From: an uncultured Candidatus Berkelbacteria bacterium | GTDB lineage: Bacteria; Patescibacteriota; UBA1384; UBA12157 | DNA length: 64,000 nucleotides | Direction of reading: 5' to 3' | Assembly (NCBI GenBank): GCA_903877885.1 | Contig: CAIRFN010000002.1 | Span: forward strand, 1,734 to 65,733 | Shown here: piece by piece, positions 1-64,000 of the stretch | Layout of the letters: every line of letters begins with the position of its first letter | How positions within the stretch are numbered: the first letter of the stretch is position 1 | Program-made: the position numbers and the translations under genes | The notes under the pieces: generated by a model | What the model saw: only the letters and a program-made list of their open reading frames with translations | Databases searched by the model: none | Told to the model about the DNA's origin: nothing

Positions 1-297
1 ACGATCGAGCAATATCAAAGTATTATTTCTGATAGTAAAACCGTTTTTTGGAATGGTAATATGGGAATTTCCGAAGTTCGCAGTTTTGCTAATGGCACGG
101 TGGAAATTGCCCAAGCCTTGAAGGAATTATCACAAAATAACGAAGTTCAAATCGTGATTGGTGGTGGCGACACTGTGGCCGAAGTGGAAATTTTAGGTGT
201 AGAATCTAATGACAATATTTTCTTATCTACTGGCGGCGGCGCCACTTTGGAATTCTTAGCCGGTAAAGTTTTGCCAGGTTTGAAGGCGTTGGAATAA
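1..297 (+). CDS. pgk: phosphoglycerate kinase, C-terminal fragment (5' end outside window)
   Basis: Frame is open from nt 1. The C-terminal PGK motifs GGGDT...STGGGA..E.L.GK.LPG..AL are present. Ends in TAA. Confidence 0.8.
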   Translation, partial: TIEQYQSIISDSKTVFWNGNMGISEVRSFANGTVEIAQALKELSQNNEVQIVIGGGDTVAEVEILGVESNDNIFLSTGGGATLEFLAGKVLPGLKALE

Positions 298-307
298 AAG
301 AGGATTA

Positions 308-1153
308 ATGGAAAGATTAGATCGGAAAATTAAAAAAATCGCTATTTTTGAAGGCCAAAAAATCCGACGCCATTGGGATGGAGAACAAGAAAAATGGTAT
401 TTTTCAGTGGTGGATATAATTGCGGTATTAACAAATAGTGATAATCCGCAAGTTTATTGGCGCGTTCTTAAAAAAAGATTGATCGATGAGGGTTCAAATG
501 AAACCGTTACAAAATGTAACGGTTTGAAAATGCTTGCGTCGGATGGAAAAATGCGCTTGACTGATACCGCTGATACCGAAGTTGTTCTTCGACTTATTCA
601 ATCGATTCCTTCGCCGAATGCCGAACCGTTTAAGCTTTGGTTGGCGCGCGTCGGTTATGAACGGATCGAAGAAACTCACGATCCGGAATTGGCGATTAAT
701 CGGGCGCTTAATACTTATCTTAAAAAAGGTTATACCCAAAACTGGATCAACCAACGGCTTAAAAGTATTGAAATTAGAAAAGCTTTGACTGACGAATGGG
801 AGAAACGCGGGGTGAAAAAAGGTGATGAATTTGCTATTTTGACTGATGATATTACTTTGGCTTGGGCGGGAATGAATACGCGCGAATATAAAAATTATAA
901 GAGCTTAAAAAAAGAAAATTTACGGGATAATATGACTAATCTTGAGCTAGTTTTAAATATGTTGGCCGAGACGGCAACCACGGAAATTTCTGGAAAACGT
1001 GAACCTAAAAATTTACCAGAGAATCGCCAAGTGGCCAAAGAAGGCGGAACGGTTGCATGTCATGCTCGTCAAGAAATCGAGTCAAAAACCGGTCGAAAAG
1101 TTGTAAGTCAGAAAAGGTTTAGAGTTGAAGAAGATAAAAAAGCGTTGGAATAA
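308..1153 (+). CDS. Bro-N / DinD-like (DNA-damage-inducible protein D family) domain protein
   Basis: N-terminal region reads IRRHWDGEQEKWYFSVVDIIAVL...NPQVYW, which resembles the Bro-N/antirepressor domain as in E. coli DinD. 281 aa. Confidence 0.5.
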   Translation: MERLDRKIKKIAIFEGQKIRRHWDGEQEKWYFSVVDIIAVLTNSDNPQVYWRVLKKRLIDEGSNETVTKCNGLKMLASDGKMRLTDTADTEVVLRLIQSIPSPNAEPFKLWLARVGYERIEETHDPELAINRALNTYLKKGYTQNWINQRLKSIEIRKALTDEWEKRGVKKGDEFAILTDDITLAWAGMNTREYKNYKSLKKENLRDNMTNLELVLNMLAETATTEISGKREPKNLPENRQVAKEGGTVACHARQEIESKTGRKVVSQKRFRVEEDKKALE

Positions 1154-1257
1154 AATAATTTAATTTTAGAACTCAAAAAAACAGACTTGCCTCTTGATTT
1201 TTTGTTGTGTTTGGAATAAAATACAACCATCTTGTCGTACCTTAACGGAGGTGGAAA

Positions 1258-2283
1258 ATGCATGGGTTTCTGAGCACGAAAAATCTTAGCTTTGCCGGAT
1301 TTGGTCCGGAAAACAAAAAGATTCTCAAGGCTGTTTTGGCCATTGCCGGTCATCCGCAATTGGCGGGAATTTGGTCGCACGATGGGAGTGATCAGGCATT
1401 TACCAAAACTTTCGAGCGGGAATTTGGCATTCCTTTACCGCCGCTTTATAAAGGTATCCAAGAATATGACGATTTTATTAAAGAACTGGATTTTCTTTCG
1501 ATTGCGGTACCACCGGCAAAAAATCTGAATTTAATGACTTTGGCATTAGTGAATAATCCAAAAGTTAATATTCTGGTTCAAAAACCAGTGGCTCATCAGC
1601 TTCATCATTTGGAAAGTTGTCATATCCCAGATGACGGTTTAAAACGAGTGGCAGTTGGCTGCCAATTAGGTTTTCATTATGGCTTTAGGATTTTTGCCGA
1701 AGCAGTACTTCAAACTGACCAAAAGATTGTCAAAGTCGAAATCAATATGCTTAAAAATGCTCTAACTCAACCTGGCATTACGCGATCAGATTACAAACTT
1801 TATGGTGGCGGCATCTGGATGGATTTAGGCCCGCATGTTCTGGACATGCTTGAGCGACTTGGTTTTTGGTCGATTGTCAAAGTCATTAGCGGTGGTACAG
1901 AAATTGAGCCACATCATCTTCATAAACCGGAAGTCGAGCAAAAAGCTGAAATGATATTGGAAACCAAAGATGGTGTGATAGTCGATATTTGTCTTTCTAA
2001 TATTGAAGAATATCTGACCAAACCGCAGAATAATCTTTTAGTTTATGATCGAAATGGTTTTATTAATGACTATCGTCACGCAGTTCATTGGTTAGATTTT
2101 TCCGAAGCCAAATGGGTTGTTGATGGCCGCGAAGGTCCTCGCTCGGTGCCGCGCGAGTTAATGATGGTGGATTTCTTTAGCGGGGCCAAAAGATGTACCA
2201 AAATTTCTAGTGCCTATGCTCATCAACAGGTTATCGACGCTGGCTATCGTTCGGCCAAAAATTGCTGTCAAATCATTCTCTAA
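1258..2283 (+). CDS. Gfo/Idh/MocA-like NAD(P)-dependent oxidoreductase (tentative)
   Basis: 341 aa. Rossmann-like N-terminus and an ILVQKP segment resembling the EKP motif of this family. A terminator follows. Confidence 0.4.
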   Translation: MHGFLSTKNLSFAGFGPENKKILKAVLAIAGHPQLAGIWSHDGSDQAFTKTFEREFGIPLPPLYKGIQEYDDFIKELDFLSIAVPPAKNLNLMTLALVNNPKVNILVQKPVAHQLHHLESCHIPDDGLKRVAVGCQLGFHYGFRIFAEAVLQTDQKIVKVEINMLKNALTQPGITRSDYKLYGGGIWMDLGPHVLDMLERLGFWSIVKVISGGTEIEPHHLHKPEVEQKAEMILETKDGVIVDICLSNIEEYLTKPQNNLLVYDRNGFINDYRHAVHWLDFSEAKWVVDGREGPRSVPRELMMVDFFSGAKRCTKISSAYAHQQVIDAGYRSAKNCCQIIL

Positions 2284-2303
2284 ATATCAATCTTTTAAAT
2301 CGA

Positions 2304-2328
2304 GCCTCCCTAAACGGAGGCTTTTTTA
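2304..2328 (+). terminator. Rho-independent terminator
   Basis: Hairpin GCCTCCctaaacGGAGGC followed by TTTTTT. Confidence 0.7.
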
Positions 2329-2396
2329 GACTTGATAAAAAACAATGAATCTGTTAAAATCTAAGAGAAATTAAAGTAATATTTAAAAAGGATCTA

Positions 2397-3572
2397 ATGT
2401 TAGAAATCAAACGCGAAAATGTTAGCAAAATTAAAGTTAAATTGACGGTCAAAGTGCCAAGCAAATTAATGCAAGGTTTTTTTGACAAAGTCTATAATGA
2501 ACTTGCTCCTAGCGTGGAGGTCAAAGGTTTTCGTAAAGGCCATGCGCCAAAAGCTTTAACTGTTTCGGCTATTGGTGAAGAACGAATTAATGAAAAAATT
2601 ATTGATTTAGCTTTGAATCAAACCTATGTTGAAGCGCTTAAAAAAGAAAATATTATTCCGATTGCGCCGCCACGAATCAATATCCGCATGCTTAAAGATT
2701 TAACTGCCGAAACTGCCGAACTCGAATATGAAGCGGAAATTGATTTACTACCGGAAGTAGAAATTGGCGATTATACCAAAATTAAAATCAGCAAAGCTGG
2801 TGAAATTAAAGTTAGTAAAGAAGAAATCGATCAGGTTTTGAAACATTTGCAACAACAACATGCCACTTTTGAGGAAAAAGACGGTGCGGCCGTTGATGGC
2901 GATCGGATTGAAATGAATTTTGAAGGTACTGAACGCGGTGTGGTCTTAGATAATCTCACCAGTAAAAACTATCCGGTTATTTTAGGTAGCAAAGTTCTGA
3001 TTCCGGAATTTGAAAAAGAAATTATCGGGCTTAAAAAAGGCGACAAAAAAGAATTTGACGCTAATATTGGTAAAGACAAGAATAAGAAAAAGGTTCATTT
3101 TGCAGTCGAGATTTTAAAAGTGGAAAAAGTTAATTTACCAGAACTAGATGAAAGTTTAGCTGGTAAATTCCAACAAAAAAGTTTGGCCAAATTAACCGAA
3201 GCGATTGAAAAAGATATTGTGGAACAAAAAACCATTGCTCTGCGTCGCGAACAAGAAGGCGAGATTGCCGAAGGTTTATTAAAAATTACCAAATTTGAAG
3301 TCCCAGAATCTTTAGTTGAACAAGAAACTCACCGCATGATTGATGATATGCGTCAAAGAACTGAAATGATGGGACTACCGTTTGAACAATATTTACTTCA
3401 AATTAAAAAAACCGAAGCAGATATTCATGAAGAATTTCACGATCAAGCCGAAAAAACGGTCAAAGTTGGTTTGATTTTAGGCGAAGTTGGTAAGCGCGAA
3501 AAAATCGATTTGAAAGCCGAAGATGCTGGCCGCCAAGTGATGGAAAAATTACTCGAATACGCTAAGAAATAG
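2397..3572 (+). CDS. tig: trigger factor
   Basis: N-terminal ribosome-binding signature GFRKGHAP. 391 aa. In the classic tig-clpP arrangement. Confidence 0.9.
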   Translation: MLEIKRENVSKIKVKLTVKVPSKLMQGFFDKVYNELAPSVEVKGFRKGHAPKALTVSAIGEERINEKIIDLALNQTYVEALKKENIIPIAPPRINIRMLKDLTAETAELEYEAEIDLLPEVEIGDYTKIKISKAGEIKVSKEEIDQVLKHLQQQHATFEEKDGAAVDGDRIEMNFEGTERGVVLDNLTSKNYPVILGSKVLIPEFEKEIIGLKKGDKKEFDANIGKDKNKKKVHFAVEILKVEKVNLPELDESLAGKFQQKSLAKLTEAIEKDIVEQKTIALRREQEGEIAEGLLKITKFEVPESLVEQETHRMIDDMRQRTEMMGLPFEQYLLQIKKTEADIHEEFHDQAEKTVKVGLILGEVGKREKIDLKAEDAGRQVMEKLLEYAKK

Positions 3573-3580
3573 AATAAGAT

Positions 3581-3674
3581 TGTCATTCTCGAGTCGGGTA
3601 GTAACCAGACATCGGGAATCTAGAAACAATTAATCTGGATTCCAGATCCCGAAGCCTTCGGGTCTGGAATGACA
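3581..3674 (+). repeat. MITE-like structured intergenic repeat, copy 1
   Basis: TGTCATTCTCGAG...ACATCGGGAATCTAGAA...GGATTCCAGATCC-loop-GGTCTGGAATGACA. The terminal inverted repeat is TGTCATTC/GAATGACA. An internal hairpin TTCCAGATCCCGAAG/CTTCGGGTCTGGAA is present. The element ends 12 nt before the clpP ATG. Confidence 0.85.
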
Positions 3675-3686
3675 GAAGGAAAAACA

Positions 3687-4286
3687 ATGGATAAACAAAT
3701 TCGCAATAATTATCTCGTGCCAATGGTGGTGGAAAAATCCCCATATGGCGAACGAGCTTATGATATTTACTCAAGATTATTAAAAGACCGCATCATTTTT
3801 TTGGGCGGTCCAATTGATGACGAAACAGCCAATATTATTATGGCTCAATTGTTGTTTTTGGATTCTGAAGATCAGAAGAAAGACATCTCTTTGTATATCA
3901 ACTCACCTGGTGGTGTGGTGACGGCTGGTATGGCGATTTACGACACGATGCAATATATTAAATCTGATGTTTCGACTATTTGTATTGGTCAAGCCGCCTC
4001 GGCCGCCGCGGTTTTGCTGGCTGCCGGTGCTAAGGGTAAACGCTTTGCTCTACCAAATTGTCGCGTGATGATTCATCAAGTCATGGGTGGTGCTGAAGGC
4101 CAAGCCACTGATATTGAAATTCAAGCCAAAGAAATTTTGCGGGTCAAAGAATCGTTAAATAAAGTTTTAGCCAGTCACACCGGGCAGGCAATTTCCAAGA
4201 TCGAAAAAGACACTGATCGCGATTATTTTATGTCTGCAGATGAAGCTCTTAAATACGGCATTATTGATAAGGTGATAGAAAAATAA
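3687..4286 (+). CDS. clpP: ATP-dependent Clp protease proteolytic subunit
   Basis: Full ClpP homology ([25 protein letters not shown]). RBS GAAGGA lies 7 nt upstream of ATG 3687. The ATG at 3669 lies inside the repeat and has no RBS. Confidence 0.93.
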
Positions 4287-4331
4287 AATTAAACCAGAAG
4301 GTAACTTCCAGGGTTGTATCGGGAGGGAAAA

Positions 4332-5441
4332 ATGAAAAAAAGAGTTTTGATTGTCTCATTTAAAATTGGGTTAGGTCATTATAAGGCGGCCGAAGCGATT
4401 GAAGAAAAATTGCGCCAAAATCACCCGGAATTGGATATTAAGCATGTCGATATGGTTGACTATATTAGTTTGTTGGGCGGCAGTATTTATCAAAAAGGCT
4501 ATCTGGCAATTACTGACAAGGCGCCGGAACTATGGCGCATGCTTTATCATCAAACGCCAGCTTATTCCGCCAAATTACGTTTGATTTTTGATTTAGCCAA
4601 CACCGCCAAATTTCGCAAATTAATTTTTGCCCATGAACCAGATTTAGTTATTTGTACTCATTTTATTCCCGCCAGTCTCTTGTCACACTGGCGCGAAACC
4701 TTAAATTTAGAAACCAAATTAGCTTTTATTCTGACTGATTTTGAAAGTCATCCGCATTTAATTATTCCTGGACTCGATTTATACTCGGTGGCGGCCGATT
4801 CGGTTAAACATGAATTAGTTAAAAATAAGATTGATTCAAGTAAAATCGCAGTTACTGGTATTCCAGTCAAAGCCAATTTTACTAAAACCTATGAAAAGTC
4901 CAAAATTCGCCAAAAATTGGGTTTAAAAGATAAATTTACTGTTCTTCTGATGAGCGGCGGTTTTGGTGTTGGTGAAATCGAAGATATTTTCTCGCGTCTA
5001 CAAGAATCCACAGATGATTTACAGATTGTGGCTGTGGCTGGTTATAATAAGGAATTGGAAAAAGATTGGCAGAAAGTGGCTAAAAAATCACCAAAAGTTA
5101 ATAAGATTTTTGGTTTTACCGATCAAGTGGCTGAACTAATGGCCTCTGCCGACGTTATTGTCTCTAAAGCCGGTGGTTTGACTGTTTCCGAGTCGCTTTG
5201 TATTGGGACGCCGCTTGTGATTTTTAAGCCGACTCCCGGCCAGGAGGAGGCTAATACTAGATATCTAGTCAGCCGCGCGGCTGCGTATCATGCCGAAACG
5301 GTCAAAGGAATTTTAAATATCATTAATCGAGTTTTTTTGGGTCAAGAAGATATTATGGCAATGAAGAAAAATATTGCTAAAATCGCTAAACCTCATGCGG
5401 CCGAAATCGTGGCTCTAAAAGTGGTTGATTTAATTAAATAA
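4332..5441 (+). CDS. GT28-family glycosyltransferase (MGDG synthase / UgtP-like diacylglycerol glycosyltransferase)
   Basis: N-terminus has the VLIVSFKIGLGHYKAAEAI pattern of MGDG-synthase-like proteins. C-terminal half has a MurG-like G-loop (VSKAGGLTVSE). RBS GGGAGGG. Confidence 0.65.
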   Translation: MKKRVLIVSFKIGLGHYKAAEAIEEKLRQNHPELDIKHVDMVDYISLLGGSIYQKGYLAITDKAPELWRMLYHQTPAYSAKLRLIFDLANTAKFRKLIFAHEPDLVICTHFIPASLLSHWRETLNLETKLAFILTDFESHPHLIIPGLDLYSVAADSVKHELVKNKIDSSKIAVTGIPVKANFTKTYEKSKIRQKLGLKDKFTVLLMSGGFGVGEIEDIFSRLQESTDDLQIVAVAGYNKELEKDWQKVAKKSPKVNKIFGFTDQVAELMASADVIVSKAGGLTVSESLCIGTPLVIFKPTPGQEEANTRYLVSRAAAYHAETVKGILNIINRVFLGQEDIMAMKKNIAKIAKPHAAEIVALKVVDLIK

Positions 5442-5464
5442 TATAATTTTTAAGGACTAAAAAA

Positions 5465-5484
5465 GCGGTTGCTTTCGCAACCGC
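5465..5484. terminator. bidirectional terminator hairpin between convergent genes
   Basis: GCGGTTGCtttcGCAACCGC flanked by an A-run. Confidence 0.6.
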
Positions 5485-5486
5485 AG

Positions 5487-6191
5487 TTAGGTTTTCCGTT
5501 TGGTAATATCGATATTAACGAGATCATGACTAGCCTTGAGAACAAGGTGTATTTCTCGGACCGTTTCGTCGGCCATGAGATAACGAATCGAACCAACCAG
5601 TTGCTCAGCGCGGGTTGGTTGTCGCTTTCGAGCGGTTTTGGGAGCCGCTTTCGGTTTCTCAATTGGTTGTTGAATCACAACAGGAACCTCCTCGGGAATA
5701 GGAATAATCGGCGGTATGGGTAGCGATGTTTTTGGGGTAACTAATCCAGTTTGAGTTAAAACTTTTTGATGTTGTTTTAAAGTTTCTTCACGATTAATTA
5801 TTTGTTCTAATATTTTGAATTTATCAAATGTAATAACTTTTGTTCCAGGCATCTCTTTATATCGCTCGTAGAGATTATTTTTAAAAGCATAAATTTCAAC
5901 TTCTTGATTATTAATGGTAATTGCATCAAGTAGAACGTGCTGATACTCATGGTCACCACTGACAACAATAATCGTATCAACAACTTTATCAGCGGAAATT
6001 CTTTCAATATCTTTGCAAATAGCTGAATCTACATCCGTGTCGTTGGGTAAATTTTTATGCACGGAATAACCTATTGCTTCTAAAGATTGAAGAAATATTT
6101 TTCCATTTTTACCATAAATCGGATATTGATAATAATACCGTGCGTCAATAAGCTCTCGTTTTTGGCTGATAAAATGATATAATTTCTTCAT
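5487..6191 (-). CDS. NYN/LabA-like (PIN-fold) domain protein with Pro-rich linker and C-terminal domain
   Basis: IIVVSGDHEYQHVLLDAI...VEIYAF is the LabA/NYN core. A PIPPIIPIPEE linker follows. An upstream in-frame stop bounds the start. Confidence 0.6.
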   Translation of the reverse strand: MKKLYHFISQKRELIDARYYYQYPIYGKNGKIFLQSLEAIGYSVHKNLPNDTDVDSAICKDIERISADKVVDTIIVVSGDHEYQHVLLDAITINNQEVEIYAFKNNLYERYKEMPGTKVITFDKFKILEQIINREETLKQHQKVLTQTGLVTPKTSLPIPPIIPIPEEVPVVIQQPIEKPKAAPKTARKRQPTRAEQLVGSIRYLMADETVREIHLVLKASHDLVNIDITKRKT

Positions 6192-6418
6192 GTCAAGTAC
6201 AATTTTCTGATGTTCCTGACATTTTTTAGATTAGGTCCATCAATAAAAATTGCTATTTTCTGGCCAGAAATATCCATTGTTGAGTCAATGACATTATCTA
6301 TTCCCATATCATCCCTCTTTCTCTCGATTGTTAAGCTGCGTCCGTTTTTAACGAACTTATTAACTTACCTTAAATTATTGAATTTGTCAAGGTTAAAATC
6401 GATGATTAGTTAAAACTG

Positions 6419-6427
6419 TGCTATAAT
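6419..6427 (+). promoter_or_regulatory. extended -10 promoter (TGcTATAAT) for DUF378 gene
   Basis: TGCTATAAT lies 27 nt upstream of the ATG. RBS GAGGGGAGG. Confidence 0.5.
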
Positions 6428-6454
6428 TTAATAAAGAGAGGGGAGGTGATTTAC

Positions 6455-6655
6455 ATGCAAAAAGGGGCAATTTACATGATCGCAATGACTCTTTTGATCA
6501 TTGGTGGTCTAAACTGGGGTTTAGTTGGCTTTTTTAACTTTGATTTAGTGGCTGCAATCTTTGGTTCTGGCTCAATGCTGACCAAAATTGTTTACGATAT
6601 TGTCGGTATTTGTGCGATTTATGTCGCTATCGCCGCCATGGGTGGCAAAGACTAA
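6455..6655 (+). CDS. DUF378 family small membrane protein
   Basis: LIIGGLNWGLVGFFNFDLVAAIFG is the DUF378 signature. Confidence 0.7.
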   Translation: MQKGAIYMIAMTLLIIGGLNWGLVGFFNFDLVAAIFGSGSMLTKIVYDIVGICAIYVAIAAMGGKD

Positions 6656-6690
6656 AATCAGGTTTTTCTTCAGATCATATCTGGAAAAAC

Positions 6691-6712
6691 GAGGGTTTAG
6701 CCCTCTTTTTCC
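6691..6712 (+). terminator. Rho-independent terminator
   Basis: GAGGGtttaGCCCTC followed by TTTTT. Confidence 0.7.
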
Positions 6713-6745
6713 TTTGAAAAAGATCAGTATTTTTCAAAACAGGTG

Positions 6746-6774
6746 TTGACAAAAAAACAATCATATTATATGAT
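6746..6774 (+). promoter_or_regulatory. 16S rRNA promoter
   Basis: TTGACA, 17-nt spacer, TATGAT, about 360 nt upstream of 16S. Shares the upstream context GGTGTTGACA with the 23S and mraZ promoters. Confidence 0.6.
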
Positions 6775-7134
6775 GTATTTACACCTGGAGGAGAGGAGAA
6801 ATCTTCATCAAGTTTTATTTCTTAAAAAAACAATGATCGATGCTAAATAAAAAAATCTAATTTTTTTAGAGTTTTCTATTTCTCATTGATAACGAACTTT
6901 AACATCGCTCGAATCAGAATCGAGATATTGATTTGAGCACACAAAATATTAATAATACATTCCACCGAATAACATGTATTTAATTCAATACTTTTGTGGT
7001 TGCAAGAACTTCTTTTTAGCATTATTTAGAGGGAAAATAAAAATATGCATTAAGTCCACAATCCACGCGGGTTGTGGCACCAGACTTTTAATCGTCTAGA
7101 AGAACTCAATTTTCTACACGATTAACGGTCTCAA

Positions 7135-8590
<1,456 letters not shown>

Positions 8591-8723
8591 GGGAGTAAAC
8601 ACCTAGGCTAGTTGTTTCAAGCAATTGCATTCAACTAGTTTAAGCGTCGATCTTACCAGACGGCCTGAATCTCAGGTTTGTCTGGCCAAGTCTTGCAACC
8701 ACAAAAGTTTTGAAACTATAAAA

Positions 8724-8746
8724 AAGACCTTTAAAGGTCTTTTTTG
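8724..8746 (+). terminator. terminator after 16S
   Basis: AAGACCTTTAAAGGTCTT followed by TTTTT, immediately after the 16S processing stem. Confidence 0.7.
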
Positions 8747-9203
8747 TGTATTTTAACCTAAATCCCACCTGCGAGGTGGGATTATATGGTTTGAATAAGG
8801 TTGGAAATTATCGTCTCAATGGACGAGGCGTTTGCCTCTGGACTTTCCAAGGATTTTTTGATAAACTGAATCAGTTGGGCGGCAAAATAGCTCCGTTTCT
8901 TATCAAGGTGCCTCCTCAAGAGTCATACTTCCCGTAAAGTCGTGGTATGACTCGGATCAAGGATGGGATAACGGGCATATGCCAGGTGCACACGGCATAT
9001 GATCGCTTTAGACCTATGTCAAAAAGCGCTAAAACCAATCTCTGCAGGGTTAAGAAGCAACCTATTTTTCTGCAGATTAAAGGGCAGTCCGTTTCAAAAG
9101 CGGCAACGAGTGATCTGGACCATTAAAGGTTCATACTCGACGGCTTAGAGGCTCCCTCCGCTCAATCTCATGATACAGCAGTATCTTCCTATTTCCATTT
9201 TCC

Positions 9204-9262
9204 CCGTACTATTGATTAGTCCGGGGTTTTTTGATAGAATTCAGATATATTATCGGGAGGTA
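9204..9262 (+). repeat. leader cassette copy A (terminator-like hairpin + T-run + conserved leader + GGAGG)
   Basis: CCCCGTACTATTGATTAGTCCGGGGTTTTTTGATAGAATTCAGATAT..TATCGGGAGG. Near-identical to 9646-9706. Confidence 0.7.
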
Positions 9263-9268
9263 ATGAAG

Positions 9269-9619
9269 ATGATTCGGTTACCGCGTAACAAAGTTCCTTG
9301 TTACAATCGGAGTTGTGGTACGAACTGCAACCATGCGTTTGATGACCATTGTGTTGTTCCTAATGTTGAGACAACCAGTCTGTTTTCTGTCGAATATCGC
9401 CAACAATGTCAACATACAGATAAAACTTACGAACAAGGTATGCAATGTCTGGAAAATATCGAAGGAAATCCGCTTTCCGCCGAAACTTTAATAAGGCATC
9501 GGTTTAATATTCCGAATGATCAACCGATTACCGATATTGATTTACGCAACTATGACACTATTTGTATGGCCGAAGCGCATGCTGTATTTAATATGCGCCC
9601 GCCGGCAGTACTTTTATAG
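9269..9619 (+). CDS. hypothetical Cys-rich small protein
   Basis: 116 aa (MIRLPRNKVPCYNRSCGTNCNHAFDDHCVV...). GGAGG lies 8 nt upstream. Preceded by cassette copy A. Confidence 0.5.
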   Translation: MIRLPRNKVPCYNRSCGTNCNHAFDDHCVVPNVETTSLFSVEYRQQCQHTDKTYEQGMQCLENIEGNPLSAETLIRHRFNIPNDQPITDIDLRNYDTICMAEAHAVFNMRPPAVLL

Positions 9620-9645
9620 ACATCTCTCGTTTAAATTTTTAGATC

Positions 9646-9706
9646 GCCCCGTACTATTGATTAGTCCGGGGTTTTTTGATAAAATTCAGATATCCTATCT
9701 GGAGGT
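9646..9706 (+). repeat. leader cassette copy B
   Basis: CCCCGTACTATTGATTAGTCCGGGGTTTTTTGATAAAATTCAGATATCCTATCTGGAGG. A partial third copy (hairpin + TTTTTTGATAAT) lies at 10526-10552. Confidence 0.7.
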
Positions 9707-9714
9707 GAACCTTA

Positions 9715-10287
9715 ATGACTAAGAATATCGATGGTATTGTTGGAGTTGAACACGCCGCGCGTTTTACCGATAATCATCGGATAATTAACGCGCCGATGGA
9801 TTATCTTCTGTTTTATCCGGGTGGTGATTATCATCAAGCCTTGGATTTAAGATCGGTTTTAGGTGAAAATTTTGTGATCGATTTGCTTCAAGAATTGAAA
9901 AATACAGAGGCAGTTCTAGCCACGCTAAATATCGACGATGATAAGCTGGTTAAAGGTTGTTCAATTGAATTTCGCGGTCCGACAAGTAATATTGTCACAA
10001 ACAAAAAACCGCAAATTTATGTGATTCATTATCTCGATGGTTCTGGTTTTTATCCATTTACGGCCCGATGCGAATTGTCGGCTTTACGCTGTTTTATGGG
10101 CTTGTTTACACATCGATCAGAACCGATTACAAAAGAATTAATTAATCACTTTGGCATTGATTCATTGCGACGATTCTATCCTGAATCAGGCGAATGGGTA
10201 ACGATTTTTCCTTTGGACGATGATTGGAATAATCGTTGCCAAAAAATGTTTCTTGATTATCGGGAATTGATGGTAATTGGAGGTTAA
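9715..10287 (+). CDS. hypothetical protein
   Basis: 190 aa with no recognisable domain. GGAGG lies 10 nt upstream. Preceded by cassette copy B. Confidence 0.55.
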   Translation: MTKNIDGIVGVEHAARFTDNHRIINAPMDYLLFYPGGDYHQALDLRSVLGENFVIDLLQELKNTEAVLATLNIDDDKLVKGCSIEFRGPTSNIVTNKKPQIYVIHYLDGSGFYPFTARCELSALRCFMGLFTHRSEPITKELINHFGIDSLRRFYPESGEWVTIFPLDDDWNNRCQKMFLDYRELMVIGG

Positions 10288-10291
10288 ATAC

Positions 10292-10528
10292 ATGGGACAT
10301 CATGTTTATTGCATTAACCATTGCATATGCGGGAAAACCAAACATCATATTGGAGCGCGGTTAGAGATAGTACCAACATCTCATAATGATAATGAATCGG
10401 CAGCATCTTATCTTGCCCAAATAGAGGTGCGAACTAATCGTCTACACATTGGCGATTCAATCGAAGTTGGAACACAGATTTTCATTATCGACCAAGCTTT
10501 GTTGGACAAATGGAAATCTACTCCCTGA
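10292..10528 (+). CDS. hypothetical Cys/His-rich small protein
   Basis: 78 aa (MGHHVYCINHCICGKTKHH...). GGAGG lies 8 nt upstream. Followed by a hairpin/T-run. Confidence 0.45.
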   Translation: MGHHVYCINHCICGKTKHHIGARLEIVPTSHNDNESAASYLAQIEVRTNRLHIGDSIEVGTQIFIIDQALLDKWKSTP

Positions 10529-10597
10529 TCCTTGACTGGTTCAGGGTTTTTTGATAATAAAAAACCGCCGGTTTGGCGGTTGATAGAAAATCATCAG

Positions 10598-11056
10598 TTA
10601 TTTTTTGGATTTAAACGGATTCTTATTAAATGGCTTTTCCCAGTCATCTTCTGGTATGACGCTGGCGTGACGGATTTGCTGCGCCATTTTTCGGAATGAT
10701 TTGAGATCGCGAAATTTAAAAACTTTAATCGAATCTTCATCAATATGCCAGGGAAAAATTGGAAATTCTGCGCGTTCACATTCTTGAACAGAAATATTAT
10801 TGCTGTTTACCTCTAAATGGCTAATGAATAATCCGGAACGGAAGCGCCGGCCGTCTACTGGTTCAAGGCTGACGCGACTTTGGTCATTGATGGCGATTTT
10901 ATAAATTCGGTTTTTGAATCTTAAAAACAATTTCAAATGCTTACCTTGATCAACTTTACCTTGATTTCGTAGTCGCTCAATAGCAATTCCAACTAATTCC
11001 TTAATTGCTTCGATCAAGTCAGGATTTACAATTTCAGTGGATTCAATATTCTCCAT
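10598..11056 (-). CDS. hypothetical protein
   Basis: 152 aa ORF convergent with the Cys-rich array. Followed on the minus strand by hairpin AACCGCCGGTTTGGCGGTT. Confidence 0.5.
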   Translation of the reverse strand: MENIESTEIVNPDLIEAIKELVGIAIERLRNQGKVDQGKHLKLFLRFKNRIYKIAINDQSRVSLEPVDGRRFRSGLFISHLEVNSNNISVQECERAEFPIFPWHIDEDSIKVFKFRDLKSFRKMAQQIRHASVIPEDDWEKPFNKNPFKSKK

Positions 11057-11196
11057 CACACTCTCCTTTAAGGTACAGACTGATATATGAATTATACGGG
11101 ATTATCCAGATTAAATCAAGCCTGGTGATGACTCTTGGACTTTGAAAAGTATTTCTAGTATAATCAGGCCAGATTACCAAAGAAGGAGTACCTTAA

Positions 11197-11610
11197 ATGA
11201 AACCAGGGTTTTGCGTTACAGTCGTCTTGGCGTCAATAACCAATATCGTTTGCACCTTAGTTTACTGTTTTGGTCATGGTTCATTACTATGGCTATCCGC
11301 CAGTTTAATGACTGATTTGGTTTTAATTATCGTCGGCACTGCTTGCTTAAAAACCCAAAAAATTATTCGGTATGAATATGTTTTAGATGAAATTGCTAAA
11401 AGAGTTAATGCGAATTGGCCAACCTGTTCGCAAATCAGTCAGACATTAATTAATCATATTACAGAGATTGGTTTGATGGATAATCAGGCTGAAATCGATT
11501 ATGCTTTAGGTCAAATTGTGGCTCAAGCCGAACTTTTAGATCTGATTGGTTATGAGGACCATTCAGCGGAAACCATTGATCATTTTGTAAAAATGGCTCG
11601 TGATTATTAA
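11197..11610 (+). CDS. hypothetical membrane protein
   Basis: 137 aa. N-terminal TM segments. Putative TTGGAC-18-TATAAT promoter upstream. Confidence 0.5.
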   Translation: MKPGFCVTVVLASITNIVCTLVYCFGHGSLLWLSASLMTDLVLIIVGTACLKTQKIIRYEYVLDEIAKRVNANWPTCSQISQTLINHITEIGLMDNQAEIDYALGQIVAQAELLDLIGYEDHSAETIDHFVKMARDY

Positions 11611-11682
11611 ATCTCACTCGGCCCTGCATTTGCGGGGTCTTTTTTAATTAAATTTATGATATGATAAATACAAAGGAGCGGA

Positions 11683-12054
11683 ATGATTACATATTTTTCG
11701 TGGTGGTATGGCGAGGCTCTCACAAATTATTTGATTGCCATCAAAGTAATGGTTGGCAAAGTTTACTCATTTTTTTCGATTCGAGTCTTAATTAAAACCC
11801 TTTTTGATCCTTGGAAACGCGACGCTTATTCAGTCGAAAATGCTTCACTCCAAGCTCGAATGAAAATCTGGCTCGATAATATGATCTCTCGATTAGTCGG
11901 TTTTGCAGTCCGACTTTTTACGGTTTTATTAGGATTGGCCGCAATCTTATTATTTTTCGTACTTTTATTAGTCGGACTTCTGGTTTGGCTGGCTTTCCCA
12001 ATTTTGGTTTTAGGATTAATTATTAATGGTGCGAGGATAATGATCAATGGCTAA
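11683..12054 (+). CDS. hypothetical membrane protein
   Basis: 123 aa with hydrophobic C-terminal helices. Overlaps the start of the downstream Clp ATPase by 8 nt. Confidence 0.5.
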   Translation: MITYFSWWYGEALTNYLIAIKVMVGKVYSFFSIRVLIKTLFDPWKRDAYSVENASLQARMKIWLDNMISRLVGFAVRLFTVLLGLAAILLFFVLLLVGLLVWLAFPILVLGLIINGARIMING

Positions 12055-14467
12055 TTTTGATTTTGTTAATTCTACAAGTTACAAAGCTTGGCGCACAAAA
12101 AAAGATTTTGCCCAGACTTTTATAATCATGACCATTATTATGGTTGCTCTTTTGGTTGTCAGTTTTGTCTTAATGTTTCAAGGCACGACCATGTTTTTGG
12201 GTCTTGGCCAAGTTGTTTTAGGTTTAGTGATTTTGGTTGAAAGTTATTTGGTTGCGGCGCGCTATGCTACCACGCCAGTTAAAAATAGTCAGAATTTGGC
12301 TGATCGCTTTTCGCCAAGTTTAATCGAATCAATGGATCAAATCTATGCCAGCGCTCAACAAGAAGGCTTGATCGAAATTACTCCAGCCTATTTTTTTGAA
12401 AAAGCGACCTTGTTTATCGAAGGTCTAATTATATTTAACCGGCTAGGATTGCCGTTTTCCAAAATTAATGCGGTTAAACAAAAAGTCATGACGCCTAAAT
12501 TTTCCGCGGATTTTGTCAATATCATTTCGACAATAAATACGCCTGGCTTAATTGAATCTGAAGATTTGTTGGAAAAAGTAATTGAAAGCTCGCCGCAAAT
12601 TCAATCGTATTTAGCTGACGCCAAAATTAATCAAAAAGATTTTCAAACAGTTTTGAATTGGGTTCGCCGAATGAAAAAAGAATCAATTACACCGAAATTT
12701 TACCAGCAAGCTAATGTGATTGCCGGCATTGGTGAAGACTGGTCTTATGGTTACACACCGATTTTATCGCAATATTTGACTGATCTGTCATGCTATTTTC
12801 AAGATCCGAACTACACGATTGATGTTTTTAGTCACTCTAACAAGCTCGATGATATTCAAAATATTTTAGCTAAGCCTTCAAAAAACAACTGTTTATTAGT
12901 AGGCGATCCAGGTGTGGGCAAGAAAACGATTGTAAATGCTTTGGCGGCCAAAATTGCTCACGGTGATTGTTTGAAACCCTTGAAATATAAACGAATTCGC
13001 CAAGTTGATGTCGGCCGTCTTTTGGGCGGTGATTTGGGCGAACTAACCACCAGAATCAATAATGTGATGGTCGAAGCGATTAATGCCGGCAATATTATTT
13101 TGTTTTTTGATAATTTCCAGAGTTTGATTGGCGGTAGTGGTGCCGAAGTCGGCGGCGCCGATGCTTCGCAACTTTTGTTGCCATTTTTGGAAAATTCGCG
13201 AGTTCGAATTATTGCTTCGGTTACACCAGATGATTATTTTTCGCGGATTCGAAATAACCAGGCCATTGCCGAATCATTTGAAAAAATTGATATTGAACCG
13301 GCTAATATTTCCGATACTGAAGGAATTTTACTCGATTATATTGGCAATGTTGAACATCAATATAATATTTATTTTGATTTTCAGGCTTTGAAAACCGTTG
13401 TTAGCTTAGCCGATCGTTATGTTCACGATGTGCCTTTTCCGGAAAAAGCTTTGCGTTTAGTCGAAGAAATCTCGACTTCTTTGGGGAATACAGGCAAGTT
13501 AGCTTTTATTTCGCCTGAAGATGTCGAAAAGTTTATGTCTAAAAAAGTGAATGTGCCGATTGGCCAAGCTCAAGAAGGGGAGAAGACTAAATTATTAAAC
13601 TTAGAAAATATTTTACACGCCCGAGTGGTTGGTCAAGAAGAAGCGATTAATGCCGTGTCCGACGCGCTTCGTCGCGTTCGAGCAGGCCTCACTGCTGGTA
13701 AACGACCGGTTGGTGTATTTATGTTTTTAGGTCCAACTGGTGTGGGTAAAACCGAAACCGCTAAAGCCTTGGCCGAGTCGTATTTTGGCAGCGAAAAAAA
13801 TATGATCAGGTTAGATATGTCGGAATATCAACAGCCAAACTCAATCGATCGATTATTGGGTAGTGCCACCAATCCTTCAGGAATTTTAACCGATGCGATT
13901 TTAGCTAATCCATTTAGTTTAATTTTACTTGATGAAATTGAAAAAGCGGACAAAAATGTTTTGAATGTTTTCTTGCAAGTTTTTGAAGACGGCCGCCTCA
14001 CTGACGTTCGCGGCCGAGTTTCGGATTTTACCAATGCGATTATTATTGCGACTTCTAACGCTGGGAGCGAATATATTCGCGAAAATGTTGGTCAAATTAA
14101 TGCCAGTCAGCTCAAAGAAAATTTGATAAATAAATTACAACAAGATGGCGTTTACACTCCGGAATTTTTAAACCGTTTCGACAGCGTCATTGTTTACCGA
14201 CCACTTTCGATTATCGAATTAACCAAGGTGGCTAGCTTAATGATCGCTGATATTAATCAAATGCTAGTCGAGAAAAAGGTGAGTGTCACGATTGAAAAAG
14301 ACGCACTTCAAAAACTGGTAGAACTTGGTAATGATCCGCAATTTGGGGCGCGTCCAATGCGGCGGGTAATTCAAGAAAAAATCGAAAATTTGTTGGCTAA
14401 AAAAATGCTGGCAGGTGAAGTCGCCGAAGGCCAGACTTTAAATGTGACTTTGGCTGATTTGGGCTAA
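12047..14467 (+). CDS. membrane-anchored Clp/Hsp100-family AAA+ ATPase (ClpA/ClpC-like, two AAA modules)
   Basis: N-terminal TM hairpin (residues about 25-75), then Clp_N-like repeats. D1 Walker A is GDPGVGKKT. D1 Walker B is ILFFDNFQ (Asn in place of the catalytic Glu). D2 Walker A is GPTGVGKTE and D2 Walker B is LLDEIEKA. No ClpB-type middle domain. Confidence 0.85.
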   Translation: MANFDFVNSTSYKAWRTKKDFAQTFIIMTIIMVALLVVSFVLMFQGTTMFLGLGQVVLGLVILVESYLVAARYATTPVKNSQNLADRFSPSLIESMDQIYASAQQEGLIEITPAYFFEKATLFIEGLIIFNRLGLPFSKINAVKQKVMTPKFSADFVNIISTINTPGLIESEDLLEKVIESSPQIQSYLADAKINQKDFQTVLNWVRRMKKESITPKFYQQANVIAGIGEDWSYGYTPILSQYLTDLSCYFQDPNYTIDVFSHSNKLDDIQNILAKPSKNNCLLVGDPGVGKKTIVNALAAKIAHGDCLKPLKYKRIRQVDVGRLLGGDLGELTTRINNVMVEAINAGNIILFFDNFQSLIGGSGAEVGGADASQLLLPFLENSRVRIIASVTPDDYFSRIRNNQAIAESFEKIDIEPANISDTEGILLDYIGNVEHQYNIYFDFQALKTVVSLADRYVHDVPFPEKALRLVEEISTSLGNTGKLAFISPEDVEKFMSKKVNVPIGQAQEGEKTKLLNLENILHARVVGQEEAINAVSDALRRVRAGLTAGKRPVGVFMFLGPTGVGKTETAKALAESYFGSEKNMIRLDMSEYQQPNSIDRLLGSATNPSGILTDAILANPFSLILLDEIEKADKNVLNVFLQVFEDGRLTDVRGRVSDFTNAIIIATSNAGSEYIRENVGQINASQLKENLINKLQQDGVYTPEFLNRFDSVIVYRPLSIIELTKVASLMIADINQMLVEKKVSVTIEKDALQKLVELGNDPQFGARPMRRVIQEKIENLLAKKMLAGEVAEGQTLNVTLADLG

Positions 14468-14571
14468 TTTTCATCTACTATCTTTTAATTATATTTAGCT
14501 GTACAATTAAATTATATTAAATTAATATTGTTCGAACTCGCCAGCGAGAACAATCATCTACAGGAGGGGAA

Positions 14572-16755
14572 ATGTCATTTCTAAAATCAACACGTCAAAA
14601 AGTTTTATTATCAATCATCATCGGCGTTTTAATTATCGCGCTGGGAATTTTTGGTTATCTTTGGCAAACCGGAAAATTAAAATTTTCTGCTAGTACTATA
14701 GCAACGCCGAAGGTTTTTAACTATGTTATGTCAACAACCGATACAAGTAAATACGATGCCGCAAGCACTCTTGTCACTGACAGTGGCTACATTAAACTTA
14801 ATGTTACTGCTAGTCCTTCTAGCGTTAAAACCATCTCAACAACTGTTAGCGGAATACAAAATCAATCAGAGTTGAGTGAATGGATTCTAGTCACATCTGG
14901 TGCAACGACTCCGCTTAAAACCGCACCGGTGGCTAATGTAATTAGTACTTTGAATCGGACACCAAATAGTTTCGACAACAACAACAATATTACGGCTTCA
15001 AAATCTTTTACTCATCCGATCGTTCTAACTTTAACGCCACAAACCTTACCTGTTGGAGCAGTAATCAGTAATATTAACGTTTATGCATTGAAAAATAACA
15101 GCGGTCTTAGTGGAAATGATTTAAATATGATATTATCGAGCGATTACAATGTAGCCCGAAATTTTACTGTGTCTCCTCAAGGCTGCGCTGGTACAAATAC
15201 TGTCTGTAATATCGACTTTAACAAAAACTACAAAGCTGGAGCACAATCTCCTTGGACAGCGGCCGATTTGAACACGCTTTATTTGTCAATCATACCGACA
15301 ACCGTGTCTAGTTCTTCTATCAGTATGATTCAAGTAACTATCACTTATACCAATCCATTTAGTGCGGTTACTACCGGTCTTATTGCCCCGACTAATGCTA
15401 ACTTTAGCGATTCTGGTAATACTTTAACTGCTTGGCAAACAGTTAAAGTCGATAAGCTTTTAATTCCGATGTTGCCTTCATCGGCATCAGCTTCTGCTCA
15501 AATCCAGTGGTTTGCTGGTACCCAAGCTAATATCGCGGCTGATCTGGCTTCGGTCAAATTGACGAATAGTTTATTAACTACCTGTAAGAGTAGTTGTTCA
15601 TCAGCGATTACTATTGGCTCCACAGCCGCTCTGAATCTAACCAATAGTCCGGTGGGGCAGTATGGTGCCTATGCTATTAAATTCTATGTTTCCAGCTTAT
15701 TGCCAACCTCTTTGCAAGTTGGTCAAAATCTAACTGTATCCGCCGCCGTTCCAGCGCCAGTAGCAATTTGTCCGGTAAATTTAACAGTTAATCCTACTAG
15801 TCTAGGGGTTAATGAGAGTATTACTATTACTGGTACTAATTTTAAAACCAGTGGTGTCGCTTATAGTGTTTATATGATGAAATCAGATGGATCGTCGACT
15901 ACTAAAATTAACTTATCATCAGTTATAGTTTCCTCAACAATGAGTATGATCGCGGTTATACCACCTAATGTGAGTATCGGCAATTATTATATTTATGTTC
16001 AAGATCCAACTTGTTCTGCTACTAAATCAAGTAATGTCCTTAATATTCATGATAGTTGTAATCTTGATGCCACTTTCCAAAGTAGCCTGAATGCAGCGCT
16101 TCAACCAGTCATTGCTAGTGTTTTACCGGCTGGTATCAGTTTAGGTGATTTAAATCTTGGAACTGCTTTGAGAGATAGCCAGACTAAAATGTCAAATACG
16201 CCAGTTGTTTTAACTCCCGCCGAAATCGTAAAGCTTAAAAATAAAACTTTTACATCTGATGACGTTAAGAATGTTAGTCTTCGTTTTTTTAATACCGGCA
16301 CTCAACCGATGCAAGTCTATTTTGCCGGACAAGTAGAGAAACAATTCCTTGATATTGGCCAAAATATGAATTCAAAACAATGGTATAAACTATACCAATA
16401 TTATAATGATTATACGACTTACAAATCTTTTTATGATAGTGTTAATAAGCAAAGAATTCTTACCACACCAGCCTATACGGTTACGGCTAATCTTGGAGGT
16501 CTAAGCGGCGCCACTATTCAAGCAGTCAATAATTCCTATACACTTACTGTCAATCCGAATCTTTCCGCAACTTATGCTTGTCATGCTATTACAGGGTCGA
16601 TCAATTGGTCAATTCGTGGTAATTTGAATACTAAAGCCCAGGCAGTTAATATTTCTTATGGTGGTGTTACTTATAAAGCCTTTAGTATTAGCTATGATGC
16701 GGGGGTTTCCAAATCAAATCCAACGATTAATTTGCAATATATTTCTCCGCTATAA
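14572..16755 (+). CDS. large Ser/Thr/Asn-rich secreted or surface protein with signal anchor and IPT/TIG-like segment
   Basis: 727 aa. N-terminal hydrophobic anchor, low-complexity S/T/N-rich sequence, and ITITGTNF (IPT-like). Confidence 0.65.
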   Translation: MSFLKSTRQKVLLSIIIGVLIIALGIFGYLWQTGKLKFSASTIATPKVFNYVMSTTDTSKYDAASTLVTDSGYIKLNVTASPSSVKTISTTVSGIQNQSELSEWILVTSGATTPLKTAPVANVISTLNRTPNSFDNNNNITASKSFTHPIVLTLTPQTLPVGAVISNINVYALKNNSGLSGNDLNMILSSDYNVARNFTVSPQGCAGTNTVCNIDFNKNYKAGAQSPWTAADLNTLYLSIIPTTVSSSSISMIQVTITYTNPFSAVTTGLIAPTNANFSDSGNTLTAWQTVKVDKLLIPMLPSSASASAQIQWFAGTQANIAADLASVKLTNSLLTTCKSSCSSAITIGSTAALNLTNSPVGQYGAYAIKFYVSSLLPTSLQVGQNLTVSAAVPAPVAICPVNLTVNPTSLGVNESITITGTNFKTSGVAYSVYMMKSDGSSTTKINLSSVIVSSTMSMIAVIPPNVSIGNYYIYVQDPTCSATKSSNVLNIHDSCNLDATFQSSLNAALQPVIASVLPAGISLGDLNLGTALRDSQTKMSNTPVVLTPAEIVKLKNKTFTSDDVKNVSLRFFNTGTQPMQVYFAGQVEKQFLDIGQNMNSKQWYKLYQYYNDYTTYKSFYDSVNKQRILTTPAYTVTANLGGLSGATIQAVNNSYTLTVNPNLSATYACHAITGSINWSIRGNLNTKAQAVNISYGGVTYKAFSISYDAGVSKSNPTINLQYISPL

Positions 16756-16786
16756 AATCACAAGGAGAAAATAAAAGTGAAACCAA

Positions 16787-16809
16787 AATACACCTCCGAG
16801 GTGTATTTT
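16787..16809. terminator. bidirectional terminator
   Basis: AAATACACCTCCGAGGTGTATTTT. Belongs to a family of ACACCyNCGrGGTGT hairpins also found at 8762, 22913 and 48057. Confidence 0.7.
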
Positions 16810-16842
16810 GGTAATAATTTGATCGATAATGTAATTAGAGAT

Positions 16843-17259
16843 CTATTTTTTAATTTCCACCTTATCACCAATCTTAAAATCGGAATTGGCGTTGAGTTCG
16901 AGAACTAAATTAGCTTTTTGTTTTGGTTGATATTGAGGAATATTATTGGCGGTTTGTGGTTGTAAGGTGGCGATATCAACAATTCTATTATCTTGAATCC
17001 AAATAATATCTAACGGAATTTTGGTATTTTTCATCCAAAAAATATAAAAATCTGGTTTATCAAAAACAAATAGCATGCCTTTATTATGGTCTAAATGATC
17101 GCGGTTCATTAAACCATAGGCGCGCTCGGCCTCTGTCTTGGCAATTTCTACCTCAAAAGTTTGGTTATTAATTACAACTTCGGTTTTTTTGGGCTTTAAT
17201 AATATTACCAAACCGATAATAACAAGGACAATTAAAATTGCTGGTAAGACTTTTTTCAT
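16843..17259 (-). CDS. DUF192 domain protein
   Basis: N-terminal signal anchor. GLMNRDHL...GMLFVF...FWMKNTKIPLDIIWI matches the DUF192 (COG1430) signature. Confidence 0.8.
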   Translation of the reverse strand: MKKVLPAILIVLVIIGLVILLKPKKTEVVINNQTFEVEIAKTEAERAYGLMNRDHLDHNKGMLFVFDKPDFYIFWMKNTKIPLDIIWIQDNRIVDIATLQPQTANNIPQYQPKQKANLVLELNANSDFKIGDKVEIKK

Positions 17260-17330
17260 GATTTAATTATATCAAGATCTTGAAATTTAGCCAAAGATTT
17301 GTTAGAATAATAATATCAATTAATTTTTGT

Positions 17331-17407
17331 GGGCGATTAGCTCAGCTGGTTAGAGCGCGTTCCTGATAAGAACGAGGTCATTGGTTCGAGTCCAATATCG
17401 CCCACCA
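17331..17407 (+). tRNA. tRNA-Ile (anticodon GAT)
   Basis: GGGCGATTAGCTCAGCTGGTTAGAGCGCGTTCCTGATAAGAACGAGGTCATTGGTTCGAGTCCAATATCGCCCACCA. Cloverleaf intact and CCA encoded. Confidence 0.95.
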
Positions 17408-17440
17408 CGAAACTTATTGAAAGTACTAGATACAATTTGT

Positions 17441-17908
17441 ATGACTATAGGTCCACATGCTTTAGCGGGAGCAGCTGCCGCGACAATCACATCAAACTAT
17501 TATCTGGCCTTTATTTTTGGTCTTATTTCGCATTTTATTTTGGATATGTTGCCGCATTTGGAGCCAAAATCGTTGATGACGAAAGAGAAAGATGGGACAA
17601 AAAAATGGTCCATTTGGCTTTATGTTTTTGTAATTGTGGAAATAAGTTTAACCGTTTTTGTTTTTTATTTTCTTCGGCATCGACCGGATTTCAATCTTTT
17701 GCTAGTTGGCGCTTTTGGTGGGCTAATGCCAGACATGATCGTTAACAATCCCTTTTTGCAGTTTTTGCGAAATAAACCAGTTATCAAGCATTTATTTTGG
17801 TTTCATGATAAAATACATATTGACCTACCAGATAAATATTGGCCAGTTAGTTTGATTGTCGAAACATTATTAATAGGAGGGTTATTATGGAACTTTTTTG
17901 GAAAATAA
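17441..17908 (+). CDS. hypothetical His-rich membrane protein (YdjM-like?)
   Basis: Multi-TM protein with HFILDMLPH and FWFHDKIH motifs. The ORF-track start at 17381 overlaps the tRNA, so the first ATG downstream (17441) is used. Confidence 0.45.
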   Translation: MTIGPHALAGAAAATITSNYYLAFIFGLISHFILDMLPHLEPKSLMTKEKDGTKKWSIWLYVFVIVEISLTVFVFYFLRHRPDFNLLLVGAFGGLMPDMIVNNPFLQFLRNKPVIKHLFWFHDKIHIDLPDKYWPVSLIVETLLIGGLLWNFFGK

Positions 17909-18090
17909 TCGTTTTAATTGCCTCGATTTTTGCTTGTATCGGTGTGATTAAATATCGGTTACAAATGGTTAATATTTTCGGTAAAGCCTATTATGCCGAA
18001 AAATATTTAGGCCCTGGCGGTAGTTATACTATGTGGATTTTAATTGGCATTTTAATGGTTTTTATGGCCGCCACTTGGTTGTTTAAATAG
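17887..18090 (+). CDS. small membrane protein
   Basis: 67 aa with two TM helices. Overlaps the upstream gene end. Confidence 0.4.
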   Translation: MELFWKIIVLIASIFACIGVIKYRLQMVNIFGKAYYAEKYLGPGGSYTMWILIGILMVFMAATWLFK

Positions 18091-18099
18091 GAAGAATAT

Positions 18100-18172
18100 G
18101 GGCCCGTAGCTCAGTTGGTAGAGCAACTCCTTTGCAAGGAGAAGGTCGGAGGTTCGAATCCTCTCGGGTCCA
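18100..18172 (+). tRNA. tRNA-Ala (anticodon TGC)
   Basis: GGGCCCGTAGCTCAGTTGGTAGAGCAACTCCTTTGCAAGGAGAAGGTCGGAGGTTCGAATCCTCTCGGGTCCA. No encoded CCA. Confidence 0.95.
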
Positions 18173-18194
18173 AAGCTTTTAAATTTTTTTAAAT

Positions 18195-19250
18195 ATGAAT
18201 CAAGATCCAGCTAATTTATTCAAAAATCCCCTAAAGTTTAATGCTAAAAACATTATCATTTTAGTTTTGCTTTTGGTCGGCTTATACTTTTTACTGCCAA
18301 AATTAGTTGGTCTAGAACAAGCACTCAAACTCTTGCGCCATATCAACAAATTTTATTTACTTCTGGGAATAGTTGCTGAGATCATGAGTTTTATCGGTGC
18401 GGCTTGGCTATTGGGAATTATCTTTACTCAACTTGGTCATAAACTACCGTTTTTTACTCGGTTTAAATTGGGTTCGATTGCCGCTTTCACTATTCATTTT
18501 GTGCCTTTGGGTGCTGCCGGCGAGGCCGCTTTTGATTATTATTTTTTGCGCAAACAAAGAGTTGATTCTGGTTCGATTATTCTGATGTGGATTTTGCGCT
18601 GGATTTTTACCTATGCCGGTTTTTTCCTGGTTTTCCTTTTTGGCCTCATGTTAGTGCCAACTTATCCAGATTTAACCTTTTCGCCAAAATTTATTTCGCC
18701 GATTTTGCTGATCGCTATTTTGGGCGCGGTTTTTTACTTGGTTTATATTTATCGGCATAAAGATAAATTCTGGCAAGTTTGGAGTAAGCTTTTTAGTTTT
18801 GCTAATCGAATTATCAAAAGGTTTAAAAAAGAACCATTTGCCGAAGACAAGAAAAGAGAAGTTTTTGATGATATCTATGAAGGTATTGGCTTATTTGGCC
18901 GCAAAAAGAGAAGTTCAATTTTGGCAATTTTGGCCGGTATGCTTTATTGGCTTGGTGATATTACTTGTTTCTATTTTGTCTTTTTGTCGTTTGGCTTCCA
19001 TATTGGTTGGGGTATGTTGATTTTTAGTTATTGTATTTCCACAGTTTTGGGCATTATTTCGGCTGTACCCGGCGGTATGGGCGTAACCGAAGGCTCGATG
19101 GCTTTGATTTTAACCGGTATGGGCGTACCAGGCGCATTGGCTTTAACTGCCACTTTAGTTTTCCGTTTGTTCTCCTATTGGGTCTGGATTCCAGTCGGAT
19201 TTTTTTCCTATTTATCACTTAGAAATCCTAAATTAGAAAAGAATCAATGA
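18195..19250 (+). CDS. UPF0104 / lysylphosphatidylglycerol-synthase-TM-like (flippase-like) membrane protein
   Basis: 351 aa, about 8 TM helices. The K..L..INKFYLLLGIVAEIMSFIGAAW pattern is typical of UPF0104. TGA stop overlaps the next ATG (ATGA). Confidence 0.65.
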   Translation: MNQDPANLFKNPLKFNAKNIIILVLLLVGLYFLLPKLVGLEQALKLLRHINKFYLLLGIVAEIMSFIGAAWLLGIIFTQLGHKLPFFTRFKLGSIAAFTIHFVPLGAAGEAAFDYYFLRKQRVDSGSIILMWILRWIFTYAGFFLVFLFGLMLVPTYPDLTFSPKFISPILLIAILGAVFYLVYIYRHKDKFWQVWSKLFSFANRIIKRFKKEPFAEDKKREVFDDIYEGIGLFGRKKRSSILAILAGMLYWLGDITCFYFVFLSFGFHIGWGMLIFSYCISTVLGIISAVPGGMGVTEGSMALILTGMGVPGALALTATLVFRLFSYWVWIPVGFFSYLSLRNPKLEKNQ

Positions 19251-20416
19251 AAATATTGATTGCCACTGAAAGTTTTTACCCGAATATTTCTGGGGTGGCG
19301 GTTTTTAGTTATAATTTAGCCAAAATGTTGGCCCAAAATGGCCACGAACTTTATGTGATTGCGCCGAGTACAAATGGCGATTTTTATTTTGAGAAAATCG
19401 ATCAAATTAAAATATATCGGTTAAAATCGCGTCAAAATCCTTGGCGCAAAGGCCATTTTATTTCCAAAGCGCCTTTCAAGAAAGTCGCTCAAATTATCAA
19501 TGAAGTAAAACCGGATGTGATTCATCTTCAAGATCCAGCGGCGATTTCTTTAGCTACGTTACTGGTTGCCAGACGTCAGAAAATCCCCGTCGTGGTGACT
19601 AATCATTTTTCTTTGGATTATGTTGTCAGTTACCTAAAATGGCTTAAACCGATTCATTTTGTGATTAGATTTATTTTAAATACTTATTTGGGTTGGTTTT
19701 ATAATCGGGCACAGGTTTTAACTTGTCCTTCCAAACAAATCGCTGATTATTTTACTGACCGTCATTTAAAATCTAAACCAATTGTGATTTCCAATGGCGT
19801 TGATTTAGGTCGTTTTATGCCAGAATATGGTGATCGGGAATCGGTTTTAAATCAATGGAAAATTCCTGCCAATAAATCAATTTTGCTTTATGTTGGCCGA
19901 CTCGATGTAGATAAAAACATTGAGATTTTACTTCGAGCTTTGCCAAAAGTTTTAGCCAAAAAACAAATTCAATTATTATTAGTTGGAGAAGGTAAAATTA
20001 TGAATCAAATGAAAGATCTGGTTAAAGAATTAAAAATCGAACCAAATGTAACTTTCACTGGTCAAATTGATAATCAAAATAATAATTTACCAAAAATTTA
20101 TCAAGTTGCAGCAATTTTCATCAATCCTTGTCCGATTGAAACTCAAGGTATTGCGGTTTTGGAGGCGATGGCTTCGGGATTGCCAATTGTCGCCGCCAAC
20201 GGCGGGGCTTTGCCGGAACTGATTAAAGATAGCGAAAATGGTTATCTTTTTAAATCTGATGATAGTGCCGATTTAGCGCAAAAAATTATCCAAATTTTAT
20301 CTGACAGCAAATTAGCGCAAAAAATGGGTCAAAAAAGTTTGGAAATTGTGGAAGCTCACAAGGTTGAAAATACTTTTAAGGAATTTGAAAAAATATACGA
20401 AGGATTGAAAAAATGA
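19247..20416 (+). CDS. GT4-family glycosyltransferase
   Basis: C-terminal E..G..VLEAMASGLPIV motif and a GT-B fold. ATGA overlap with the next gene. Confidence 0.85.
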   Translation: MKILIATESFYPNISGVAVFSYNLAKMLAQNGHELYVIAPSTNGDFYFEKIDQIKIYRLKSRQNPWRKGHFISKAPFKKVAQIINEVKPDVIHLQDPAAISLATLLVARRQKIPVVVTNHFSLDYVVSYLKWLKPIHFVIRFILNTYLGWFYNRAQVLTCPSKQIADYFTDRHLKSKPIVISNGVDLGRFMPEYGDRESVLNQWKIPANKSILLYVGRLDVDKNIEILLRALPKVLAKKQIQLLLVGEGKIMNQMKDLVKELKIEPNVTFTGQIDNQNNNLPKIYQVAAIFINPCPIETQGIAVLEAMASGLPIVAANGGALPELIKDSENGYLFKSDDSADLAQKIIQILSDSKLAQKMGQKSLEIVEAHKVENTFKEFEKIYEGLKK

Positions 20417-21342
20417 AGAAAATAAAGAAAAGATATATTTTAACTATCGCTATTATTCTCGGTGTGATTGGATTTTTTTTCTATGGTTGGTATTATCAAA
20501 ATCTGCCGGAATTTGCCATGCCGGCGATCAGCCAAATCTCATCACCTTCGGCCACGGATCGAATTTTGGTTTTAGCGCCACACCCTGACGATGAAACTTT
20601 AGGTGCCGGCGGTTATATTCACCAAGCAATTCAAAATCAGGCGACAGTCAAAGTGGTAATCGTGACTAACGGCGACGGCGAACGTTTTTCCGCCTCTAAA
20701 AGTTTTCGAAAAGTTATGGTTAAACCCAAAGATTATATTCAGACAGGGAATTCGCGTCAACAAGAATCAACTAATGCGCTAAAAACACTTGGATTAAATG
20801 AAGAAAATATTATTTTCTTGGGTTTTCCTGATGGCGGACTGAAATCCTTATTAACAAAAAACTGGACTAATCCCTATAAATCAAACTACACCAAAGTTTC
20901 GGTTTCACCCTATACCAATTCATATTTTCCAGACGTGAGTTACACCGGTCAAAATCTGACTGCCAATTTAACCAGTATTATCAACGATTTTAAACCGACT
21001 ATAATTTTAACGACTTCTTCAATTGACCTTCATCCAGATCATGCCGCTCTAGCCCAATTTGCCAAAAATGCGACAGCTGGAAAAAATATTAAAATTAATT
21101 ATTATTTAATCCATTATCGTCATTTTCCTTATCCAAAAGGTTTGGTTCTGGCTCGCAATTTGACGCCACCATTGCGATTGTTTTTACAAAATCAGACTTG
21201 GCAACAATTTGAGCTTGATAATCAAACAGAACAGTTAAAATTAGCCGCGATTAATCAATATCAAAGCCAACTTAAAGAGCCATTTTTAAAAAGTCTAATG
21301 CAAGGTTTTGTCAAAAAGAATGAATTATTTGTTAGTATTTAA
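20413..21342 (+). CDS. PIG-L / LmbE-family N-acetylglucosaminyl deacetylase with N-terminal TM anchor
   Basis: ILVLAPHPDDETLGAGGYI is the AHPDDE motif. 309 aa with an N-terminal TM helix. Confidence 0.8.
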   Translation: MKKIKKRYILTIAIILGVIGFFFYGWYYQNLPEFAMPAISQISSPSATDRILVLAPHPDDETLGAGGYIHQAIQNQATVKVVIVTNGDGERFSASKSFRKVMVKPKDYIQTGNSRQQESTNALKTLGLNEENIIFLGFPDGGLKSLLTKNWTNPYKSNYTKVSVSPYTNSYFPDVSYTGQNLTANLTSIINDFKPTIILTTSSIDLHPDHAALAQFAKNATAGKNIKINYYLIHYRHFPYPKGLVLARNLTPPLRLFLQNQTWQQFELDNQTEQLKLAAINQYQSQLKEPFLKSLMQGFVKKNELFVSI

Positions 21343-21343
21343 A

Positions 21344-21445
21344 TGTCATTCTCGAGCCGGTATGAGCTTGTCGAATACCGACATCGGGAATCCAGAATAA
21401 TTTTCCTAGATTCCAGATCCTGTTGCCGACCGGTCTGGAATGACA
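21344..21445 (+). repeat. MITE-like structured intergenic repeat, copy 2
   Basis: TGTCATTCTCGAGCCGG...ACATCGGGAATCCAGAA...GATTCCAGATCC...GGTCTGGAATGACA. Confidence 0.85.
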
Positions 21446-21515
21446 ATTTTTTTAGTATTATTATTTTATTCTTGCTATAATAGAAATATATTGAACTAGT
21501 TTTCTGGAGGGAAAA

Positions 21516-22103
21516 ATGAATGATCAAGGCACTAATTATGTGAAGCAACAATTAAATTCTGGCGTCAGCCCTAAAGCGCTCCGTCAAGCGATGGTAAATG
21601 GCGGTTGGAAACCAACTGACGTTGATATTTTAATTAACAATGTTCTCCAAGAAAAAACTCGGAATTTGTCGCCAGCTGTGGCCGCGGATATGGCTCGCGA
21701 TGACGAAATCGCGGCGGCAAGCGCCACAAAACCTGGTTCGAAAGTTGGTTTAATTATTTCGATTATAATTATATTTTTGGTTGTCGTTGGTACGGCTAGC
21801 TATTTCTATTTCAAACCAAATATAAATTGGTCAATTTACATGGGAATTTCCAGTCCAACACCAAGTCCTAGTTCTATTATCAACACTATTCAACCTACTC
21901 TAACCCAAACCGTGACCGATAGTGATAATGACGGTTTGTCGGATACTAATGAATTGATTTGGGGCACGAATCCAAATAATCCAGATACTGATGGTGACGG
22001 CCATCCAGACGGTTCAGAAGTCTGTGCTGGTTATAATCCGCTCGGAGCAGGGAAGTTTACCGCTGCCCAAATGACTTTAACCAAACCTTTGAACTGTCCG
22101 TAG
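21516..22103 (+). CDS. membrane-anchored protein with calcium-binding DxDxDG (thrombospondin type-3-like) repeats
   Basis: TM helix near residue 80. C-terminal DSDNDGLSDTNE / DTDGDGHPDG repeats. Confidence 0.55.
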   Translation: MNDQGTNYVKQQLNSGVSPKALRQAMVNGGWKPTDVDILINNVLQEKTRNLSPAVAADMARDDEIAAASATKPGSKVGLIISIIIIFLVVVGTASYFYFKPNINWSIYMGISSPTPSPSSIINTIQPTLTQTVTDSDNDGLSDTNELIWGTNPNNPDTDGDGHPDGSEVCAGYNPLGAGKFTAAQMTLTKPLNCP

Positions 22104-22237
22104 TTTTTATCATCTCTTGACAAAAAATTGAAATTCAGACTATTTAAGTTTATGTTAAAGGTGCGGATTGATAAAACTTTGGTCGATTTGATTCGCAAAA
22201 TAATTTTCATATATTTTATAAACTAAAAGGAGTTTCA

Positions 22238-22915
22238 ATGATTTTTAAAGATTGGTTGAGTGTGACTGGCGATGCTTGGGTTTCCATCTGGGAACGTTTC
22301 ATCGCTTTTGTGCCAAACTTGATTGGCGCAGTTGTAGTTATTGTAATTGGTTGGATTATCGGTATGCTTTTTGCGACCGTGATCGATCGACTTTTCAGGT
22401 TAGTTGGTCTCCAAGCTTTATTTGAAAAAGCTAAAGTTGAAGATGTTCTAAAAAAAGCTAACTCTGACAAAGATGCGACCGCCTTACTCGCTGGCGTGGC
22501 TAAATGGATTGTTTACTTGGTGGCTTTTATTGCGGCCGCTAATATTTTGAAACTAACTCCAGTTGCCGACTTTTTGAATAGCATTTTGGCTTATGTGCCT
22601 CAAGTCGTGATTGCAGTGGCGATTGTTTTAATTGGTTTAGTCATTGCTCATTTCTTGGCTGCGGTTATCAAAGGTAGTATTAAATCAGCTGATTTGGGTT
22701 TTGGTGATACCGCTTCGGTCATTGTCCGCTGGTCAATTATTATTTTTACCGTTTTAGCTGCTTTGGCGCAACTTGGTATTGCCGCTCAAATGATCAATAC
22801 TTTGTTTGTCGGTTTAGTTGCCTTCTTGGCGATTGCCGGCGGTTTAGCTTTCGGTCTTGGTGGACAGCGTGCCGCTGCCGAATGGATCGAACAGATCAAA
22901 AAAGAATTGAAGTAA
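22238..22915 (+). CDS. membrane protein with conserved TM-helix repeats (MscS-associated TM_helix-like)
   Basis: 225 aa. Repeated (I/V)-rich helices, each followed by a short amphipathic segment. Confidence 0.55.
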   Translation: MIFKDWLSVTGDAWVSIWERFIAFVPNLIGAVVVIVIGWIIGMLFATVIDRLFRLVGLQALFEKAKVEDVLKKANSDKDATALLAGVAKWIVYLVAFIAAANILKLTPVADFLNSILAYVPQVVIAVAIVLIGLVIAHFLAAVIKGSIKSADLGFGDTASVIVRWSIIIFTVLAALAQLGIAAQMINTLFVGLVAFLAIAGGLAFGLGGQRAAAEWIEQIKKELK

Positions 22916-22937
22916 CCACTTAACACCTACGAGGTGT
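22913..22937 (+). terminator. Rho-independent terminator
   Basis: AACACCTACGAGGTGTT followed by AAAAAGG. A second hairpin with a T-run lies at 22952-22998. Confidence 0.6.
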
Positions 22938-22998
22938 TAAAAAGGTTAAAATAAAAAAAGTCTTTCAAGGTAAATTTTTGCCAAGAAAGGCTTTTTTA

Positions 22999-23028
22999 TT
23001 GACAAAAAACACTTTCCTAGGTTATACT
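22999..23028 (+). promoter_or_regulatory. sigma70-type promoter
   Basis: TTGACA, 18-nt spacer, TATACT, located 30 nt upstream of TTG start 23060. RBS GGGAGG. Confidence 0.55.
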
Positions 23029-23059
23029 GCTGACAGAAAGAATCTCTGGGAGGTGTACT

Positions 23060-24064
23060 TTGAAAACTAAGCCTGATTCAATGAAGTTTAGTTATGTAGT
23101 CCTGCTTGACGAATTTTTCGCCAAGCTACTAAAGGGACACTTTGTTATTGGTTCTGCCGCCAATATCTGCGATGTGAGCATTCGCCAACTTAGTTATTGG
23201 ACTGACAAGGGCCAGATTAAAGCAGAAGGCGATAATAATCGGGCATACGATTTTTATGAAATGTATAAAACTTGGCTGGTGAAAGTCGGACTGGATAATG
23301 GTCTTTCCTTAGACGAGTCATTAAAAACTACTCATAACTTTTTTGCTACTTTGGTAGCACCAAGTCTTGAGGGTTATGATACGTCTGTCACACCGCCAAT
23401 TATTGATGATAATAACTATTTGGCTCAGATTGGGCATGAAACATTGATGGTCAACTATCGTGATCAATGGCAGAAAAAATTAAATTTATCGATCGGTTAT
23501 TTTGAATCCTTGGAAATTATTTCTAGACGTCAAGCTAGCTATTGGACAGATAAAGCAATTCTAGAATCTCTGTCCAAAAATTCGGAAGTTGACGACGATA
23601 AAGAAGATGCCGCCAAGTGTCGCTGTTACGATTTTGCTAATATGTTTAAAGCCTTCGTTATCAGTAAATTTTTAGATAGTGGATACGGTTTAAATGGTGC
23701 AGTTAAGCAGACTGAATTATTGATCAAAAACTATATTTCATCTCCATCATTACCGGTCAGTACGAATATTGTTAGACAGAACACTTTTGAAGCAGCTCAA
23801 AGAGCGGTTGTAATTAATGATGTGATTGCTAATCAAAACACCAGTCTTAATAAGGCTATATTGGGTTATCTAGTAAGTCTTTTTGTAATGGCTAAGGATC
23901 CACTAGGCAAAGTTTATAATCGGGCTCAACTACAGGAAGTTATGGACAAGGGATTAAAAACATTACTTAGATATGGGATTTTAGAGGAAACTATGCCTGA
24001 TGTATTCAGACTATCTCCAGCTTATCGACAGAAACTTTTTGGGTTATTAAATCTTTCAAAGTAA
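23060..24064 (+). CDS. putative DNA-binding protein with two tandem MerR-like HTH segments
   Basis: TTG start. Two copies of an ..SIRQLSYWTDKGQI.. / ..ISRRQASYWTDKAIL.. HTH-like segment, each followed by an R.YDF motif. Confidence 0.45.
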   Translation: MKTKPDSMKFSYVVLLDEFFAKLLKGHFVIGSAANICDVSIRQLSYWTDKGQIKAEGDNNRAYDFYEMYKTWLVKVGLDNGLSLDESLKTTHNFFATLVAPSLEGYDTSVTPPIIDDNNYLAQIGHETLMVNYRDQWQKKLNLSIGYFESLEIISRRQASYWTDKAILESLSKNSEVDDDKEDAAKCRCYDFANMFKAFVISKFLDSGYGLNGAVKQTELLIKNYISSPSLPVSTNIVRQNTFEAAQRAVVINDVIANQNTSLNKAILGYLVSLFVMAKDPLGKVYNRAQLQEVMDKGLKTLLRYGILEETMPDVFRLSPAYRQKLFGLLNLSK

Positions 24065-24183
24065 TTCCAACCAGCTATTAATTGGCTGGTTTTCTTTGTT
24101 ATCTTCTTGACAAGGTAGGCCAAAAGTTTTAAAATGCGCGTATGGCTCATTAACAATGTTCTTAAAGAAAGGAGGACGGTTAC

Positions 24184-24630
24184 GTGACAGTTTGCACGGA
24201 ACCAATTTCTTTAGGCCAACTTAGTTTTACCAGAATTATCAATCAAATCAAAAATCTTCCTTCAGTAAGAAAACGAAAGCTTTTGCGTTATTTTAGAACT
24301 AAACCTGTAGAAAAAATAGTTGATGATCTAGCTGATAAATATAGCCTTGAACTGAAAATCGCAGACCAGCTTCGTTTAAAGATAATTAAGGTTTTAGAAC
24401 TAGCTATCGCTAAAGATGATTTAGATGAAGAATTACCATCATCTAAATCACAATCGCGCCCAATATCGCCGCCAATACCGCCACCGCCTAAGCCTCAATT
24501 GTTGGTCCAGACTCAAATACTGACCAATTCCTGGATCCCTATTGAATTACGCGTTCAATTTATTGAGGACGCGTTAGGGGAAGTCAACAATCTTGTAAGG
24601 AGGATTGTCAACATGTCTACTCAAGATTAA
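24184..24630 (+). CDS. hypothetical Pro-rich protein
   Basis: GTG start with RBS AAAGGAGGA. Contains PISPPIPPPPKPQ. Confidence 0.45.
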   Translation: MTVCTEPISLGQLSFTRIINQIKNLPSVRKRKLLRYFRTKPVEKIVDDLADKYSLELKIADQLRLKIIKVLELAIAKDDLDEELPSSKSQSRPISPPIPPPPKPQLLVQTQILTNSWIPIELRVQFIEDALGEVNNLVRRIVNMSTQD

Positions 24631-24636
24631 ACATCT

Positions 24637-25404
24637 GTGCCAAACAGCGAAGGTGCTGCTCGACTAGCGTATCAGCAACTACAATTGGCTTGTCTGCTCT
24701 GGCCAGCCATGGAACAGCCTTTTCGTATTCGACATGAATGGTTACGCATGAGGATTAACGCGGAAGCCGTCATTGGTACGATCTATACCATGGTCAATAA
24801 CCTTTTGACTCTGGGCGTTGTTAGTCGGTCAGATGATGGCTTGTATCATCGGGGTAATTCCAAAGTGTTTGCTATCCGCTTGCCGGCACCGGAGGAGTGT
24901 AAAAAAACGACAGGTATCGCGTTTGAGATTAATACGGTCTATGATCTAAATAGTCTCGAGCTACCAGTCTACCCTGAAGTGATTGCGATTGAAAAGAAGA
25001 AAACGGTTGAAACACCATCTGTGCCATTACCGCCATCTAAACCATCCGCGGATAATGAAACGCCGTCTTCACCACCAGTAGTCGAACCGCTCAGACCACC
25101 GATCGAAATTACCGCGCCGGAAACGCCGCATCTCGAAATTATTATGGAAACGTCTGTACCACCGCTTGAAGAAACATTAGTTAAGTCAGTAGTGGAAGAG
25201 GAAGTCGCGATTGTGCCGGATCCGGCCATCTTGACTTCAGCTAATACTACTGTCATCGGTCTTTATTACCGGATTGACGAATATGACCAGCGCGTCGCAG
25301 TGAAACTTGATCAGATTCGTCAACTTCATATAGAGATTGATGAGCTGGACGATGCCAAAGTCAAAATGCGCGCCGCGGCCAATGCAATCGAAAAACTCGG
25401 GTAA
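24637..25404 (+). CDS. hypothetical Pro-rich protein (start uncertain; ATG 24709 is an alternative)
   Basis: 255 aa ORF with Pro-rich central region (PSVPLPPSKPSADNETPSSPPVVEPLRPP). A terminator follows. Confidence 0.45.
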   Translation: MPNSEGAARLAYQQLQLACLLWPAMEQPFRIRHEWLRMRINAEAVIGTIYTMVNNLLTLGVVSRSDDGLYHRGNSKVFAIRLPAPEECKKTTGIAFEINTVYDLNSLELPVYPEVIAIEKKKTVETPSVPLPPSKPSADNETPSSPPVVEPLRPPIEITAPETPHLEIIMETSVPPLEETLVKSVVEEEVAIVPDPAILTSANTTVIGLYYRIDEYDQRVAVKLDQIRQLHIEIDELDDAKVKMRAAANAIEKLG

Positions 25405-25439
25405 ATCAACCCTCAACCAAACTTTTTAACTTAAAACTT

Positions 25440-25466
25440 ACCGCATCGATCTGATGCGGTTTTTTG
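25440..25466 (+). terminator. Rho-independent terminator
   Basis: ACCGCATCGATCTGATGCGGT followed by TTTTTT. Confidence 0.7.
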
Positions 25467-25502
25467 GTATTAAAAAACCCTGATGTAAATCAGGGAGTTG
25501 GT

Positions 25503-26090
25503 TTAAAGTTCGCCGGTGACGCGGCCGCGAATGGTTGTGGCTAATTCTTCTAGAGCGCCTAAGATGATTGAACCTTCCGGTTCTTCTTTAAGAAGTTTAA
25601 AAGCCTTAAGAATTTCCAACTGGTTTGAAGACAGTCCTGCCAGGCCAGTTTCATCTAATTCATTTTCAACAAGTTCCATTAATCGGTCAGTTGCATATTC
25701 GATTGAATCTTGGTCAATTTTTAATTCGTCATCTAAACGATTTGAAAAATCTTCAATTGATTCTTCTTTAGCTAGTTCGATTATTTTATTAACTGCATTG
25801 GCGTTTTCAGGTAGAGTAATCCTGCTATCGTTTAATATTGATCTTAGAGAATGACAGAAACAACAATGTTCGGTCATAAAACCATAGGTACAATTTTCGA
25901 CCAAAGCCAACGGGCAATCCTGTTTTGGCGGCGGCGAAGGTACTGGTAAAGGTTTGATGCTAGTAAATGACCGGCTAGAGTTTTCAACGACTAGCGGTTC
26001 GATTTTCTCCTTAACTTTAGGAACTTGTTTTTTCTTAAGGCGCTTCTTTTTCGCGATTAGTCGTTCCAGCTCTTCAAATTCAATCGGCAT
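25503..26090 (-). CDS. hypothetical Cys-rich protein
   Basis: 195 aa. Contains the CTYGFMTEHCCFCH cluster. Flanked by 24-bp direct repeats at 25463 and 26151. Confidence 0.5.
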   Translation of the reverse strand: MPIEFEELERLIAKKKRLKKKQVPKVKEKIEPLVVENSSRSFTSIKPLPVPSPPPKQDCPLALVENCTYGFMTEHCCFCHSLRSILNDSRITLPENANAVNKIIELAKEESIEDFSNRLDDELKIDQDSIEYATDRLMELVENELDETGLAGLSSNQLEILKAFKLLKEEPEGSIILGALEELATTIRGRVTGEL

Positions 26091-26168
26091 GACTTTCTCC
26101 TTAATGGAAAAGATAAGCTAACCATATCATATTTTGGCTAAAAATCAAGTCTTTTTGGTATTAAAAAA

Positions 26169-26198
26169 CCCTGATGATTTTGTTCGATCAGGGTTTTT
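26169..26198. terminator. bidirectional terminator hairpin
   Basis: A-run, CCCTGATgattttgttcgATCAGGG, then T-run. Confidence 0.6.
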
Positions 26199-26217
26199 CA
26201 ATGATTTTAATCTAAGA

Positions 26218-26712
26218 TTAAGCTTGAGGAGTAGGTGCAACTGGTGCTTGTGGTTTAGCTGGCGCATCTGACCAAGCCATAATTCCAAGCATTACTAGCC
26301 AGGCTGGAAAGAAAATGATTGAAATAAGACTCCACCAACCGTCGCGGTTTAACTTTTCGCAAATGATCCACCACCAGTAAACAGCAATCGCCGCCGCACC
26401 CAAAGCTAGAAGTCCACCAAGAAGTGGGATTGCGGCTAAAACAAAACCAGCAAAGTAACAAATAATTGTCCATTGGGGTGTACCAGAAATTTGCCAAAGA
26501 AGAACAACATTAGCAATCGGAATCCAAGCCATCCAGGGCGATTTGTGATTTAACTTCTTGGCGATAGCTTGTAGAACAAGAGCGGAATAAACATAGAGGA
26601 TAATTCCAAAGACAAACATTATTCCCATGATTGGTAATAGTACCGGTAAAAGTTTACTCCAGTCGCCAGATTGTAAATTCGACATCATTGTCGAATAGTC
26701 AAAGTTTTCCAA
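26218..26712 (-). CDS. hypothetical membrane protein
   Basis: Start TTG 26712 lies 4 nt after AGGAGG. The ORF-track start at 26763 (also TTG) has no RBS. Four TM helices and a W-rich segment. Confidence 0.5.
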   Translation of the reverse strand: MENFDYSTMMSNLQSGDWSKLLPVLLPIMGIMFVFGIILYVYSALVLQAIAKKLNHKSPWMAWIPIANVVLLWQISGTPQWTIICYFAGFVLAAIPLLGGLLALGAAAIAVYWWWIICEKLNRDGWWSLISIIFFPAWLVMLGIMAWSDAPAKPQAPVAPTPQA

Positions 26713-26806
26713 GTTACCTCCTTGTTCTCTCGAAGAGAACTTAATTATTTTTTTACTTAACAATTAAATTATACATCATTTTTTAATAAAAAAATACAGA
26801 AAGGTG

Positions 26807-26835
26807 TTGACAAAATAATCGAACTTTGATACTAT
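26807..26835 (+). promoter_or_regulatory. 23S rRNA promoter
   Basis: GGTGTTGACA, 17-nt spacer, TACTAT. Followed by a roughly 340-nt leader containing hairpin AGTCCGCTacaaaggttaCAGCGGACT. Confidence 0.55.
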
Positions 26836-27770
26836 TTTATTAGACCAAAAAAGGAAAGGCTCAAGGATGGGTACTAACCTTAATTTAGAGGGGGTAGACG
26901 ACTAAAATAAAGTAGCAATTTTGCTTGCGATTTTGTTTAGTCCGCTACAAAGGTTACAGCGGACTTTTAAAATTCTAGGTTGTAAGATTCTAAATAAACA
27001 TTTGTTTAGAGAATATAACTTAGAAATTTAACCTTCTAAGATACTTTAACAACTCAAAGATTGATTTCTCTTCTTTTGAAAGTTAGGGAGAGTGGTTAAA
27101 AGATATGTGTCTTTTAGCTTGTCAATCGAGTTATTTTTATTATTTTAGTATCTTGGTTGTTGTCCAACTAAAATAAAATTCGTTAAGAGCATATGGAGGA
27201 TGCCTTGGCATAGAAGACCGATGAAGGACGTAGTAGGCGTGCGATACGCCTCGGGGAGCTGCCAAACAAGCTTTGATCCGAGGATTTCCGAATGGGGAAA
27301 CCCATCTAGCGAAGAGCTAGATATCCAACATCCATCCCTTCAGCACGAATGAGCCCACCTGATCCATTAAATTTATAGGGATCAAGACAATGGGTTTTTA
27401 ATCATTTCGCGCTGGGGGACGGATGTTGGACGGGCACCTGGGGAACTGAAACATCTTAGTACCCAGAGGAAAAGAAAACAATACTCAACTCAATTGAGAG
27501 ATTTAAATCAGCCTTCGGGTTGATTTAAATCTGTGATTCCCTTAGTAGCGGCGAGCGAAACGGGATCAGCCTGGTGATTTCAAGTAAATATTTATTAGCC
27601 AAATGAACCTGGAAAGGGCGACCAAAGAGGGTAATAGTCCCGTAGGCGAAAATTATATTTGAACTGTTATCACTTCTCACTTTCCTTCGGGATTGTGGGA
27701 AAGTACCACTAGACACGTGAAAACTAGTGGGAAGACGGGGGGATCGTCCCCCAAGGCTAAATATCTTCTA

Positions 27771-27818
<48 letters not shown>

Positions 27819-29147
27819 AATTGGGGAGTGAAATAGTACCTGAAACCATATGCTTACAAGAAGTCGGAGCCCGCAAGGGTGACGGCGTGCCTTTTGTAGA
27901 ATGAACCTACGAGTTAGCTGGCAGTGGCTTGGTTAAGTTCCGATAGGGACGGAGCCGTAGCGAAAGCGAGTGTTAATAGCGCGAATTTGTCATTGTCACT
28001 AAACCCGAAACCGGGTGATCTATCCATGAGCAGGTTGAGTCTCTGTGAAAACAGAGAGGAGGACCGAACACTATAGCGTTGCAAAACTATGTGATGACTT
28101 GTGGATAGCGCTAAAATAGCAATCGAACCCGGAAATAGCTGGTTCTCCCCGAAATATATTTAGGTATAGCGGTTTATTACATCTGAAGCGGTAGAGCTCT
28201 GGATGGTCTTGGCGGCGCAAGCCGTCGGACCAATCAAACTCCAAATTCTTCAGGTCAAAGGATAAATCAGTCAGACTGTAGGGGCTAAGCTCTATGGTCG
28301 AGAGGAAAACAGTCCAGACCGCCATCTAAGGTCCCAAAGTGAAACTTAAGTGGAAAAGGATGTGATCATCCTTAGACAACTAGGAGGTTGGCTTAGAAGC
28401 AGCCATCCTTTAAAGAAAGCGTAACAGCTCACTAGTCAAGGATAATTGCGCCGAAAATTTAACGGGGCTCAAAGTTTCCACCGAAGATGCGGATTCAAAA
28501 TTTATTTTGAGTGGTAGGGGAGCGTTCTTATTGGAGTGAAGGTGAACCGTGAGGTTTGCTGGACCGATAAGAAGTGCGAATGTAGGTATGAGTAACGAAT
28601 TAGGCAGGCGAGAAACCTGCCCACCAAATGTCTGAGGTTTCCCCCGCAACGATAATCGACGGGGGGTTAGTCGGGCCTAAGCTTTATGCGATGGACAGCC
28701 GGTTGATATTCCGGCACTGTTATAAGATTATATAGCGATGACGCCGAACGAATGTTTCTGTGAGCGCATGGTTGCGAGCAGAAGTTGAAGTTTGGACAAG
28801 AAAAGTCGCTATCCACTACTTATAGCACCCGTACCGCAAACCGACTCAGGTAGACGGGTGGAGAACACCAAGGTGATCGAGCTAACTTTCCCAAAGGAAC
28901 TCGGCAAAAAAACGGGCGTAACTTAGGGATATGCCCTGCCTACTCGAAAGAGAGGCTGCAACCAACGAATTTCAGGCGACTGTTTACCAAAAACTTAGGT
29001 CTCTGCGAACCCATTTTGGGGATGTATAGGGGCTGATGCCTGCCCAGTGCTAGTAGGTTACGGGGAGAGGTGATTCCGCTAACGCGGATGAGCTTTGAAC
29101 TTAAGCCCTAGTGAACGGCAGCGGTAACTATAACCGTTCTATGGTAG

Positions 29148-29903
<756 letters not shown>

Positions 29904-30398
29904 TGGCATAACGGTCTGAAAACTGTCTCTGGGAAGGGCTCGGTGAAATTACAATGCCGGTAAAGATGCCGGTTACGCGCAGCAAGACGGAAAGACCCCG
30001 TGAAGCTTTACTATAGCTTGATATTGGGTCAAAATTTTAATTGTATAGTGTAGGTGGAAGCCTTCGGGCGACAATGTAACACCACCCTGTTGAAATTTTG
30101 ATTCTAACCCTCGAAAGAAGGGACAGTGTCAGGTGGGTAGTTTAACTGGGGCGGTTGACTCCTAAATTGTAACGGAGTCGTTCAAAGGTTGGCTTGTCCC
30201 GGATGGAAATCGGGATGAAAGTGCAAACGCATAAGCCAGCTTAACTGCAAGGGATACACCCCGCGCAGATGCGAAAGCAGGAGTTAGTGATCCTCTGGCA
30301 CAGTATGATGTGGCCAGAGCTCAACGGATAAAAGCTACTCCGGGGATAACAGGCTGATCGCGCCCAATAGTCCACATAGACGGCGCGGTTTGGCACCT

Positions 30399-31249
30399 TA
30401 ACACATTGGGGTGCTGTGGGAGTAATCCCATACCAAAAAATCGGCTTATAACGGTGAACCCCTATTGTTTGTTCGGGTTTTATTCATTAGAATAGAATAA
30501 AATAAACAAGGGCGATACCGTGGGAAGTCTAACGTCAATTCAGAAAGAAGTTTTGATTGGAAGTTTGTTGGGTGACGGCGCATTGCGCAAGCAAGGCACT
30601 AGAACTAACGCGCTTCTTGAAGTTAATCATTCTTTTCAATATAAAGAATATGTTGATTGGAAATGGCAACATTTCAAGGAGTATATAAAAACTCCACCAA
30701 AGCCTCGACATGGTAATGGCAATCGTATTGCTTATCGCTTTACGACTCAAAGTTTACCGTTTTTTACAGAATATTATGATAAATATTATTCAAATGGTAA
30801 AAAATTTATTGCGCCAGATATTACATTGACCCCTCTGATTTTGTCAGTTTGGTTTATGGATGATGGTTCAAAGAGTCGTAACACTTATTATCTGAATACC
30901 CAACAATTTTCGATCGAAGATCAGAATTGTTTAATGAGTATTCTTGATAGAGACTTGAAAATTAAATCAAGTTTGAACCGCGATAAAATATACTGGAGAA
31001 TTAGAATAAGAACGGAAAGTGCCGACAGATTTAAAAAAATTGTTGCACCTTACCTGTTACCATGTTTCCGTTATAAAATTGACAATGACCCCGTAACGAC
31101 TGATTCGAAAGATGAGATTTAGCTACTTGTAATTTAGCTAGATAACACGCCGCACCCTACATAAAAAAGTAAAGGATATGGCTCACGCCTAAAGTCCAAC
31201 TGTAGGGAAAAGATATAGTCTACGCCATTAGTAATAATGGATAAAAGTA
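30399..31249 (+). mobile_element. group I-like intron 2 in 23S (E. coli position about 2500)
   Basis: About 850-nt insertion between GGCACCT and CGATGTCGG. Carries a LAGLIDADG ORF. Exact boundaries are uncertain by a few nt. Confidence 0.75.
30520..31122 (+). CDS. LAGLIDADG homing endonuclease (two-motif type)
   Basis: GTG start. Motifs LIGSLLGDGAL and WFMDDGS. 200 aa. Located inside intron 2. Confidence 0.85.
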   Translation: MGSLTSIQKEVLIGSLLGDGALRKQGTRTNALLEVNHSFQYKEYVDWKWQHFKEYIKTPPKPRHGNGNRIAYRFTTQSLPFFTEYYDKYYSNGKKFIAPDITLTPLILSVWFMDDGSKSRNTYYLNTQQFSIEDQNCLMSILDRDLKIKSSLNRDKIYWRIRIRTESADRFKKIVAPYLLPCFRYKIDNDPVTTDSKDEI

Positions 31250-31783
31250 CGATGTCGGCTCACCCTATCCTGGGGGTGTAGTAGCTCCCAAGGGTTTGGC
31301 TGTTCGCCAATTAAAAGGGTACGCGAGCTGGGTTCAGAACGTCGTAAGACAGTTCGGTCCTAATCTGCTGTGCGCGTTGAAACTTGAGAGGACTTCGATT
31401 TAGTACGAGAGGACCAATCGGAACGAATCTCTGGTGTACCAGTTGTTCTACCAAGAGCATTGCTGGGTAGCTATATTCGGCCGTGATAACCGCTGAAAGC
31501 ATATAAGCGGGAAGCACACCTCAAGATCAGGTTTCGTTTAGATCCCCAGTAGACCACTGGGTTGATAGGCTCTAGGTGTAAGATGGGTAACCATTTCAGC
31601 CAAGGAGTACTAATTGATCAAGAATTTTATTCAGTTGGGCAACTACCAAGATATCTAAAATAATAATAATTCAATAATTCATAATTCAGAATGAAATAAT
31701 TAATTTTTTTATAAATCTAAATTTTATAATTCTGAATTCTGCATTAAATAATTAGTAATAAATTGTGAATTTTGTCCTGGTGT

Positions 31784-31893
31784 CAGTAGCGATCGGGCCA
31801 CACCTCTTCCCATTCCGAACAGAGTAGTTAAGCCGATCAGCCCCGATGATACTCGGTCCGCAAGGGTCCTGGAAAGTAGGACGACGCTGGGAC
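31784..31893 (+). rRNA. rrf: 5S ribosomal RNA
   Basis: GTCCTGGTGTCAGTAGCGATCGGGCCACACCTCTTCCCATTCCGAACAGAG...GGGTCCTGGAAAGTAGGACGACGCTGGGAC. An AT-rich spacer separates it from 23S. Confidence 0.9.
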
Positions 31894-31910
31894 AAAATTC
31901 AGAATAAGAA

Positions 31911-31934
31911 AAACGCCTGAAAGGGTGTTTTTTT
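31911..31934 (+). terminator. terminator after 5S
   Basis: AACGCCTGAAAGGGTGTT followed by TTTTTTT. Confidence 0.65.
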
Positions 31935-31988
31935 GTTGCTGAAAATATGCTTTAATAAAGGAGTAAAGTTAAATAGGAAAGGACTAAA

Positions 31989-32507
31989 ATGCCAAATACA
32001 AATGAACAGCCAAATTTTGGGAGCATCGAAGATGAACTAAACGAGACTGATGTTCAAAATATAGTTCAAAATGCGAAGAATAATTCCAAACAGAAAGGAA
32101 TTCCGCCGATTATTTTTAACAACAAGGAATTTTCGATTTACACTCGGGCTGCAGCCGATCGAGGAGAAAAGCTAGAAGAAATGCCGCAAGTTAATCCTGA
32201 AAGTGGAATTTCCAAGGATTATATTAATGAAATAGCCTCACTAGTAACGATTTGCGATTATTATGGCCCATCAGAAATTACAAAAATGTATCCAGATTAC
32301 AGAGTAAAAAAATATGAAGAAAGGTTTCCGCTGGACAAATATAAAGATGTTATCACGGATAAAAATCGTCAGCTTGTCGAAGCAATTAATGCCCAAGCAG
32401 ATTTAATTAACGCTGATTTGGCAAATATTGATAACATCTCCAAAGAGGATATGCTCAAACATCTTTATGCCATGGTTAGCATGATTAGACCTGGGCAGAT
32501 AGGCTAA
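31989..32507 (+). CDS. hypothetical protein (translationally coupled to the EndoQ-like gene)
   Basis: 172 aa. The stop TAA overlaps the downstream ATG (TAATG). Confidence 0.5.
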   Translation: MPNTNEQPNFGSIEDELNETDVQNIVQNAKNNSKQKGIPPIIFNNKEFSIYTRAAADRGEKLEEMPQVNPESGISKDYINEIASLVTICDYYGPSEITKMYPDYRVKKYEERFPLDKYKDVITDKNRQLVEAINAQADLINADLANIDNISKEDMLKHLYAMVSMIRPGQIG

Positions 32508-33763
32508 TGCGCATTATCGCCGATTTACATATTCATTCAAAATATTCTCGAGCGGTTAGCAAGCAAATGGATATTGACCATTTGTCAGAGTGGGCAAAAA
32601 TCAAAGGCATCGATTTGATCGGTACCGGCGATTTTACGCATTTTAAATGGCTCGCTGAAATCAAAGAAAAACTAGTTGAAGATGGTTCGGGACTTTTAGT
32701 AAGCAAAGACAAATATAAGCAACGGTTCATGCTGACTTCGGAAATTTCCTGTATCTACAAACAAGGTCCGGTCGGGTCAAAGTGTCGAAAAATCCATTTG
32801 ATTGTGTTTGCGCCTTCGATTGTGATCGTCGAAAAAATTAATATTGAGCTAAATAAGATTGGCAATATTCATTCAGATGGCCGGCCGATTTTGGGAATTT
32901 CAGCCTATAATCTAGCAAAACTAATTTTTGATATTGACGATCGCTGCATGGTTATCCCGGCACACGTCTGGACTCCGTGGTTTAGCATTTTTGGTTCAAA
33001 GTCAGGGTTTAGTTCGATTAAAGAGTGTTTTGGTGATTTAACCGACAAAATCTATGCCATTGAAACAGGACTATCATCAGACCCAGAAATGAACTGGCGG
33101 CTTTCGGCGCTCGATAATATCACTTTAATTTCCAATTCCGATGCGCACAGTCCGGCTAACCTTGGTCGCGAAGCTAATGTTTTTGCTCTCGATGAAAATA
33201 ATTTTACGTATGATGAAATCTGCGACATCATTAAAACTAAAGACAAAGAACGCTTTCCAACGACACTGGAATTTTATCCTGAAGAAGGAAAGTATCATTT
33301 TGATGGTCATGCTAATTGTAAAATTTGCGTCGATCCTTTTAAGGCTGTCATTCCGAGTGGTAGTGAGGAATCTGTCATTAATGACGAAACGCCGCGTTGT
33401 CCGATTTGTCGTCGGCCGATGACGATTGGCGTGGCAAGCCAGGTGGCAAAATTGGCAGATAGAAAAGAAAGCAAACAACTCAAAAACTTTCCCGATTCAA
33501 TCCACTTGGTGCCACTTCGCGAAATTATTGCCAATGCCTTTGGTGTAGGAGTTCAGAGTAAACGTGTAAACGCCGAATATGATCGGTTAATTAAAGAATT
33601 TGGTAGCGAATTTCATATTCTTTTAGATTTAGAACAAAAATATATCAATGATAATTTTCCACCACGAATCGCTCAAGGTATTTTGAATGTCAAAAATGGC
33701 GATCTTAAAATAGACCCTGGCTACGACGGCATTTTCGGCAAGGTTCACATTTTTAAAGATTAA
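32507..33763 (+). CDS. endonuclease Q-like PHP-domain nuclease with C-terminal zinc finger
   Basis: ADLHIHSKYSRAVSKQM, IPAHVWTPWFSIFG and SNSDAHSPANLGRE (PHP metal-binding His/Asp motifs). C-terminal CPICRRPM zinc finger. About 420 aa, as in archaeal EndoQ. Confidence 0.7.
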   Translation: MRIIADLHIHSKYSRAVSKQMDIDHLSEWAKIKGIDLIGTGDFTHFKWLAEIKEKLVEDGSGLLVSKDKYKQRFMLTSEISCIYKQGPVGSKCRKIHLIVFAPSIVIVEKINIELNKIGNIHSDGRPILGISAYNLAKLIFDIDDRCMVIPAHVWTPWFSIFGSKSGFSSIKECFGDLTDKIYAIETGLSSDPEMNWRLSALDNITLISNSDAHSPANLGREANVFALDENNFTYDEICDIIKTKDKERFPTTLEFYPEEGKYHFDGHANCKICVDPFKAVIPSGSEESVINDETPRCPICRRPMTIGVASQVAKLADRKESKQLKNFPDSIHLVPLREIIANAFGVGVQSKRVNAEYDRLIKEFGSEFHILLDLEQKYINDNFPPRIAQGILNVKNGDLKIDPGYDGIFGKVHIFKD

Positions 33764-33767
33764 AAAA

Positions 33768-33785
33768 CCTCAAGTTAACTTGAGG
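33768..33785. terminator. bidirectional terminator
   Basis: AAAAAA, CCTCAAGTTAACTTGAGG, then TGTGT. Confidence 0.6.
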
Positions 33786-34578
33786 TGTGTAAGGTTTTGG
33801 TTTTGTCAAACTCAATAGAATCGATTGGTGGCAGTCCGGCAAAATCATCGGGCTCATCTGGTCCGCTAAGTGGCGGGTTAATCAAATCGTCTTTGGAATG
33901 AAAATGATTTTCTGGGCCATCATCGGGGTGGCAGTACTCGAATTTATACTTGATTTGACTCAGACGGAAATTGATGCCTAATTCCGGTGAATTGTAATCT
34001 TTAAGTCTTTCGCCGATAAGATTGGGCGGAAGTTTTAAATAAATCATTTCAGTAATCTGATCATTCAGATTAGCATAGGATTTACTGATCAAACAACGAA
34101 ACTCACGGTAACTAATTGGCCAAAAAATTTCGACCGTGTTTATCATTGAAATAGTAATAGTGTCATCTTCAAAATTAAAAGCAATTTTTCCAGATTTCTC
34201 ACAATCTGTACTAAGAAAATAACTGATCCGAAAGCTTATTGACTCATCCTTGCTTATATATAGTTCGTTATCTTTCCAAAAGACCCAACCGGGTCCTTTT
34301 TTGCGAATAATTATCGGAAAATGGTTGAAATACTGCGAAGTTAAAAAGATAAGCAAACAGATAATAAAATTAAATATTGATGGTTCTTTTATGCCAGAAA
34401 AAAGATGAAAAACGAAAATCACAATATTGCAAACATATAATCCTGCGCGTAAATGCATTTTTGGGTCGATTTCAAGGTTAGTTTCGAGCGGTAATTTTGC
34501 TTTGAGAAAAAGCGAAATTATTTCAATTACCACTGGTGACAATATTGTAATGACTATAAACAAAATCGCCTCGAACAT
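33775..34578 (-). CDS. hypothetical membrane protein
   Basis: 267 aa. Three N-terminal TM helices and a soluble C-terminal domain. Confidence 0.5.
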   Translation of the reverse strand: MFEAILFIVITILSPVVIEIISLFLKAKLPLETNLEIDPKMHLRAGLYVCNIVIFVFHLFSGIKEPSIFNFIICLLIFLTSQYFNHFPIIIRKKGPGWVFWKDNELYISKDESISFRISYFLSTDCEKSGKIAFNFEDDTITISMINTVEIFWPISYREFRCLISKSYANLNDQITEMIYLKLPPNLIGERLKDYNSPELGINFRLSQIKYKFEYCHPDDGPENHFHSKDDLINPPLSGPDEPDDFAGLPPIDSIEFDKTKTLHTSS

Positions 34579-34723
34579 TTTCTTTCCTCCGATCGATTTT
34601 CAAGGTTCGATATTTCATATGATAGCATATTTTTGAGTTTTTGTAAAGCCAAGGCTTGACAAACTTTTGCAATATTTGCATTTAAATTATCAATGTGTAA
34701 TACTTTAGTAAAGTGAAATAAAG

Positions 34724-34835
34724 TGTCATCCTCGAGCCGGAGGGTACTCCGACCTGCCTGACGGCAGGCAGGCATCAAGGATCCAGATATAAGTCCTGGA
34801 TTCCAGATCCTGCTTTTAGCCGGTCTGGAATGACA
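34724..34835 (+). repeat. MITE-like structured intergenic repeat, copy 3
   Basis: TGTCATCCTCGAGCCGG...(internal palindrome CCTGCCTGACGGCAGGCAGG)...GGATTCCAGATCC...GGTCTGGAATGACA. Ends 18 nt before the yvcK ATG. Confidence 0.85.
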
Positions 34836-34853
34836 AACAATAAAAGGAGATAA

Positions 34854-35801
34854 ATGGGAAAAAGTGTTAAGGATCTCAAAGTCGTCATTATCGGCGGGGG
34901 ATCGGGACTCTCAAATTTACTCAGGGGACTCAAAAAACAAACAGAACATATTACGGCCATCGTGACTATGGCTGATGACGGTGCTTCTTCAGGACGGTTG
35001 CGCGAGGATTTTAATATCTTGCCGCCAGGCGATATCCGAAGTTGTATTTTAGCTTTGTCTGACGAAGAGCAAATGTATCACAAAATTTTTACTTATCGTT
35101 TTCCTCATGGCCGTGGACTTAAAGGTCATAATTTGGGAAATCTTTTGGCAGTGGCCTTAGCTGACATAACTGGTAGTTTTAAAAAAGCGATTCAAGAAAT
35201 GAGCCGGATTTTAAATATCAAAGGCCAGGTTTTACCTTCGACTTACGACGACGTGATTTTGTCAGCCAAATTGGCTAATGGTCGGGTGGTTTGGGGTGAG
35301 TCGAGTATCGCGACCGCGGGTCACAGATCGCCGATTCGTGATATGAAACTTCATCCGGAAAGCGCCAATGCTAATCCCGAGGCAGTCACCGCGATTGAAA
35401 AAGCCGATATTATCATCATCGGTCCGGGCAGTCTTTACACCAGTATTGTGCCAAACTTTTTACTGAAATCGATTACTTGCGCGGTGGCATCCTCACGTGC
35501 TAAAAAGTTTTTTATTTGTAATGTTAGCACCGAACGCGGTGAAACCGAAGATTATTCGGTCGAAGATCATATCAATGCTTTGGTTAAATATTCTGATCCG
35601 CAAATTTTCGATACGATTTTGGTTAATAATAAAATCATATTGAAAAGCGATGGAAAACGCCTTGGCGAAGTTAAAAATATCACTACCGACAAAGCCAAAA
35701 TCGGCCGGTTTGAAGTTGTTTCTGCCGATTTAATCGACCCAAAAAATCCACTTTATCACGACAAAGACAAAGTTTTAAAAGAGATATTGAACAATATTTA
35801 G
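34854..35801 (+). CDS. yvcK: gluconeogenesis factor / UPF0052 (YvcK, CofD-like)
   Basis: VVIIGGGSGLSNLLRGLK...DIIIIGPGSLYTSIVPNFLL. RBS AAGGAG. Confidence 0.9.
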   Translation: MGKSVKDLKVVIIGGGSGLSNLLRGLKKQTEHITAIVTMADDGASSGRLREDFNILPPGDIRSCILALSDEEQMYHKIFTYRFPHGRGLKGHNLGNLLAVALADITGSFKKAIQEMSRILNIKGQVLPSTYDDVILSAKLANGRVVWGESSIATAGHRSPIRDMKLHPESANANPEAVTAIEKADIIIIGPGSLYTSIVPNFLLKSITCAVASSRAKKFFICNVSTERGETEDYSVEDHINALVKYSDPQIFDTILVNNKIILKSDGKRLGEVKNITTDKAKIGRFEVVSADLIDPKNPLYHDKDKVLKEILNNI

Positions 35802-35812
35802 TTAGGAGTCGC

Positions 35813-37570
35813 ATGTGTGGAATTATTGGAATCTTATCCCAAAAAACTGATGCGCCAGACCAGGTCGTGGAGGCTTTAAAAAAGCTGGAATATCGCGGCT
35901 ATGATTCTTGGGGCGTGGCAATTGGTGGCAAATATATAAAATTGCAAAAAAATATTGGTAAAATTAGCCAAGCGGTTTTAGTTAATGACACGACTGGTAA
36001 TTTGGCTATCGGTCATACTCGTTGGGCTACTCACGGTGGCGTGACCCAAATTAACGCTCATCCACACACCGATTGTTTGGAAAAAATTGCCGTGGTCCAC
36101 AATGGCATTATTGAAAATTTTCAGGAGCTAAAAAAGGATTTGGAAAATTTCGGTCATAAATTTTTATCGCAAACCGATACCGAAGTTATTCCGCATTTAA
36201 TTGAAGAAGAATTAAGAACCGAAGAGGATTTTAAAACTGCGCTTGTAAAATCCGTTGCCAAATTGAAAGGCAGTTACGCTTTCGTTCTAATCCGCGCTAA
36301 TTCCAATGAACTTTGGGCCGTGGCCAATGGTTGCCCATTGGTCGTTGGTCAATCAGAAAATCAGCTGATAATTTCCAGCGATATTTTGGCATGCAAAACC
36401 AAAAAAGTTATCTATATTCCTGAAGAAACTTTGATTCATATCGCTGACGAAATTGAATTTTCAAATTTGGAAACTGGCAAACCCAAAAACTTAAAATGGG
36501 AAGAAAATAAGGTTGAAAATCACGAAATTACGCCAGGCAAATTCAAACATTTTTTAGAAAAAGAAATTTACGAGCAACCGGAAATTATTAAAAAAATCAG
36601 CCAGATGGATGTGCGCGAAGTGGAAACCAATGCCGCGCTGATTCGACATTCCTTTGGTACTTTTTTTGTGGCATGTGGCACTTCCTATCATGCCGCTTTA
36701 GCGGGCGAATATTTATTTTCTCAAATCGCTAAAATGCATATTAATTTAATTTCGGCTGGAGAATTTGCTAACTTTCGCCATTTTATTACCGATAAGACTT
36801 TGCTTTTTCCGCTATCGCAATCCGGCGAAACCGCTGATGTTTTGGAAGCGGCTAAAGTAGCGGTTAAATGTCGTGCCAAAATTTTATCATTAGTTAATAA
36901 TCCCAATTCCACTTTGGCGAGATTATCGGACGTCGTAATGGTGACGCCCGCCGGCCCAGAAATCGCTGTTTTGTCGACCAAAGCATATACATCACAAATT
37001 GCTATTTTGTATTTGCTAGCAAACGCGGTGGCCGGCGATTTTGCTAAAGCCCAGTGTGATTTGGAAAATTTAAGTGAAATGCTAAAAACGATTTTTGAAA
37101 ATGAATCGGTTGAAAAGCTTAAAAAATTAGCTAAAAAAATTAAAAATGCGACCAGTTTATTTACGATTGGTCGCGGTTTAAATTATGCAGTTGCGCTGGA
37201 AGCCGCCTTAAAAATCAAAGAAGTCTCCTATATTCATGCCGAAGGTTTTGCTGGTGCGGATTTAAAACATGGGCCAATTGCGCTAATCGAAAAAGACGTG
37301 CCGTGTATTGTTTTAGTTTCCAACGATGAAAATAAAGAAGAAATTTTATCAAACGCGATGGAAGTTCGCGCCCGCGGTGGTTTCATTATCGGTGTCGCGC
37401 CCGAAAACAACGAGATTTTTGATTATCATATTAAAGTGCCGGACTTTGCTGAACTATCGTCCATCATCAATATTGTGCCGATGCAACTACTAAGTTATTA
37501 TTTGGCCATTGCGCGCGAGTGTGATCCGGATAAACCGCGAAACCTCGCCAAAAGTGTAACAGTGAAGTAA
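35813..37570 (+). CDS. glmS: glutamine--fructose-6-phosphate aminotransferase
   Basis: N-terminal MCGIIG Ntn nucleophile and HTRWATHG. Two SIS domains. 585 aa. Confidence 0.95.
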   Translation: MCGIIGILSQKTDAPDQVVEALKKLEYRGYDSWGVAIGGKYIKLQKNIGKISQAVLVNDTTGNLAIGHTRWATHGGVTQINAHPHTDCLEKIAVVHNGIIENFQELKKDLENFGHKFLSQTDTEVIPHLIEEELRTEEDFKTALVKSVAKLKGSYAFVLIRANSNELWAVANGCPLVVGQSENQLIISSDILACKTKKVIYIPEETLIHIADEIEFSNLETGKPKNLKWEENKVENHEITPGKFKHFLEKEIYEQPEIIKKISQMDVREVETNAALIRHSFGTFFVACGTSYHAALAGEYLFSQIAKMHINLISAGEFANFRHFITDKTLLFPLSQSGETADVLEAAKVAVKCRAKILSLVNNPNSTLARLSDVVMVTPAGPEIAVLSTKAYTSQIAILYLLANAVAGDFAKAQCDLENLSEMLKTIFENESVEKLKKLAKKIKNATSLFTIGRGLNYAVALEAALKIKEVSYIHAEGFAGADLKHGPIALIEKDVPCIVLVSNDENKEEILSNAMEVRARGGFIIGVAPENNEIFDYHIKVPDFAELSSIINIVPMQLLSYYLAIARECDPDKPRNLAKSVTVK

Positions 37571-37585
37571 AATAAAAGTAATAGA

Positions 37586-37648
37586 TGTCATTGCGAGCGC
37601 GGCAATCCATCATTTTGTCATTGCGAGCGTCGGCGAAGCAATCTATCA
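37586..37648 (+). repeat. tandem pair of TGTCATTGCGAGCG-type short repeats
   Basis: TGTCATTGCGAGCGCGGCAATCCATC and TGTCATTGCGAGCGTCGGCGAAGCAATCTATC. They share the TGTCAT start with the MITE family. Confidence 0.7.
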
Positions 37649-37659
37649 ACAAATTAAAT

Positions 37660-37748
37660 TGTCATCCTGGAGTTGGATGGTAATCCAACATTCAGGATCA
37701 AGAATAAATTGGATTCCAGATCCTGCCGCCGGCCGGTCCGGAATGACA
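37660..37748 (+). repeat. MITE-like structured intergenic repeat, copy 4
   Basis: TGTCATCCTGGAG...ACATTCAGGATCAAGAATAAATTGGATTCCAGATCC...GGTCCGGAATGACA. Ends 17 nt before ATG 37766. Confidence 0.85.
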
Positions 37749-37765
37749 AAATAAAAAGGAGTCAT

Positions 37766-38473
37766 ATGTCAGACGAACAATTATCACAAAAAGCCAGTCC
37801 AGAAGAAATGATGAGTGATGAACAACGAGCTGCAGCCGCACAAGAATCGGCTGAATTTGAGTTAACTCCCGAAATCGAAGCTATAGTTATGGATAAAGTT
37901 CAGGATATAAATGCTGACGGAGTTGCCTATTCAGCAGTAACGAGTTTTTTTCGACAATATGGTGATAGAGAAGAATATGGCAATTTTCAAATTATTAAAA
38001 ATATATTATCAGAGGGTCTTCTGGGCTCTAATCTAAAGCATCATTTCAAAAATAATTTTTTGAGACGATGGCAATGGGCGAGGACGGCAAAAAATCGAGA
38101 ACCAGAAAAAAATTTAGTTTGGTTTTCTATAAATGGTAGGATTGGCGATCGGGGTTATGAAAATAAGATTGAAAATGGTGCCAGAATGATGACTCATGGA
38201 GTTGCTATTATTTTTGATACCAGTGAGTTCAAGGAATTGCCTCCAGGCGCACTTAACCAATGGGAGGAGTATACTGATAATCGTCGGAAAATATATGGAA
38301 ATGAGTCGAATATTCGGCCTGAAACAAGAACCTTTTCAGCAGGAAGAGATGAACATACATTATCTGATGTTGAAAACTTTTATAAGCAGCAATCAGATCC
38401 TACGAATCCACATGGTTTTGTCACTCCTTTTAGAGTTAGCCCCGGATTATTTAGTGGACTAGTAATTGGTTGA
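37766..38473 (+). CDS. hypothetical protein, possibly extended through an in-frame TGA to 38689
   Basis: RBS AAGGAG lies 6 nt upstream of ATG 37766. The ORF-track N-terminus (37673) translates the MITE and is rejected. TGA at 38471 is followed in the same frame by 71 sense codons (DIYDSNEQEITKIMVETRRLIKECYYQ...SPE) up to a TGA at 38687. Confidence 0.5.
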   Translation: MSDEQLSQKASPEEMMSDEQRAAAAQESAEFELTPEIEAIVMDKVQDINADGVAYSAVTSFFRQYGDREEYGNFQIIKNILSEGLLGSNLKHHFKNNFLRRWQWARTAKNREPEKNLVWFSINGRIGDRGYENKIENGARMMTHGVAIIFDTSEFKELPPGALNQWEEYTDNRRKIYGNESNIRPETRTFSAGRDEHTLSDVENFYKQQSDPTNPHGFVTPFRVSPGLFSGLVIG

Positions 38474-38664
38474 GATATATATGATTCCAATGAACAAGAA
38501 ATTACTAAAATTATGGTTGAAAACGCGAAGGCTAATCAAAGAATGTTATTACCAGTATACAGAAGTAATGGTAATCTTCTTTGGCCAAAACAAATGACTT
38601 ATAAAGAAGTCAAAGCTTTTGTGGCTGAAAGAGATGCCAAGAAAGCGTGGGAAAATAATGAAGT

Positions 38665-38691
38665 GGATTCCGGATCAAGTCCGGAATGACA
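38665..38691 (+). repeat. truncated MITE-like repeat (3' half only), copy 5
   Basis: GGATTCCGGATCAAGTCCGGAATGACA, located 11 nt upstream of the mutM ATG. Confidence 0.7.
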
Positions 38692-38702
38692 AAAGGAAAA
38701 TT

Positions 38703-39575
38703 ATGCCAGAGCTACCAGAAGTAGAAACAATCAAAAGGGGATTAAGCGATAAAATTGTGGGTCAAAAAATTACCGATATTGAGATTTTGTGGCATAAAAG
38801 TTTTATTGGAAAAAAAGAAGATGTGATTGGCGCTGATGTTGCTGATATTGTTCGTCGGGCAAAAGTGATTCAAATCAAATTATCCAACAATTTAAATCTT
38901 TTGTTTCACTTAAAAATGACTGGGCAAATTATCCACGAACATAAAGTCAAAAATGATGGTGAAATAATTGACTTTGCTGGTGGCCATCCCTCGCACGATT
39001 GGCATGCCAAATTGCCGAACTCCAATACTCGGATTATTTTTACTTTTGATGATGGCTCAAAACTTTTTTTCAATGACATGCGTAAATTTGGTTGGTGTAA
39101 AGTTTTGACAAATGAAGAAATCAACGCCATTTATAAAAAAGACTACGGCCTTGAGCCGCTCGATGAAAATTTCACTGTTGAATATTTGCTGGAAAAAGCT
39201 AAACGCATTCCTAACCGCAACATCAAACAGTTTTTGATGGATCAAACGATTGCCGCCGGCATGGGCAATATTTATACTGATGAAACTTTGTTTGATGCGA
39301 AAATTTCGCCGCTTAGAAAAATCAAAGATATTAAAATATCTGAATGGAAAAATTTAATTTCCAGTATGCAAAAAGTTCTCACTTTGGGGATTAAATATGG
39401 CGGCACGACCGATTCTGATTATGTTAATATCGATGGCAAAAAGGGCGGGATGCAAGATTACTTGAAAGTTTATCATCGCCATAATCAATTTTGTCCTAAT
39501 TCTTGCGGTGGAAAAATTACTCAAATTCGCATTGGTGGCCGCGGCACTCATTGGTGCCCAAATTGCCAAAAATAA
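38703..39575 (+). CDS. mutM: formamidopyrimidine-DNA glycosylase (Fpg/Nei family)
   Basis: N-terminus MPELPEVETIKRGL. C-terminal zinc finger CPNSCGGKI...HWCPNCQK. Confidence 0.9.
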   Translation: MPELPEVETIKRGLSDKIVGQKITDIEILWHKSFIGKKEDVIGADVADIVRRAKVIQIKLSNNLNLLFHLKMTGQIIHEHKVKNDGEIIDFAGGHPSHDWHAKLPNSNTRIIFTFDDGSKLFFNDMRKFGWCKVLTNEEINAIYKKDYGLEPLDENFTVEYLLEKAKRIPNRNIKQFLMDQTIAAGMGNIYTDETLFDAKISPLRKIKDIKISEWKNLISSMQKVLTLGIKYGGTTDSDYVNIDGKKGGMQDYLKVYHRHNQFCPNSCGGKITQIRIGGRGTHWCPNCQK

Positions 39576-39609
39576 GCAAAGCTTGTTTTTTTACATTCCA
39601 AAAATAATT

Positions 39610-39662
39610 AGTTAAGGACTGTCCTTAACCTGGTGGTATTAAACCTGGGAGGACAGTCCTTT
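39610..39662 (+). terminator. terminator built from palindromic AAGGACWGTCCTT units
   Basis: TTAAGGACTGTCCTTAA...(24-nt loop)...GGGAGGACAGTCCTTTT. Arms are 12 bp, followed by a T-run. Confidence 0.6.
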
Positions 39663-39675
39663 TGAGCATTTCTCG

Positions 39676-39704
39676 TTGACAATTCTGTAAATAACAGGTA
39701 TAAT
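39676..39704 (+). promoter_or_regulatory. consensus sigma70 promoter
   Basis: TTGACA, 17-nt spacer, TATAAT, followed by a roughly 90-nt 5' UTR to the 39796 gene. Confidence 0.6.
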
Positions 39705-39795
39705 TTTAATGTTCTTTAAAAATCGAAATCATTTCCAAACAAACCTCTAAATCGTCAGAGGAATCTTACAACTACCAAGAAGGGGAGGAAGTCAG

Positions 39796-40275
39796 ATGAT
39801 CGTAACTTGCAGTAGCTGCACTCGTCCGGAAGGTTTTTGTCTGCGTTTTTCGGAAAACGAAAAGCGGTCAGATAACATCGGTTGCCATTTAGGTGTTATT
39901 GCTAGTGATATTGAATTTGCTATTAGCCAAGAAGTTTGCGCCTGGTGTGGCGGTGCTTGTTGTGGCGGTAATATGGTTGAATCGTTGCCTAAAAAATATT
40001 TAGAAAAATATGATTTGCCCAATGAGAAAGATCATTGTCCGGCTTACGACAAAGAAACTGGCTGCGTCTTGCCACGCACTGGTCGGCCAATTGCATGTTT
40101 GATGTTTGAATGTCCATTGCTTGAACAATTGAAAGTTGATATTCAAATGTGGCAATTTTGCAAGCAATTTGGTGTTGATATTACTTCTGTCGATGCCATT
40201 GTTCATTGCAATAAATGTCCGCATTGGAACAGTTGCCAATACACAAATCGTGCATTAATAATTTCCACTCATTAA
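39796..40275 (+). CDS. YkgJ/UPF0153-like CxxCxxCC zinc/iron-chelating domain protein
   Basis: CAWCGGACCGG matches the CxxCGxCC motif. 11 further Cys. RBS GGGGAGGAAG. Confidence 0.5.
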   Translation: MIVTCSSCTRPEGFCLRFSENEKRSDNIGCHLGVIASDIEFAISQEVCAWCGGACCGGNMVESLPKKYLEKYDLPNEKDHCPAYDKETGCVLPRTGRPIACLMFECPLLEQLKVDIQMWQFCKQFGVDITSVDAIVHCNKCPHWNSCQYTNRALIISTH

Positions 40276-40370
40276 TTTGAGCGGTTTTTTTGTTCTTCAG
40301 ATTGACATCAGAGTAAAATAAGATTAGAATGCAAATAGCGATTCAGACCAATTTTGAAAGGATGGGCAAT

Positions 40371-40961
40371 ATGGAACTATCGCTATCGCGAATACAGATA
40401 GCTGTCATCTATGCGGTTAAAGGAACGCCGCCGCCTTCGATTCCCGCTTCGGTGAGAAAAGTGGTAACGATCGAAGTTGATAATTCGCCGGGGTTAACCG
40501 ATGAAGAAATCGCTTTTTTCGAAGATCTGCCGATTAAGGAATGGGAGCGATGGATTGTCAAAGGAGCGACAGTTGGTTTCACTTCAAAAGGTGAAGTTCG
40601 GATTAATTGTGACCGTTTAGGGGTAATTACTATCTGGCTGAAAAATACCAAAAAGATTTATGGTATTAAAGATTATGGCCCAATTCGGGGTAATTATCGC
40701 TTGTGTCACAATTGCGGTAAAATTGCTGGTCAATCAAATACTGGCGCTCATGTTGCCGAAGAAGAATACGATCGCGACAAAGGCACCTCGATTTTACCAT
40801 TTTATTGCGCCAGTTGTCTTTACGAATGGACAATTGAAAAAACCAATGGTCGGCCGCGACCGTTAAAACAAAACGGGCGTAATGGTAATGGCCATGGCCA
40901 AAAACCAAAATGTGTTAAAAATCAACGTATTTTCCCTAATTGGAACCGAGCTACAACTTAA
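40371..40961 (+). CDS. hypothetical protein with CxxC...CxxC zinc-ribbon-like motif
   Basis: CHNCGKI...CASCLYEW. Start is either ATG 40371 or 40359. A terminator follows. Confidence 0.45.
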   Translation: MELSLSRIQIAVIYAVKGTPPPSIPASVRKVVTIEVDNSPGLTDEEIAFFEDLPIKEWERWIVKGATVGFTSKGEVRINCDRLGVITIWLKNTKKIYGIKDYGPIRGNYRLCHNCGKIAGQSNTGAHVAEEEYDRDKGTSILPFYCASCLYEWTIEKTNGRPRPLKQNGRNGNGHGQKPKCVKNQRIFPNWNRATT

Positions 40962-40975
40962 TATCATTCTAACTT

Positions 40976-40998
40976 CCGCGAGTAATCGCGGTTTTTTT
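40976..40998 (+). terminator. Rho-independent terminator
   Basis: CCGCGAgtaaTCGCGG followed by TTTTTTT. Confidence 0.7.
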
Positions 40999-41248
40999 AA
41001 ACTTAAAAATTCTTGCAAAAATATTTTTAGTTTGATATGATAATTTTAATGAGAAACATTCAATTAAATAACTGGTTTAATTTTGCTTATTTTACCACCC
41101 GACCCAAAGCCGGTTAGTTTCTTAAATTAATAAAAAATATTGATATTTAACCGGCTCATGGCCGGCTTTTGTTTTTCTGCGACCCTAGATGTTTCGATAT
41201 CTGGGGCGGCATCTAGAACGAAAGGGGAATAAAACAGTGACGATGAAC

Positions 41249-41440
41249 TTGAGTTTAGAGGAATCAAGAAAGATTATTGGTGACCCGATGGTTAACCAAT
41301 TGGCAACACTGCTTCAATCGGACAACGATCCGATTGTCAAAGCGCGACTAATTCATAACTTGCTTGGCAAGGAAGATACAAAATTCCAACTGGCAGCCAA
41401 TGTTGTGTGGAACCATCTGGTTCAGAGTAGACTGACTTGA
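41249..41440 (+). CDS. hypothetical small protein
   Basis: 64 aa (MNLSLEESRKIIGDPMVNQLATLLQSDNDPIVKARLIHNLLGKEDTKFQLAANVVWNHLVQSRLT). Start is uncertain and the RBS is weak. Confidence 0.3.
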   Translation: MSLEESRKIIGDPMVNQLATLLQSDNDPIVKARLIHNLLGKEDTKFQLAANVVWNHLVQSRLT

Positions 41441-41500
41441 CAACAAAAAATGCCAGCGGTACAATTAAAAAAATGCCTGAAAAGGCACGGGAGGTGTACC

Positions 41501-41854
41501 TTGTCCCAACCTGTCGTTTCTGCTTTAGCATTAACGCCACGCTCAATGGCAGTTGGACTTTATATCAACCATGTGGTTGATCTCGAATCAGAAAATGTTG
41601 TCACGGCCATGGTCGAAATGTTGGAACTTTGTAAAAAATACAAGATTCCGCTTCAAGACATTGAATATGGTTTAAGTCCATATTCGCTGGTGCGTCATCT
41701 GATTGAATGGTGTAACAAGCATCAAGACTATCGCTATTTGGAGATTGCCCAAGAAGTTTCCACCCTTGGCAAAAGCGAGATTACACTCGACATTGTCAAT
41801 ACGATGATCAGCGCAATCACTAGTCTCGAAGTTCAAATTGCCATTTCAACCTAA
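41501..41854 (+). CDS. hypothetical protein
   Basis: TTG start 6 nt after GGGAGG. The ORF-track start 41450 has no RBS. A terminator follows. Confidence 0.4.
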   Translation: MSQPVVSALALTPRSMAVGLYINHVVDLESENVVTAMVEMLELCKKYKIPLQDIEYGLSPYSLVRHLIEWCNKHQDYRYLEIAQEVSTLGKSEITLDIVNTMISAITSLEVQIAIST

Positions 41855-41875
41855 CGATCTGATCAAACTTTCCTC

Positions 41876-41898
41876 GCCCTATTGCGATAGGGCTTTTT
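41876..41898 (+). terminator. Rho-independent terminator
   Basis: GCCCTATTGCGATAGGGC followed by TTTTT. Confidence 0.7.
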
Positions 41899-42078
41899 CT
41901 TTCCTTGCAAATCAAATTATTTTTAATTATAATTAAACTAATGAAAAATATTTCTACTAACTTACTAGCTCTCCTTTTACTCACCACTTGAAAGAGGCGG
42001 CTAGTTTAGATTGGAATAAATATTTTTCTACCCTATACCGCCTCGAGGCGGATTTTTGTTTTTTAAGGAGGGAATTTT

Positions 42079-42219
42079 ATGCCCAAGAAGAAATTGGTTG
42101 TAAAGCCAGAAGTACAGGTTGTGGCAGAATCAACTTCTGCGCCATCGACACCGCCAGCCAAAAAACCGCCAACTCGTCAGGATCTAACCGCTGGCATAAC
42201 ATCTACAATCCCATACTGA
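42079..42219 (+). CDS. candidate small basic protein (46 aa)
   Basis: AAGGAGGG RBS 7 nt upstream of the ATG. Sequence MPKKKLVVKPEVQVVAESTSAPSTPPAKKPPTRQDLTAGITSTIPY. Flanked by terminators CCGCCTCGAGGCGG+T-run (42040) and CCCCGCGCTTTGCGCGGGG+T-run (42243). Confidence 0.4.
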   Translation: MPKKKLVVKPEVQVVAESTSAPSTPPAKKPPTRQDLTAGITSTIPY

Positions 42220-42320
42220 ATCGACTCTCTCATTTCTCAATCTCCCCGCGCTTTGCGCGGGGTTTTCATTTTAATATCAATCGGTTAGAATGAAGATATA
42301 TTAAAAGCAAAAGGAGAAAA

Positions 42321-43085
42321 ATGGACAAATTTGCAGCGATAGTTTTAGCGGCCGGTAAAGGCACGCGGATGAATGAAGGTTTGGCTAGCCCAATTCCAAA
42401 GGTAATGTTTCCTTTAAACGGCGAGCACATTATTGATTGGTCGGTTAAATCAATTAAAGCGGTCGGAATCGACAGAGTGGCTTTGGTGGTTGGTTATAAA
42501 AAAGAATTAGTAATGGAACATTTTGGCGATAAGGTTGAATATGCGGTTCAGGAAGAGCAACTTGGCACTGGTCATGCGGTCGCTCAAGCCAAACTTTTAC
42601 TTGGCAATCAGTCAGAATCGGTTATTGTTTTTTACGGCGATAATCCTTTGTATAAACCAGAAACAATCAAAAAATTAATCAGTATGTATGAAGAAGACCG
42701 TCCAACTGTGGCTATGCTTTCAGTGGTTTTCGCTGACCCCGAATTTTGGGCTTTTGGTCGGATTATTCGCGATGAAAATAACGAAGTCCAAGGCATTGTC
42801 GAACAAAAAGATTGCACTCCAGAACAATTGAAAATTAAAGAATCAAATCCGGGTTTCTATATTTTTGACGCGGCTTGGCTTTGGGCTAATATTGATAAAT
42901 TAGAATCAAATAATGCTCAAAAGGAATATTATTTGACTGATTTAATCAAAATGGCCAAAGAACAAGGCAAACGCATTATGGCTATTCCAGTTTCTGAAGA
43001 AGCTGAAGCTTTGGGTGTAAATAATCCTGATCAGTTAAAACAAGCCGAAGAGGTTTTGAAGTCGCGCGATGCAATACAAAACTAG
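42321..43085 (+). CDS. sugar-1-phosphate nucleotidylyltransferase (GlmU N-terminal-like UDP-GlcNAc pyrophosphorylase domain only)
   Basis: LAAGKGTRM and EQLGTGHAV motifs. 254 aa, with no left-handed beta-helix acetyltransferase domain. Confidence 0.8.
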   Translation: MDKFAAIVLAAGKGTRMNEGLASPIPKVMFPLNGEHIIDWSVKSIKAVGIDRVALVVGYKKELVMEHFGDKVEYAVQEEQLGTGHAVAQAKLLLGNQSESVIVFYGDNPLYKPETIKKLISMYEEDRPTVAMLSVVFADPEFWAFGRIIRDENNEVQGIVEQKDCTPEQLKIKESNPGFYIFDAAWLWANIDKLESNNAQKEYYLTDLIKMAKEQGKRIMAIPVSEEAEALGVNNPDQLKQAEEVLKSRDAIQN

Positions 43086-43788
43086 AGGAATAATTTTAAA
43101 ACGAACAAATTTGGGCGAGGCTGACCGAATTATTACTATTTTTACCGAAAAGTTTGGCAAAATTCGGATTGTCGCTCGCGGGGTTCGAAAAACTTTGTCT
43201 AAAATGGCTGGTCATTTGGAGCCGTTTTGTTTAACAAATTTACAAATCGTTGAAGGCAAAAATTTAGATGTGGTAACCGGCGCTCAAGTTGAAGAATGTT
43301 TCATGGGTATTCGGTCGGATTTAGCTAAAACCCAAAATTGTTTTTATATTGCCGAAATTGTCGATAAAATGACCGAAGACGGCGATATTCATGTGGAAAT
43401 TTTTGAACTTCTGGCCGCAACGTTTTGTCATGCTGACGAATTAATTGCCCCACTTTTGATTTCTTTTTTCGAAATTAATTTTTTGGCTCAAATGGGTTTT
43501 CGGCCAGAGTTACATCAATGTGTCAAATGCCAAAATAAAATCACGGCCGGCGATAATAGTTTTGATTTTACCCGCGGTGGTTTAATTTGTGCTGACTGTG
43601 GTTTGGGTCGAGCGATTTCTGACGAGGCAATTAAAATTATTCGTTTATCACTTGACCATGATTTTAGCAAAATAAAAAGAATAAAAATTAACAAAAAAAT
43701 TGAACAAGAAATCCGCCAACTGACAAATTATTATTTAAAACACATTCATCAAAAAGATTTTAAATCAGAAAAATATTTAACAAAATAA
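43069..43788 (+). CDS. recO: DNA repair protein RecO
   Basis: N-terminal OB-fold signature TRGIILKRTNLGEADRIITIFT...RGVRK. C-terminal Zn site CVKCQN...CADCG. Confidence 0.8.
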   Translation: MQYKTRGIILKRTNLGEADRIITIFTEKFGKIRIVARGVRKTLSKMAGHLEPFCLTNLQIVEGKNLDVVTGAQVEECFMGIRSDLAKTQNCFYIAEIVDKMTEDGDIHVEIFELLAATFCHADELIAPLLISFFEINFLAQMGFRPELHQCVKCQNKITAGDNSFDFTRGGLICADCGLGRAISDEAIKIIRLSLDHDFSKIKRIKINKKIEQEIRQLTNYYLKHIHQKDFKSEKYLTK

Positions 43789-43795
43789 AAATTAA

Positions 43796-43881
43796 TGTCA
43801 TTCTCGAGCCGAGTGGTAACTCGACATCAAGAATCCAGAAAATAGATTCCAGATCCTGAATCCTTCCGGTCTGGAATGACA
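43796..43881 (+). repeat. MITE-like structured intergenic repeat, copy 6
   Basis: TGTCATTCTCGAGCCGAG...ACATCAAGAATCCAGAAAATAGATTCCAGATCC...GGTCTGGAATGACA. Ends 15 nt before the alr ATG. Confidence 0.85.
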
Positions 43882-43896
43882 AGAAAGTAGAGAACA

Positions 43897-45042
43897 ATGA
43901 ACACATTTTTAGAAATTAATTTAGAAAAATTGCAAAAAAATATTCGCAATTTAAAATCTTTGCTAAAACCGGAAACAAAATTTCTAGCGGTCATCAAATC
44001 CAATGCCTACGGTCATGGACTAGTCGAATGCGCGCGCGCCGCCAATATTGCCGGCGCTAACTGGTTTGGCGTGGTCTATTTGGAAGAGGCGATGGAGTTA
44101 AGATGTGCCGGAATTTTAAAACCAATTTTGATTTTGAAAATGGTGGCTTCGGCCGATGCGCGTCAAGCTGCCAATCAGGAAATTAGTATTCCGATTGTGT
44201 CTTTGGCTCACGCTCACGAAATTTCGGAAACCAATTTTGATAAAGTTTTGAAAGTCCATTTGAAAGTGGAAACCGGTTTGAATCGCTTTGGTTTACAGAT
44301 TTGTGAAATTTCCGAAGCAGCTAAATTATTAAAAACCAATCGCAATATTAAAATCGAAGGCTTATATTCGCATTTTGCTTCAGTCGAAGAAAATGATTTA
44401 GCGCATGCCAAGATACAAATAACCAATTTCAAAAAAGCAATCAAAGTTTTGGAAAGTACTGGTACTAAGAATTTTTTGAAACACATGGCTGCGACTTCGG
44501 CGACTTTGTTGCTACCAGAATCGCATTTTAATATGGTTCGTTGCGGCATTGGCATCTATGGTCTTTGGCCGAGTGTAGAAAACAAAGAAAAATATTGCTC
44601 GAGCCCGCGCGGCGAGAACTTTCTGCAACCAGTCTTAAAATATCAAACTTATTTATCTCAAATAAAAACTGTCGAAGTTGGTGAAAAAATTGGTTATGGT
44701 TGTACTTACGAAGCCAAATCCAAAATGACTATTGGTATAATTCCAGTTGGATATTATGAAGGACTCGATAGAGGACTGTCTAACTGCGGCGAAGTTCTGA
44801 TATCTGGCACAAAATGTCCGATTATCGGCCGGGTGTGTATGAATTTAAGTATAATTGATCTATCTAGTCTTGAAGGACAGTCCTTTTGTTCGTTTAAGGA
44901 CTGTCCTTCACCGGAAGTGATGATTATTGGTAAATCTGGTGACCAAGAAATCACCGCCGACGATATTGCTCAAAAAATCGGTTCAATTAATTACGAAGTC
45001 GTCACTCGCATCCCGGCTTGTATCGAGAGGAAATATATTTAA
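43897..45042 (+). CDS. alr: alanine racemase
   Basis: PLP site AVIKSNAYGHG. 381 aa. Contains a roughly 12-aa insertion (SSLEGQSFCSFKDCPSPE) encoded by a perfect 14-bp hairpin at 44873-44912. Confidence 0.9.
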   Translation: MNTFLEINLEKLQKNIRNLKSLLKPETKFLAVIKSNAYGHGLVECARAANIAGANWFGVVYLEEAMELRCAGILKPILILKMVASADARQAANQEISIPIVSLAHAHEISETNFDKVLKVHLKVETGLNRFGLQICEISEAAKLLKTNRNIKIEGLYSHFASVEENDLAHAKIQITNFKKAIKVLESTGTKNFLKHMAATSATLLLPESHFNMVRCGIGIYGLWPSVENKEKYCSSPRGENFLQPVLKYQTYLSQIKTVEVGEKIGYGCTYEAKSKMTIGIIPVGYYEGLDRGLSNCGEVLISGTKCPIIGRVCMNLSIIDLSSLEGQSFCSFKDCPSPEVMIIGKSGDQEITADDIAQKIGSINYEVVTRIPACIERKYI

Positions 45043-45086
45043 CCTGTTACTAACTTCCAAGGTTAGTATAGGTTTGGACTAAAAAA

Positions 45087-45103
45087 CCCGCAAAATTTGC
45101 GGG
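45087..45103 (-). terminator. terminator for minus-strand gene
   Basis: CCCGCAAAATTTGCGGG with an A-run on the plus strand (T-run on the minus strand). Confidence 0.6.
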
Positions 45104-45119
45104 CGATAGTAGTGTTGAA

Positions 45120-46073
45120 TTAAAGTAAAGATCCGAGTTTAGAAGAAAAATATTCTTTGTCTTGATTATCCATTTTATGGGTCATCTTTTCTTGTATTTG
45201 TAAACAATCGTCAACTGTCTGGGCTAGTTTGATTGCTTTGGTGATGATTTGCTTAAGATCATAACCATTATTACCCCATTTGACATGTTCAAATAGATAA
45301 AGACAATCTTGACTTGTCTTGGCTAATTCAAAAAGTTTTTTATTCAAATTTTCTAAATAATATGAATTTATATAAGGTTTAATTTTGTAGCATGATGCAA
45401 ATGTTTTTGAAATTTCAATTGCTTTCTCTAAAATCATATTATCGATATCATCGATACTATATTTTTGGCCAGTGACAAAAAGTTGCAAACAATCTTGGGT
45501 AGTTTCGGCCGCTATCAACGATAATTTAAGAAGATTAATGAAATTTTCCATCACTTTTTTTCTAAAAAGATTTTCTTTATCATGATAGTCTATTAGTTGA
45601 AGTTTGATTTCCCAGATTTCTTTAAGCTTGCGTGTGTTTGCAAGTCTATTTTTTAATATCATATTAATTTTATCAACGAGTTGGACGAAAAAAGCTTCTT
45701 TATCTTCATCAAGCAAATCAAAATGTTCGCCAGGCGGGTTCCAACTTTGATCGATTTCATGATAAAGCTGGTGGCATTTTTCGACTGTTCCGGCGGAGTT
45801 AAGTTCGATTTGAAAAAGTGTTTCGATTCTAGCTTTGGCAATATTATGAATCTCGACATTTGAACTTCGCGACCACCAGTAGATTCGTATGTAATCCCAA
45901 AAACTTTGCGAAAATTCCAAGGCTTTGGTCATAATTTTTGCTCTCAATTCCTGATTCTCGCGTGAAATTTTAAACCATGCATCCCAACATTGGCCGATGT
46001 TTGTGTAAGTTTCTAACTCGCGAGCAAAATGCTCGTCAATTTTGTCCTGGTGTTGCGACAAAATATTAGTCAT
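45120..46073 (-). CDS. hypothetical helical repeat protein
   Basis: 317 aa. Four copies of a [KA]x[TS]xxDCLxLF-like motif (TTQDCLQLF, TSQDCLYLF, TVDDCLQIQ). Predicted all-alpha. Confidence 0.5.
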   Translation of the reverse strand: MTNILSQHQDKIDEHFARELETYTNIGQCWDAWFKISRENQELRAKIMTKALEFSQSFWDYIRIYWWSRSSNVEIHNIAKARIETLFQIELNSAGTVEKCHQLYHEIDQSWNPPGEHFDLLDEDKEAFFVQLVDKINMILKNRLANTRKLKEIWEIKLQLIDYHDKENLFRKKVMENFINLLKLSLIAAETTQDCLQLFVTGQKYSIDDIDNMILEKAIEISKTFASCYKIKPYINSYYLENLNKKLFELAKTSQDCLYLFEHVKWGNNGYDLKQIITKAIKLAQTVDDCLQIQEKMTHKMDNQDKEYFSSKLGSLL

Positions 46074-46240
46074 GTTGTTAATTCTCCTCTTCCGATCAGG
46101 TTCATCTGATCAAACGAATAGCTACAGTATATCATTTATTAGATTACTGGTCAATGGATTTGGTAGGCTTTTTTAATTCTTGCTCAACAGGTAAAAAAAG
46201 TATACAATGGAATTAATAAATAATATTGCGAGGAGCAAAT

Positions 46241-47572
46241 ATGGCTGAAGCTAAAGACAACAAATTAGAAAAAATTACCAGTTGGTCGAAACGTCGTGGC
46301 TTTATTTTTCCCGGTTCGGAAATTTACGGCGGTTTAGGCGGTGTCTATGATTTTGGCCCATATGGTACGGCGCTCAAAAATAATATCAAAAAACTTTGGT
46401 GGAAAACATTTGTTGAAGATCGCGAAGATGTGGTGGGAATTGATTCATCGATTTTAATGAACCGTGCAGTCTGGCAAGCTTCTGGTCATGAGGGTGGTTT
46501 TACCGATGAATTAGTCGAATGCAAAAAATGTCACAAACGGTTTAAAGCTGATGATATGCCTGAAGAAAAATGTCCTCAAGGCGGCGAGCATGAACTGACT
46601 GAGCCGAAAGCCTTCAATGGTATGTTTAAAACTTTTGTTGGTGTGACTCAAAATGATGACGCTCAAACCTATTTGCGTCCCGAAACGGCTCAAGGTATGT
46701 TTGTCGATTTTAAATCAGTTTTAGAAACTTCGCGCAAAAAGTTACCTTTTGGCATTGCCCAAATGGGAAAATGTTTCAGAAACGAAATCAATACTAAAGA
46801 TTTTTTATTTCGGGTGCGCGAATTTGAAATCGCGGAAATCGAATATTTTATTAAACCAGGTGAAGATGAAAAAGCTTTTGATATGTGGTTGGAAAATTGG
46901 GAAAAGTTTGTCACATCTTTAGGAATCAAACCAGAAAACTTAAAACATTACGAACATCCGAAAGAAGGCTTGTCGCATTATTCCAAACGTACTGTCGATA
47001 TTCAATATAATTACCCATTTGGTTGGAAGGAATTAACTGGACTAGCAAATCGCACAGATTTTGATTTGAAGGCACATGCCCAAGCTAGCGGTAAAGACTT
47101 ACAGTATTTTGATACTGAATCGAATGAAAAATATTTTCCTTATGTTGTTGAACCAACTTTAGGAATTGAACGCTTGATGTTAGCTATCATTTGCGATGCG
47201 TTTGAAGAGCTGGAACCGCGCACTGAAACGACCGAAGCGGTGACGGAAAAGGAAATTGTTTTGCATTTTGATCCGCGTCTTGCGCCGGTTAAAATTGCGG
47301 TTTTGCCACTTATGAAAAAATTATCGGAAGATGCGCGCAAGATTTACGACGATCTAAAATCTTGTTTTGGTGGTATTGAGTACGATGAATCCGGCTCAAT
47401 CGGCAAACGTTACAGACGTCAAGATGAAATCGGCACACCATTTTGTGTTACCGTTGATTTTGATACCATTGAAAAAGATCAATGCGTCACCGTTCGCGAC
47501 CGTGATACGATGAAGCAGGAACGCATCGCCATCAAAGATCTTAAAAATTTCTTTTTTGAAAAGTTAGTCTAA
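46241..47572 (+). CDS. glyQS: glycine--tRNA ligase (dimeric class II GlyQS)
   Basis: RRGFIFPGSEIYGG..GVYDFGPYG N-terminus. RBS AGGAG. 443 aa from ATG 46241. Confidence 0.9.
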   Translation: MAEAKDNKLEKITSWSKRRGFIFPGSEIYGGLGGVYDFGPYGTALKNNIKKLWWKTFVEDREDVVGIDSSILMNRAVWQASGHEGGFTDELVECKKCHKRFKADDMPEEKCPQGGEHELTEPKAFNGMFKTFVGVTQNDDAQTYLRPETAQGMFVDFKSVLETSRKKLPFGIAQMGKCFRNEINTKDFLFRVREFEIAEIEYFIKPGEDEKAFDMWLENWEKFVTSLGIKPENLKHYEHPKEGLSHYSKRTVDIQYNYPFGWKELTGLANRTDFDLKAHAQASGKDLQYFDTESNEKYFPYVVEPTLGIERLMLAIICDAFEELEPRTETTEAVTEKEIVLHFDPRLAPVKIAVLPLMKKLSEDARKIYDDLKSCFGGIEYDESGSIGKRYRRQDEIGTPFCVTVDFDTIEKDQCVTVRDRDTMKQERIAIKDLKNFFFEKLV

Positions 47573-47703
47573 ATTTTTTTAGTGGTTTATTTCAGTTTTA
47601 CATTGTTGACAATATGGTCAAATCTAATTTTTTCTCACAATTTGAAATTTGGAAATGTGCACCAGCAGGTTATCTTTAAAAAAAATAAATAAGAGGAGGC
47701 AAA

Positions 47704-48048
47704 ATGTTCAACGCAAAAAAACTTTTACTTTACCCCGCGGTGGTGTGGGTGGTGATCTATCTTTTCATCTGTATCTTGATTGGGTTCAAGATTAACACGA
47801 GCGCTGATTGGGTGATGATGGCGACAACCTTGATTAGTATCGTCGGGCTTTTTTACGCGGCTAAAATCGCCGGCATCAAAGATTTCAAAAAAGCGTTACT
47901 TCTTGGATTAGTCTGGGTTTTAGTCATGGTAGTTTTAGATTTAATTTTAACTATGCCATTCGTTCCTGGTTATTTTTCTAACTGGAAAACCTATTTTAGC
48001 TATGGTATTACCTTTTTAATGCCAATTATCGTATCTTTTATTAAATAA
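47704..48048 (+). CDS. hypothetical membrane protein
   Basis: 114 aa, 3-4 TM helices. RBS AGGAGG. Confidence 0.5.
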   Translation: MFNAKKLLLYPAVVWVVIYLFICILIGFKINTSADWVMMATTLISIVGLFYAAKIAGIKDFKKALLLGLVWVLVMVVLDLILTMPFVPGYFSNWKTYFSYGITFLMPIIVSFIK

Positions 48049-48056
48049 ATAACCAA

Positions 48057-48080
48057 AGTACACCCCCGGGGTGTACTTTG
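48057..48080 (+). terminator. Rho-independent terminator
   Basis: GTACACCCCCGGGGTGTAC followed by TTT. A similar hairpin GTACACTTCCAGGGTGTAC lies at 48337-48361. Confidence 0.6.
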
Positions 48081-48091
48081 ACGGAGGTAAC

Positions 48092-48331
48092 ATGGAAAAA
48101 GAACAAAACGAAATGAACTGTTGCGGCAAGGATTATCACTATCACAAAAAATGGCATGGTAGTCGTGGCGGCGGAGGTGGCGGTGCAATTTATTGTCTAG
48201 GTGTAATCGGCGCGGCTGTATTTTTCATCGGCAAAGCCACAACTTTTTGGCTTGGTGCTTTAGGACTACTTAAAGCTTTTTTTTGGCCAGCAATTTTCGT
48301 CTATGAAGTCTGCAAACTTTTGATAAAATAA
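48092..48331 (+). CDS. small membrane protein with N-terminal CC..HYH..H cluster and Gly run
   Basis: RBS GGAGG 7 nt upstream. MEKEQNEMNCCGKDYHYHKKWHGSRGGGGGG followed by two TM helices. Confidence 0.45.
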   Translation: MEKEQNEMNCCGKDYHYHKKWHGSRGGGGGGAIYCLGVIGAAVFFIGKATTFWLGALGLLKAFFWPAIFVYEVCKLLIK

Positions 48332-48379
48332 CCAACGTACACTTCCAGGGTGTACGTTAAGGTTGAGTAAAGGAGTAAA

Positions 48380-49060
48380 ATGTCAGACGAAAAAATTAAA
48401 GTCACTAAAGACGGGCCGTATGTGGTTTCGGCAAATGTGCCGCTTCGGGCTGAAACAAGCGTGCCAAATAAAGATGGAATTCCGGAAAAATGGGAAGACC
48501 ATGGCGAAATCAAATCCGAAGGAGAATGTCGACTTTGCCGTTGTGGCAAATCCAAAAATAAACCGTTTTGTGACGGCTCGCATATGGCTGGTTTTAATGG
48601 CACCGAAACTGCCCAAAAGATTAAATTTGATGACGAAGCCGAAACATATGAGGGCTATGGCGTTGATTTAAAAGACTGTGAAATATATTGTTCTAGTGGT
48701 CGTTTTTGCGATAAAGGAATTGGTGTTTGGCAAGCGGCCGAAAATTCCAGTGATCCGGAAAATAAAAAATTGGCAATCGAGGAAGCCTGCAACTGTCCGT
48801 CTGGCCGATTGGTCGTGATTGATAAAAAAACTGGTAAAGAAATCGAGCCAAAATTTGCACCACAAATTAGTGTGACTCAAGATGAAGCGGCAGATGTCAG
48901 TGGTCCGCTTTGGGTTAAAGGTGGAATTGAAATCGAGTCAGCCGATGGCGAAAAATACGAAAAACGTAACCGCTGCACCATTTGTCGTTGTGGCAAATCC
49001 AGCAACAAACCATTCTGCGACGGCTCCCATATCTCAACCAGGTTTAATGATAAGGAATAA
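48380..49060 (+). CDS. CDGSH iron-sulfur domain protein (two CDGSH domains)
   Basis: CRLCRCGKSKNKPFCDGSH and CTICRCGKSSNKPFCDGSH. Confidence 0.85.
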   Translation: MSDEKIKVTKDGPYVVSANVPLRAETSVPNKDGIPEKWEDHGEIKSEGECRLCRCGKSKNKPFCDGSHMAGFNGTETAQKIKFDDEAETYEGYGVDLKDCEIYCSSGRFCDKGIGVWQAAENSSDPENKKLAIEEACNCPSGRLVVIDKKTGKEIEPKFAPQISVTQDEAADVSGPLWVKGGIEIESADGEKYEKRNRCTICRCGKSSNKPFCDGSHISTRFNDKE

Positions 49061-49061
49061 A

Positions 49062-49556
49062 ATGATCGTTTTTATTTCCGGCCAAGGCGGATCTGGCAAA
49101 ACAACTTTAGTTAAATATTTCGAAAATAATCCTGTGGATAACTGGCTATTTTTCGATTTTGATGAAGGCGCAGTTGAAAAACCAGACACAACTGATATGG
49201 AAAAATTAGCGGTTTGGGTTAAAGCTCAACGTGAAAATTGGCTCAAAGAAGTCAGAAGTGAAAAATATGCTGGTAAAAATATTTGTTTGTTTGGTGTTGG
49301 ACTTTTTCCATGGAAGGTTGGATTTCCCGATGATGTAAAATATGCCTATTTATCAGTCGATCAAAATTTGCGAAAAGACCGACTAATTGATCGTGGTGAT
49401 CCGCATTTATATGAAGCGTATCAAAAAGATATTAATGATATTGTGAAACGACTTGATGAAGCTGGCGCCAAAAAATTCGATAATTCCAATCGCCCAATCG
49501 ACCAAACCGCAGAGGAAATTAAAGACTGGCTAAATAAATTAATTAAGGAAAACTAG
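49062..49556 (+). CDS. P-loop NTPase / putative kinase
   Basis: Walker A ISGQGGSGKTT starts at ATG 49062, directly after the CDGSH gene stop. The ORF-track start 48882 overlaps the upstream gene. Confidence 0.6.
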   Translation: MIVFISGQGGSGKTTLVKYFENNPVDNWLFFDFDEGAVEKPDTTDMEKLAVWVKAQRENWLKEVRSEKYAGKNICLFGVGLFPWKVGFPDDVKYAYLSVDQNLRKDRLIDRGDPHLYEAYQKDINDIVKRLDEAGAKKFDNSNRPIDQTAEEIKDWLNKLIKEN

Positions 49557-49609
49557 GGATGATAAAGGAAAATCCTTTGTTAAATCCTTAGTTATCCATT
49601 GGAGGTCCT

Positions 49610-50119
49610 TTGAGAAATCCTTTGGGCTACAAAGTTTTAAGGACTTATCAACAAGGTGAGGAAATTTACGAACTCGTCAAAAAGTTTACCGGTTTATATT
49701 TACATCGAATCGAGGACTCAAGATTAATCGGTCATATGAACGATTCGGCTCGAAGTGTACCCAGAAACATCGCCGAAGGTTATGGCCGCAATAATACAAA
49801 ACAGTACTACGAATTTTTAGGTTTTTCCTTTGGCTCATTATTAGAACTATTAGAAGATTCTATGGAATTGGAAAAGGATATCAAAGGAGGACAAAGGATT
49901 ACCAAGGATAATAATGGAGCGCTAGGGGATTTATCCAAAATTATCAAACTATGTATGGGCGAAAAAACTATGCTTAAAAATCAGGTGGATAAAATCGAGC
50001 AAATGGTTGGCGAACAAGGTTTGATGAGTCAAAATCAAATCATCGCTAAACAAATGGCTGAAAACCGTCGTAAAGAAAAAGCCTTTGATGATTGGTTAAA
50101 AAGCCTAAAAAATAACTAA
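49610..50119 (+). CDS. four-helix-bundle protein (TIGR02436; 23S rRNA IVS protein family) with C-terminal extension
   Basis: ARSVPRNIAEGYGR...EFLGFSFGSLLEL signature. 169 aa. Confidence 0.65.
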   Translation: MRNPLGYKVLRTYQQGEEIYELVKKFTGLYLHRIEDSRLIGHMNDSARSVPRNIAEGYGRNNTKQYYEFLGFSFGSLLELLEDSMELEKDIKGGQRITKDNNGALGDLSKIIKLCMGEKTMLKNQVDKIEQMVGEQGLMSQNQIIAKQMAENRRKEKAFDDWLKSLKNN

Positions 50120-50205
50120 ATTTAAAAGCTGTTCTAAAAGTTATCCACAATTGACAAAAATATGACTAGTGAGAAGATGAGTTTGATATTAATAAAGGAG
50201 ATATT

Positions 50206-53200
50206 ATGATTTTAAAGAAACTTAAACTCGCTAATCGAAAATTAATGGTAATTTTAGCAATTGCCAGTTTAATTTTGCAATTTAGTATCATGCCAATAGT
50301 TAAGGCTGATGATGAAATTGCAATTTCCGAACCAGTCGCATCTGTCGAAACAAAAGATGTGGTCAAATCAGAGATTGCCCCCATTGTCGCAAAATCAGAA
50401 CCAACTCCAGAAATGACACCGACAGATGAACCAGCTATCGAGCCGGAAGCGACACCAACAATCGAACCAACGCCGACAGCAATTTCAACTCCAATTGTTG
50501 AAGTTTTGACAACACCGGCACCAACTCCGACAAGCGAGAATATTGCGCCAGAAAATATTGAAACTCCGGAATCTATCTGGCAAGTTGATGGCGCTAAAGC
50601 CACCACAACTCATCATGTCGAACTAAATACTCTTTACACTGCGCCGCAAAACGATCAAGTCACGGTCGAATTTACCAAATTGCCGGAAAAGCCGGGGCAT
50701 TTGTCGATTGAGGAAATTAAACTTTCCGACAGTCAAATGGCGACTTTAAATACTTCTTACAACAAGGCTTACGATATCACTTCCGATATGACTGACGGCA
50801 GTTTTGAATATACTTTAACGCTACCAAAAACCAATCAAGCCGCTGGCATTTCCTATTTGGAAAAATCAGTTTCCGAATTTAATCATAATATCGACAAAGA
50901 AGATATTAAACCAATCGATTCCGATAATATCAAATTGAAATCCAATACCATCGAAGCTAAAGATATTAATCATTTTACGATTTTTGTGACTATCGCAGAT
51001 TGGAATTTTGATGATTCGACAGCATTGGCAGATAGTAATAGTTTAAATCAAAATCTTGCGAAAAATGTATCAGTTGTTGGCTCAAGCTTTAGTAACTATA
51101 TTACTGGCGTCTCTGGAAAAGCAATTAATGCAAATTCTTGGAATAGTGGTGGAGACAAATATTGGCAAGCAGAAGTTAATACTACTGGATATGAAAATTT
51201 AAAATTAAGTTCTTTTCAAAAAAGTTCACCGACTGGGCCTAAAGATTTTAAAGTGCAGTATAAAATTGGATCTGATTCTTGGATTGATATTCCTGGTGGA
51301 GTCATAACCGTTTCTCCAAGTAATTTTACTTCTGGAACGATCAACGAACTTGTATTACCGATTGCTTGTAACAATCAATCAAATTTATTTATTCGTTGGC
51401 TTAAAAATTCAGAGGTTTCGGCTAACGATTTGACTATTGGAAGTACTGGCACAAATGCAATCGATAATATTAATATTCAAGGGTCAACAATAGTTCTTCC
51501 GACTCTGACCTCCTCCAACATTACGGCTGATGGAAATGTTATTGGTAATTTGGCAGATGGCGCGGTTTTAACCACCAGAAACGGTTCAAGTTTTCATCCT
51601 TTGGATGTTGCCAATGTGATAACCGCGGACGGTGATTTACCGGCGCAAAATTATGCTTTTAATTTGCAAGCCGATGAAGCGCAAAAGACTGAACTAAAAA
51701 ATTACTTTGCGGCGAAAGATGGTTGGAATTCAGATATGATTAATCAAATCAATGCTGAAATCGAGGGCACCGCTCCATTCTTTTATTTAAAATCCGCTGG
51801 CGCCGCTGGTTATTCTTTGATTGATGGCTTTAAAAAAGCGATGGGTCTGGGCGATAATCCTTTAGTGATTGACGATAATTACCCGACGGGAACTTATATT
51901 TACACTGGCGAAATTTCCGGTCAAACTAAGACAATTTCTTTGACTGTTAATCGAGCTGACATAACGCCGCCAGTCATCACTATTGATCCTTATGATACAA
52001 ATCCGACTAATCAAGATATCATTGTTACAGCTTCGACTAATGAAGGGACTTTAAATGCTATTTCTTACACTTTTACCGAAAACGGTAGTTTTGATTTTGT
52101 TGCCACTGACGCCGCTGGCAATGTTTCAACTCAAACCGTGACAATTACTAATATCGACAAAACCGCGCCAGTGATCGATTCAGTTACTTCTGCGCCAGAT
52201 ACAACTGGGGATGCTTCGACAATTACAGTTAATGCTCATGATAATATTGCAATTTTTTCGGTCAAAATTAATATTAACGGTACAGGCTATGTTTCCATGA
52301 CTGGCACTGGTCCTTATACTTATGAATATTTGCTTCCTAATAACGATATATCAAAAATAAATTACAGTGTGAGCCTAACTGATACGGTTGGAAACATCAC
52401 AACTAACAGCTATGGAATTAATCCGATTGACGATGAATCGCCAGTGATTACTTTAATTGGCGACAATGAAGTGACGGTTGAACGCACAAATTCTTATATT
52501 GACGCTGGTGCGACCGCACTAGATAATATCGATGGCGATATTACAACGGCAATCATTCCGACTAATAATGTTAATACTGATCTTATTGGTGATTATACTG
52601 TGACTTATAATGTTTCTGATAATAATTTAAATCCAGCTTTATATATTAGTCGTACAGTTCATGTTATTGATACGGTCGCACCAGTCATTACCATCGACCA
52701 ATATAATACCAACCTTACCAATCAAGATATCATTGTCACGGCTTCGACTAATGAAGGAACGTTAAACCAGAATTTATATACATTTACCGAAAACGGTAGT
52801 TTTGATTTTGTTGCCACTGACGCCGCTGGCAATGTTTCAACTCAAACCGTGACAATTACTAATATCGACAAAACCGCGCCAGTTATAACTCTAAATGGCG
52901 ATTCCAATATCGATATTATGCGAAATTCAACTTACACTGATGCTGGCGCAACGGCCTTAGATAATACGGATGGCAATATCACCGGCAGTATACAAATTGT
53001 TGGCCAAGTTGATACTTCGATTCCTGGAACATATTTGATTACTTACAATGTTTCAGATTCGGCTGGTAATGCAGCGACTGAAGTAACTCGAACAGTTAAT
53101 GTGATTTTGGAAAATAATCAGGTTGCGCCGGATTTGACTGGCAATGCCACTTTGAACGCAACTCAAAATCAACTGGTCGTGACCGATTCAGAAACGGCCG

Positions 53201-54060
53201 TTAATGTTCAAATTGATGACAAAGTAACAAATCCATCAATTGATTACAGTGAATTTTTGGAAGGCAGTAGTGTTCGAGTACCACAAACAAATATCAATTC
53301 CTCGATTTTGACGGTCCAAATTCCTTGGGGTACGACGATCACGAGTGATAATCAAACTTGGGATGGAATTTTGGCGGCGCCAACACTGACGACAGTGGAT
53401 TTGCCAACCGTTGAAGGCAAAACCGAAACTTTAAGTTCGGCTTTGGAATTGGGTTTTGCGGGCGGGAAACTGACTTTCGATCAAGCCGTCCGGTTGGTTT
53501 TACCAGGCGCGGCGGGTCAAAAAGTCGGTTACACTAGAGAAGGCGAGCCGTTTACCGAAATAACCAATATTTGCGCGGTTGATGATCAGGCTACCGGTGA
53601 CGGCCTGGCGGCTGGCGGTGATTGTAAAATTGATGTTGGCCAGGATTTGGTTATCTGGACAAAACATTTTACCAAATTTGCCGCCTATACTGAAGATGAA
53701 ATTAAAGATGGTGATTTAGATGATAATGCTGACAACAGCCATCATCACAAGAAAAAAACTGTTGTTAACCCAATTGTGACAGTTAATTTGCCAGGACAAA
53801 CTTTGGTTGGTGGTTTGGGTCAATCAAATCCGCTTGAGAGTACCGATACTTTGGATCAGAAAAAACCGGATTCAACCATTACCTCGCCTGAACCAGTTAA
53901 AGATGTTTTAGGCGCGGCCAACGATAATCCACAATTACATAAAAAGAATTTCTTGATTTGGTATATTCTTGGCGGTGTGGTTTTAGCTTTTGGATTCTGG
54001 TTTTTCTTTATCAAACGTGATAAAAATGATAAGAAGAAAAAGAAAAGAACGAGAAGATAA
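50206..54060 (+). CDS. giant cell-surface protein with tandem Ig-like (DUF5011-type) domains and C-terminal TM anchor plus basic tail
   Basis: Signal peptide and Thr/Pro-rich linker. Repeated ...DAGATALDN.DG.IT... modules. C-terminus WYILGGVVLAFGFWFFFIKRDKNDKKKKKRTRR. Confidence 0.8.
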   Translation: MILKKLKLANRKLMVILAIASLILQFSIMPIVKADDEIAISEPVASVETKDVVKSEIAPIVAKSEPTPEMTPTDEPAIEPEATPTIEPTPTAISTPIVEVLTTPAPTPTSENIAPENIETPESIWQVDGAKATTTHHVELNTLYTAPQNDQVTVEFTKLPEKPGHLSIEEIKLSDSQMATLNTSYNKAYDITSDMTDGSFEYTLTLPKTNQAAGISYLEKSVSEFNHNIDKEDIKPIDSDNIKLKSNTIEAKDINHFTIFVTIADWNFDDSTALADSNSLNQNLAKNVSVVGSSFSNYITGVSGKAINANSWNSGGDKYWQAEVNTTGYENLKLSSFQKSSPTGPKDFKVQYKIGSDSWIDIPGGVITVSPSNFTSGTINELVLPIACNNQSNLFIRWLKNSEVSANDLTIGSTGTNAIDNINIQGSTIVLPTLTSSNITADGNVIGNLADGAVLTTRNGSSFHPLDVANVITADGDLPAQNYAFNLQADEAQKTELKNYFAAKDGWNSDMINQINAEIEGTAPFFYLKSAGAAGYSLIDGFKKAMGLGDNPLVIDDNYPTGTYIYTGEISGQTKTISLTVNRADITPPVITIDPYDTNPTNQDIIVTASTNEGTLNAISYTFTENGSFDFVATDAAGNVSTQTVTITNIDKTAPVIDSVTSAPDTTGDASTITVNAHDNIAIFSVKININGTGYVSMTGTGPYTYEYLLPNNDISKINYSVSLTDTVGNITTNSYGINPIDDESPVITLIGDNEVTVERTNSYIDAGATALDNIDGDITTAIIPTNNVNTDLIGDYTVTYNVSDNNLNPALYISRTVHVIDTVAPVITIDQYNTNLTNQDIIVTASTNEGTLNQNLYTFTENGSFDFVATDAAGNVSTQTVTITNIDKTAPVITLNGDSNIDIMRNSTYTDAGATALDNTDGNITGSIQIVGQVDTSIPGTYLITYNVSDSAGNAATEVTRTVNVILENNQVAPDLTGNATLNATQNQLVVTDSETAVNVQIDDKVTNPSIDYSEFLEGSSVRVPQTNINSSILTVQIPWGTTITSDNQTWDGILAAPTLTTVDLPTVEGKTETLSSALELGFAGGKLTFDQAVRLVLPGAAGQKVGYTREGEPFTEITNICAVDDQATGDGLAAGGDCKIDVGQDLVIWTKHFTKFAAYTEDEIKDGDLDDNADNSHHHKKKTVVNPIVTVNLPGQTLVGGLGQSNPLESTDTLDQKKPDSTITSPEPVKDVLGAANDNPQLHKKNFLIWYILGGVVLAFGFWFFFIKRDKNDKKKKKRTRR
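51961..52175 (+). repeat. intragenic direct repeat (copy 1), about 210 bp with a 100-bp perfect core
   Basis: Copy 2 lies at 52675-52888. The perfect core is TTTACCGAAAACGGTAGTTTTGATTTTGTTGCCACTGACGCCGCTGGCAATGTTTCAACTCAAACCGTGACAATTACTAATATCGACAAAACCGCGCCAGT. Confidence 0.85.
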
Positions 54061-54090
54061 TCCGCCAGCTGGCAAAAAAATATGAAAAAA

Positions 54091-54115
54091 AGACTGTCGA
54101 AAGACAGTCTTTTTG
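54091..54115 (+). terminator. Rho-independent terminator
   Basis: AGACTGTCGAAAGACAGTCT followed by TTTTT. Confidence 0.7.
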
Positions 54116-54195
54116 GAAAAATATTTCAAGAGTTATCCACAGGTTATAAGTTCATTTTTATTTAACAGGTTGAATAGTAGACTCTTGACAAGGTG

Positions 54196-54225
54196 TTGAC
54201 AGGTAAAATCAATCTAGCATATAAT
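54196..54225 (+). promoter_or_regulatory. Pmra promoter of dcw cluster
   Basis: GGTGTTGACA, 18-nt spacer, TATAAT. A second TTGACA lies 11 nt upstream. Confidence 0.55.
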
Positions 54226-54281
54226 GAACCTAAGTGTTGATAGGTGGTAAAAAGTGGGGAAAACCTGTGGATATCTCATAT

Positions 54282-54711
54282 GTTTATCGGAGAATACTCG
54301 CACACAATCGATCAAAAGGGGCGAATGGCAGTGCCGAGCAAAATGCGCGTTAAACTTGGTAGTGGCGCGGTCGTAACTCGAGGTTTAGATAAATGTTTAT
54401 GGGTCTTTCCAAAAAAAGAATGGGAAAGTTTAGCTCAAAAATTAGCACAATTACCGATCACCGACGCTAATTCTCGCGCCTTTTCCCGGTTAATGCTTGC
54501 TGGTGCCATGGAAGTAGAATTTGACGCTCAAGGAAGGGTATTGCTTCCAGGCTATCTGCGAGATTATGCGGGACTAAATAAAAACACAATTGTCGCCGGC
54601 CTTTTCAACCGTTTAGAAATTTGGGACGCCAAAATCTGGGCCACATACAAAGCCAAAACCGAAAAAGATACAGATAAGATTACCCAGGCCATGTCAGATT
54701 TAGGCATTTAA
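54282..54711 (+). CDS. mraZ: transcriptional regulator MraZ
   Basis: MFIGEYSHTIDQKGRMAVP, with a second DxxGR repeat (DAQGRVLLP). The ORF-track start at 54244 adds non-conserved residues. Confidence 0.85.
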
Positions 54712-54893
54712 ATTATCGACTAGCAGCCAGCAAAAACAAAATAAAATACGGCTGCATCATATATTCAATCCTGCTGATCACAATAAGTGCCTGGCGGGAC
54801 AAAACAAAATTGGTTGCTCTGTTAGCCAAAAGGCGAAACAGAATTTAAGGAGGGGCACTGGCTGCTAGTCCTCTAGCGCCTCTCAAGGAAATC

Positions 54894-55775
54894 ATGCAAA
54901 AACACATTCCGGTTTTACCCAAAGAAACAATTGAATATCTAGATCCAAAACCAGGTGAAAATTTTATCGATTGCACCTTAGGTTATGGTGGCCACAGCCG
55001 TCTGATTTTAGAAAAAACCGGTCCGACTGGCAGACTTTTAGCGATTGATCAAGACGATGCGGCCTTGGAAGCGGCTGAAGAAAATCTAGCTGAATTTGGC
55101 GATCGCGTTCAATTCGAGAAAGCTAATTTTACCGAGCTGGGCTTGGTTGTCAGACGTTGGCCGGTTGATAAAATCGATGGTATTTTAATCGATTTAGGCG
55201 TTTCCACACCGCAATTAACTGGTGAGCGGGGATTTAGTTTTAATGTTGACGCGCCGCTTGATATGCGGATGAATCCGACTGTGCAACGCAAAACCGCGGC
55301 TGACATTGTTAATAAATATTCGGAACGAGAATTGGCTCAAATTTTAACAACTTTGGGTGAAGAACGATTTTCCAGGCAAATCGCTAAAAAAATCGTTGAA
55401 GCTCGTTATAAAAAACCGATTGCCACTACTTTTGAACTAGTGGATATTGTCAAAATGGCCACGCCGCCGGCGTATCGAATTGGAAAACGGCTGCATTTTG
55501 CCACCAATACTTTTCGGGCTTTACGAATGACGGTTAATGATGAGCTGGGAAATATTGAAAAGGTTTTGCCTCAAGCTGTTCAAGTTTTATCTCCAGGTGG
55601 TCGTTTAGTGATCATTAGCTTTCAATCACTTGAAGATAGAATTATTAAAAATTTCTTTCGCGATAATGAAAATTTAGAAGTTGTAACAACAAAACCAATT
55701 ATCGCCACAGAAGAAGAAATTGCTCAAAATGCGCCATCGCGTTCAGCCAAGTTGAGGGTGGCAAGGAAAAAATAA
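54894..55775 (+). CDS. rsmH: 16S rRNA (cytosine1402-N4)-methyltransferase
   Basis: HIPVLPKETIEYL...DCTLGYGGHS SAM-binding site. Confidence 0.9.
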   Translation: MQKHIPVLPKETIEYLDPKPGENFIDCTLGYGGHSRLILEKTGPTGRLLAIDQDDAALEAAEENLAEFGDRVQFEKANFTELGLVVRRWPVDKIDGILIDLGVSTPQLTGERGFSFNVDAPLDMRMNPTVQRKTAADIVNKYSERELAQILTTLGEERFSRQIAKKIVEARYKKPIATTFELVDIVKMATPPAYRIGKRLHFATNTFRALRMTVNDELGNIEKVLPQAVQVLSPGGRLVIISFQSLEDRIIKNFFRDNENLEVVTTKPIIATEEEIAQNAPSRSAKLRVARKK

Positions 55776-55784
55776 GGAGAGGAT

Positions 55785-56120
55785 ATGCTAATTACTAATA
55801 ATCGTTCTTGGCAAAACGGCGCCAGAAAACGAACGATTAAAAAAGATTTTAAGATCGGTCCAATGTCGATGAAATTTGTGACCATTACTCTTTTAGCATT
55901 AGCCGCCCTTTTTTATTTAGCTCAATCAGCGCAAGGTTCGTCGCAAAAATATCAAGTGATGCAATATTCGGCTGAAACTCAAGAATTACAAGCTCAAAGT
56001 AAAGATTTGGAGGTCCAAGCTGCTCGGCTTAAATCGCTGGACGAAATTAAAAAAAGCACTCAAAATAGTGATTTTCAACCAATTGATAGTAATTCTTTTA
56101 CTGGCAATAGTCAAAAGTGA
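55785..56120 (+). CDS. ftsL: FtsL-like cell division protein
   Basis: Small (111 aa) with a single TM followed by a coiled-coil. Positioned between rsmH and ftsI. Confidence 0.5.
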   Translation: MLITNNRSWQNGARKRTIKKDFKIGPMSMKFVTITLLALAALFYLAQSAQGSSQKYQVMQYSAETQELQAQSKDLEVQAARLKSLDEIKKSTQNSDFQPIDSNSFTGNSQK

Positions 56121-56138
56121 TAATTTAAAATAAGTCAT

Positions 56139-57833
56139 ATGAATGATTTTGGTCTGAAACGAATTAGGATTTTACTCGGATTTTTCGTTGTTTGCACTGC
56201 CGTCCTTGGCTGGCGCTTATTTGATAAACAAGTGACAATGCATGTGGCTTATGCCGCTCAAGCTCAAAATCAGTACTCAATTAAAAAAAGCGTTCCCGCT
56301 GAACGCGGAAAAATTTACTCATCAGACAGTATGCTTTTGGCAGCCAATAGTCGGCTTTACGATTTGATGGTAATTCCTAATTACATCAAAAGTACCGATC
56401 AGATGAATGTGGCCCAAACCTTGGCACCGTATGTTGGCCAGTCAGCTTCGGATATTTTTAATCTTATCAATAATGATAAATACTATATTCCGCCGTTGAA
56501 ACGAAAAATGACCGAGCAAGAAGGTCATAAAATTGCTGATTTGAAACTCAAAGGTGTTAGTGTAATTGCTGAAAGCGTTCGAAGTTATCCACAGGGCCAA
56601 TTGGCTTCTCAAGTTTTGGGTTTTGTCGATACATCTGGCAATGGCAAATATGGTTTGGAAGGTTATTTTAATGATGATTTGAAAGGTGTTGGTGGCCAAA
56701 TTTTTGGTTCCGGTGATACTCAAGGCCGGATGTTTGATGTCAATTCCCAGGTTGAAGCGCAAAATGGCGCTGATTTATATCTGACCATCGACAGTAATAT
56801 TCAATATCAAGCTGAACAGGTTTTATATGAAGCAGTTCAAAAATATCAATCTGATAATGGTTCGATTATTATTTGCGATCCCAACACTGGCGCAATTTTA
56901 GCTATGGCCAATTTTCCGACTTATGATCCTAATGATTATAATAAAGTTGATGATCAATCGGTTTTTAATAATATTGCTGTCAATAATGCCTGGGAACCAG
57001 GTTCGGTTTTCAAGCCATTAATTATGGCGGCGGCGATCGATCAAGGTAAGGTTCAACCAGATACCAAAAATACTTTTGCTGAATCCGTTAAAGTTGATCG
57101 CTATACGATTGAAACTTCAACCAAAAAGGCCTATGGCGAAGAAACAATGACGCAAGTGTTGGAAAACTCCGATAACGTGGCTATGGTTTGGATCTCTGGA
57201 TTATTGGGACGGGATAGTATGTATCAATATATTAAAAATTTTGGTTTTGGTCGAAAAGCCGGAATTGAATTGGATACCGAAGCGGCGGGAAATGTGGCCA
57301 ATGTTAAAAATTGGTCAAATTCTCAAACTGCGACCATGGCTTTTGGTCAAGGTGTAACAGCGACACCACTTCAAGTCTTGATGGCAACGGTAGCGATGGC
57401 TAATGGCGGAAAATTGCTTCAACCATATATTGTCAGCAAAATTGTGCGTCCTGATGGCAAAATTGATCAGACTCAACCAAAGGTGATTACTCAAGTTGTA
57501 CGACAAGACACAGCCCAAAAAGTCGATCAAATGATGGTGGCAGTAGTGGACAATGGTCATGGTCGGCCAGCTCGAGTGACTGGTTATTCGATTGCCGGAA
57601 AAACCGGCACAGCTCAAGTGCCGAAACCGGGTAGTGGTTATTATGAAGATCGGTTTAACGGTTCGTTTGTTGGTTTTGCGCCGGCACAAAACCCCAAATT
57701 CGCCATGATTATTAGAATGGACAATCCAAAAGCGGTGGCTTGGGCAGAGGACTCGGCGGCGCCGGCTTTTGGCGAAATGTCTAAATGGTTATTTAATTAC
57801 ATGGGAATCGCGCCAGATCGAAAACAACCTTGA
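56139..57833 (+). CDS. ftsI: penicillin-binding protein 2 / FtsI transpeptidase
   Basis: SVFKP (SxxK), SDN (ENSDNVAM) and KTGT motifs. N-terminal TM. Confidence 0.9.
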   Translation: MNDFGLKRIRILLGFFVVCTAVLGWRLFDKQVTMHVAYAAQAQNQYSIKKSVPAERGKIYSSDSMLLAANSRLYDLMVIPNYIKSTDQMNVAQTLAPYVGQSASDIFNLINNDKYYIPPLKRKMTEQEGHKIADLKLKGVSVIAESVRSYPQGQLASQVLGFVDTSGNGKYGLEGYFNDDLKGVGGQIFGSGDTQGRMFDVNSQVEAQNGADLYLTIDSNIQYQAEQVLYEAVQKYQSDNGSIIICDPNTGAILAMANFPTYDPNDYNKVDDQSVFNNIAVNNAWEPGSVFKPLIMAAAIDQGKVQPDTKNTFAESVKVDRYTIETSTKKAYGEETMTQVLENSDNVAMVWISGLLGRDSMYQYIKNFGFGRKAGIELDTEAAGNVANVKNWSNSQTATMAFGQGVTATPLQVLMATVAMANGGKLLQPYIVSKIVRPDGKIDQTQPKVITQVVRQDTAQKVDQMMVAVVDNGHGRPARVTGYSIAGKTGTAQVPKPGSGYYEDRFNGSFVGFAPAQNPKFAMIIRMDNPKAVAWAEDSAAPAFGEMSKWLFNYMGIAPDRKQP

Positions 57834-57848
57834 GTCATATCTTAAAAT

Positions 57849-59045
57849 ATGATAGAGTTAACACATATGATAGCTAATATTTTTAAACATTATTTACGAT
57901 TTTGGGCTAAATGTTATTTAAAACGAACAAACCCAAAAATTGTGGCCGTGACTGGTTCGGTCGGTAAAACTTCGGCTAAAGAAGCGATTTTTGCTGTTAT
58001 TTGGGAGCATTACGGCAAAAATGTGGCTAAAGCCGAAGGTAATTTAAATACTGAAACAGGTGTGCCTTTAGCTATTTTAGGTTTTACCAAATCGCCAACT
58101 AAATTTTACGACTGGTTGCCGATTTTTGTTTGCGCGCCATTTATAAGTTTCATGCGTCCCAAAAAAGAAATTTTAGTTTTGGAATTTGCCGCTGATAAAC
58201 CAGGGGATATTAAATATCTAACCTCGATTGCCAAGCCAGATATTGCGGTTGTCACCTCGATCGGCCCATCTCATTTGGCCGCTTTTGGCCAAATGTCTAA
58301 AATTGTTGAAGAAAAAATTTCGTTACTTTGGTCGTTGCCAAAAGACGGTTGGGCGGTTTTAAATATTGATGATGAAAATATTCGCAAAGCTTCATATGGT
58401 GGTCGTTGGCAAAAAATGACTTATGGCATTTCTCAACCAGCGGATTTAATTGCCACGAATATCAAAACGGAAATTAAAAATTATCAAGCCCAAACGATCT
58501 ATAATATCAACGGCAAAATCAATGCCGAAATTAATTCCAAAACTTTGGGTGGCCAAGCTAATGTCTACGCCGGATTAGCTGCTGCCGCGGTTGGTCATAT
58601 TCTAAATATTTCTGATCAAAAAATTGCTCAAGGTTTGTCTAAAGTTATGTCGCATGATCATCGAATGCAAGTTTTTGAAGGAATAAAAAATTCTACAATT
58701 ATTGACGATAGCTACAATGCCAATCCAGCATCGATGAAAAATGCTTTAACGGTTTTAAAAAATTTGAAAGCTGGGCGGAAAATTGCGGTTCTGGGCGATA
58801 TGCGCGAAATTGGATTAATGACTGATGAAGCCCATGTGGAAATCGGTAAAATTGCCAAGGAAACAGCAGATTTAGTTGTTGCTGTCGGCGATTTAGCTAA
58901 AAAATATGAAGCCATAAAACATTTCAAAAGTCGAGATAAAGCAATCGATTATCTTTTGAAAGAAGTGCACGAAGGTGATATGATATTAATTAAGGCTTCT
59001 CGTGCGATCGGACTAGATAAAATCGTTGAACAATTAAGGAAATAA
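57849..59045 (+). CDS. murF: UDP-MurNAc-pentapeptide synthetase MurF (short N-terminus)
   Basis: VAVTGSVGKTS P-loop. GNLNTETGVPLAILG matches the MurF NxNNxIGVP motif. 398 aa. Confidence 0.75.
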   Translation: MIELTHMIANIFKHYLRFWAKCYLKRTNPKIVAVTGSVGKTSAKEAIFAVIWEHYGKNVAKAEGNLNTETGVPLAILGFTKSPTKFYDWLPIFVCAPFISFMRPKKEILVLEFAADKPGDIKYLTSIAKPDIAVVTSIGPSHLAAFGQMSKIVEEKISLLWSLPKDGWAVLNIDDENIRKASYGGRWQKMTYGISQPADLIATNIKTEIKNYQAQTIYNINGKINAEINSKTLGGQANVYAGLAAAAVGHILNISDQKIAQGLSKVMSHDHRMQVFEGIKNSTIIDDSYNANPASMKNALTVLKNLKAGRKIAVLGDMREIGLMTDEAHVEIGKIAKETADLVVAVGDLAKKYEAIKHFKSRDKAIDYLLKEVHEGDMILIKASRAIGLDKIVEQLRK

Positions 59046-59046
59046 A

Positions 59047-60072
59047 ATGGAACAAATTCAAATTTATATCCCCAACTTAGCTAAGATCTTTTGGTTAACC
59101 GCGCTTTCATTTGTGATTGCCTTGATTTGGACACCAATTTTTACCGATTTTCTATATCGAAATAAGTTAGGCAAGCGAATTCGAAAAACCGGCATTAATG
59201 AAGAGAAAGCGCCGATTTTTTATGCGCTACACAAAGGTAAAGAAAATACACCAACCATGGGTGGCTTGTTGATTTGGGTGACGACGGCAGTGATTACGGT
59301 TTTGTTTAATTTATCCCGCGCCGGAACCTGGTTACCGGTTTTTGCCCTTGTGACTTCTGGAATTATTGGCGCGATTGATGATATTTTAAATATTCGTGGC
59401 ATTGGCCCAAATAACGGGGGATTAGCTTTTCGTTTCAAATTTTTTCTCTATTTAATTATTGCTGGCCTTGGTGCCTGGTGGTTTTACTTTAAGCTTGGTT
59501 GGGACATTTTCCATTTTCCTGGTGTTGGCGACTTTTTTCTTGGCTGGTGGTATATTCCTTTTTTCATTGCCATTATTGTCTTTATTTCCTTTGCTGTTAA
59601 CCAAACCGATGGTCTCGACGGCCTGGCTGGTGGCACTCTGGCGATTAGTTTTGCCGCTTATGGTGCAATTGCATTAGTCGAAGGACTTGTGCCTTTGGCC
59701 GCATTTTGTGGCACAGTAGCTGGTGCCTTGTTAGCTTTTTTGTGGTTTAATATTTATCCGGCTCGGTTTTTTATGGGCGATACCGGTTCAATGGCGCTAG
59801 GCACGACTTTAGGTGTAGTGGCATTTTTAACTAATTCGGTGGCGGTTTTGCCAATTATCGGTTTCATTTTTTTCTTGGAAGCGGCCAGCACCATTATTCA
59901 AATTATTTCTAAAAAATTTTGGCACAAAAAAGTCTTTTTGTCAGCGCCAATTCATCATCATTTTGAAGCTCTCGGTTGGCCAGAAACCAAAGTGACCATG
60001 CGTTTTTGGGTTATCTCCGCCGTCATGGCAGTAATAGGGGTAATGATTGCGCTCATTGGACGCGGAATATGA
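59047..60072 (+). CDS. mraY: phospho-N-acetylmuramoyl-pentapeptide transferase
   Basis: FFMGDTGSMALG, NQTDGLDGLAGG, and 10 TM helices. Confidence 0.9.
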   Translation: MEQIQIYIPNLAKIFWLTALSFVIALIWTPIFTDFLYRNKLGKRIRKTGINEEKAPIFYALHKGKENTPTMGGLLIWVTTAVITVLFNLSRAGTWLPVFALVTSGIIGAIDDILNIRGIGPNNGGLAFRFKFFLYLIIAGLGAWWFYFKLGWDIFHFPGVGDFFLGWWYIPFFIAIIVFISFAVNQTDGLDGLAGGTLAISFAAYGAIALVEGLVPLAAFCGTVAGALLAFLWFNIYPARFFMGDTGSMALGTTLGVVAFLTNSVAVLPIIGFIFFLEAASTIIQIISKKFWHKKVFLSAPIHHHFEALGWPETKVTMRFWVISAVMAVIGVMIALIGRGI

Positions 60073-60219
60073 ACGACCAAGAGAGCAATCACCTGTAGCT
60101 GATTGCGCTCATTGGCAGAGGAATATAAAAATAGGGGACGGTTCTCTTTTTAAGGTAAGTTTGATAATTTCTCTTTTTATGTTATGATTATTTTAGACTA
60201 TAAAGAGGAGGGAAGGAAT

Positions 60220-60825
60220 ATGACTTCACTAGAAGGACTACCGCTGAATATTGATCATCAAGAACAAGAGCCGTTTTCTGATTTTTTTAACAAAATTGCG
60301 GCTGAACTAGGTTTTGTTAAAAACGAAAGAATCCAGCATCTTGAACAAGAAATTATCAGTTTTCAGCATCGTAGCACAGACATTGAAGAACTACGAGAGT
60401 TGGTTAGCCAATTTCAAAGCGTAGCTGAGGAAACCTGTCAAAGTCAGCAATCCTGCGTTGGGATTATGTTTGCTCAGATGGCTTTATATGAAATGCGTGG
60501 CGACTATGAATTACTTGGCGATGAATTGGAAACATTGTTTTTGGACGAAGGTAACTTTGAAGGATTATCAGAGGAGACAATTGATAAACTCTGGCAAACT
60601 CGCGAAACTATCGATCGCTTAATTCAAGAACGTGCTGTTGATAATGAATTGACTGGAGCGGATATTTCTAATGCCTGTCAAGAAATATTGTCTCCAGAAG
60701 ATTGCGACGAGTTAGCCCAAATGTCGTTTGAAGAAGCTCTGGATTTTGCTACCAGTTTATTCATCGAAAACGGGGTAGATGAAGATATTAAAGAACTACT
60801 TAAAAGGAAAAATATTATCCGATGA
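60220..60825 (+). CDS. hypothetical acidic protein
   Basis: RBS GGAGGG 8 nt upstream of ATG 60220. 201 aa, highly acidic. A terminator follows. Confidence 0.5.
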   Translation: MTSLEGLPLNIDHQEQEPFSDFFNKIAAELGFVKNERIQHLEQEIISFQHRSTDIEELRELVSQFQSVAEETCQSQQSCVGIMFAQMALYEMRGDYELLGDELETLFLDEGNFEGLSEETIDKLWQTRETIDRLIQERAVDNELTGADISNACQEILSPEDCDELAQMSFEEALDFATSLFIENGVDEDIKELLKRKNIIR

Positions 60826-60853
60826 TTTTTATTTGCTATGCCACCGCCTAACC

Positions 60854-60874
60854 GGCGGTTTTTTATACCCTTGA
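60854..60874 (+). terminator. Rho-independent terminator
   Basis: CCGCCTAACCGGCGG followed by TTTTTT. Confidence 0.7.
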
Positions 60875-60952
60875 TTTTCTTTCCAAAATCAGGGGTTTTT
60901 GGTAAGATAGATTTAGATATACAAACGAAAAAATAGAACAGGAATCTTACAA

Positions 60953-61702
60953 ATGGAAGTCGACTTCATCAAGTTTTCAAATTTAAATGAATTTCCCGAA
61001 ATTGTCCAAGGAGTTTCTACTCGCGGTTTCGGTAATATGAAAATGTTAGTATCCGATTCAAAGGTGATCAAAAACCGCGAAAATTTTACCAAAGCTTTAG
61101 GTATTGATCTTGGTTCTGTGGTGGTAACGGAAAATGTTCATGGTAATAAGGTGGCGGTGGTTACAAAGGCTGACGCCGGTCGCGGCGCTTTTAATCACCT
61201 AGAATCAATTCAAGGTGTGGACGCTTTAATTACTAGAGATTCGAATGTGAATCTAATGGTTACCGTGGCTGATTGCTTGCCGGTTGTGGCTTATGATCCG
61301 ATTACCCGAACTATTGGTATCGCCCACGCTGGTTGGAAGGGGATTCTGGCTGGTGTCGGAACTGCCTTGGTTAATGAATTTAAAGCCATGGGATCGCGCC
61401 CAGATAATCTGGTGGTTGGTATCGGTCCGGGAATTTGCCAAAAACATTTTATTGTTAAAAACGATGTTTTAAGTAAGTTTAAAGATATTTATCCAAAGGC
61501 GACTTTTATTCGCAATAAAGACGGTTACGTTGATTTAAAAATTTGTTTAGCAGAACAATTGATGAAAGCCGGCGTGACTAAAAATAATTTAGAAGTAGCG
61601 GCTGAGTGTACGGTTTGTAATAATTATTATTTTGGTAGTTATCGAGTGGAAGGTGAGCACACGGTTTACCAGGCGGTGATTATCGGACTAAAAGAAAAAT
61701 AG
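60953..61702 (+). CDS. pgeF: YfiH/PgeF family (peptidoglycan editing factor, DUF152)
   Basis: TVADCLPVVAYD....IGIAHAGWKG. C-terminal CxxC. Confidence 0.8.
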   Translation: MEVDFIKFSNLNEFPEIVQGVSTRGFGNMKMLVSDSKVIKNRENFTKALGIDLGSVVVTENVHGNKVAVVTKADAGRGAFNHLESIQGVDALITRDSNVNLMVTVADCLPVVAYDPITRTIGIAHAGWKGILAGVGTALVNEFKAMGSRPDNLVVGIGPGICQKHFIVKNDVLSKFKDIYPKATFIRNKDGYVDLKICLAEQLMKAGVTKNNLEVAAECTVCNNYYFGSYRVEGEHTVYQAVIIGLKEK

Positions 61703-61711
61703 AGGAAAACC

Positions 61712-63103
61712 ATGGATATGATTAACAAAAAAATTGCCATTCTGGGTTTAGGTCAGGAAAATATTGCTCTAGTTCGATATTTAATAAAGATTGGCGCTAA
61801 CAATATTTGTATATGTGACAAAAAAGCCAAAGATGAATTTACTAATATCGATGATATTAAAAATGCGGTTTCTAAATGGCAATCTGGTTCAGATTATTTA
61901 AGCAATCTTCAAGATTTTGATTTGATTTTCCGTACCCCTGGCCTTCATTATTTAAGTCCGGAAATTCAATCCGCCAAAAACGCCGGAGCGGAAATTAGTT
62001 CTCAAACAAAATTATTTTTTGATTTATGTCCAGCTAAAATTATTGGTGTGACCGGCACAAAAGGTAAAGGTACGACATCAACATTAATTTATGATATCTT
62101 AAATCACGACCCCGTAAAATCTGACGATCACGGGGCAAGCAACGGACAACAAATCTATCTTGCTGGCAATATTGGTAAAGCGCCAATTGAATTTATCAAT
62201 GAACTAAAATCTGAAGATATCGTAGTTCTGGAGTTATCTAGTTTTCAATTGCAAGATATGGAAAAGTCGCCGCAGATTAGTGTGGTTCTAAATGTGACTG
62301 AAGATCATCTGGATGTGCACCATAATCGCGCTGAATATATTGAAGCTAAAAAGAATATTGTTAGACATCAAACAAAGAGTGATTTTTCTGTGATTAATGC
62401 CGATTATATGACTAGTATCGAATTTGCCTTAGAAACAAAAGCTCAAGTTTTTTGGTTTTCGCGCCAGAAAAGTATTGATCAAGGTGTTTGGGTTAAAAAT
62501 AAATCAGAGATTGTCTTGCAAACAAATAGTGTTGAACAAAAAATTATCGATGTTAAAGATATTGTTTTACGCGGCGAGCATAACTGGGAAAATATTTGCG
62601 CCGCGGCACTTGCTTCTTATCTAGCTGGCGCTCAAATCAATGTAATCGCTCAAACGATAAAAGAATTTAAAGGATTAGAACATCGTTTGGAATTAGTTCG
62701 TGAATTAAATGGTGTTAAATTTTATAATGATTCATTTTCGACTAATCCAGACACAACGATCGCGGCAATTAAATCTTTTACAGAACCAATTATCTTAATT
62801 GTCGGTGGTTCGGAAAAAAATGCTGACTACCAAGCCGTCGGACGTGAGCTAAGTAAATCTTCGGTTAAAACTGTGATAGCCATCGGTGTGACTGGGCCAA
62901 GAATTGTGACGCAAATAACAAGTCCTGATATCGAAATAATATCAGACTGCAAAAATATTGAAGAAGTTGTTAAAACTGCCTTTGAAAAAGCCAAACCAGG
63001 TGATATAGTTTTACTTTCACCAGCTTCCGCCAGCTTCGGTTGGTTTGCTAATTACAAAGAACGTGGTCAGAAATTTAAGGAACAAGTCAACTCGCTTAAA
63101 TGA
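61712..63103 (+). CDS. murD: UDP-N-acetylmuramoylalanine--D-glutamate ligase
   Basis: IIGVTGTKGKGTTSTL P-loop and NDSFSTNPDTT. N-terminal Rossmann GLGQENIAL. Confidence 0.9.
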   Translation: MDMINKKIAILGLGQENIALVRYLIKIGANNICICDKKAKDEFTNIDDIKNAVSKWQSGSDYLSNLQDFDLIFRTPGLHYLSPEIQSAKNAGAEISSQTKLFFDLCPAKIIGVTGTKGKGTTSTLIYDILNHDPVKSDDHGASNGQQIYLAGNIGKAPIEFINELKSEDIVVLELSSFQLQDMEKSPQISVVLNVTEDHLDVHHNRAEYIEAKKNIVRHQTKSDFSVINADYMTSIEFALETKAQVFWFSRQKSIDQGVWVKNKSEIVLQTNSVEQKIIDVKDIVLRGEHNWENICAAALASYLAGAQINVIAQTIKEFKGLEHRLELVRELNGVKFYNDSFSTNPDTTIAAIKSFTEPIILIVGGSEKNADYQAVGRELSKSSVKTVIAIGVTGPRIVTQITSPDIEIISDCKNIEEVVKTAFEKAKPGDIVLLSPASASFGWFANYKERGQKFKEQVNSLK

Positions 63104-64000
63104 AAAGATTCATTGAGAAAAAAAAGCCGGATTACCTTTTTGCAATTGTAATTTTTCTATTGATTCTTTTTGGTATTATTATGATTTCATCAAGTTCGAT
63201 TGTAATTTCCATGGAGCACACGGGCAAAAATTATACCTATGTCTTAAGACAAATCGAATCGTTGTTTTTTGGGCTTATAGCTATGTTTGCTGCTTATAGT
63301 ATCGACTACCGGTTTTGGAAAAAAAATTCTTTATGGATGTTGATTGTGACTTTACTATTATTAATTTTAGTTTTTATTCCTGGTATTGGTAAATCAGCCG
63401 GCGGCGCTCATCGTTGGATTGGTATCGGTAACCAATGGTTTCAACCTTCGGAATTAATTAAATTAACTTTTATTATTTATCTAGCTGCTTGGCTCGACAA
63501 TATGGGCGAGAAAGTTAAGAGTTTTTGGCAAGGCTTTATTCCTTTTGCTGTCTTAATTGGCATTATCGGTGCTCTAATAATGTTACAGCCAGATTTGGGG
63601 ACTTTCACTGTTATTCTGCTTAGCGCTATTACAGTTTTCTTTGTATCTGGCGCCGATTTAACGCATATGGCAATTGGTGCTGGTGGTATGGCGGCGTTAC
63701 TTTTTCTTTTGATTAAAATTTCGCCTTATCGTCAGCAACGACTTTTGGTTTTTTTAAATCCTTCGGTTGATGCGCAAGGTGCGGCTTACCATATTAATCA
63801 AGCTCTTTTGGCTATTGGCGCCGGTGGTTGGTGGGGTTTGGGTTTTGGTCAATCGCGTCAAAAATATTTATATTTACCAGAAGCACATACCGATTCAATT
63901 TTTGCGATTATTGCCGAGGAACTTGGCTTTGTCCGTTCGGGAATCGTCGTTATTGCATATTTATTTATTGCTTATTTAGGTCTGCGAATTGCTAGAAACG
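63100..64000 (+). CDS. ftsW: SEDS-family cell division protein FtsW (3' end outside window)
   Basis: ATG overlaps the murD stop (ATGA). Multi-TM. Open to the window end. Not listed in the ORF track because it lacks a stop. Confidence 0.75.
   Translation, partial: MKRFIEKKKPDYLFAIVIFLLILFGIIMISSSSIVISMEHTGKNYTYVLRQIESLFFGLIAMFAAYSIDYRFWKKNSLWMLIVTLLLLILVFIPGIGKSAGGAHRWIGIGNQWFQPSELIKLTFIIYLAAWLDNMGEKVKSFWQGFIPFAVLIGIIGALIMLQPDLGTFTVILLSAITVFFVSGADLTHMAIGAGGMAALLFLLIKISPYRQQRLLVFLNPSVDAQGAAYHINQALLAIGAGGWWGLGFGQSRQKYLYLPEAHTDSIFAIIAEELGFVRSGIVVIAYLFIAYLGLRIARN

Follow-up and report, generated by a model that had tools for sequence, protein, structure and literature searches.

The closest described system to the repeats analysed here is that of the NTS hairpins and Ssn-related motifs (NTS/SRM) and the nuclease SsnA (Chenal et al. 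2025, Nat Commun 16:2388; PMC11893778). SsnA is a 94-aa GIY-YIG nuclease that binds and cuts NTS/SRM hairpins as ssDNA only, and binding of the ssDNA hairpin with cleavage upstream of it, without activity on dsDNA or RNA, has been shown for four homologues (PMC11893778). In N. meningitidis the GTC head and the C that follows the palindrome are the positions most critical for SsnA cleavage and binding, and a role in modulating recombination or DNA uptake has been proposed for the Neisseria NTS (PMC11893778). Ssn homologues number more than 5000, with many named from Patescibacteria, and are conserved across phyla (65–76% identity); the source paper defined SsnA homologues by tblastn at E < 1e-10 (PMC11893778).

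A first-pass annotation of the stretch of DNA analysed here (64,000 nt, hereafter the window) had described six copies of a structured, MITE-like repeat family, and the description is supported. On re-reading the sequence we found all six sites on the plus strand where they had been reported, as five full copies of 86–112 bp and one short solo unit, a count far above chance. The 3′ block GGTCYGGAATGACA has six matches at ≤2 mismatches in the window against 0.24 expected, and the 5′ block TGTCATYCTSGAG has five exact matches. A covariance model trained on the five full copies returned the same five copies alone from the window, at 88–99 bits, together with a weak partial match at 38608–38691, and nothing from the 8 kb of the source contig that lie outside the window.

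Each full copy consists of two inverted hairpin units with their GTCAT heads pointing outward, the left unit on the plus strand and the right unit on the minus strand, joined by a linker of 10–25 nt. The first doublet (3581–3674, plus strand, covariance model score 99.3 bits) occupies the tig-clpP spacer, with its left unit at 3582–3620 (+) and, beyond the linker, its right unit at 3638–3673 (−); the tig stop codon lies 8 nt 5′ and the clpP ATG (3687) 12 nt 3′. The second (21344–21445, plus strand, 90.1 bits; left unit 21345–21392 (+), right unit 21409–21444 (−)) follows the stop codon of a PIG-L family gene by 1 nt and precedes an ATG at 21516 by 70 nt. The third (34724–34835, plus strand, 88.6 bits), located in a divergent intergenic region, combines a left unit containing an extra internal hairpin (34725–34783, +) with a right unit at 34799–34834 (−), and ends 18 nt before the ATG at 34854 of a CofD/YvcK-like gene. 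The fourth (37660–37748, plus strand, 98.4 bits; left unit 37661–37699 (+), right unit 37712–37747 (−)) ends 17 nt before the ATG at 37766 of a gene encoding a 235-aa protein. The fifth (43796–43881, plus strand, 95.6 bits; left unit 43797–43835 (+), right unit 43845–43880 (−)) occupies the recO-alr spacer, beginning 7 nt past the recO stop codon and ending 15 nt short of the alr ATG. The window strain is also represented by short contigs that start approximately 90–200 nt 5′ of alr, either at the fifth doublet or slightly ahead of it. The remaining site, previously taken for a truncated copy, is a complete solo short-form unit of 26 nt (GGATTCCGGATCAAGTCCGGAATGACA) at 38665–38691 on the minus strand, where it reads TGTCATTCCGGACTTGATCCGGAATCC; it is the 26-nt hairpin of many phyla, and the mutM ATG (38703) follows it after 11 nt. 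Two units of a third type, at 37586–37607 (TGTCATTGCGAGCGCGGCAATC, with the layout GTC-ATTGC..GCAAT-C) and 37616–37643 (TGTCATTGCGAGCGTCGGCGAAGCAATC), both on the plus strand, form with the fourth doublet a four-unit mosaic in a single spacer (37586–37748); third-type units also adjoin right units in three other loci (L127, L147 and L148).

All 11 left and right units in the window (5 left and 6 right) carry a GTCAT head, ATYC..GRAT and a C, on the formula GTC-[ATYC..stem-loop..GRAT]-C, usually followed by YAG, and their 8-bp arms pair with zero mismatches. The predicted folds are stable (z-scores −2.6 to −5.5), and the covariation check revealed compensatory pairs in both hairpins, changes that fit DNA and RNA hairpins equally and cannot tell the two apart. 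The 8-bp terminal inverted repeats noted earlier are perfect (8/8) in three copies and match at only 7/8 positions (TGTCATCC) in two. They are not element ends as had been supposed: each is the conserved GTCAT head of a separate hairpin unit, and such units are also found singly, in tandem arrangement and on the flanks of GIY-YIG nuclease genes. The full copies agree with the general definition of a MITE in being short and non-coding, with 7–8/8-bp terminal inverted repeats and five copies, and in looking like the gene-less version of a gene-bearing cassette.

Window units and NTS/SRM are alike in being oriented, mostly intergenic hairpins with a GTC(A/T)Y head 5′ and a C 3′ of the palindrome; common to both are the GTCAT head, an ATTCC..GGAAT palindrome and the trailing C-YAG, and units of both kinds lie on both sides of an approximately 95-aa single-domain GIY-YIG gene. 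They differ in that the window hairpins span 36–59 nt with long loop inserts, or have a stem one pair shorter, and in that the window units occur mainly as fixed two-unit composites; moreover, their host belongs to the CPR/Patescibacteria (Berkelbacteria-like), a group that the main text of Chenal et al. 2025 does not mention (PMC11893778). The published SRM string HGTCWYN(0-2)YYVSBRHN(0-5)WNVSBRGN(0-2)RNCYNB had 0 matches in the window and in loci L128, L158 and L160, compared with 7 matches in the Neisseria control locus L161; the string admits short loops only, and is an operational search tool built from 29 genomes, not a functional definition. The window units are best taken as a variant of the known NTS/SRM class that falls outside this string.

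Neither the window nor the remainder of its 72-kb contig yielded an ssn gene. Both window unit types flank ssn-like genes in two related contigs of low GC content, L128 and L158. On the minus strand of L128, TGTCATTCCAGACCGGCCGGAGGCAGGATCTGGAATCCAG is followed by a 95-aa GIY-YIG ORF and then by CTGGATTCCCGATGTCGGATGCCATCCGACTCGAGAATGACA, an order that on alignment corresponds to window right unit, ssn gene and inverted window left unit. The ssn gene P0075 of L158/L160 has window-type right units on both sides, the order in L158 being right unit, ssn and then the inverted right unit twice. Each end of the doublet can be aligned to one flank of the ssn gene, the 10–25-nt linker standing where the gene would be, and because units flank ssn genes in the same heads-outward layout, the doublet looks like an ssn cassette minus its gene. 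Both P0075 (3e-15) and P0001 (1e-14) matched the Pfam GIY-YIG family; NCBIfam gave only sub-threshold matches to GIY-YIG intron endonucleases, and no PDB relative was found by sequence search. P0075 shares 58% identity with the product of the gonococcal ssnA locus (57.8%, E 3e-29, the ssnA locus being the sole matching place in the N. gonorrhoeae record), and this match is surrounded by canonical NTS copies and heads-outward NTS inverted doublets. The P0075 contig (159 kb) derives from sample ERZ18624736, which also holds a window-strain contig, and in tetranucleotide composition it correlates with the window at 0.989, compared with 0.981 between the window halves and ≤0.968 for other CPR loci. 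Shared sample and composition, rather than binning, suggest that P0075 may belong to the window genome; against this link, one of the samples containing P0075 also contains a related strain, whose ClpP is 87% identical.

The 26-nt short form, or right unit, is widespread: at least 118 genomic stretches, representing many phyla, contain it. An inverted, perfect-stem GTCAT unit lies ≤150 nt upstream of 68 of 139 right units, compared with 9 of 589 control windows, and inverted doublets predominate over a wide range of phyla. These partner units comprise 22 different stem sequences, 20 of 149 fitting the published SRM string and 5 being canonical NTS.

Comparison of orthologous sites showed that relatives lack the element in the tig-clpP spacer, which is 50 nt long in the closest of them and 68 nt in L162; the spacer of the window, with the element, measures 114 nt. 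The flanks of the empty sites are too diverged to place exact insertion points, and there is no consistent target-site duplication at the six junctions. The sense orientation claimed for the family holds for the window (6/6) and for most full doublets elsewhere, with five of the six that have an assignable downstream gene being sense and one antisense; the contig of a seventh, L138, contains no gene downstream of it. Taking the window and other contigs together, full doublets are 10:1 sense, a bias that a simple selfish-repeat model would not predict. The claim does not extend to the wider family, which at low-GC loci is antisense in 21 cases versus 7 sense and whose units are found singly, in tandem, within ORFs and in antisense orientation, as in L153. 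Re-measured gaps confirm that every copy ends 11–70 nt 5′ of a start codon, and the tandem-gene copies adjoin the upstream stop codon equally closely (1–8 nt). Proximity to gene starts had been read as a sign of regulation; the position is in fact forced, since operon spacers are only about 20 nt without the element, so that copies inserted there adjoin gene starts and must be co-transcribed.

We consider it likely that the copies are DNA-level palindromic repeats of NTS/SRM-class units, and that the doublet is a gene-less, MITE-like non-autonomous ssn cassette. A unit would fold into a hairpin when its DNA becomes single-stranded during replication, transcription or DNA uptake, and Ssn would bind this hairpin and nick a few nucleotides 5′ of GTCAT; as the heads face outward, two nicks would fall just outside the element, one per strand. 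Copies would have colonised the sole permissive sites of a compact genome, the stop-to-RBS spacers, where co-transcribed copies would form self-contained folds that do not engage the RBS. We infer that an Ssn of the window organism binds and cuts these units and that it mobilises them in trans, as well as the cause of the orientation bias. To our knowledge, no transposition mechanism is known for Ssn. Several observations run against this explanation: the lack of an ssn gene and of matches to the published SRM string in the window, the missing target-site duplications, the imprecisely placed insertion points, the orientation bias, and the G-rich plus strand being the one on which the left unit would present a hairpin that Ssn can read. 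A bolder proposal, which we regard as possible but rather doubtful, is that ssn cassettes are previously unrecognised transposable elements that move as ssDNA, that doublets are their gene-less MITEs spread in trans through the CPR genome, and that the 10:1 bias is the footprint of one-strand insertion or survival at the replication fork or transcription bubble.

It is unlikely, in our view, that the element is primarily, as the first-pass annotation chiefly suggested, a cis-acting RNA of the 5′ UTR or operon spacer, with a Y-shaped fold that sets mRNA stability, processing or translation or binds an RNA-binding protein. Such a role would agree with the six sense copies of the window ending 11–18 nt (in one case 70 nt) before an ATG, with the five of six assignable doublets that are sense elsewhere, with the stability of the folds (z-scores −2.6 to −5.5) and the covarying stems, and with co-transcription being unavoidable in operon spacers of about 20 nt. 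However, DNA hairpins predict covariation equally, identical units flank nuclease genes and sit solo, in tandem, in ORFs and antisense, the orthologous tig-clpP spacer of relatives lacks the element, and SsnA does not bind RNA (PMC11893778). The genes downstream of the six copies (encoding ClpP, a TSP3-repeat protein, a CofD/YvcK-like protein, the 235-aa protein, MutM/Fpg and Alr) are functionally unrelated. Nor did a hairpin occluding the RBS or the suggested promoter-carrying cassette find support: the SD and AUG are predicted to be unpaired (0.74–0.88) in 5/6 copies, and promoter-like sites are not above chance. A search of Rfam with the window and four element-carrying loci gave no family at the gathering threshold and only rRNA and tRNA matches. 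Of two ORF starts thought to be inflated by the repeat, the one at 3669 does use an ATG inside GAATGACA, whereas the start codon at 37673 is a TTG that belongs to the left hairpin. RNA regulation is not the best explanation of the element, which, given that its copies must be co-transcribed, may have a secondary effect on mRNA.

Still less probable is a domesticated DNA-level motif that is not currently mobile and serves, for example, to mark incoming or replicating ssDNA for Ssn cleavage and so modulate recombination or DNA uptake. The Neisseria NTS offer a precedent (PMC11893778), the 26-nt unit and Ssn are strongly conserved across phyla, and the orientation bias is genome-specific; against this, the neighbouring genes are ordinary housekeeping genes without a common theme, presence varies between relatives, and assemblies break at copies, as expected for multi-copy selfish repeats. 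Domestication and the main explanation are not mutually exclusive. We think it very improbable that a RAYT (Y1 HUH, of the IS200/IS605 kind) rather than Ssn moves the element as a REP/REPIN. The orientation bias resembles that of ssDNA transposition, the inverted doublet of short hairpins resembles REPINs and BIMEs, and the copies are intergenic; but the head is GTCAT and not a GTAG-type REP head, the gene between units is GIY-YIG and not a Y1 transposase, and there is no RAYT among the Pfam-annotated genes of the contig. Equally hard to credit is a classical MITE whose TGTCATTC/GAATGACA ends (TG..CA termini) are recognised by a DDE transposase, as might be read from the 8-bp inverted repeat, the uniform 86–112 bp size and the variable presence at orthologous sites, because no copy shows a target-site duplication, the supposed repeat belongs to self-contained hairpin units also found alone (38665; L126, L127 and L132), and only ssn, and no DDE transposase, was found between such ends.

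The non-autonomous ssn cassette that we favour can be set beside several known repeat families. Like Correia elements and Rickettsia palindromic elements (RPEs), the window copies are small, palindromic, MITE-like and co-transcribed with neighbouring genes in compact or host-associated genomes; Correia elements differ in their 26-bp terminal inverted repeats, TA duplication and documented promoter and RNase III effects, none of which was seen in the window, and RPEs in their in-frame insertion into genes, also not seen there. With REP/BIME/REPIN sequences they share short hairpins with a conserved 5′ head and an inverted doublet as the replicating unit, and with REP/RAYT a single-copy cognate nuclease gene flanked by repeats and an ssDNA-hairpin logic; the head sequence differs, the enzyme is GIY-YIG rather than HUH Y1, and cleavage of REP by RAYT has been shown, unlike Ssn-mediated mobility. 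The dRS3 repeats and NIMEs (intergenic mosaic elements) of Neisseria share the architecture of the window elements, in that a short spacer lies between inverted hairpins of the ATTCC type and in that several units can stack in one spacer, as at 37586–37748. The window palindromes start with ATTCT, ATCCT or ATTCC and span 36–59 nt, in contrast to the dRS3 consensus ATTCCC-N8-GGGAAT, and the spacer is 10–25 nt in window doublets versus approximately 50–150 nt in NIMEs, which belong to a different taxon. By analogy, the doublet may be compared both to the NIMEs, as repeat segments between inverted dRS3 copies, and to REPIN/RAYT pairs.

Six sites in the window carry a short repeat, all on the plus strand and all as described in the first-pass annotation: five full copies of 86–112 bp at 3581, 21344, 34724, 37660 and 43796, and a sixth copy at 38665 that had been called truncated and proved to be one complete short unit. 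The string GGTCYGGAATGACA was matched six times in the window at no more than two mismatches, against 0.24 matches expected, and TGTCATYCTSGAG was matched exactly five times. A covariance model trained on the five full copies recovered only these five in the window (88–99 bits), with an additional weak partial match at 38608–38691, and gave no match in the final 8 kb of the contig from which the window comes. We also noted that a publicly annotated ORF of 58 aa (38513–38689) terminates within the solo unit, so that the repeat supplies the final codons and stop of this ORF, and that a unit in comparison locus L160 (11205–11240) lies within the 3′ end of a 310-aa ORF (10323–11255).

Alignment and RNAalifold folding, of the five window copies and then of twelve copies including seven from other contigs, both gave two hairpins per full copy. 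The 5′ arm of the left hairpin, CATYCTSGAG, is paired with CAUYRRGRAU, the right hairpin pairs ATTCCRGATCC with GGTCYGGAAT, and the whole structure is closed by four outer pairs (UGUC/GACA). Covariation across the twelve copies bore out the stems proposed earlier: pair 7:74 is UA in six copies and CG in six, pair 116:139 is AU in six and GC in five, pairing being kept in both cases, and further covarying pairs were found at 10:71, 11:70, 126:132 and 127:131. The covariation partner of the 5′ arm is the middle segment and not the 3′ terminus, so the terminal inverted repeats first reported are not the main pairing. Read on the minus strand, the 3′ half of the element is TGTCATTCCAGACC..GGATCTGGAATCCAG, and read on the plus strand the 5′ half is TGTCATTCTCGAG..CATCGGGAATCCAG; a full copy is thus a doublet of two inverted units of one design, GTC-[ATYC..GRAT]-C-YAG, with their heads outward. 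A third type of unit, GTCATTGCGAGCG..GCAATC, is present twice in tandem at 37586–37643, just upstream of the doublet at 37660, with which the pair forms a four-unit mosaic, and the same type occurs beside right units in three comparison loci (L127, L147 and L148). A further locus, L146, has a long right unit followed on the same side by an inverted left-type unit (987–1063). The units are modular, and tandem as well as doublet arrangements are possible, as in L146. Counts of non-Watson-Crick pairs, meant to tell the functional strand, were 3 A-C versus 2 G-T in right units and 22 versus 13 in left units, with variable stem ends.

The distance from the element to the next ATG is 12, 70, 18, 17, 11 and 15 nt at the six sites, and three spacers between tandem genes are filled by a doublet that begins 8, 1 and 7 nt past the upstream stop. 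Without the element the tig-clpP and recO-alr spacers would be only ~20 nt long, so that the only room for it there is between the upstream stop and the RBS. Its practical cost lies in assembly breaks, false small ORFs and false N-terminal extensions (3669 and 37673). Short contigs of the same strain start ~90–200 nt ahead of alr, a position at the element or slightly before it, as expected of a multi-copy repeat. Homologues of ClpP place the organism near Candidatus Berkelbacteria, and the tig-clpP spacer of 114 nt in the window compares with 50 nt in the closest relative (ClpP 87% identical; compared by length) and with 68 nt, without the element, in L162 (83% identity). This comparison is one of presence and absence, as divergence of the flanks prevents the insertion point from being placed to the base, and inspection of the flanks gave no consistent target-site duplication.

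The first description of the Ssn nucleases and of their hairpin motifs dates from 2025 (Chenal et al., PMC11893778). SsnA is a 94-aa, single-domain GIY-YIG protein that binds the NTS motif (CGTCATTCCCGCGMAVGCGGGAATCYRG, which includes dRS3 and was generalised as SRM) as a single-stranded DNA hairpin and cuts a few nucleotides upstream, and is inactive on double-stranded DNA, on RNA and on the reverse strand (PMC11893778). The critical NTS positions are the three nucleotides preceding the palindrome and the C following it; the motif often lies on both sides of ssn genes, and the possible mobility of such hairpin-ssn-hairpin units was raised only as an idea by the authors (PMC11893778). Judged from sequence, the window copies are a real repeat family, best explained as doublets of NTS/SRM-class hairpins associated with an Ssn GIY-YIG nuclease, a class assignment that does not claim literal SRM membership, as the published SRM regular expression has 0 matches on the window.

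Two nuclease loci link the element to ssn genes. L128, a locus with a GC content of 0.34, has a 95-aa GIY-YIG ORF with a right unit of the window type on one side and a left unit of the window type, inverted, on the other; each flank of this gene aligns to one half of the window element, and the gene takes the place of the linker. The L128 cassette also has a 19-nt inverted repeat around it, AAATTCGAATTTTGAATTT / AAATTCAAAATTCGAATTT (715–750 and 290–335, minus-strand reading), as though inserted into a pre-existing palindrome. The second nuclease, P0075 (encoded in L158/L160), matches Pfam GIY-YIG at 3e-15, and window-type right units stand on both flanks of its gene. In an N. gonorrhoeae chromosome P0075 matches a single place, at 57.8% identity (E 3e-29), and this place is surrounded by canonical NTS and NTS doublets. 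More than 5000 homologues exist, many of them from Patescibacteria; NCBIfam and PDB sequence searches with the nuclease returned nothing informative. The N. gonorrhoeae locus L161 (NZ_CP119142.1, 1881019–1882688) belongs to a 2.17-Mb chromosome filed as a plasmid in PLSDB, and the ssnA-like frame there lacks any ORF as long as 80 aa, which may reflect an N-terminal frameshift in this strain. The window strain is represented by a contig in sample ERZ18624736, the source of the 159-kb P0075 contig as well. The P0075 contig's tetranucleotide correlation with the window is 0.989, compared with 0.981 between the window halves and at most 0.968 for the other CPR loci tested; this is suggestive, short of proof, of an origin in the same genome or in that of a close relative. 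This ssn-cassette contig also has a gene for the large subunit of ribonucleotide reductase with an intein (LAGLIDADG_3 domain; L160, 1–2440). Genes neighbouring ssn cassettes are unrelated from genome to genome. No GIY-YIG gene was found in the window by regular expression, by tblastn with an approximate E. coli YhbQ query or with an ad hoc Ssn HMM, and neither the window nor its contig has an ssn gene. The window element has the look of an ssn cassette derivative that lacks the gene.

The right-unit pattern matched at least 118 stretches in data comprising one genome per species. Among the matches listed were Patescibacteria, Proteobacteria, Bacteroidota, Ignavibacteriota, Dehalococcoidia, Nitrospirota and other groups, and the 26-nt short form was in the majority. 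An inverted, perfect-stem GTCAT unit lay on the other strand within 150 nt upstream of 68 of the 139 right units with flanks, compared with such a partner in 9 of 589 control windows and with 4–7 for other arrangements; the inverted doublet is the usual layout. Partner units had 22 distinct stem sequences; 20 of 149 fitted the published SRM string, and five were canonical Neisseria NTS. A metagenome scan with the long right unit gave 30 stretches, including full-length relatives of the window element (68–99 bits). Just five matches were found in 2.9 million viral contigs, so phages are no major carrier.

Nearly all window genes are on the plus strand and GC skew is positive in 16 of 16 bins; within the window, sense orientation to genes therefore cannot be told apart from orientation along the G-rich strand. 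The sense orientation noted earlier held as a bias for this element type, with all six window sites sense to the downstream gene and, on other contigs, five full-length doublets sense, one antisense and one ambiguous, but not for the wider family, in which the short unit in low-GC loci was antisense 21 times versus 7 sense and one contig had both orientations. Within L160, GGAATGACA was on the gene-sense strand in four of five right units, the exception being the 5′ flank of ssn. The bias is genuine for this element type and is not shared by the wider family. GC skew follows gene strand in every locus, making replication-linked and transcription-linked causes inseparable. We infer that such a bias would be expected of an element handled by a strand-specific single-stranded DNA enzyme.

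That the element acts as a transcribed RNA regulator is an unlikely reading. Its folds are stable (z-scores of −2.6 to −5.5), but the element folds on itself and leaves the SD and AUG predicted unpaired (0.74–0.88) in five of six copies. Copies in short spacers are necessarily co-transcribed and may therefore affect the mRNA in some way, with nothing pointing to a specific effect. The downstream genes are functionally unrelated (encoding ClpP, a TSP3-repeat protein, a CofD-like protein, an unassigned protein, MutM and Alr), and Rfam at gathering thresholds gave only rRNA and tRNA matches in the window and four element-bearing loci. The suggestion of a promoter-carrying cassette was not supported: at the three copies scanned, neither promoter-like nor terminator-like signals rose above those of shuffles, and the terminal ATGACA is at most a weak mimic of a −35 hexamer.

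The rRNA genes of the window are unlinked, with ORFs between them (stretch 7135–31892): 16S at 7135–8587, tRNA-Ile at 17331, tRNA-Ala at 18099, 23S at 27173 and 5S at 31776. The 23S rRNA gene (27173–31632) is 4460 nt long compared with a 2925-nt model and contains a LAGLIDADG_1 (29296–29727; 8.6e-25) and a LAGLIDADG_2 (30520–31122; 9.4e-42) homing-endonuclease ORF, which together point to two intron-like insertions. The public annotation of the contig gives the gene at 49610–50119 a match to Pfam 23S_rRNA_IVP, the family of 23S rRNA intervening-sequence proteins.

Read as hairpin doublets of the NTS/SRM class, the window copies would be gene-less two-hairpin derivatives of ssn cassettes, scattered among operon spacers in a minimal CPR genome, and would extend the Ssn system to Patescibacteria. 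These bacteria are thought to depend on DNA uptake, so a nuclease specific for single-stranded DNA and with genomic targets could matter for the handling of incoming DNA. The architecture of the doublets resembles that of NIMEs and REPINs, and the REPIN/RAYT system was established by the same kind of evidence, namely dispersed gene-less derivatives, empty orthologous sites and strand bias. Compared with known SRM, three features are new: long-loop hairpins that fall outside the published search string, which misses such variants, the joining of units in a fixed two-unit composite, and a CPR bacterium as host.

Follow-up and report, generated by a model that had tools for sequence, protein, structure and literature searches.

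The window, a stretch of 64,000 nucleotides from an uncultured Candidatus Berkelbacteria bacterium, encodes a membrane-anchored two-ring Clp/Hsp100-type ATPase of 806 amino acids and, directly upstream of it, a small membrane protein as its partner. The two are encoded by overlapping genes and form a single polypeptide in some lineages. Clp/Hsp100 proteins are textbook cytosolic threading machines. The family described here departs from three of their rules: it is predicted to be membrane-integral, it has no pore-loop tyrosines in either ring and it comes with a dedicated small membrane partner. We see about an even chance that the pair is a two-component membrane machine of the CPR that is driven by the second ring (D2), is independent of ClpP and remodels its partner, probably not by canonical threading.

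The ATPase ORF (12047..14467, plus strand) starts with ATG, and its translation is 50-70% identical to full-length homologues. It was modelled by AlphaFold2 with a pLDDT of 84.9. The top matches of this model in Foldseek were exclusively ClpC, ClpB or ClpA, with ClpC as the best match (TM-score 0.83, normalised to the target) and ClpC of S. aureus or B. subtilis at the top with E-values of 1e-46 to 1e-50. Pfam assigned AAA_lid_9 to residues 422-495 and AAA_2 to residues 553-713 (E 2e-46), followed by a C-terminal ClpB_D2-small domain (PF10431, E 9e-22; 14213..14446, plus strand). With tandem AAA+ modules, the second of AAA_2 type and joined to ClpB_D2-small, the protein belongs to the two-ring Clp/Hsp100 class I superfamily, as the first-pass annotation of this DNA had stated for the 806-aa product. 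Scores against curated NCBIfam models missed the cutoffs for ClpB (TIGR03346, 474.7 vs 1232.1 bits; PRK10865, 406.5 vs 1417), ClpA (TIGR02639, 440.7 vs 993.15; PRK11034, 342.7 vs 1350) and the ClpV/TssH equivalog (372.4 vs 884.95 bits). T6SS genes were found neither in the 64-kb window nor in related loci, and the 806-aa ATPase gave no Pfam match to a Peptidase_M41 domain of FtsH type.

The N-terminus carries a transmembrane hairpin (12113..12256, plus strand) with helices at about residues 23-43 and 48-70 and a four-residue loop, QGTT. Kyte-Doolittle hydropathy with a 19-residue window gave neighbouring peaks of 3.04 (residues 19-54) and 2.03 (residues 45-71), and AlphaFold2 placed helices at residues 10-43 and 48-72 with a pLDDT of 85-92. 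The hairpin is flanked by K13, R16, K18 and K19 before TM1 and by R72 and K79 after TM2. From hydropathy, the AlphaFold2 model and the positive-inside rule, an N-in/C-in topology with a cytoplasmic ATPase body is predicted, because it follows this rule and the ATPase needs cytoplasmic ATP. Every close relative and many of the distant ones keep the hairpin, and homologues P0001-P0058 show the same two hydrophobic segments.

Behind the hairpin, residues 85-202 (12299..12652, plus strand) form a divergent Clp_N double-repeat domain. It was recognised by profile-profile alignment and not by Pfam: with hhalign, the N-region of the family aligned on positions 3-137 of canonical Clp_N (probability 97.4%, E 8.9e-12, 116 columns). 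The first 260 residues gave no credible Pfam or NCBIfam match at E-values up to 10, and Pfam Clp_N matches on the second-tier homologues P0044-P0050 were not reproduced at E<=0.01. The hairpin is thus N-terminal to the whole Clp_N domain, which rules out that the hydrophobic N-terminus is an internal helix of Clp_N. The two N-terminal TM helices (about residues 25-75) and the Clp_N-like repeats after them, both described at first pass, are therefore retained. The linker between Clp_N and D1 holds the family-specific motif GIGEDWSYGYTP (12725..12760, plus strand), which is not present in canonical Clp proteins. It reads GIGEDWSYGY in the window (residues 227-236) and matches the family pattern G-[IV]-G-x-[DE]-W-[SA]-[YF]-G-Y; W232 is conserved in 55/58 members, G235 in 58/58 and Y236 in 51/58. 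Being aromatic and situated just before D1, DWSYGY could serve as a substrate contact.

The first AAA+ module (D1; 12833..13546, plus strand) is catalytically degenerate according to HMMER alignments to T. thermophilus ClpB (1qvr) and B. subtilis ClpC and to counts over 60 membrane-anchored homologues. Its Walker A sequence GDPGVGKKT (12902-12928, plus strand), quoted for D1 at first pass, is itself degenerate, as Lys replaces Thr. Within the Walker B sequence IILFFDNF (13094-13117, plus strand), ILFFDNFQ aligned on ILFIDELH, so that N356 (13112-13114, codons checked) stands in place of the catalytic Glu. This E-to-N exchange had been read correctly, but the experimental trap mutants among the PDB matches are E-to-A (for instance FIDALH in 3j3t) and not, as had been stated, E-to-N. 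The Arg fingers are gone as well, with canonical ALERRFQ changed to AIAESFEK in the window (RR replaced by ES). The Walker A Thr was found in 0/60 homologues, 48 of which have Lys instead, and the Walker B Glu in 1/60, with Asn in 52; the P-loop Lys is retained in 59/60. In sum, the P-loop Lys of D1 is still there, while the Thr for Mg binding, the Glu for catalysis and both Arg fingers are missing, a residue pattern that supports the natural inactivation of D1 in the ATPase of the window. Some members from Saccharibacteria still have GKT and DE in D1, and D1 inactivity is therefore not uniform across the family. The module is under selection, since the mean pairwise identity of D1 within the clade is 0.60.

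The second module (D2; 13604..14206, plus strand) has a complete catalytic set by Pfam, HMMER and family counts, namely K568, T569, D629, E630, N671, R710 and R769, and its motifs GPTGVGKTE and LLDEIEKA are present as originally read. Lys, Thr, Asp, Glu, sensor-1 and the Arg finger are found in 60/60 members and sensor-2 in 59/60, at a mean D2 identity within the clade of 76%. Taken alone, D2 is closest to D2 of T. thermophilus ClpB (E 7e-83). Such a D2, together with the retained Clp_N, would be expected of an Hsp100 that processes substrates, which counts against a non-threading mode.

Canonical pore-loop aromatics are missing in both rings. The D1 pore loop GGD--LGEL, where canonical Clp proteins have KYRG, is without the canonical Tyr, a position that is aromatic in 0/60 members, and the loop window has no aromatic at all in 51/60. 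The D2 pore loop DRLLGSATNPSGILTDA (13847-13897, plus strand), aligned as GSAT-----NPSG, shows a deletion of five residues that removes GYVGY; an aromatic is present in 4/60 family members as opposed to 41/41 canonical Clp proteins. To our knowledge, no threading AAA+ unfoldase does without aromatic residues in its pore loops. Because these are lost from both rings, the ATPase probably does not act as a classical protein unfoldase. As such, missing pore-loop aromatics in this family are no proof against translocation.

An extractase, disaggregase or unfoldase role had been proposed for the protein by the first-pass annotation; the membrane anchoring holds, but the threading or unfolding part is weakened by these losses. 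In its full form, this reading describes a membrane-tethered conventional Hsp100 unfoldase that threads membrane proteins for extraction, disaggregation or quality control, with D1 as trap or holder and D2 as motor. FtsH and Msp1 are membrane-anchored AAA+ extractases and would be its precedent. The two-ring Clp fold, Clp_N, the complete D2 catalytic set and the D2-small domain agree with it, as do tig and clpP nearby in the window clade. We nevertheless consider it unlikely, while still a serious candidate, with both canonical tyrosines gone, a D2-loop aromatic in so few relatives and no M-domain for DnaK coupling. Pore-loop aromatics are required for translocation in ClpB, ClpA and ClpX (PMC5425593).

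The lack of a ClpB middle domain and of an evident IGF/IGL loop had been remarked on before, and both observations are upheld by the alignments to ClpB and ClpC and by the family counts. Around 100 M-domain residues of ClpB and around 54 of ClpC have no counterpart in the window ATPase (HMMER), the residues 487-507 of which bridge ClpB residue 417 straight to residue 520. The ClpP-docking tripeptide [LIVM]G[FL] occurs in 0/60 family members compared with 32/41 canonical proteins. The ATPase of the window carries V-G-Q at its position, but relatives differ there (V-T-S, V-Q-A, V-N-S and V-D-A), and the D2 helix-loop-helix around it is ClpB-like in length. A membrane-tethered partner of ClpP, in effect an FtsH-like membrane protease made from Clp parts, is thus highly improbable, although clpP (3669-4286 in the window) lies 5-8 kb upstream of the pair in the window and in L085-L087, is convergent with and directly beside the short fused form P0090, and is not followed by clpX after tig-clpP in the window. 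The linkage to clpP is also missing in Saccharibacteria, Parcubacteria and other loci, and a 16S rRNA gene lies between clpP and the pair. As the ClpP tripeptide, the M-domain and the pore-loop aromatics of either ring are all absent, the ATPase would work independently of ClpP and DnaK and by other means than canonical threading.

The partner gene (11683..12054, plus strand) encodes a small membrane protein of 123 amino acids with an N-terminal domain of ~65 residues and a subsequent hydrophobic hairpin of ~55 residues. In the family alignment, the ~65-aa domain has the invariants WWY, FS, L and T-F-P, then SR-G-R. The ORF overlaps the clp start by 8 nt, which couples the two translationally and agrees with the coupling to a small membrane protein at 11683 claimed at first pass. 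The overlap is conserved in relatives whose proteins are 55-58% identical. The partner gene was found directly upstream of, or fused to, the membrane-anchored Clp in 17-18 of the 19 loci examined. Fusions are present in P0056, P0057, P0061, L040, P0088 and P0090, the structure model of a partner-ATPase fusion was confident, and in some lineages the fused partner stands in for the ATPase's own hairpin. Judged by this gene order and its conservation, partner and ATPase are a real, widely conserved two-gene CPR module. The partner family comprises 1,426 representatives at E<=1e-3 (~1,400 clusters of 50% identity), nearly always standalone proteins of ~125 aa. There is no Pfam model for it, and neither the partner nor ORF137, the other small ORF further upstream (11197), had a credible Pfam or NCBIfam match up to E=10. 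Matches to Ycf70, holin and TrbC among the partner, ORF137 and the N-terminal 260 residues of the ATPase were all far below cutoffs and were discarded. An origin of the ATPase hairpin from the partner by divergence was rejected too, as the partner HMM matches fused forms only and not P0001-P0055.

Co-transcription with the ATPase had been assumed for both small ORFs. It is supported for 11683 with its overlap, but not for ORF137, which is separated from the partner gene by a terminator-like hairpin at 11620-11639. In tblastn searches and neighbourhood tables, ORF137 and the 727-aa secreted S/T/N-rich protein were found in near-identical contigs only. Their absence from related loci means that neither has a conserved functional link to the module.

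In the mechanism that we favour, the two-component membrane machine, partner and ATPase would each span the cytoplasmic membrane with a helical hairpin, and their soluble parts would lie in the cytoplasm. The ATPase would assemble into a ring of Clp/Hsp100 type, in which D1 may be a non-hydrolysing assembly or nucleotide-binding ring that resembles D2 of NSF, with D2 as the presumed sole motor. ATP hydrolysis in D2 would then remodel, assemble or disassemble the small partner, or proteins bound to it, at the inner membrane face, for which the Clp-related and membrane-associated Torsins may serve as a model of a comparable non-processive mode. Weak hints from the gene neighbourhood suggest cell-envelope or division proteins as possible clients.

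Compared with known systems, the ATPase shares two AAA+ modules, the Clp_N double repeat and the D2-small domain with ClpC and ClpA, and with ClpA also the D1-D2 junction without a long M-domain. It differs from both by the added N-terminal transmembrane hairpin, by the lack of the [LIV]-G-[FL] ClpP loop and of a pore-loop Tyr in either ring, and by a D1 without Walker A Thr, Walker B Glu and Arg fingers; in comparison to ClpC, the M-domain/UVR segment is missing as well. Its D2 sequence and the short helix-loop-helix where ClpA and ClpC bear the ClpP loop resemble ClpB/Hsp104, as does its likely independence of ClpP. In contrast to ClpB/Hsp104, it has no M-domain, the docking site of DnaK, and no pore-loop tyrosines, but an apparently dead D1 and a membrane anchor. 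In NSF (D2) and p97 (D1), one non-hydrolysing assembly ring keeps its nucleotide-binding features and the other ring is the motor. The supposed division of labour between the rings of the ATPase would be functionally analogous, although NSF and p97 belong to another AAA+ clade, are soluble and have pore loops in the active ring. FtsH and Msp1/ATAD1 are likewise N-terminally membrane-anchored hexameric AAA+ proteins at the membrane surface, but each possesses just one AAA module, of the classical kind and with aromatic pore loops, and FtsH bears an M41 protease domain; the ATPase has neither such loops nor this domain.

Torsins are related to Clp/Hsp100, are membrane-associated by an N-terminal hydrophobic segment, are without aromatic pore loops, have been argued to be non-processive and act together with LAP1 or LULL1, small partners that are themselves anchored in the membrane (PMC5425593). 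The likeness to the ATPase would be one of functional analogy only. Torsins have a single AAA+ module without an Arg finger of their own, which the LAP1/LULL1 cofactor completes, and reside in the ER lumen, whereas the ATPase has two modules, its own invariant D2 Arg finger (R710) and a body predicted to be cytoplasmic. A special sequence kinship was rejected, with no Torsin chain among the best 60 PDB matches of D2.

The genomic neighbourhood bears on the clients. The mraZ-rsmH genes adjoin the module in L007, L024 and L090, and a Glycos_transf_4 gene (MraY/WecA family) lies directly downstream of it in L024, L048 and L052. LPG_synthase_TM, GT4 and PIG-L genes come after the module in the window, within 4-7 kb. 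In Southlakia epibionticum, a Mur-ligase-family gene and a CobQ-like gene are oriented divergently to the putative pair (PMC10633639). These associations point to an assembly or remodelling factor for the envelope or division machinery, with dcw, peptidoglycan or glycolipid membrane enzymes as clients. However, they occur in a minority of loci and involve different genes each time, the dcw-type cluster of the window lies at a distance of 40 kb from the module, and chance adjacency is likely in CPR genomes, given their small size and their many envelope genes. Such a factor is rather improbable on this evidence. It is a specific version of the two-component membrane machine.

A survey of CPR genomes for the TM-Clp architecture, suggested at first pass, yielded ~60 membrane-anchored homologues that share the losses of catalytic residues, pore loops, M-domain and ClpP tripeptide, from Berkelbacteria, Saccharibacteria, Parcubacteria and other Patescibacteria. 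The same motif losses were seen in 12 further genomic loci. A profile scan of genome contigs was swamped by canonical Clp proteins, since its back-translated patterns came from D2 motifs; the family accounted for only ~12 of the 80 loci. No relatives at >=50% identity were returned. We propose a membrane-anchored CPR Clp-like family that is defined by the hairpin (own or of a fused partner), the partner gene and the pre-D1 motif, all of which the window possesses. In the limited collection of literature searched, no account was found of a Clp/Hsp100 anchored in the membrane, whether for CPR or for bacteria in general, and a TM7x transcriptome preprint named clpB, clpC and clpP generically only. 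Annotations at present give family members no other names than 'ClpC', 'Clp protease ATP-binding subunit' or 'AAA family ATPase', labels that would mislead metabolic or proteostasis reconstructions, for instance by implying a ClpCP protease.

Tentatively, and with more doubt than confidence, the module may be read as a phylum-wide CPR machine in which an Hsp100 scaffold was turned into a non-threading, Torsin-like ATP switch, with a dead D1, D2 as motor, no pore loops and a ~125-aa hairpin protein, for the remodelling of membrane or envelope complexes and not for unfolding. If this is true, no bacterial Hsp100 before it will have been shown to work without translocating its substrate, and prokaryotes would have their own counterpart to the principle of Torsin and cofactor. 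The module itself is conserved over much of the CPR/Patescibacteria, which make up a large share of bacterial diversity and are poorly understood. The family could also help to explain how Clp relatives without pore loops, such as Torsins, work.

The loss of several catalytic and pore-loop motifs would also be expected of a decaying, non-functional Clp paralogue. This reading is effectively refuted by conservation: intact full-length homologues number in hundreds, the D1 and D2 identities within the clade are maintained with invariant D2 catalytic residues, and the overlap with the partner gene is preserved. In addition, the putative ATPase orthologue of Southlakia was flagged as core family with a growth deficit at passage 2 (PMC10633639). 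The question of function is testable, since genetically tractable Saccharibacteria have this pair of putative orthologues, the fitness phenotype of which is mild (PMC10633639). The pair, SEML1_0700 and SEML1_0701, was assigned by domain coordinates, sizes and gene order. In line with a two-component machine, both genes were called NE, NE and GD by Tn-seq (PMC10633639, Table S1), and their read counts fell in parallel from 258 to 157 and 51 for SEML1_0701 and from 4124 to 2517 and 1638 for SEML1_0700.

The membrane-anchored Clp is an 806-aa protein encoded on the + strand at window 12047-14467, and it has a Clp/Hsp100 fold. Pfam assigned AAA_2 to residues 553-713 (E 2e-46), ClpB_D2-small to residues 723-800 and AAA_lid_9 to residues 422-495, with further, weaker AAA matches in D1, the first of its two AAA+ modules. 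The curated NCBIfam cutoffs for ClpB, ClpA, ClpV, ClpG and ClpK, its best models, were all missed by far; the ClpB model, for instance, scored 474.7 against a cutoff of 1232. The N-terminus carries two neighbouring hydrophobic segments at approx. residues 23-43 and 48-70 with Kyte-Doolittle peaks of 3.04 and 2.03. In an AlphaFold2 model built with 41 homologues as input (mean pLDDT 84.9), helices span residues 10-43 and 48-72. The canonical Clp_N positions 3-137 were matched by residues 85-202 in a profile-profile comparison (probability 97.4%, E 9e-12). Since this match starts at residue 85, the hairpin extends the protein N-terminally and does not belong to the helices of Clp_N, in agreement with the membrane anchoring proposed in the first-pass annotation.

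HMMER alignments to solved structures of ClpB (1qvr) and ClpC (3j3t) placed the D1 Walker B sequence ILFFDNFQ on ILFIDELH and did not shift the Glu to another site. The previously noted exchange of the catalytic Glu for Asn is thus real. Its equation with the experimental substrate-trap mutation was imprecise, as the trap mutants among the PDB matches carry Ala instead (e.g. FIDALH in 3j3t). Judged by these alignments, the protein is more aberrant than first reported. The D1 Walker A (GVGKKT) has a Lys in place of the Mg-coordinating Thr, the Arg fingers read AIAESFEK compared with the canonical ALERRFQ, and the pore loop is GGD--LGEL compared with AGAKYRGEF. In D2, the second module, a five-residue deletion takes out GYVGY (GSAT-----NPSG compared with GAPPGYVGYEEGG), and the tyrosines of both pore loops are lost. 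The catalytic equipment of D2 is otherwise intact, with Lys and Thr in Walker A, Asp and Glu in Walker B, Asn at sensor-1, an Arg finger and the GARP sensor-2. The M-domain is absent as noted earlier, with approx. 100 residues of ClpB and 54 of ClpC lacking a counterpart. At the site of the [LIV]-G-[FL] loop, with which ClpA and ClpC dock to ClpP, there is a short helix-loop-helix resembling that of ClpB, and its V-G-Q varies among relatives. The [LIVM]G[FL] tripeptide occurred in none of 60 membrane-anchored homologues compared with 32 of 41 canonical Clp proteins, so that the reported lack of a ClpP-docking loop holds as well.

The protein belongs to a family and does not stand alone. Among 5.8 billion proteins searched there were 43 full-length relatives at 50-70% identity, and N-terminal hydrophobic segments were also found in further tiers at 30-45% identity. 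By source name, the clade of the window is Candidatus Berkelbacteria/Patescibacteria. Motifs were counted in the same two sets (n = 60 and n = 41). The D1 Walker A Thr was found in 0/60 homologues (Lys in 48), while the canonical proteins had Thr in 40/41 and Ser in 1/41; the D1 Walker B Glu was kept in 1/60 (Asn in 52) compared with 41/41. The D1 P-loop Lys (59/60) and the D2 catalytic residues (59-60 of 60) were retained nearly throughout, with 41/41 for each in the canonical set. The D2 pore loop still had an aromatic residue in 4/60 compared with 41/41. Mean pairwise identity in the homologues was 0.76 for D2, 0.60 for D1 and 0.38 for the N-terminus, and the value for D1 shows that this module is still under selection. 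The losses of pore loops and Arg fingers recur in 12 further loci from Patescibacteria, Saccharibacteria and Parcubacteria. Some members from Saccharibacteria retain GKT and DE in D1; the Walker degeneracy of D1 is therefore clade-specific, the pore-loop loss family-wide.

The family also has a motif of its own before D1, G-[IV]-G-x-[DE]-W-[SA]-[YF]-G-Y, which canonical Clp proteins lack and which reads GIGEDWSYGY at residues 227-236 of the window protein. Its nearly invariant form GIGxDWS[YF]GYTP (residues 227-238, window 12725-12760) falls in a loop modelled with low confidence directly ahead of D1 and could be a substitute contact for substrate or partner. Present annotations of the family are 'ClpC', 'Clp protease ATP-binding subunit' and 'AAA family ATPase'. 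In the literature searched by full text, no membrane-anchored Clp/Hsp100 is described from the candidate phyla radiation (CPR) or from bacteria generally, and to our knowledge none has been characterised so far. The family is conserved, testable and currently mis-annotated. Five of its loci (L009, L024, L040, L048 and L052) are TPA records titled 'uncultured Gammaproteobacteria bacterium', which may be a misassignment as their gene content is CPR-like.

The ATPase is accompanied by a conserved 123-aa membrane protein, the partner, encoded at window 11683-12054 (+) with an 8-nt overlap at the clp start codon (...ATGATCAATGGCTAA). Homologues just 55-58% identical are also preceded by a 123-aa ORF with the identical overlap. 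An HMM of the partner found it right before the membrane-anchored Clp at most of 19 loci. The ORFs at this place in L012, L024, L048 and L052 group together as divergent proteins of the same kind, which brings its presence to 17-18 of 19 loci overall. No Pfam family was found for it. The family alignment has W7, W8, Y9, F31, S32, L36, T39, F41, P43, G73, R77, G84, W102 and P106 as invariant residues. At E<=1e-3 the family counts 1,426 representative clusters; nearly all of the best 150 of these are 118-148 aa long. In the homologues P0056, P0057 and P0061 and at locus L040, the ATPase carries the complete partner module (N-domain and hairpin) fused to it instead of a hairpin of its own (E 1e-21 to 1e-25); a partial module is fused in the short forms P0088 and P0090. 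A natural fusion was predicted with a confident fold (pLDDT 88). Being Rosetta-stone cases, these fusions argue for a physical complex of partner and ATPase.

Such a complex would form a hexameric ring, with the hairpins of ATPase and partner, both expected to be N-in/C-in, as a collar in the membrane. D1 would serve as an assembly ring without hydrolysis and D2 as the sole motor, and the machine would act independently of ClpP and DnaK. A conventional threading extractase is the main other explanation, although the pore-loop losses make it less likely. We rather infer a non-canonical, probably non-processive remodelling of the partner or of membrane clients bound to it. In function, the nearest analogy is Torsin with LAP1 or LULL1, since Torsins are Clp-related and membrane-associated, devoid of aromatic pore loops and cofactor-dependent (PMC5425593). 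The likeness is functional only, as they have no special sequence relationship to the membrane-anchored Clp.

A putative orthologous pair, proposed from architecture and gene order only, is present in the Saccharibacterium Southlakia epibionticum, for which Tn-seq data are available (Wang et al. 2023 Table S1, PMC10633639). SEML1_0700 (2583 nt) is listed as 'AAA family ATPase' and has AAA_2 at 544-706 and D2-small at 713-792 without a Clp_N match. The hypothetical gene SEML1_0701 (384 nt) lies upstream and overlaps it. Both received the identical calls NE, NE and GD, with normalised reads falling from 4124 to 2517 and 1638 for SEML1_0700 and from 258 to 157 and 51 for SEML1_0701. The canonical ClpC is a separate gene, SEML1_0512 (PMC10633639). 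A Mur-ligase-family gene and a CobQ-like gene run divergently from the pair.

Some other neighbours do not belong to the module. Co-transcription with two small membrane proteins had been proposed; the 8-nt overlap supports it for the partner, whereas the ORF at 11197 (ORF137) is set apart from the partner gene by a terminator-like hairpin at 11620-11639 (GGCCCTGC-ATTT-GCGGGGTC followed by T6). ORF137 and the downstream 727-aa secreted S/T/N-rich protein, likewise pointed out earlier, were found only in near-identical contigs, and the gene downstream of the Clp differs at each related locus. The stretch from the 16S gene to the operon (window 8947-11059) holds ORFs of 149, 190 and 83 aa (+) and 153 aa (-), which are without a Pfam family and conserved only in near-identical contigs.

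The clade of the window keeps the order tig, clpP, 16S rRNA, a few small ORFs, partner, membrane-anchored Clp, further genes, DUF192, tRNAs and 23S, which places the pair inside a stretched rRNA locus. In the window, 16S (7135-8587) and 23S (27173-31632) are approx. 18.6 kb apart with at least 15 protein-coding genes in between, the pair among them; tRNA-Ile (17331-17407) and tRNA-Ala (18099-18173) are separated by genes, and 5S follows at 31776-31892. This placement is conserved in the clade, as the related loci L085, L086 and L087 likewise have 16S 1.4-2.4 kb before the pair, and 23S begins 7.3 kb downstream in L087. Linkage to clpP is limited to this clade and P0090. Trigger factor adjoins clpP at window 2397-4286, followed by a glycosyltransferase where clpX is usual; neither clpX nor canonical clpB/clpC was seen among the annotated window ORFs.

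The 23S match covers 4,460 nt compared with a 2,925-nt model. It probably contains two intron insertions, since two ORFs within it encode homing-endonuclease domains, LAGLIDADG_1 (E 9e-25) at 29296-29727 and LAGLIDADG_2 (E 9e-42) at 30520-31122; all Rfam intron families stayed below the gathering score there. L085 has a group II intron D1-D4 match at 5785-5864 (43.4 bits compared with 35), approx. 200 nt past its 16S gene.

The neighbours of the pair hint weakly at an envelope/division theme. mraZ-rsmH adjoins it in L007, L024 and L090, and an MraY/WecA-type Glycos_transf_4 gene and then DUF192 follow downstream in L024 and L052 (envelope/division genes at L007 10076-11490, L024 4478-5838 and 9599-10648, L090 10733-12049 and L052 10140-11165). 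The contig of L048 breaks off inside the downstream Glycos_transf_4 gene. A DUF192 (COG1430) gene, on either strand, recurs no more than a few genes past the Clp in 5/19 loci from two distant sub-clades, namely at window 16843-17259 (-), L024 10645-11148, L052 11137-11634, L086 17339-17782 and L087 10433-10873. Elsewhere, the window encodes a 1,284-aa protein with Bact_surface_Ig-like domains (50206-54060), after which comes a dcw-type cluster with PBP2 transpeptidase, Mur ligase, MraY and MurD (56139-63103). On the CPR contig of L087, a c-di-GMP-I-GGC riboswitch aptamer was matched at 14526-14614 (-), approx. 4 kb downstream of the pair, with 68.7 bits compared with a gathering score of 59.

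Follow-up and report, generated by a model that had tools for sequence, protein, structure and literature searches.

A Three-Gene Cassette of a Candidatus Berkelbacteria Bacterium Proposed to Build a GlcN-Bearing Membrane Lipid

What might be made by three overlapping genes of a Candidatus Berkelbacteria bacterium that encode a flippase-like membrane protein, a glycosyltransferase, and a deacetylase? The genes (A, B, and C) lie in a stretch of 64,000 nucleotides, referred to here as the window (Table 1). A first-pass annotation had proposed that a GT4 enzyme makes a GlcNAc conjugate, that a PIG-L enzyme de-N-acetylates it, and that the product is a translocated lipid. This is also the best explanation reached here, although it is read from sequence and competes with a polyprenol-linked alternative. 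At a probability of roughly 0.55, the three genes form a flippase-synthase-deacetylase (F-S-D) module that assembles a GlcN-bearing lipid at the outer face of the cytoplasmic membrane. If true, it would add a new variant to the pathways for surface amino-sugar lipids recently found in Clostridioides difficile and Pseudomonas aeruginosa.

Table 1. Coordinates of the cassette, its sequence features, and other relevant genes in the window.
Feature	Coordinates	Strand	Description
tRNA-Ala(TGC)	18099..18173	+	ARAGORN and Rfam; context only
Gene A (F)	18195..19250	+	Stand-alone MprF-flippase-like/PplT/UPF0104 polytopic membrane protein, 351 aa
Gene B (S)	19247..20416	+	GT4 (GT-B, retaining) glycosyltransferase, 389 aa
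Cationic-aromatic segment of gene B	19409..19501	+	Residues 55-85, N-terminal (acceptor) domain
EX7E motif of gene B	20138..20164	+	E298...E306, then AMASGLP
Gene C (D)	20413..21342	+	PIG-L/LmbE-family de-N-acetylase, 309 aa, N-terminal signal-anchor
Single TM anchor of gene C	20434..20496	+	Y8-Y28, preceded by MKKIKKR; hydropathy scan
Catalytic/zinc motif of gene C	20581..20595	+	H57-P-D59-D60-E61, invariant in 24-sequence alignment A1
Second zinc motif of gene C	21031..21042	+	H207-P-D209-H210, alignment A1
MGDG-synthase/UgtP-like GT28 glycosyltransferase	4314..5441	+	PF06925 MGDG_synth (2.7e-24) and PF04101 (GT28 C-terminal domain)
GlmS	35813..37570	+	TIGR01135, 615 bits (cut-off 418); context only

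The list of open reading frames on this strand contains exactly the three that had been claimed. Both junctions, A/B at 19247-19250 (aatcaATGAaaat) and B/C at 20413-20416 (aaaaATGAagaaa), read in the sequence as 4-nt ATGA start/stop overlaps, as annotated, and suggest translational coupling of the three proteins. The genes are real rather than chance open reading frames, since each has hundreds to thousands of homologues and the cassette is kept in other genomes. AF2 folds of genes A and C are consistent with the sequence assignments. Within a dispersed rRNA operon, the cassette is situated between the tRNAs, with tRNA-Ala(TGC) 21 nt ahead of gene A, and the 23S gene.

Gene A matches PF03706 (LPG_synthase_TM) over the full profile (positions 3-302 of 302, E 5e-36) and TIGR00374 at 118 bits (cut-off 43). 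Its hydropathy profile shows 7-8 hydrophobic segments, and residues 186-240 form a loop rich in K/R. The only significant PDB fold matches of its AF2 model (pLDDT 81) are six MprF cryo-EM structures (TMq 0.56-0.62), and the family profile likewise matches the MprF flippase domain, in agreement with its earlier description as a UPF0104/MprF-flippase-like polytopic protein. Gene A thus has the N-terminal flippase fold of MprF, a bifunctional Lys-PG synthase/flippase, but is without the aminoacyl-PG synthase domain (bifunc_MprF, 76 bits against a cut-off of 600). It falls within a compact clade, confined to CPR, of about 85 sequences (47-77% identity), beyond which identity drops directly to 21-29%. 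Stand-alone PplT proteins, including HexF and GpgF, are putative flippases, and HexF is dispensable for product formation (PMC10128005). PplT domains are known to adjoin or be fused to lipid-modifying enzymes, including those of GT-B and GT-A type (bioRxiv 10.1101/2022.03.11.483950).

Gene B has no TM segment and is a GT4 enzyme by its matches to PF00534 (4e-40) and PF13439 (3e-33). The EAMASGLP string reported for it is found at E306-P313, and E298, E306, A307, A309, P313, R218, and K223 are each at least 95% conserved among 120 homologues. Its best PDB sequence matches are to BshA (2jjm/3mbo at 4e-27, 5d00, 6n1x) and then to PimA (5e-18), while the best NCBIfam scores are 145.7 bits for BshA, 131.7 for stp2, 130.5 for stp3, 128.7 for Mgs, and 123.7 for GlcNAc-PG synthase, all of them below the respective cut-offs, so that no curated equivalog is reached. 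The first-pass annotation had made its proposal depend on the clade of this enzyme. BshA, alpha-glucosyl-DAG synthase, and GlcNAc-PG synthase are the best matches, and no placement in GT26 or another polysaccharide-specific family was obtained. The EPS-associated models (stp2, stp3) score about as high as the lipid or GlcNAc-dependent ones, which leaves donor and acceptor unsettled by sequence alone and makes a polyprenol-linked glycan possible. A further feature is the segment at residues 55-85, where the 31 aligned residues carry a mean net charge of +6.5 (sd 1.8) across 120 family members, 94% of which reach +4 or more. It includes the conserved residues R58, N64, and R67 together with conserved aromatic ones, and the N-domain has a pI of 9.87 compared with 5.97 for the C-domain. 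The segment is proposed to be a membrane-interface binding patch.

Gene C was correctly recognized as a PIG-L deacetylase (PF02585, 6.6e-29), although its motif, given as AHPDDE, literally reads APHPDDE (A55-E61). The best NCBIfam matches are BshB1 and BshB2, and the top Foldseek matches of the AF2 model (pLDDT 93) are MshB, LnmX, diacetylchitobiose deacetylase, Dbv21/Orf2*, and BshB. H57, D59, and D60 align by register to His13, Asp15, and Asp16 of MshB (query 46-136 against MshB 2-87), and we take the roles of the catalytic and zinc residues to be those assigned in published work on MshB. Around the second motif, D205, D209, and H210 do not vary across the 24 aligned sequences, and H207 is conserved at 90% or more. 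The active site is therefore intact, with every catalytic and zinc residue kept on an LmbE fold.

The membrane anchor annotated at the N-terminus of gene C is present as well, and in the AF2 model one unbroken helix spans residues 2-28. Among 91 homologues that have a single TM ahead of the catalytic motif, the net charge falls from +3.07 on the N-terminal side of the TM to +0.03 on the other, an asymmetry that indicates an N-in/C-out anchor. In two homologues (P0025 and P0027, 45-46% identical to gene C), a small GT2 domain of cytoplasmic type is fused to the PIG-L domain with exactly one TM between them. By the positive-inside rule and this one fusion architecture, the catalytic domain is predicted to lie outside the cell, which bears on a question of sidedness raised in the first-pass annotation. 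An external placement is also favored by the extra C-terminal domain that most homologues from other phyla carry past the anchor.

The cassette is conserved beyond this genome. The F-S-D order recurs in six other Patescibacteria contigs (L008, L092, L093, L095, L101, and L097, the last with an extra CE4 gene), where the flanks differ and protein identities are 47-58%. A GT4 gene adjoins a PIG-L gene in 12/12 related loci, from at least two phyla, and a TM-anchored PIG-L gene lies directly downstream in every locus reached via a GT4 homologue (L096-L102). The third slot is filled by an MprF-like protein in six loci and by a DedA/VTT protein in four (L096, L098, L099, and L100). Both families have been implicated in lipid translocation, and their alternation argues that a lipid-flipping step is part of the pathway.

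On the proposed mechanism, the soluble, strongly cationic GT4 enzyme would dock on the inner leaflet and move alpha-GlcNAc from UDP-GlcNAc onto a resident lipid. The likeliest acceptors would be diacylglycerol, a hexosyl-diacylglycerol, or phosphatidylglycerol, and the second of these may be supplied by the UgtP-like enzyme of the window. A second lipid glycosyltransferase had been noted near position 4332, and this gene indeed has diglucosyl-DAG synthase as its best NCBIfam match (NF010135, 215 bits, cut-off 500), compared with only 62 bits for MurG. The presumed sugar donor can be made, as GlmS catalyzes the first step towards UDP-GlcNAc. The PplT/MprF-flippase-like protein would then, as its homology to MprF suggests, take the GlcNAc-lipid to the outer leaflet, where the external zinc-dependent PIG-L/LmbE domain on its signal anchor would strip the N-acetyl group. 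The order make, flip, deacetylate follows from the predicted location of the deacetylase. For this last step, the enzyme class and the intact active site are observed, while location and substrate are deduced. The outcome would be a free amine, and hence a zwitterionic or cationic GlcN-lipid, and the cell surface would be expected to become less negative, an effect also proposed for HexN-Hex-DRG of C. difficile and GlcN-PG of P. aeruginosa. Such a lipid could also anchor surface polymers.

The closest precedents are hexSDF and gpgSDF, three-gene operons for a glycosyltransferase, a deacetylase, and an MprF-like protein whose products, HexN-Hex-DRG and GlcN-PG, were revealed by lipidomics (PMC10128005, PMC12713373). 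The cassette resembles both but draws its deacetylase from an unrelated family. In C. difficile, HexSDF includes a stand-alone MprF-like flippase and a deacetylase predicted to be extracytoplasmic; HexNAc is proposed to be added to a glycolipid inside, flipped, and deacetylated outside, yielding an amino-sugar glycolipid that alters surface properties, to which the cassette product is likened by proposal (PMC10128005). In contrast, HexS is an MGDG-synthase-type enzyme rather than a GT4, HexD is a CE4 polysaccharide deacetylase with a fold unrelated to PIG-L/LmbE (CE14), the gene order is S-D-F, and the operon is under the HexRK two-component system, whereas no regulator adjoins the cassette, which is known here from genes and predictions. 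GpgSDF of P. aeruginosa (PMC12713373; NCBIfam NF053787/NF053789) shares a GT4 synthase, a deacetylase, and a UPF0104/COG0392 flippase-like protein, and proceeds from GlcNAc-PG to GlcN-PG. The cassette stays far under the cut-offs of these equivalogs (synthase, 123.7 vs. 480 bits; flippase, 27.5 vs. 320 bits), and GpgD, unlike the TM-anchored PIG-L of the cassette with its predicted external domain, is a COG3233 deacetylase without TM helices that is predicted to be cytoplasmic.

The main rival, which we consider rather unlikely, replaces the glycerolipid with a polyprenol carrier: the GT4 enzyme would extend a sugar carried on undecaprenyl-(di)phosphate with GlcNAc, the intermediate would be flipped by the MprF-like or DedA protein, and the external PIG-L domain would deacetylate it prior to its transfer to peptidoglycan, to a wall polymer, or to a surface protein. 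Neither UPF0104 nor DedA proteins discriminate between the two kinds of lipid, since links to polyprenyl-phosphate carriers are known for them as well (archaeal AglD-type fusions; UptA). For the DedA partner at L098 the top-scoring model is UptA, a transporter of undecaprenyl-phosphate, albeit with a score far below the cut-off, and the best matches of the GT2 domains in P0025 and P0027 include AglJ, ArnC, and the polyprenyl-phospho-GalNAc synthase PpgS. In Euryarchaeota, UPF0104 domains occur in fusions with GT-A enzymes of dolichol-phosphate type (bioRxiv 10.1101/2022.03.11.483950), and the matches of gene B include GT4 enzymes that act on Und-PP-sugars (PglA/H/J, stp2/3, EpsE). Parallels exist in aminoarabinose (Arn) synthesis, in the mycobacterial polyprenyl-P-GalNAc/GalN routes, and in three-component glycosylation systems. 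Like the proposed cassette, the Arn and PpgS routes make an N-acylated amino sugar on a lipid inside and display a free amine outside, with a deacylation step and a dedicated flippase, but they rely on GT2 synthases, on deacylases that are of CE4 type or unknown, and on a GT-C transferase, all of them absent from the cassette. Moreover, polyprenyl-monophosphate sugars are products of inverting GT2 enzymes, not of GT4 enzymes. No initiating phosphoglycosyl transferase, Wzx/Wzy, GT-C transferase, or ligase adjoins the cassette in 13 loci, and a self-contained module with changing flanks fits an always-present acceptor such as bulk membrane lipid. The cationic segment of gene B, which presumably resembles those of glycerolipid glycosyltransferases, also speaks for the GlcN-glycerolipid.

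The first-pass annotation drew its analogy instead to GPI, mycothiol, and bacillithiol synthesis (PIG-A/PIG-L, MshA/MshB, BshA/BshB). The analogy holds for the two enzyme superfamilies, as a retaining GT4 makes an alpha-GlcNAc conjugate that an LmbE-fold zinc enzyme de-N-acetylates, and BshA and MshB/BshB are the best structural relatives of the cassette enzymes. It is weaker than the likeness to hexSDF and gpgSDF: none of the curated cut-offs of these models is reached, deacetylation is cytoplasmic in all three systems but predicted to be external here, and their modules have no flippase gene.

A true GPI- or PIM-like pathway, from a PI acceptor through GlcNAc-PI to GlcN-PI, as in PIG-A/PIG-L or archaeal glucosaminyl-archaetidylinositol, is improbable. 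Gene C does belong to a Pfam family named after GlcNAc-PI de-N-acetylase, and the PI mannosyltransferase PimA is among the PDB matches of gene B; yet none of the eight Pfam families reported for gene B is a PIGA domain, PIG-L faces the cytoplasm, unlike the predicted external domain of gene C, and few bacteria other than Actinobacteria have PI. Among the window open reading frames scanned (about 33 of the 56 of at least 120 aa), none was a PI synthase. An N-terminal membrane anchor is likewise present in eukaryotic PIG-L (PMC12613277). Even less probable is that the three proteins share no pathway, PIG-L deacetylating peptidoglycan or scavenged chito-oligosaccharides, as its fold matches to diacetylchitobiose deacetylases might suggest, while the GT4 and PplT proteins do unrelated jobs. 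The nearest relatives outside the cassette clade (~480 aa, 37-46% identical to gene C) have no conserved glycosyltransferase or flippase neighbor, most members of the wider TM-PIG-L subfamily lack such a neighbor too, and one close CPR homologue (L005, 48% identical) stands alone; against this, the GT4-PIG-L adjacency persists despite unrelated flanks, and gene overlaps are kept, at 4 nt in most Patescibacteria copies and at 14 nt in the Syntrophomonas-type loci L096 and L100. Least credible of all is a soluble, thiol-like GlcN conjugate of bacillithiol or mycothiol type with an incidental membrane protein, since, for all that BshA, BshB1, and BshB2 are the best-scoring models, the bits fall far below the cut-offs (BshA, 145.7/273.7; BshB1, 47.9/182.5; MshA, 93/462; MshB, 33/224), no BshC-like gene or cysteine ligase is among the large window open reading frames scanned, the MSH and BSH acceptors are soluble, and, as the first-pass annotation had argued in favoring a membrane lipid, the deacetylase is anchored, with the GT4-PIG-L pair consistently linked to a lipid-translocator candidate.

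Three co-oriented genes occupy the stretch that the first-pass annotation had read as a three-gene operon, and the forward-strand open reading frames bear out that reading in their exact coordinates, in the ATGA start/stop overlaps read from the sequence at both the A/B and B/C junctions, and in their Pfam families. They encode a flippase-like membrane protein (gene A), a GT4 glycosyltransferase (gene B), and a PIG-L/LmbE deacetylase with a transmembrane (TM) anchor (gene C). Grouping a glycosyltransferase and an N-deacetylase with a stand-alone MprF-flippase-like gene is the pattern of the synthase-deacetylase-flippase (SDF) operons for aminoglycolipids, and it is kept in six other loci. The GC content of the cassette (0.37) is like that of its surroundings. 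The window comes from a genome of Patescibacteria (CPR) type: close homologues of genes A and B carry Patescibacteria or Berkelbacteria labels, and the cassette-bearing genome record nearest to it is a "Patescibacteria group bacterium" MAG. Most economically, the three genes are read as an SDF-type module whose deacetylase belongs to the unrelated LmbE family rather than to the CE4 or COG3233 enzymes.

Features of the window and of related loci (L-numbers).
Sequence	Feature	Position	Strand	Length	Remarks
Window	Gene A	18195-19250	+	351 aa	PF03706 LPG_synthase_TM, E 5e-36, full length
Window	Gene B	19247-20416	+	389 aa	GT4, PF13439 + PF00534
Window	Gene C	20413-21342	+	309 aa	PF02585 PIG-L, 6.6e-29
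Window	UgtP/MGDG-synthase-like enzyme	4314-5441
Window	16S rRNA	7135-8587	+
Window	Ser/Thr/Asn-rich protein	14572-16755		727 aa	N-terminal anchor; without Pfam match
Window	Sigma-70-like site	17280-17308
Window	tRNA-Ile	17331-17407	+
Window	tRNA-Ala	18099-18173	+
Window	Bacterial TSP3-repeat membrane-anchored protein	21516-22103			Directly downstream of cassette; function unexplained
Window	23S rRNA	27173-31632	+
Window	LAGLIDADG ORFs in 23S gene	29296-29727 and 30520-31122			PF00961, PF03161
Window	5S rRNA	31776-31892	+
Window	ORF	50206-54060		1,284 aa	Without NCBIfam match
L096	DedA/VTT gene	6945-7553	-		Adjoins GT4-PIG-L pair
L098	DedA/VTT gene	5975-6583			Adjoins GT4-PIG-L pair
L099	DedA/VTT gene	6213-6815			Adjoins GT4-PIG-L pair
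L100	DedA/VTT gene	5948-6463	-		Adjoins GT4-PIG-L pair
L097	TM-anchored CE4 deacetylase	4183-5004			Directly upstream of GT4
L098	TM-anchored CE4 deacetylase	3144-4001			Directly upstream of GT4
L092	AI-2E_transport (PF01594)	1604-2617			Same strand, directly before cassette
L093	AI-2E_transport (PF01594)	1769-2782			Same strand, directly before cassette
L095	AI-2E_transport (PF01594)	1693-2703			Same strand, directly before cassette
L101	AI-2E_transport (PF01594)	1589-2602			Same strand, directly before cassette
L097	Protein with intein-splicing and LAGLIDADG signatures	589-3153		854 aa	Immediately upstream of cassette

Two SDF operons have been assigned products by lipidomics. The hexSDF operon of C. 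difficile combines an MGDG-synthase-type glycosyltransferase, a CE4 deacetylase, and an MprF-like flippase to yield HexN-Hex-diradylglycerol, and its authors propose that flipping comes first and external deacetylation after (PMC10128005). The gpgSDF operon of P. aeruginosa encodes a GT4 enzyme, a COG3233 deacetylase predicted to be cytoplasmic, and a COG0392 flippase, and generates GlcNAc-PG, then GlcN-PG (PMC12713373). HexS, annotated as an MGDG synthase, belongs to a different glycosyltransferase family than the cassette GT4, and in place of the CE4 or COG3233 deacetylase of these operons, gene C is a PF02585 PIG-L protein with the LmbE fold.

Gene A belongs to the MprF flippase domain/PplT (UPF0104) family, with scores of 125 bits against PF03706 (cut-off 33.4) and 118 bits against the "flippase-like domain" model TIGR00374 (cut-off 43.2). 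Its sequence shows 7-8 hydrophobic segments, and a long loop at 186-240 is rich in K/R. It lies below the equivalog cut-offs for both bifunctional MprF (NF033480, 76 bits against 600, with the match confined to the flippase part) and the GlcN-PG flippase GpgF (NF053789, 27.5 bits against 320, homology at the superfamily level only), and no C-terminal aminoacyl-PG synthase domain was found in it. A phmmer search of the PDB gave no match for gene A itself; the profile of its family matches MprF proteins of solved structure in their N-terminal flippase domain. Only six PDB entries resemble the AlphaFold model (pLDDT 81) significantly, every one an MprF cryo-EM structure, at TM-scores of 0.56-0.62 over 317-354 columns (Foldseek E 7e-6 to 2e-4), and besides MprF structures the search returned no match with E below 0.2. 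Homologues form a tight clade of ~85 sequences (47-77% identity) from the candidate phyla radiation (CPR, or Patescibacteria), the next ones being only 21-29% identical. Lipid translocation is the putative role of gene A, as it likewise is for HexF and GpgF (PMC10128005, PMC12713373). Fusions of PplT/UPF0104 domains with GT-B and GT-A enzymes are also on record (bioRxiv 10.1101/2022.03.11.483950).

Gene B is a GT4 enzyme with the two-domain GT-B signature, a conserved EX7E motif (E298/E306), and no TM segment in a hydropathy scan. Among solved structures, BshA enzymes (4e-27) come closest to it, with PimA next. Placement within GT4 was based on scores of three family members against curated NCBIfam models. 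For gene B, these were 145.7 bits for BshA, 131.7 for stp2, 130.5 for stp3, 128.7 for alpha-monoglucosyl-DAG synthase, and 123.7 for GlcNAc-PG synthase (GpgS, NF053787, cut-off 480); every one is far under its cut-off, and gene B therefore falls outside every characterised equivalog. The two other members gave the same mixture, with GlcNAc-PG synthase on top for one. By score, gene B would thus sit among UDP-GlcNAc-dependent, glycerolipid-acceptor, and EPS-type GT4s, with UDP-GlcNAc as the candidate donor and a glycerolipid as the candidate acceptor. The family is basic (median pI 9.4; acceptor domain pI 9.87 versus 5.97), and its charge is centred on residues 55-85, a conserved cationic-aromatic segment that carries a net +6.5 ± 1.8 and reaches +4 or more in 94% of 120 members. 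This segment is read as a putative membrane-interface patch, presumably akin to those of PimA and alMGS.

Gene C is an LmbE/PIG-L (CE14) protein, scoring 101.5 bits against PF02585 (gathering score 28.2). The best-ranked 41 PDB fold matches to its AlphaFold model (pLDDT 93) are all LmbE-family deacetylases (E 1.3e-9 to 5.7e-7), among them MshB, LnmX, diacetylchitobiose deacetylase, teicoplanin/A40926 deacetylases, and BshB. The active site is intact: both the His-x-Asp-Asp and His-Pro-Asp-His metal/catalytic motifs are present, H57/D59/D60 fall on His13/Asp15/Asp16 of MshB by alignment register, and in a 24-sequence alignment (35-59% identity) no variation is seen at H57, D59, D60, E61, R115, E118, D205, D209, or H210, and conservation of H207 is 90% or higher.

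The deacetylase is predicted to work outside the cytoplasm. Its N-terminus, MKKIKKR, is followed by a hydrophobic helix of 21 residues, and one TM precedes the catalytic motif in 91 of 117 homologues, in which net charge averages +3.07 over the 15 residues that lead into the TM and +0.03 beyond it. A useful topology marker is provided by P0025 and P0027, two metagenomic homologues of 519 aa (45-46% identity to gene C) in which a small N-terminal GT2 domain, exactly one TM, and a PIG-L domain are fused; since a nucleotide-sugar glycosyltransferase must be cytoplasmic, the PIG-L domain lies on the opposite side. Homologues in other phyla are mostly ~470-480 aa long and comprise the anchor, the PIG-L domain, and an extra C-terminal domain. 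In combination, the anchor, the positive-inside charges, the fusions, and the forms from other phyla indicate an N-in/C-out orientation. To our knowledge, all characterised LmbE-family members work in the cytoplasm or at the cytosolic side of the ER membrane. A literature search, of an incomplete library and thus weak evidence of novelty, found neither an external LmbE enzyme nor this gene combination in Patescibacteria.

The flippase-synthase-deacetylase order recurs in L008, L092, L093, L095, and L101, with identities of 52-57% for gene A, 53-58% for gene B, and 48-52% for gene C; the 4-nt overlaps are retained in most of these loci and the flanks vary. The same cassette genes are found in L097 along with an inserted extra CE4 deacetylase. 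Wherever a GT4 homologue (43-55% identity) led to a locus, a TM-anchored PIG-L gene lies directly downstream of it. A metagenome scan with the deacetylase alone reached only 4 distant loci and was uninformative on cassette conservation. In L096, L098, L099, and L100, a DedA/VTT-domain protein replaces the MprF-like one as the adjacent membrane protein, and each GT4-PIG-L pair that lacks the MprF-like gene has such a DedA/VTT protein beside it. The L098 DedA protein scores highest with UptA, an undecaprenyl-phosphate transporter (49.6 bits; cut-off 250). Because L096 is a Syntrophomonas MAG, the pair spans phyla. Contigs of matching length in the homologue lists point to at least nine more co-located pairs.

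Several loci carry additional neighbours. The CE4 genes, whose best match is the N-terminal domain of PgaB/IcaB, are extra members in L097 and L098 only, where two unrelated external deacetylases therefore adjoin. In L092, L093, L095, and L101, the AI-2E_transport gene, absent from the window, is accompanied by a divergent CHAP-domain gene that also precedes the cassette.

In the proposed pathway, the GT4 enzyme would work at the inner leaflet to make a GlcNAc-lipid, which the PplT protein would translocate, and the external PIG-L enzyme would expose the free amine. Two other window genes, for a UgtP/MGDG-synthase-like enzyme and GlmS, could supply a hexosyl-DAG acceptor and the donor, respectively. 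For the former, a MurG identity was rejected, as the MGDG_synth N-domain matches and MurG scores just 62 bits. The likely product, by analogy with the SDF operons, is a GlcN- or HexN-modified membrane lipid. The GlcN-lipid interpretation of the first-pass annotation is largely right, though unproven; the PIG-A/PIG-L, mycothiol, and bacillithiol analogues it named are more distant than the now-known SDF operons. The strongest comparative argument for a lipid-translocation step in the pathway is the alternation of PplT and DedA proteins beside the same GT4-PIG-L pair. Taken further, the GT4 and anchored external PIG-L pair may define a third, cross-phylum class of amino-sugar lipid systems in Patescibacteria and Syntrophomonas-type Firmicutes, with LmbE acting outside, PplT and DedA interchangeable, and lipids re-headed in CPR cells. 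The probability of this reading is put at about 0.35.

The main rival is an intermediate linked to polyprenol. It would suit the ties of both DedA and UPF0104 proteins to polyprenyl phosphates, as well as the GT2-PIG-L fusions, a branch that may act on polyprenyl-phosphate-HexNAc, but it is judged unlikely given that the synthase is a GT4 and that an initiating transferase, Wzx/Wzy, and a GT-C gene are absent from the 13 loci examined. Sub-threshold scores, together with the membrane anchor of the deacetylase, effectively exclude a soluble thiol-type pathway, which the annotation had also set aside. For bacillithiol, the scores are 145.7 bits against 273.7 for BshA (TIGR03999) and 47.9 against 182.5 for BshB1 (TIGR04001); a soluble cytoplasmic deacetylase is expected there, whereas gene C is anchored with a predicted external domain, and no BshC cysteine ligase was found among the scanned ORFs of the 64-kb window. 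For mycothiol, MshA (TIGR03449) gives 93.1 bits against 462.5 and MshB (TIGR03445) 33.3 against 224.35. The first GPI-anchor steps, with phosphatidylinositol as acceptor, are a poor fit, since the Pfam matches of gene B include no PIGA domain and the deacetylase is predicted to face outward rather than, as required, the cytoplasm. PNAG-type polysaccharide synthesis by the window cassette was rejected on the absence of a GT2 synthase.

With at least 1,237 homologues at E<=1e-5, gene C draws attention to a large, uncharacterised subfamily of PIG-L enzymes that appear to be extracytoplasmic. At 80 genome loci, the immediate neighbours of the deacetylase homologue on either side were scanned with Pfam. 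Around the ~480-aa TM-anchored forms (loci L009-L087), which occur in 70-odd genomes from Firmicutes, Chloroflexi, Armatimonadota, Omnitrophota, and other phyla, no partner gene proved to be conserved, and in particular no glycosyltransferase or flippase. The GT4 linkage is thus specific to a subset of the subfamily, which as a whole is no guide to the cassette substrate. Neighbours of these forms include CDF zinc/cation-efflux proteins (6 of 74 upstream genes), GNAT acetyltransferases (4 of 74 upstream, 5 of 71 downstream), and HGSNAT-type transmembrane acetyltransferases (3 of 74), which hints that zinc may be supplied externally or that deacetylation and re-acetylation may form a cycle. One CPR homologue of gene C, 48% identical, stands alone. 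The C. difficile "Pig-L" protein CD630_23150, which has a predicted N-terminal TM helix and whose knockout affects virulence, biofilm formation, and oxidative stress, was assigned to GPI-anchor synthesis (PMC12613277); gene C and this protein may be members of one anchored subfamily.

The membrane composition of CPR bacteria, which are thought to take lipids from other cells (PMC7242380), is an open question, and little is known of their lipid tailoring. Were the amino-sugar lipid reading true, such a lipid-scavenging cell could re-head host-derived lipids with a cationic sugar, and the SDF strategy of surface-charge remodelling, which bears on resistance to daptomycin, bacitracin, and cationic peptides, would reach beyond pathogens. 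Extracytoplasmic working of an LmbE-family deacetylase would be new, and non-orthologous replacement would have taken place twice, of CE4 by LmbE as deacetylase and of PplT by DedA as flippase. A translocator slot shared by unrelated PplT/MprF-like and DedA/VTT proteins would furnish evidence from natural genetics that one glycolipid is flipped by both families, and would inform their debated substrate range. As a compact, conserved set of three heterologously expressible genes, the cassette offers a testable handle on CPR membrane remodelling and PplT/DedA function.

The cassette is located within a dispersed rRNA operon, whose parts follow the canonical order on the forward strand. Between 16S and 23S lie ~18.6 kb of protein-coding DNA, including a ClpB-like ATPase, the 727-aa protein without a family match, and the cassette. 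The 23S match extends over 4,460 nt versus a 2,925-nt model; with two LAGLIDADG homing-endonuclease ORFs inside, this points to at least two insertions, and no group I intron was detected in the region at the Rfam gathering threshold. A sigma-70-like site rated good (TTGAAA-17-TAGAAT with TG) is found just upstream of tRNA-Ile. From there, a tight same-strand array (17331-18195) of tRNA-Ile, two small membrane-protein ORFs, and tRNA-Ala leads to gene A, 21 nt on, and tRNAs and cassette may share a transcript.
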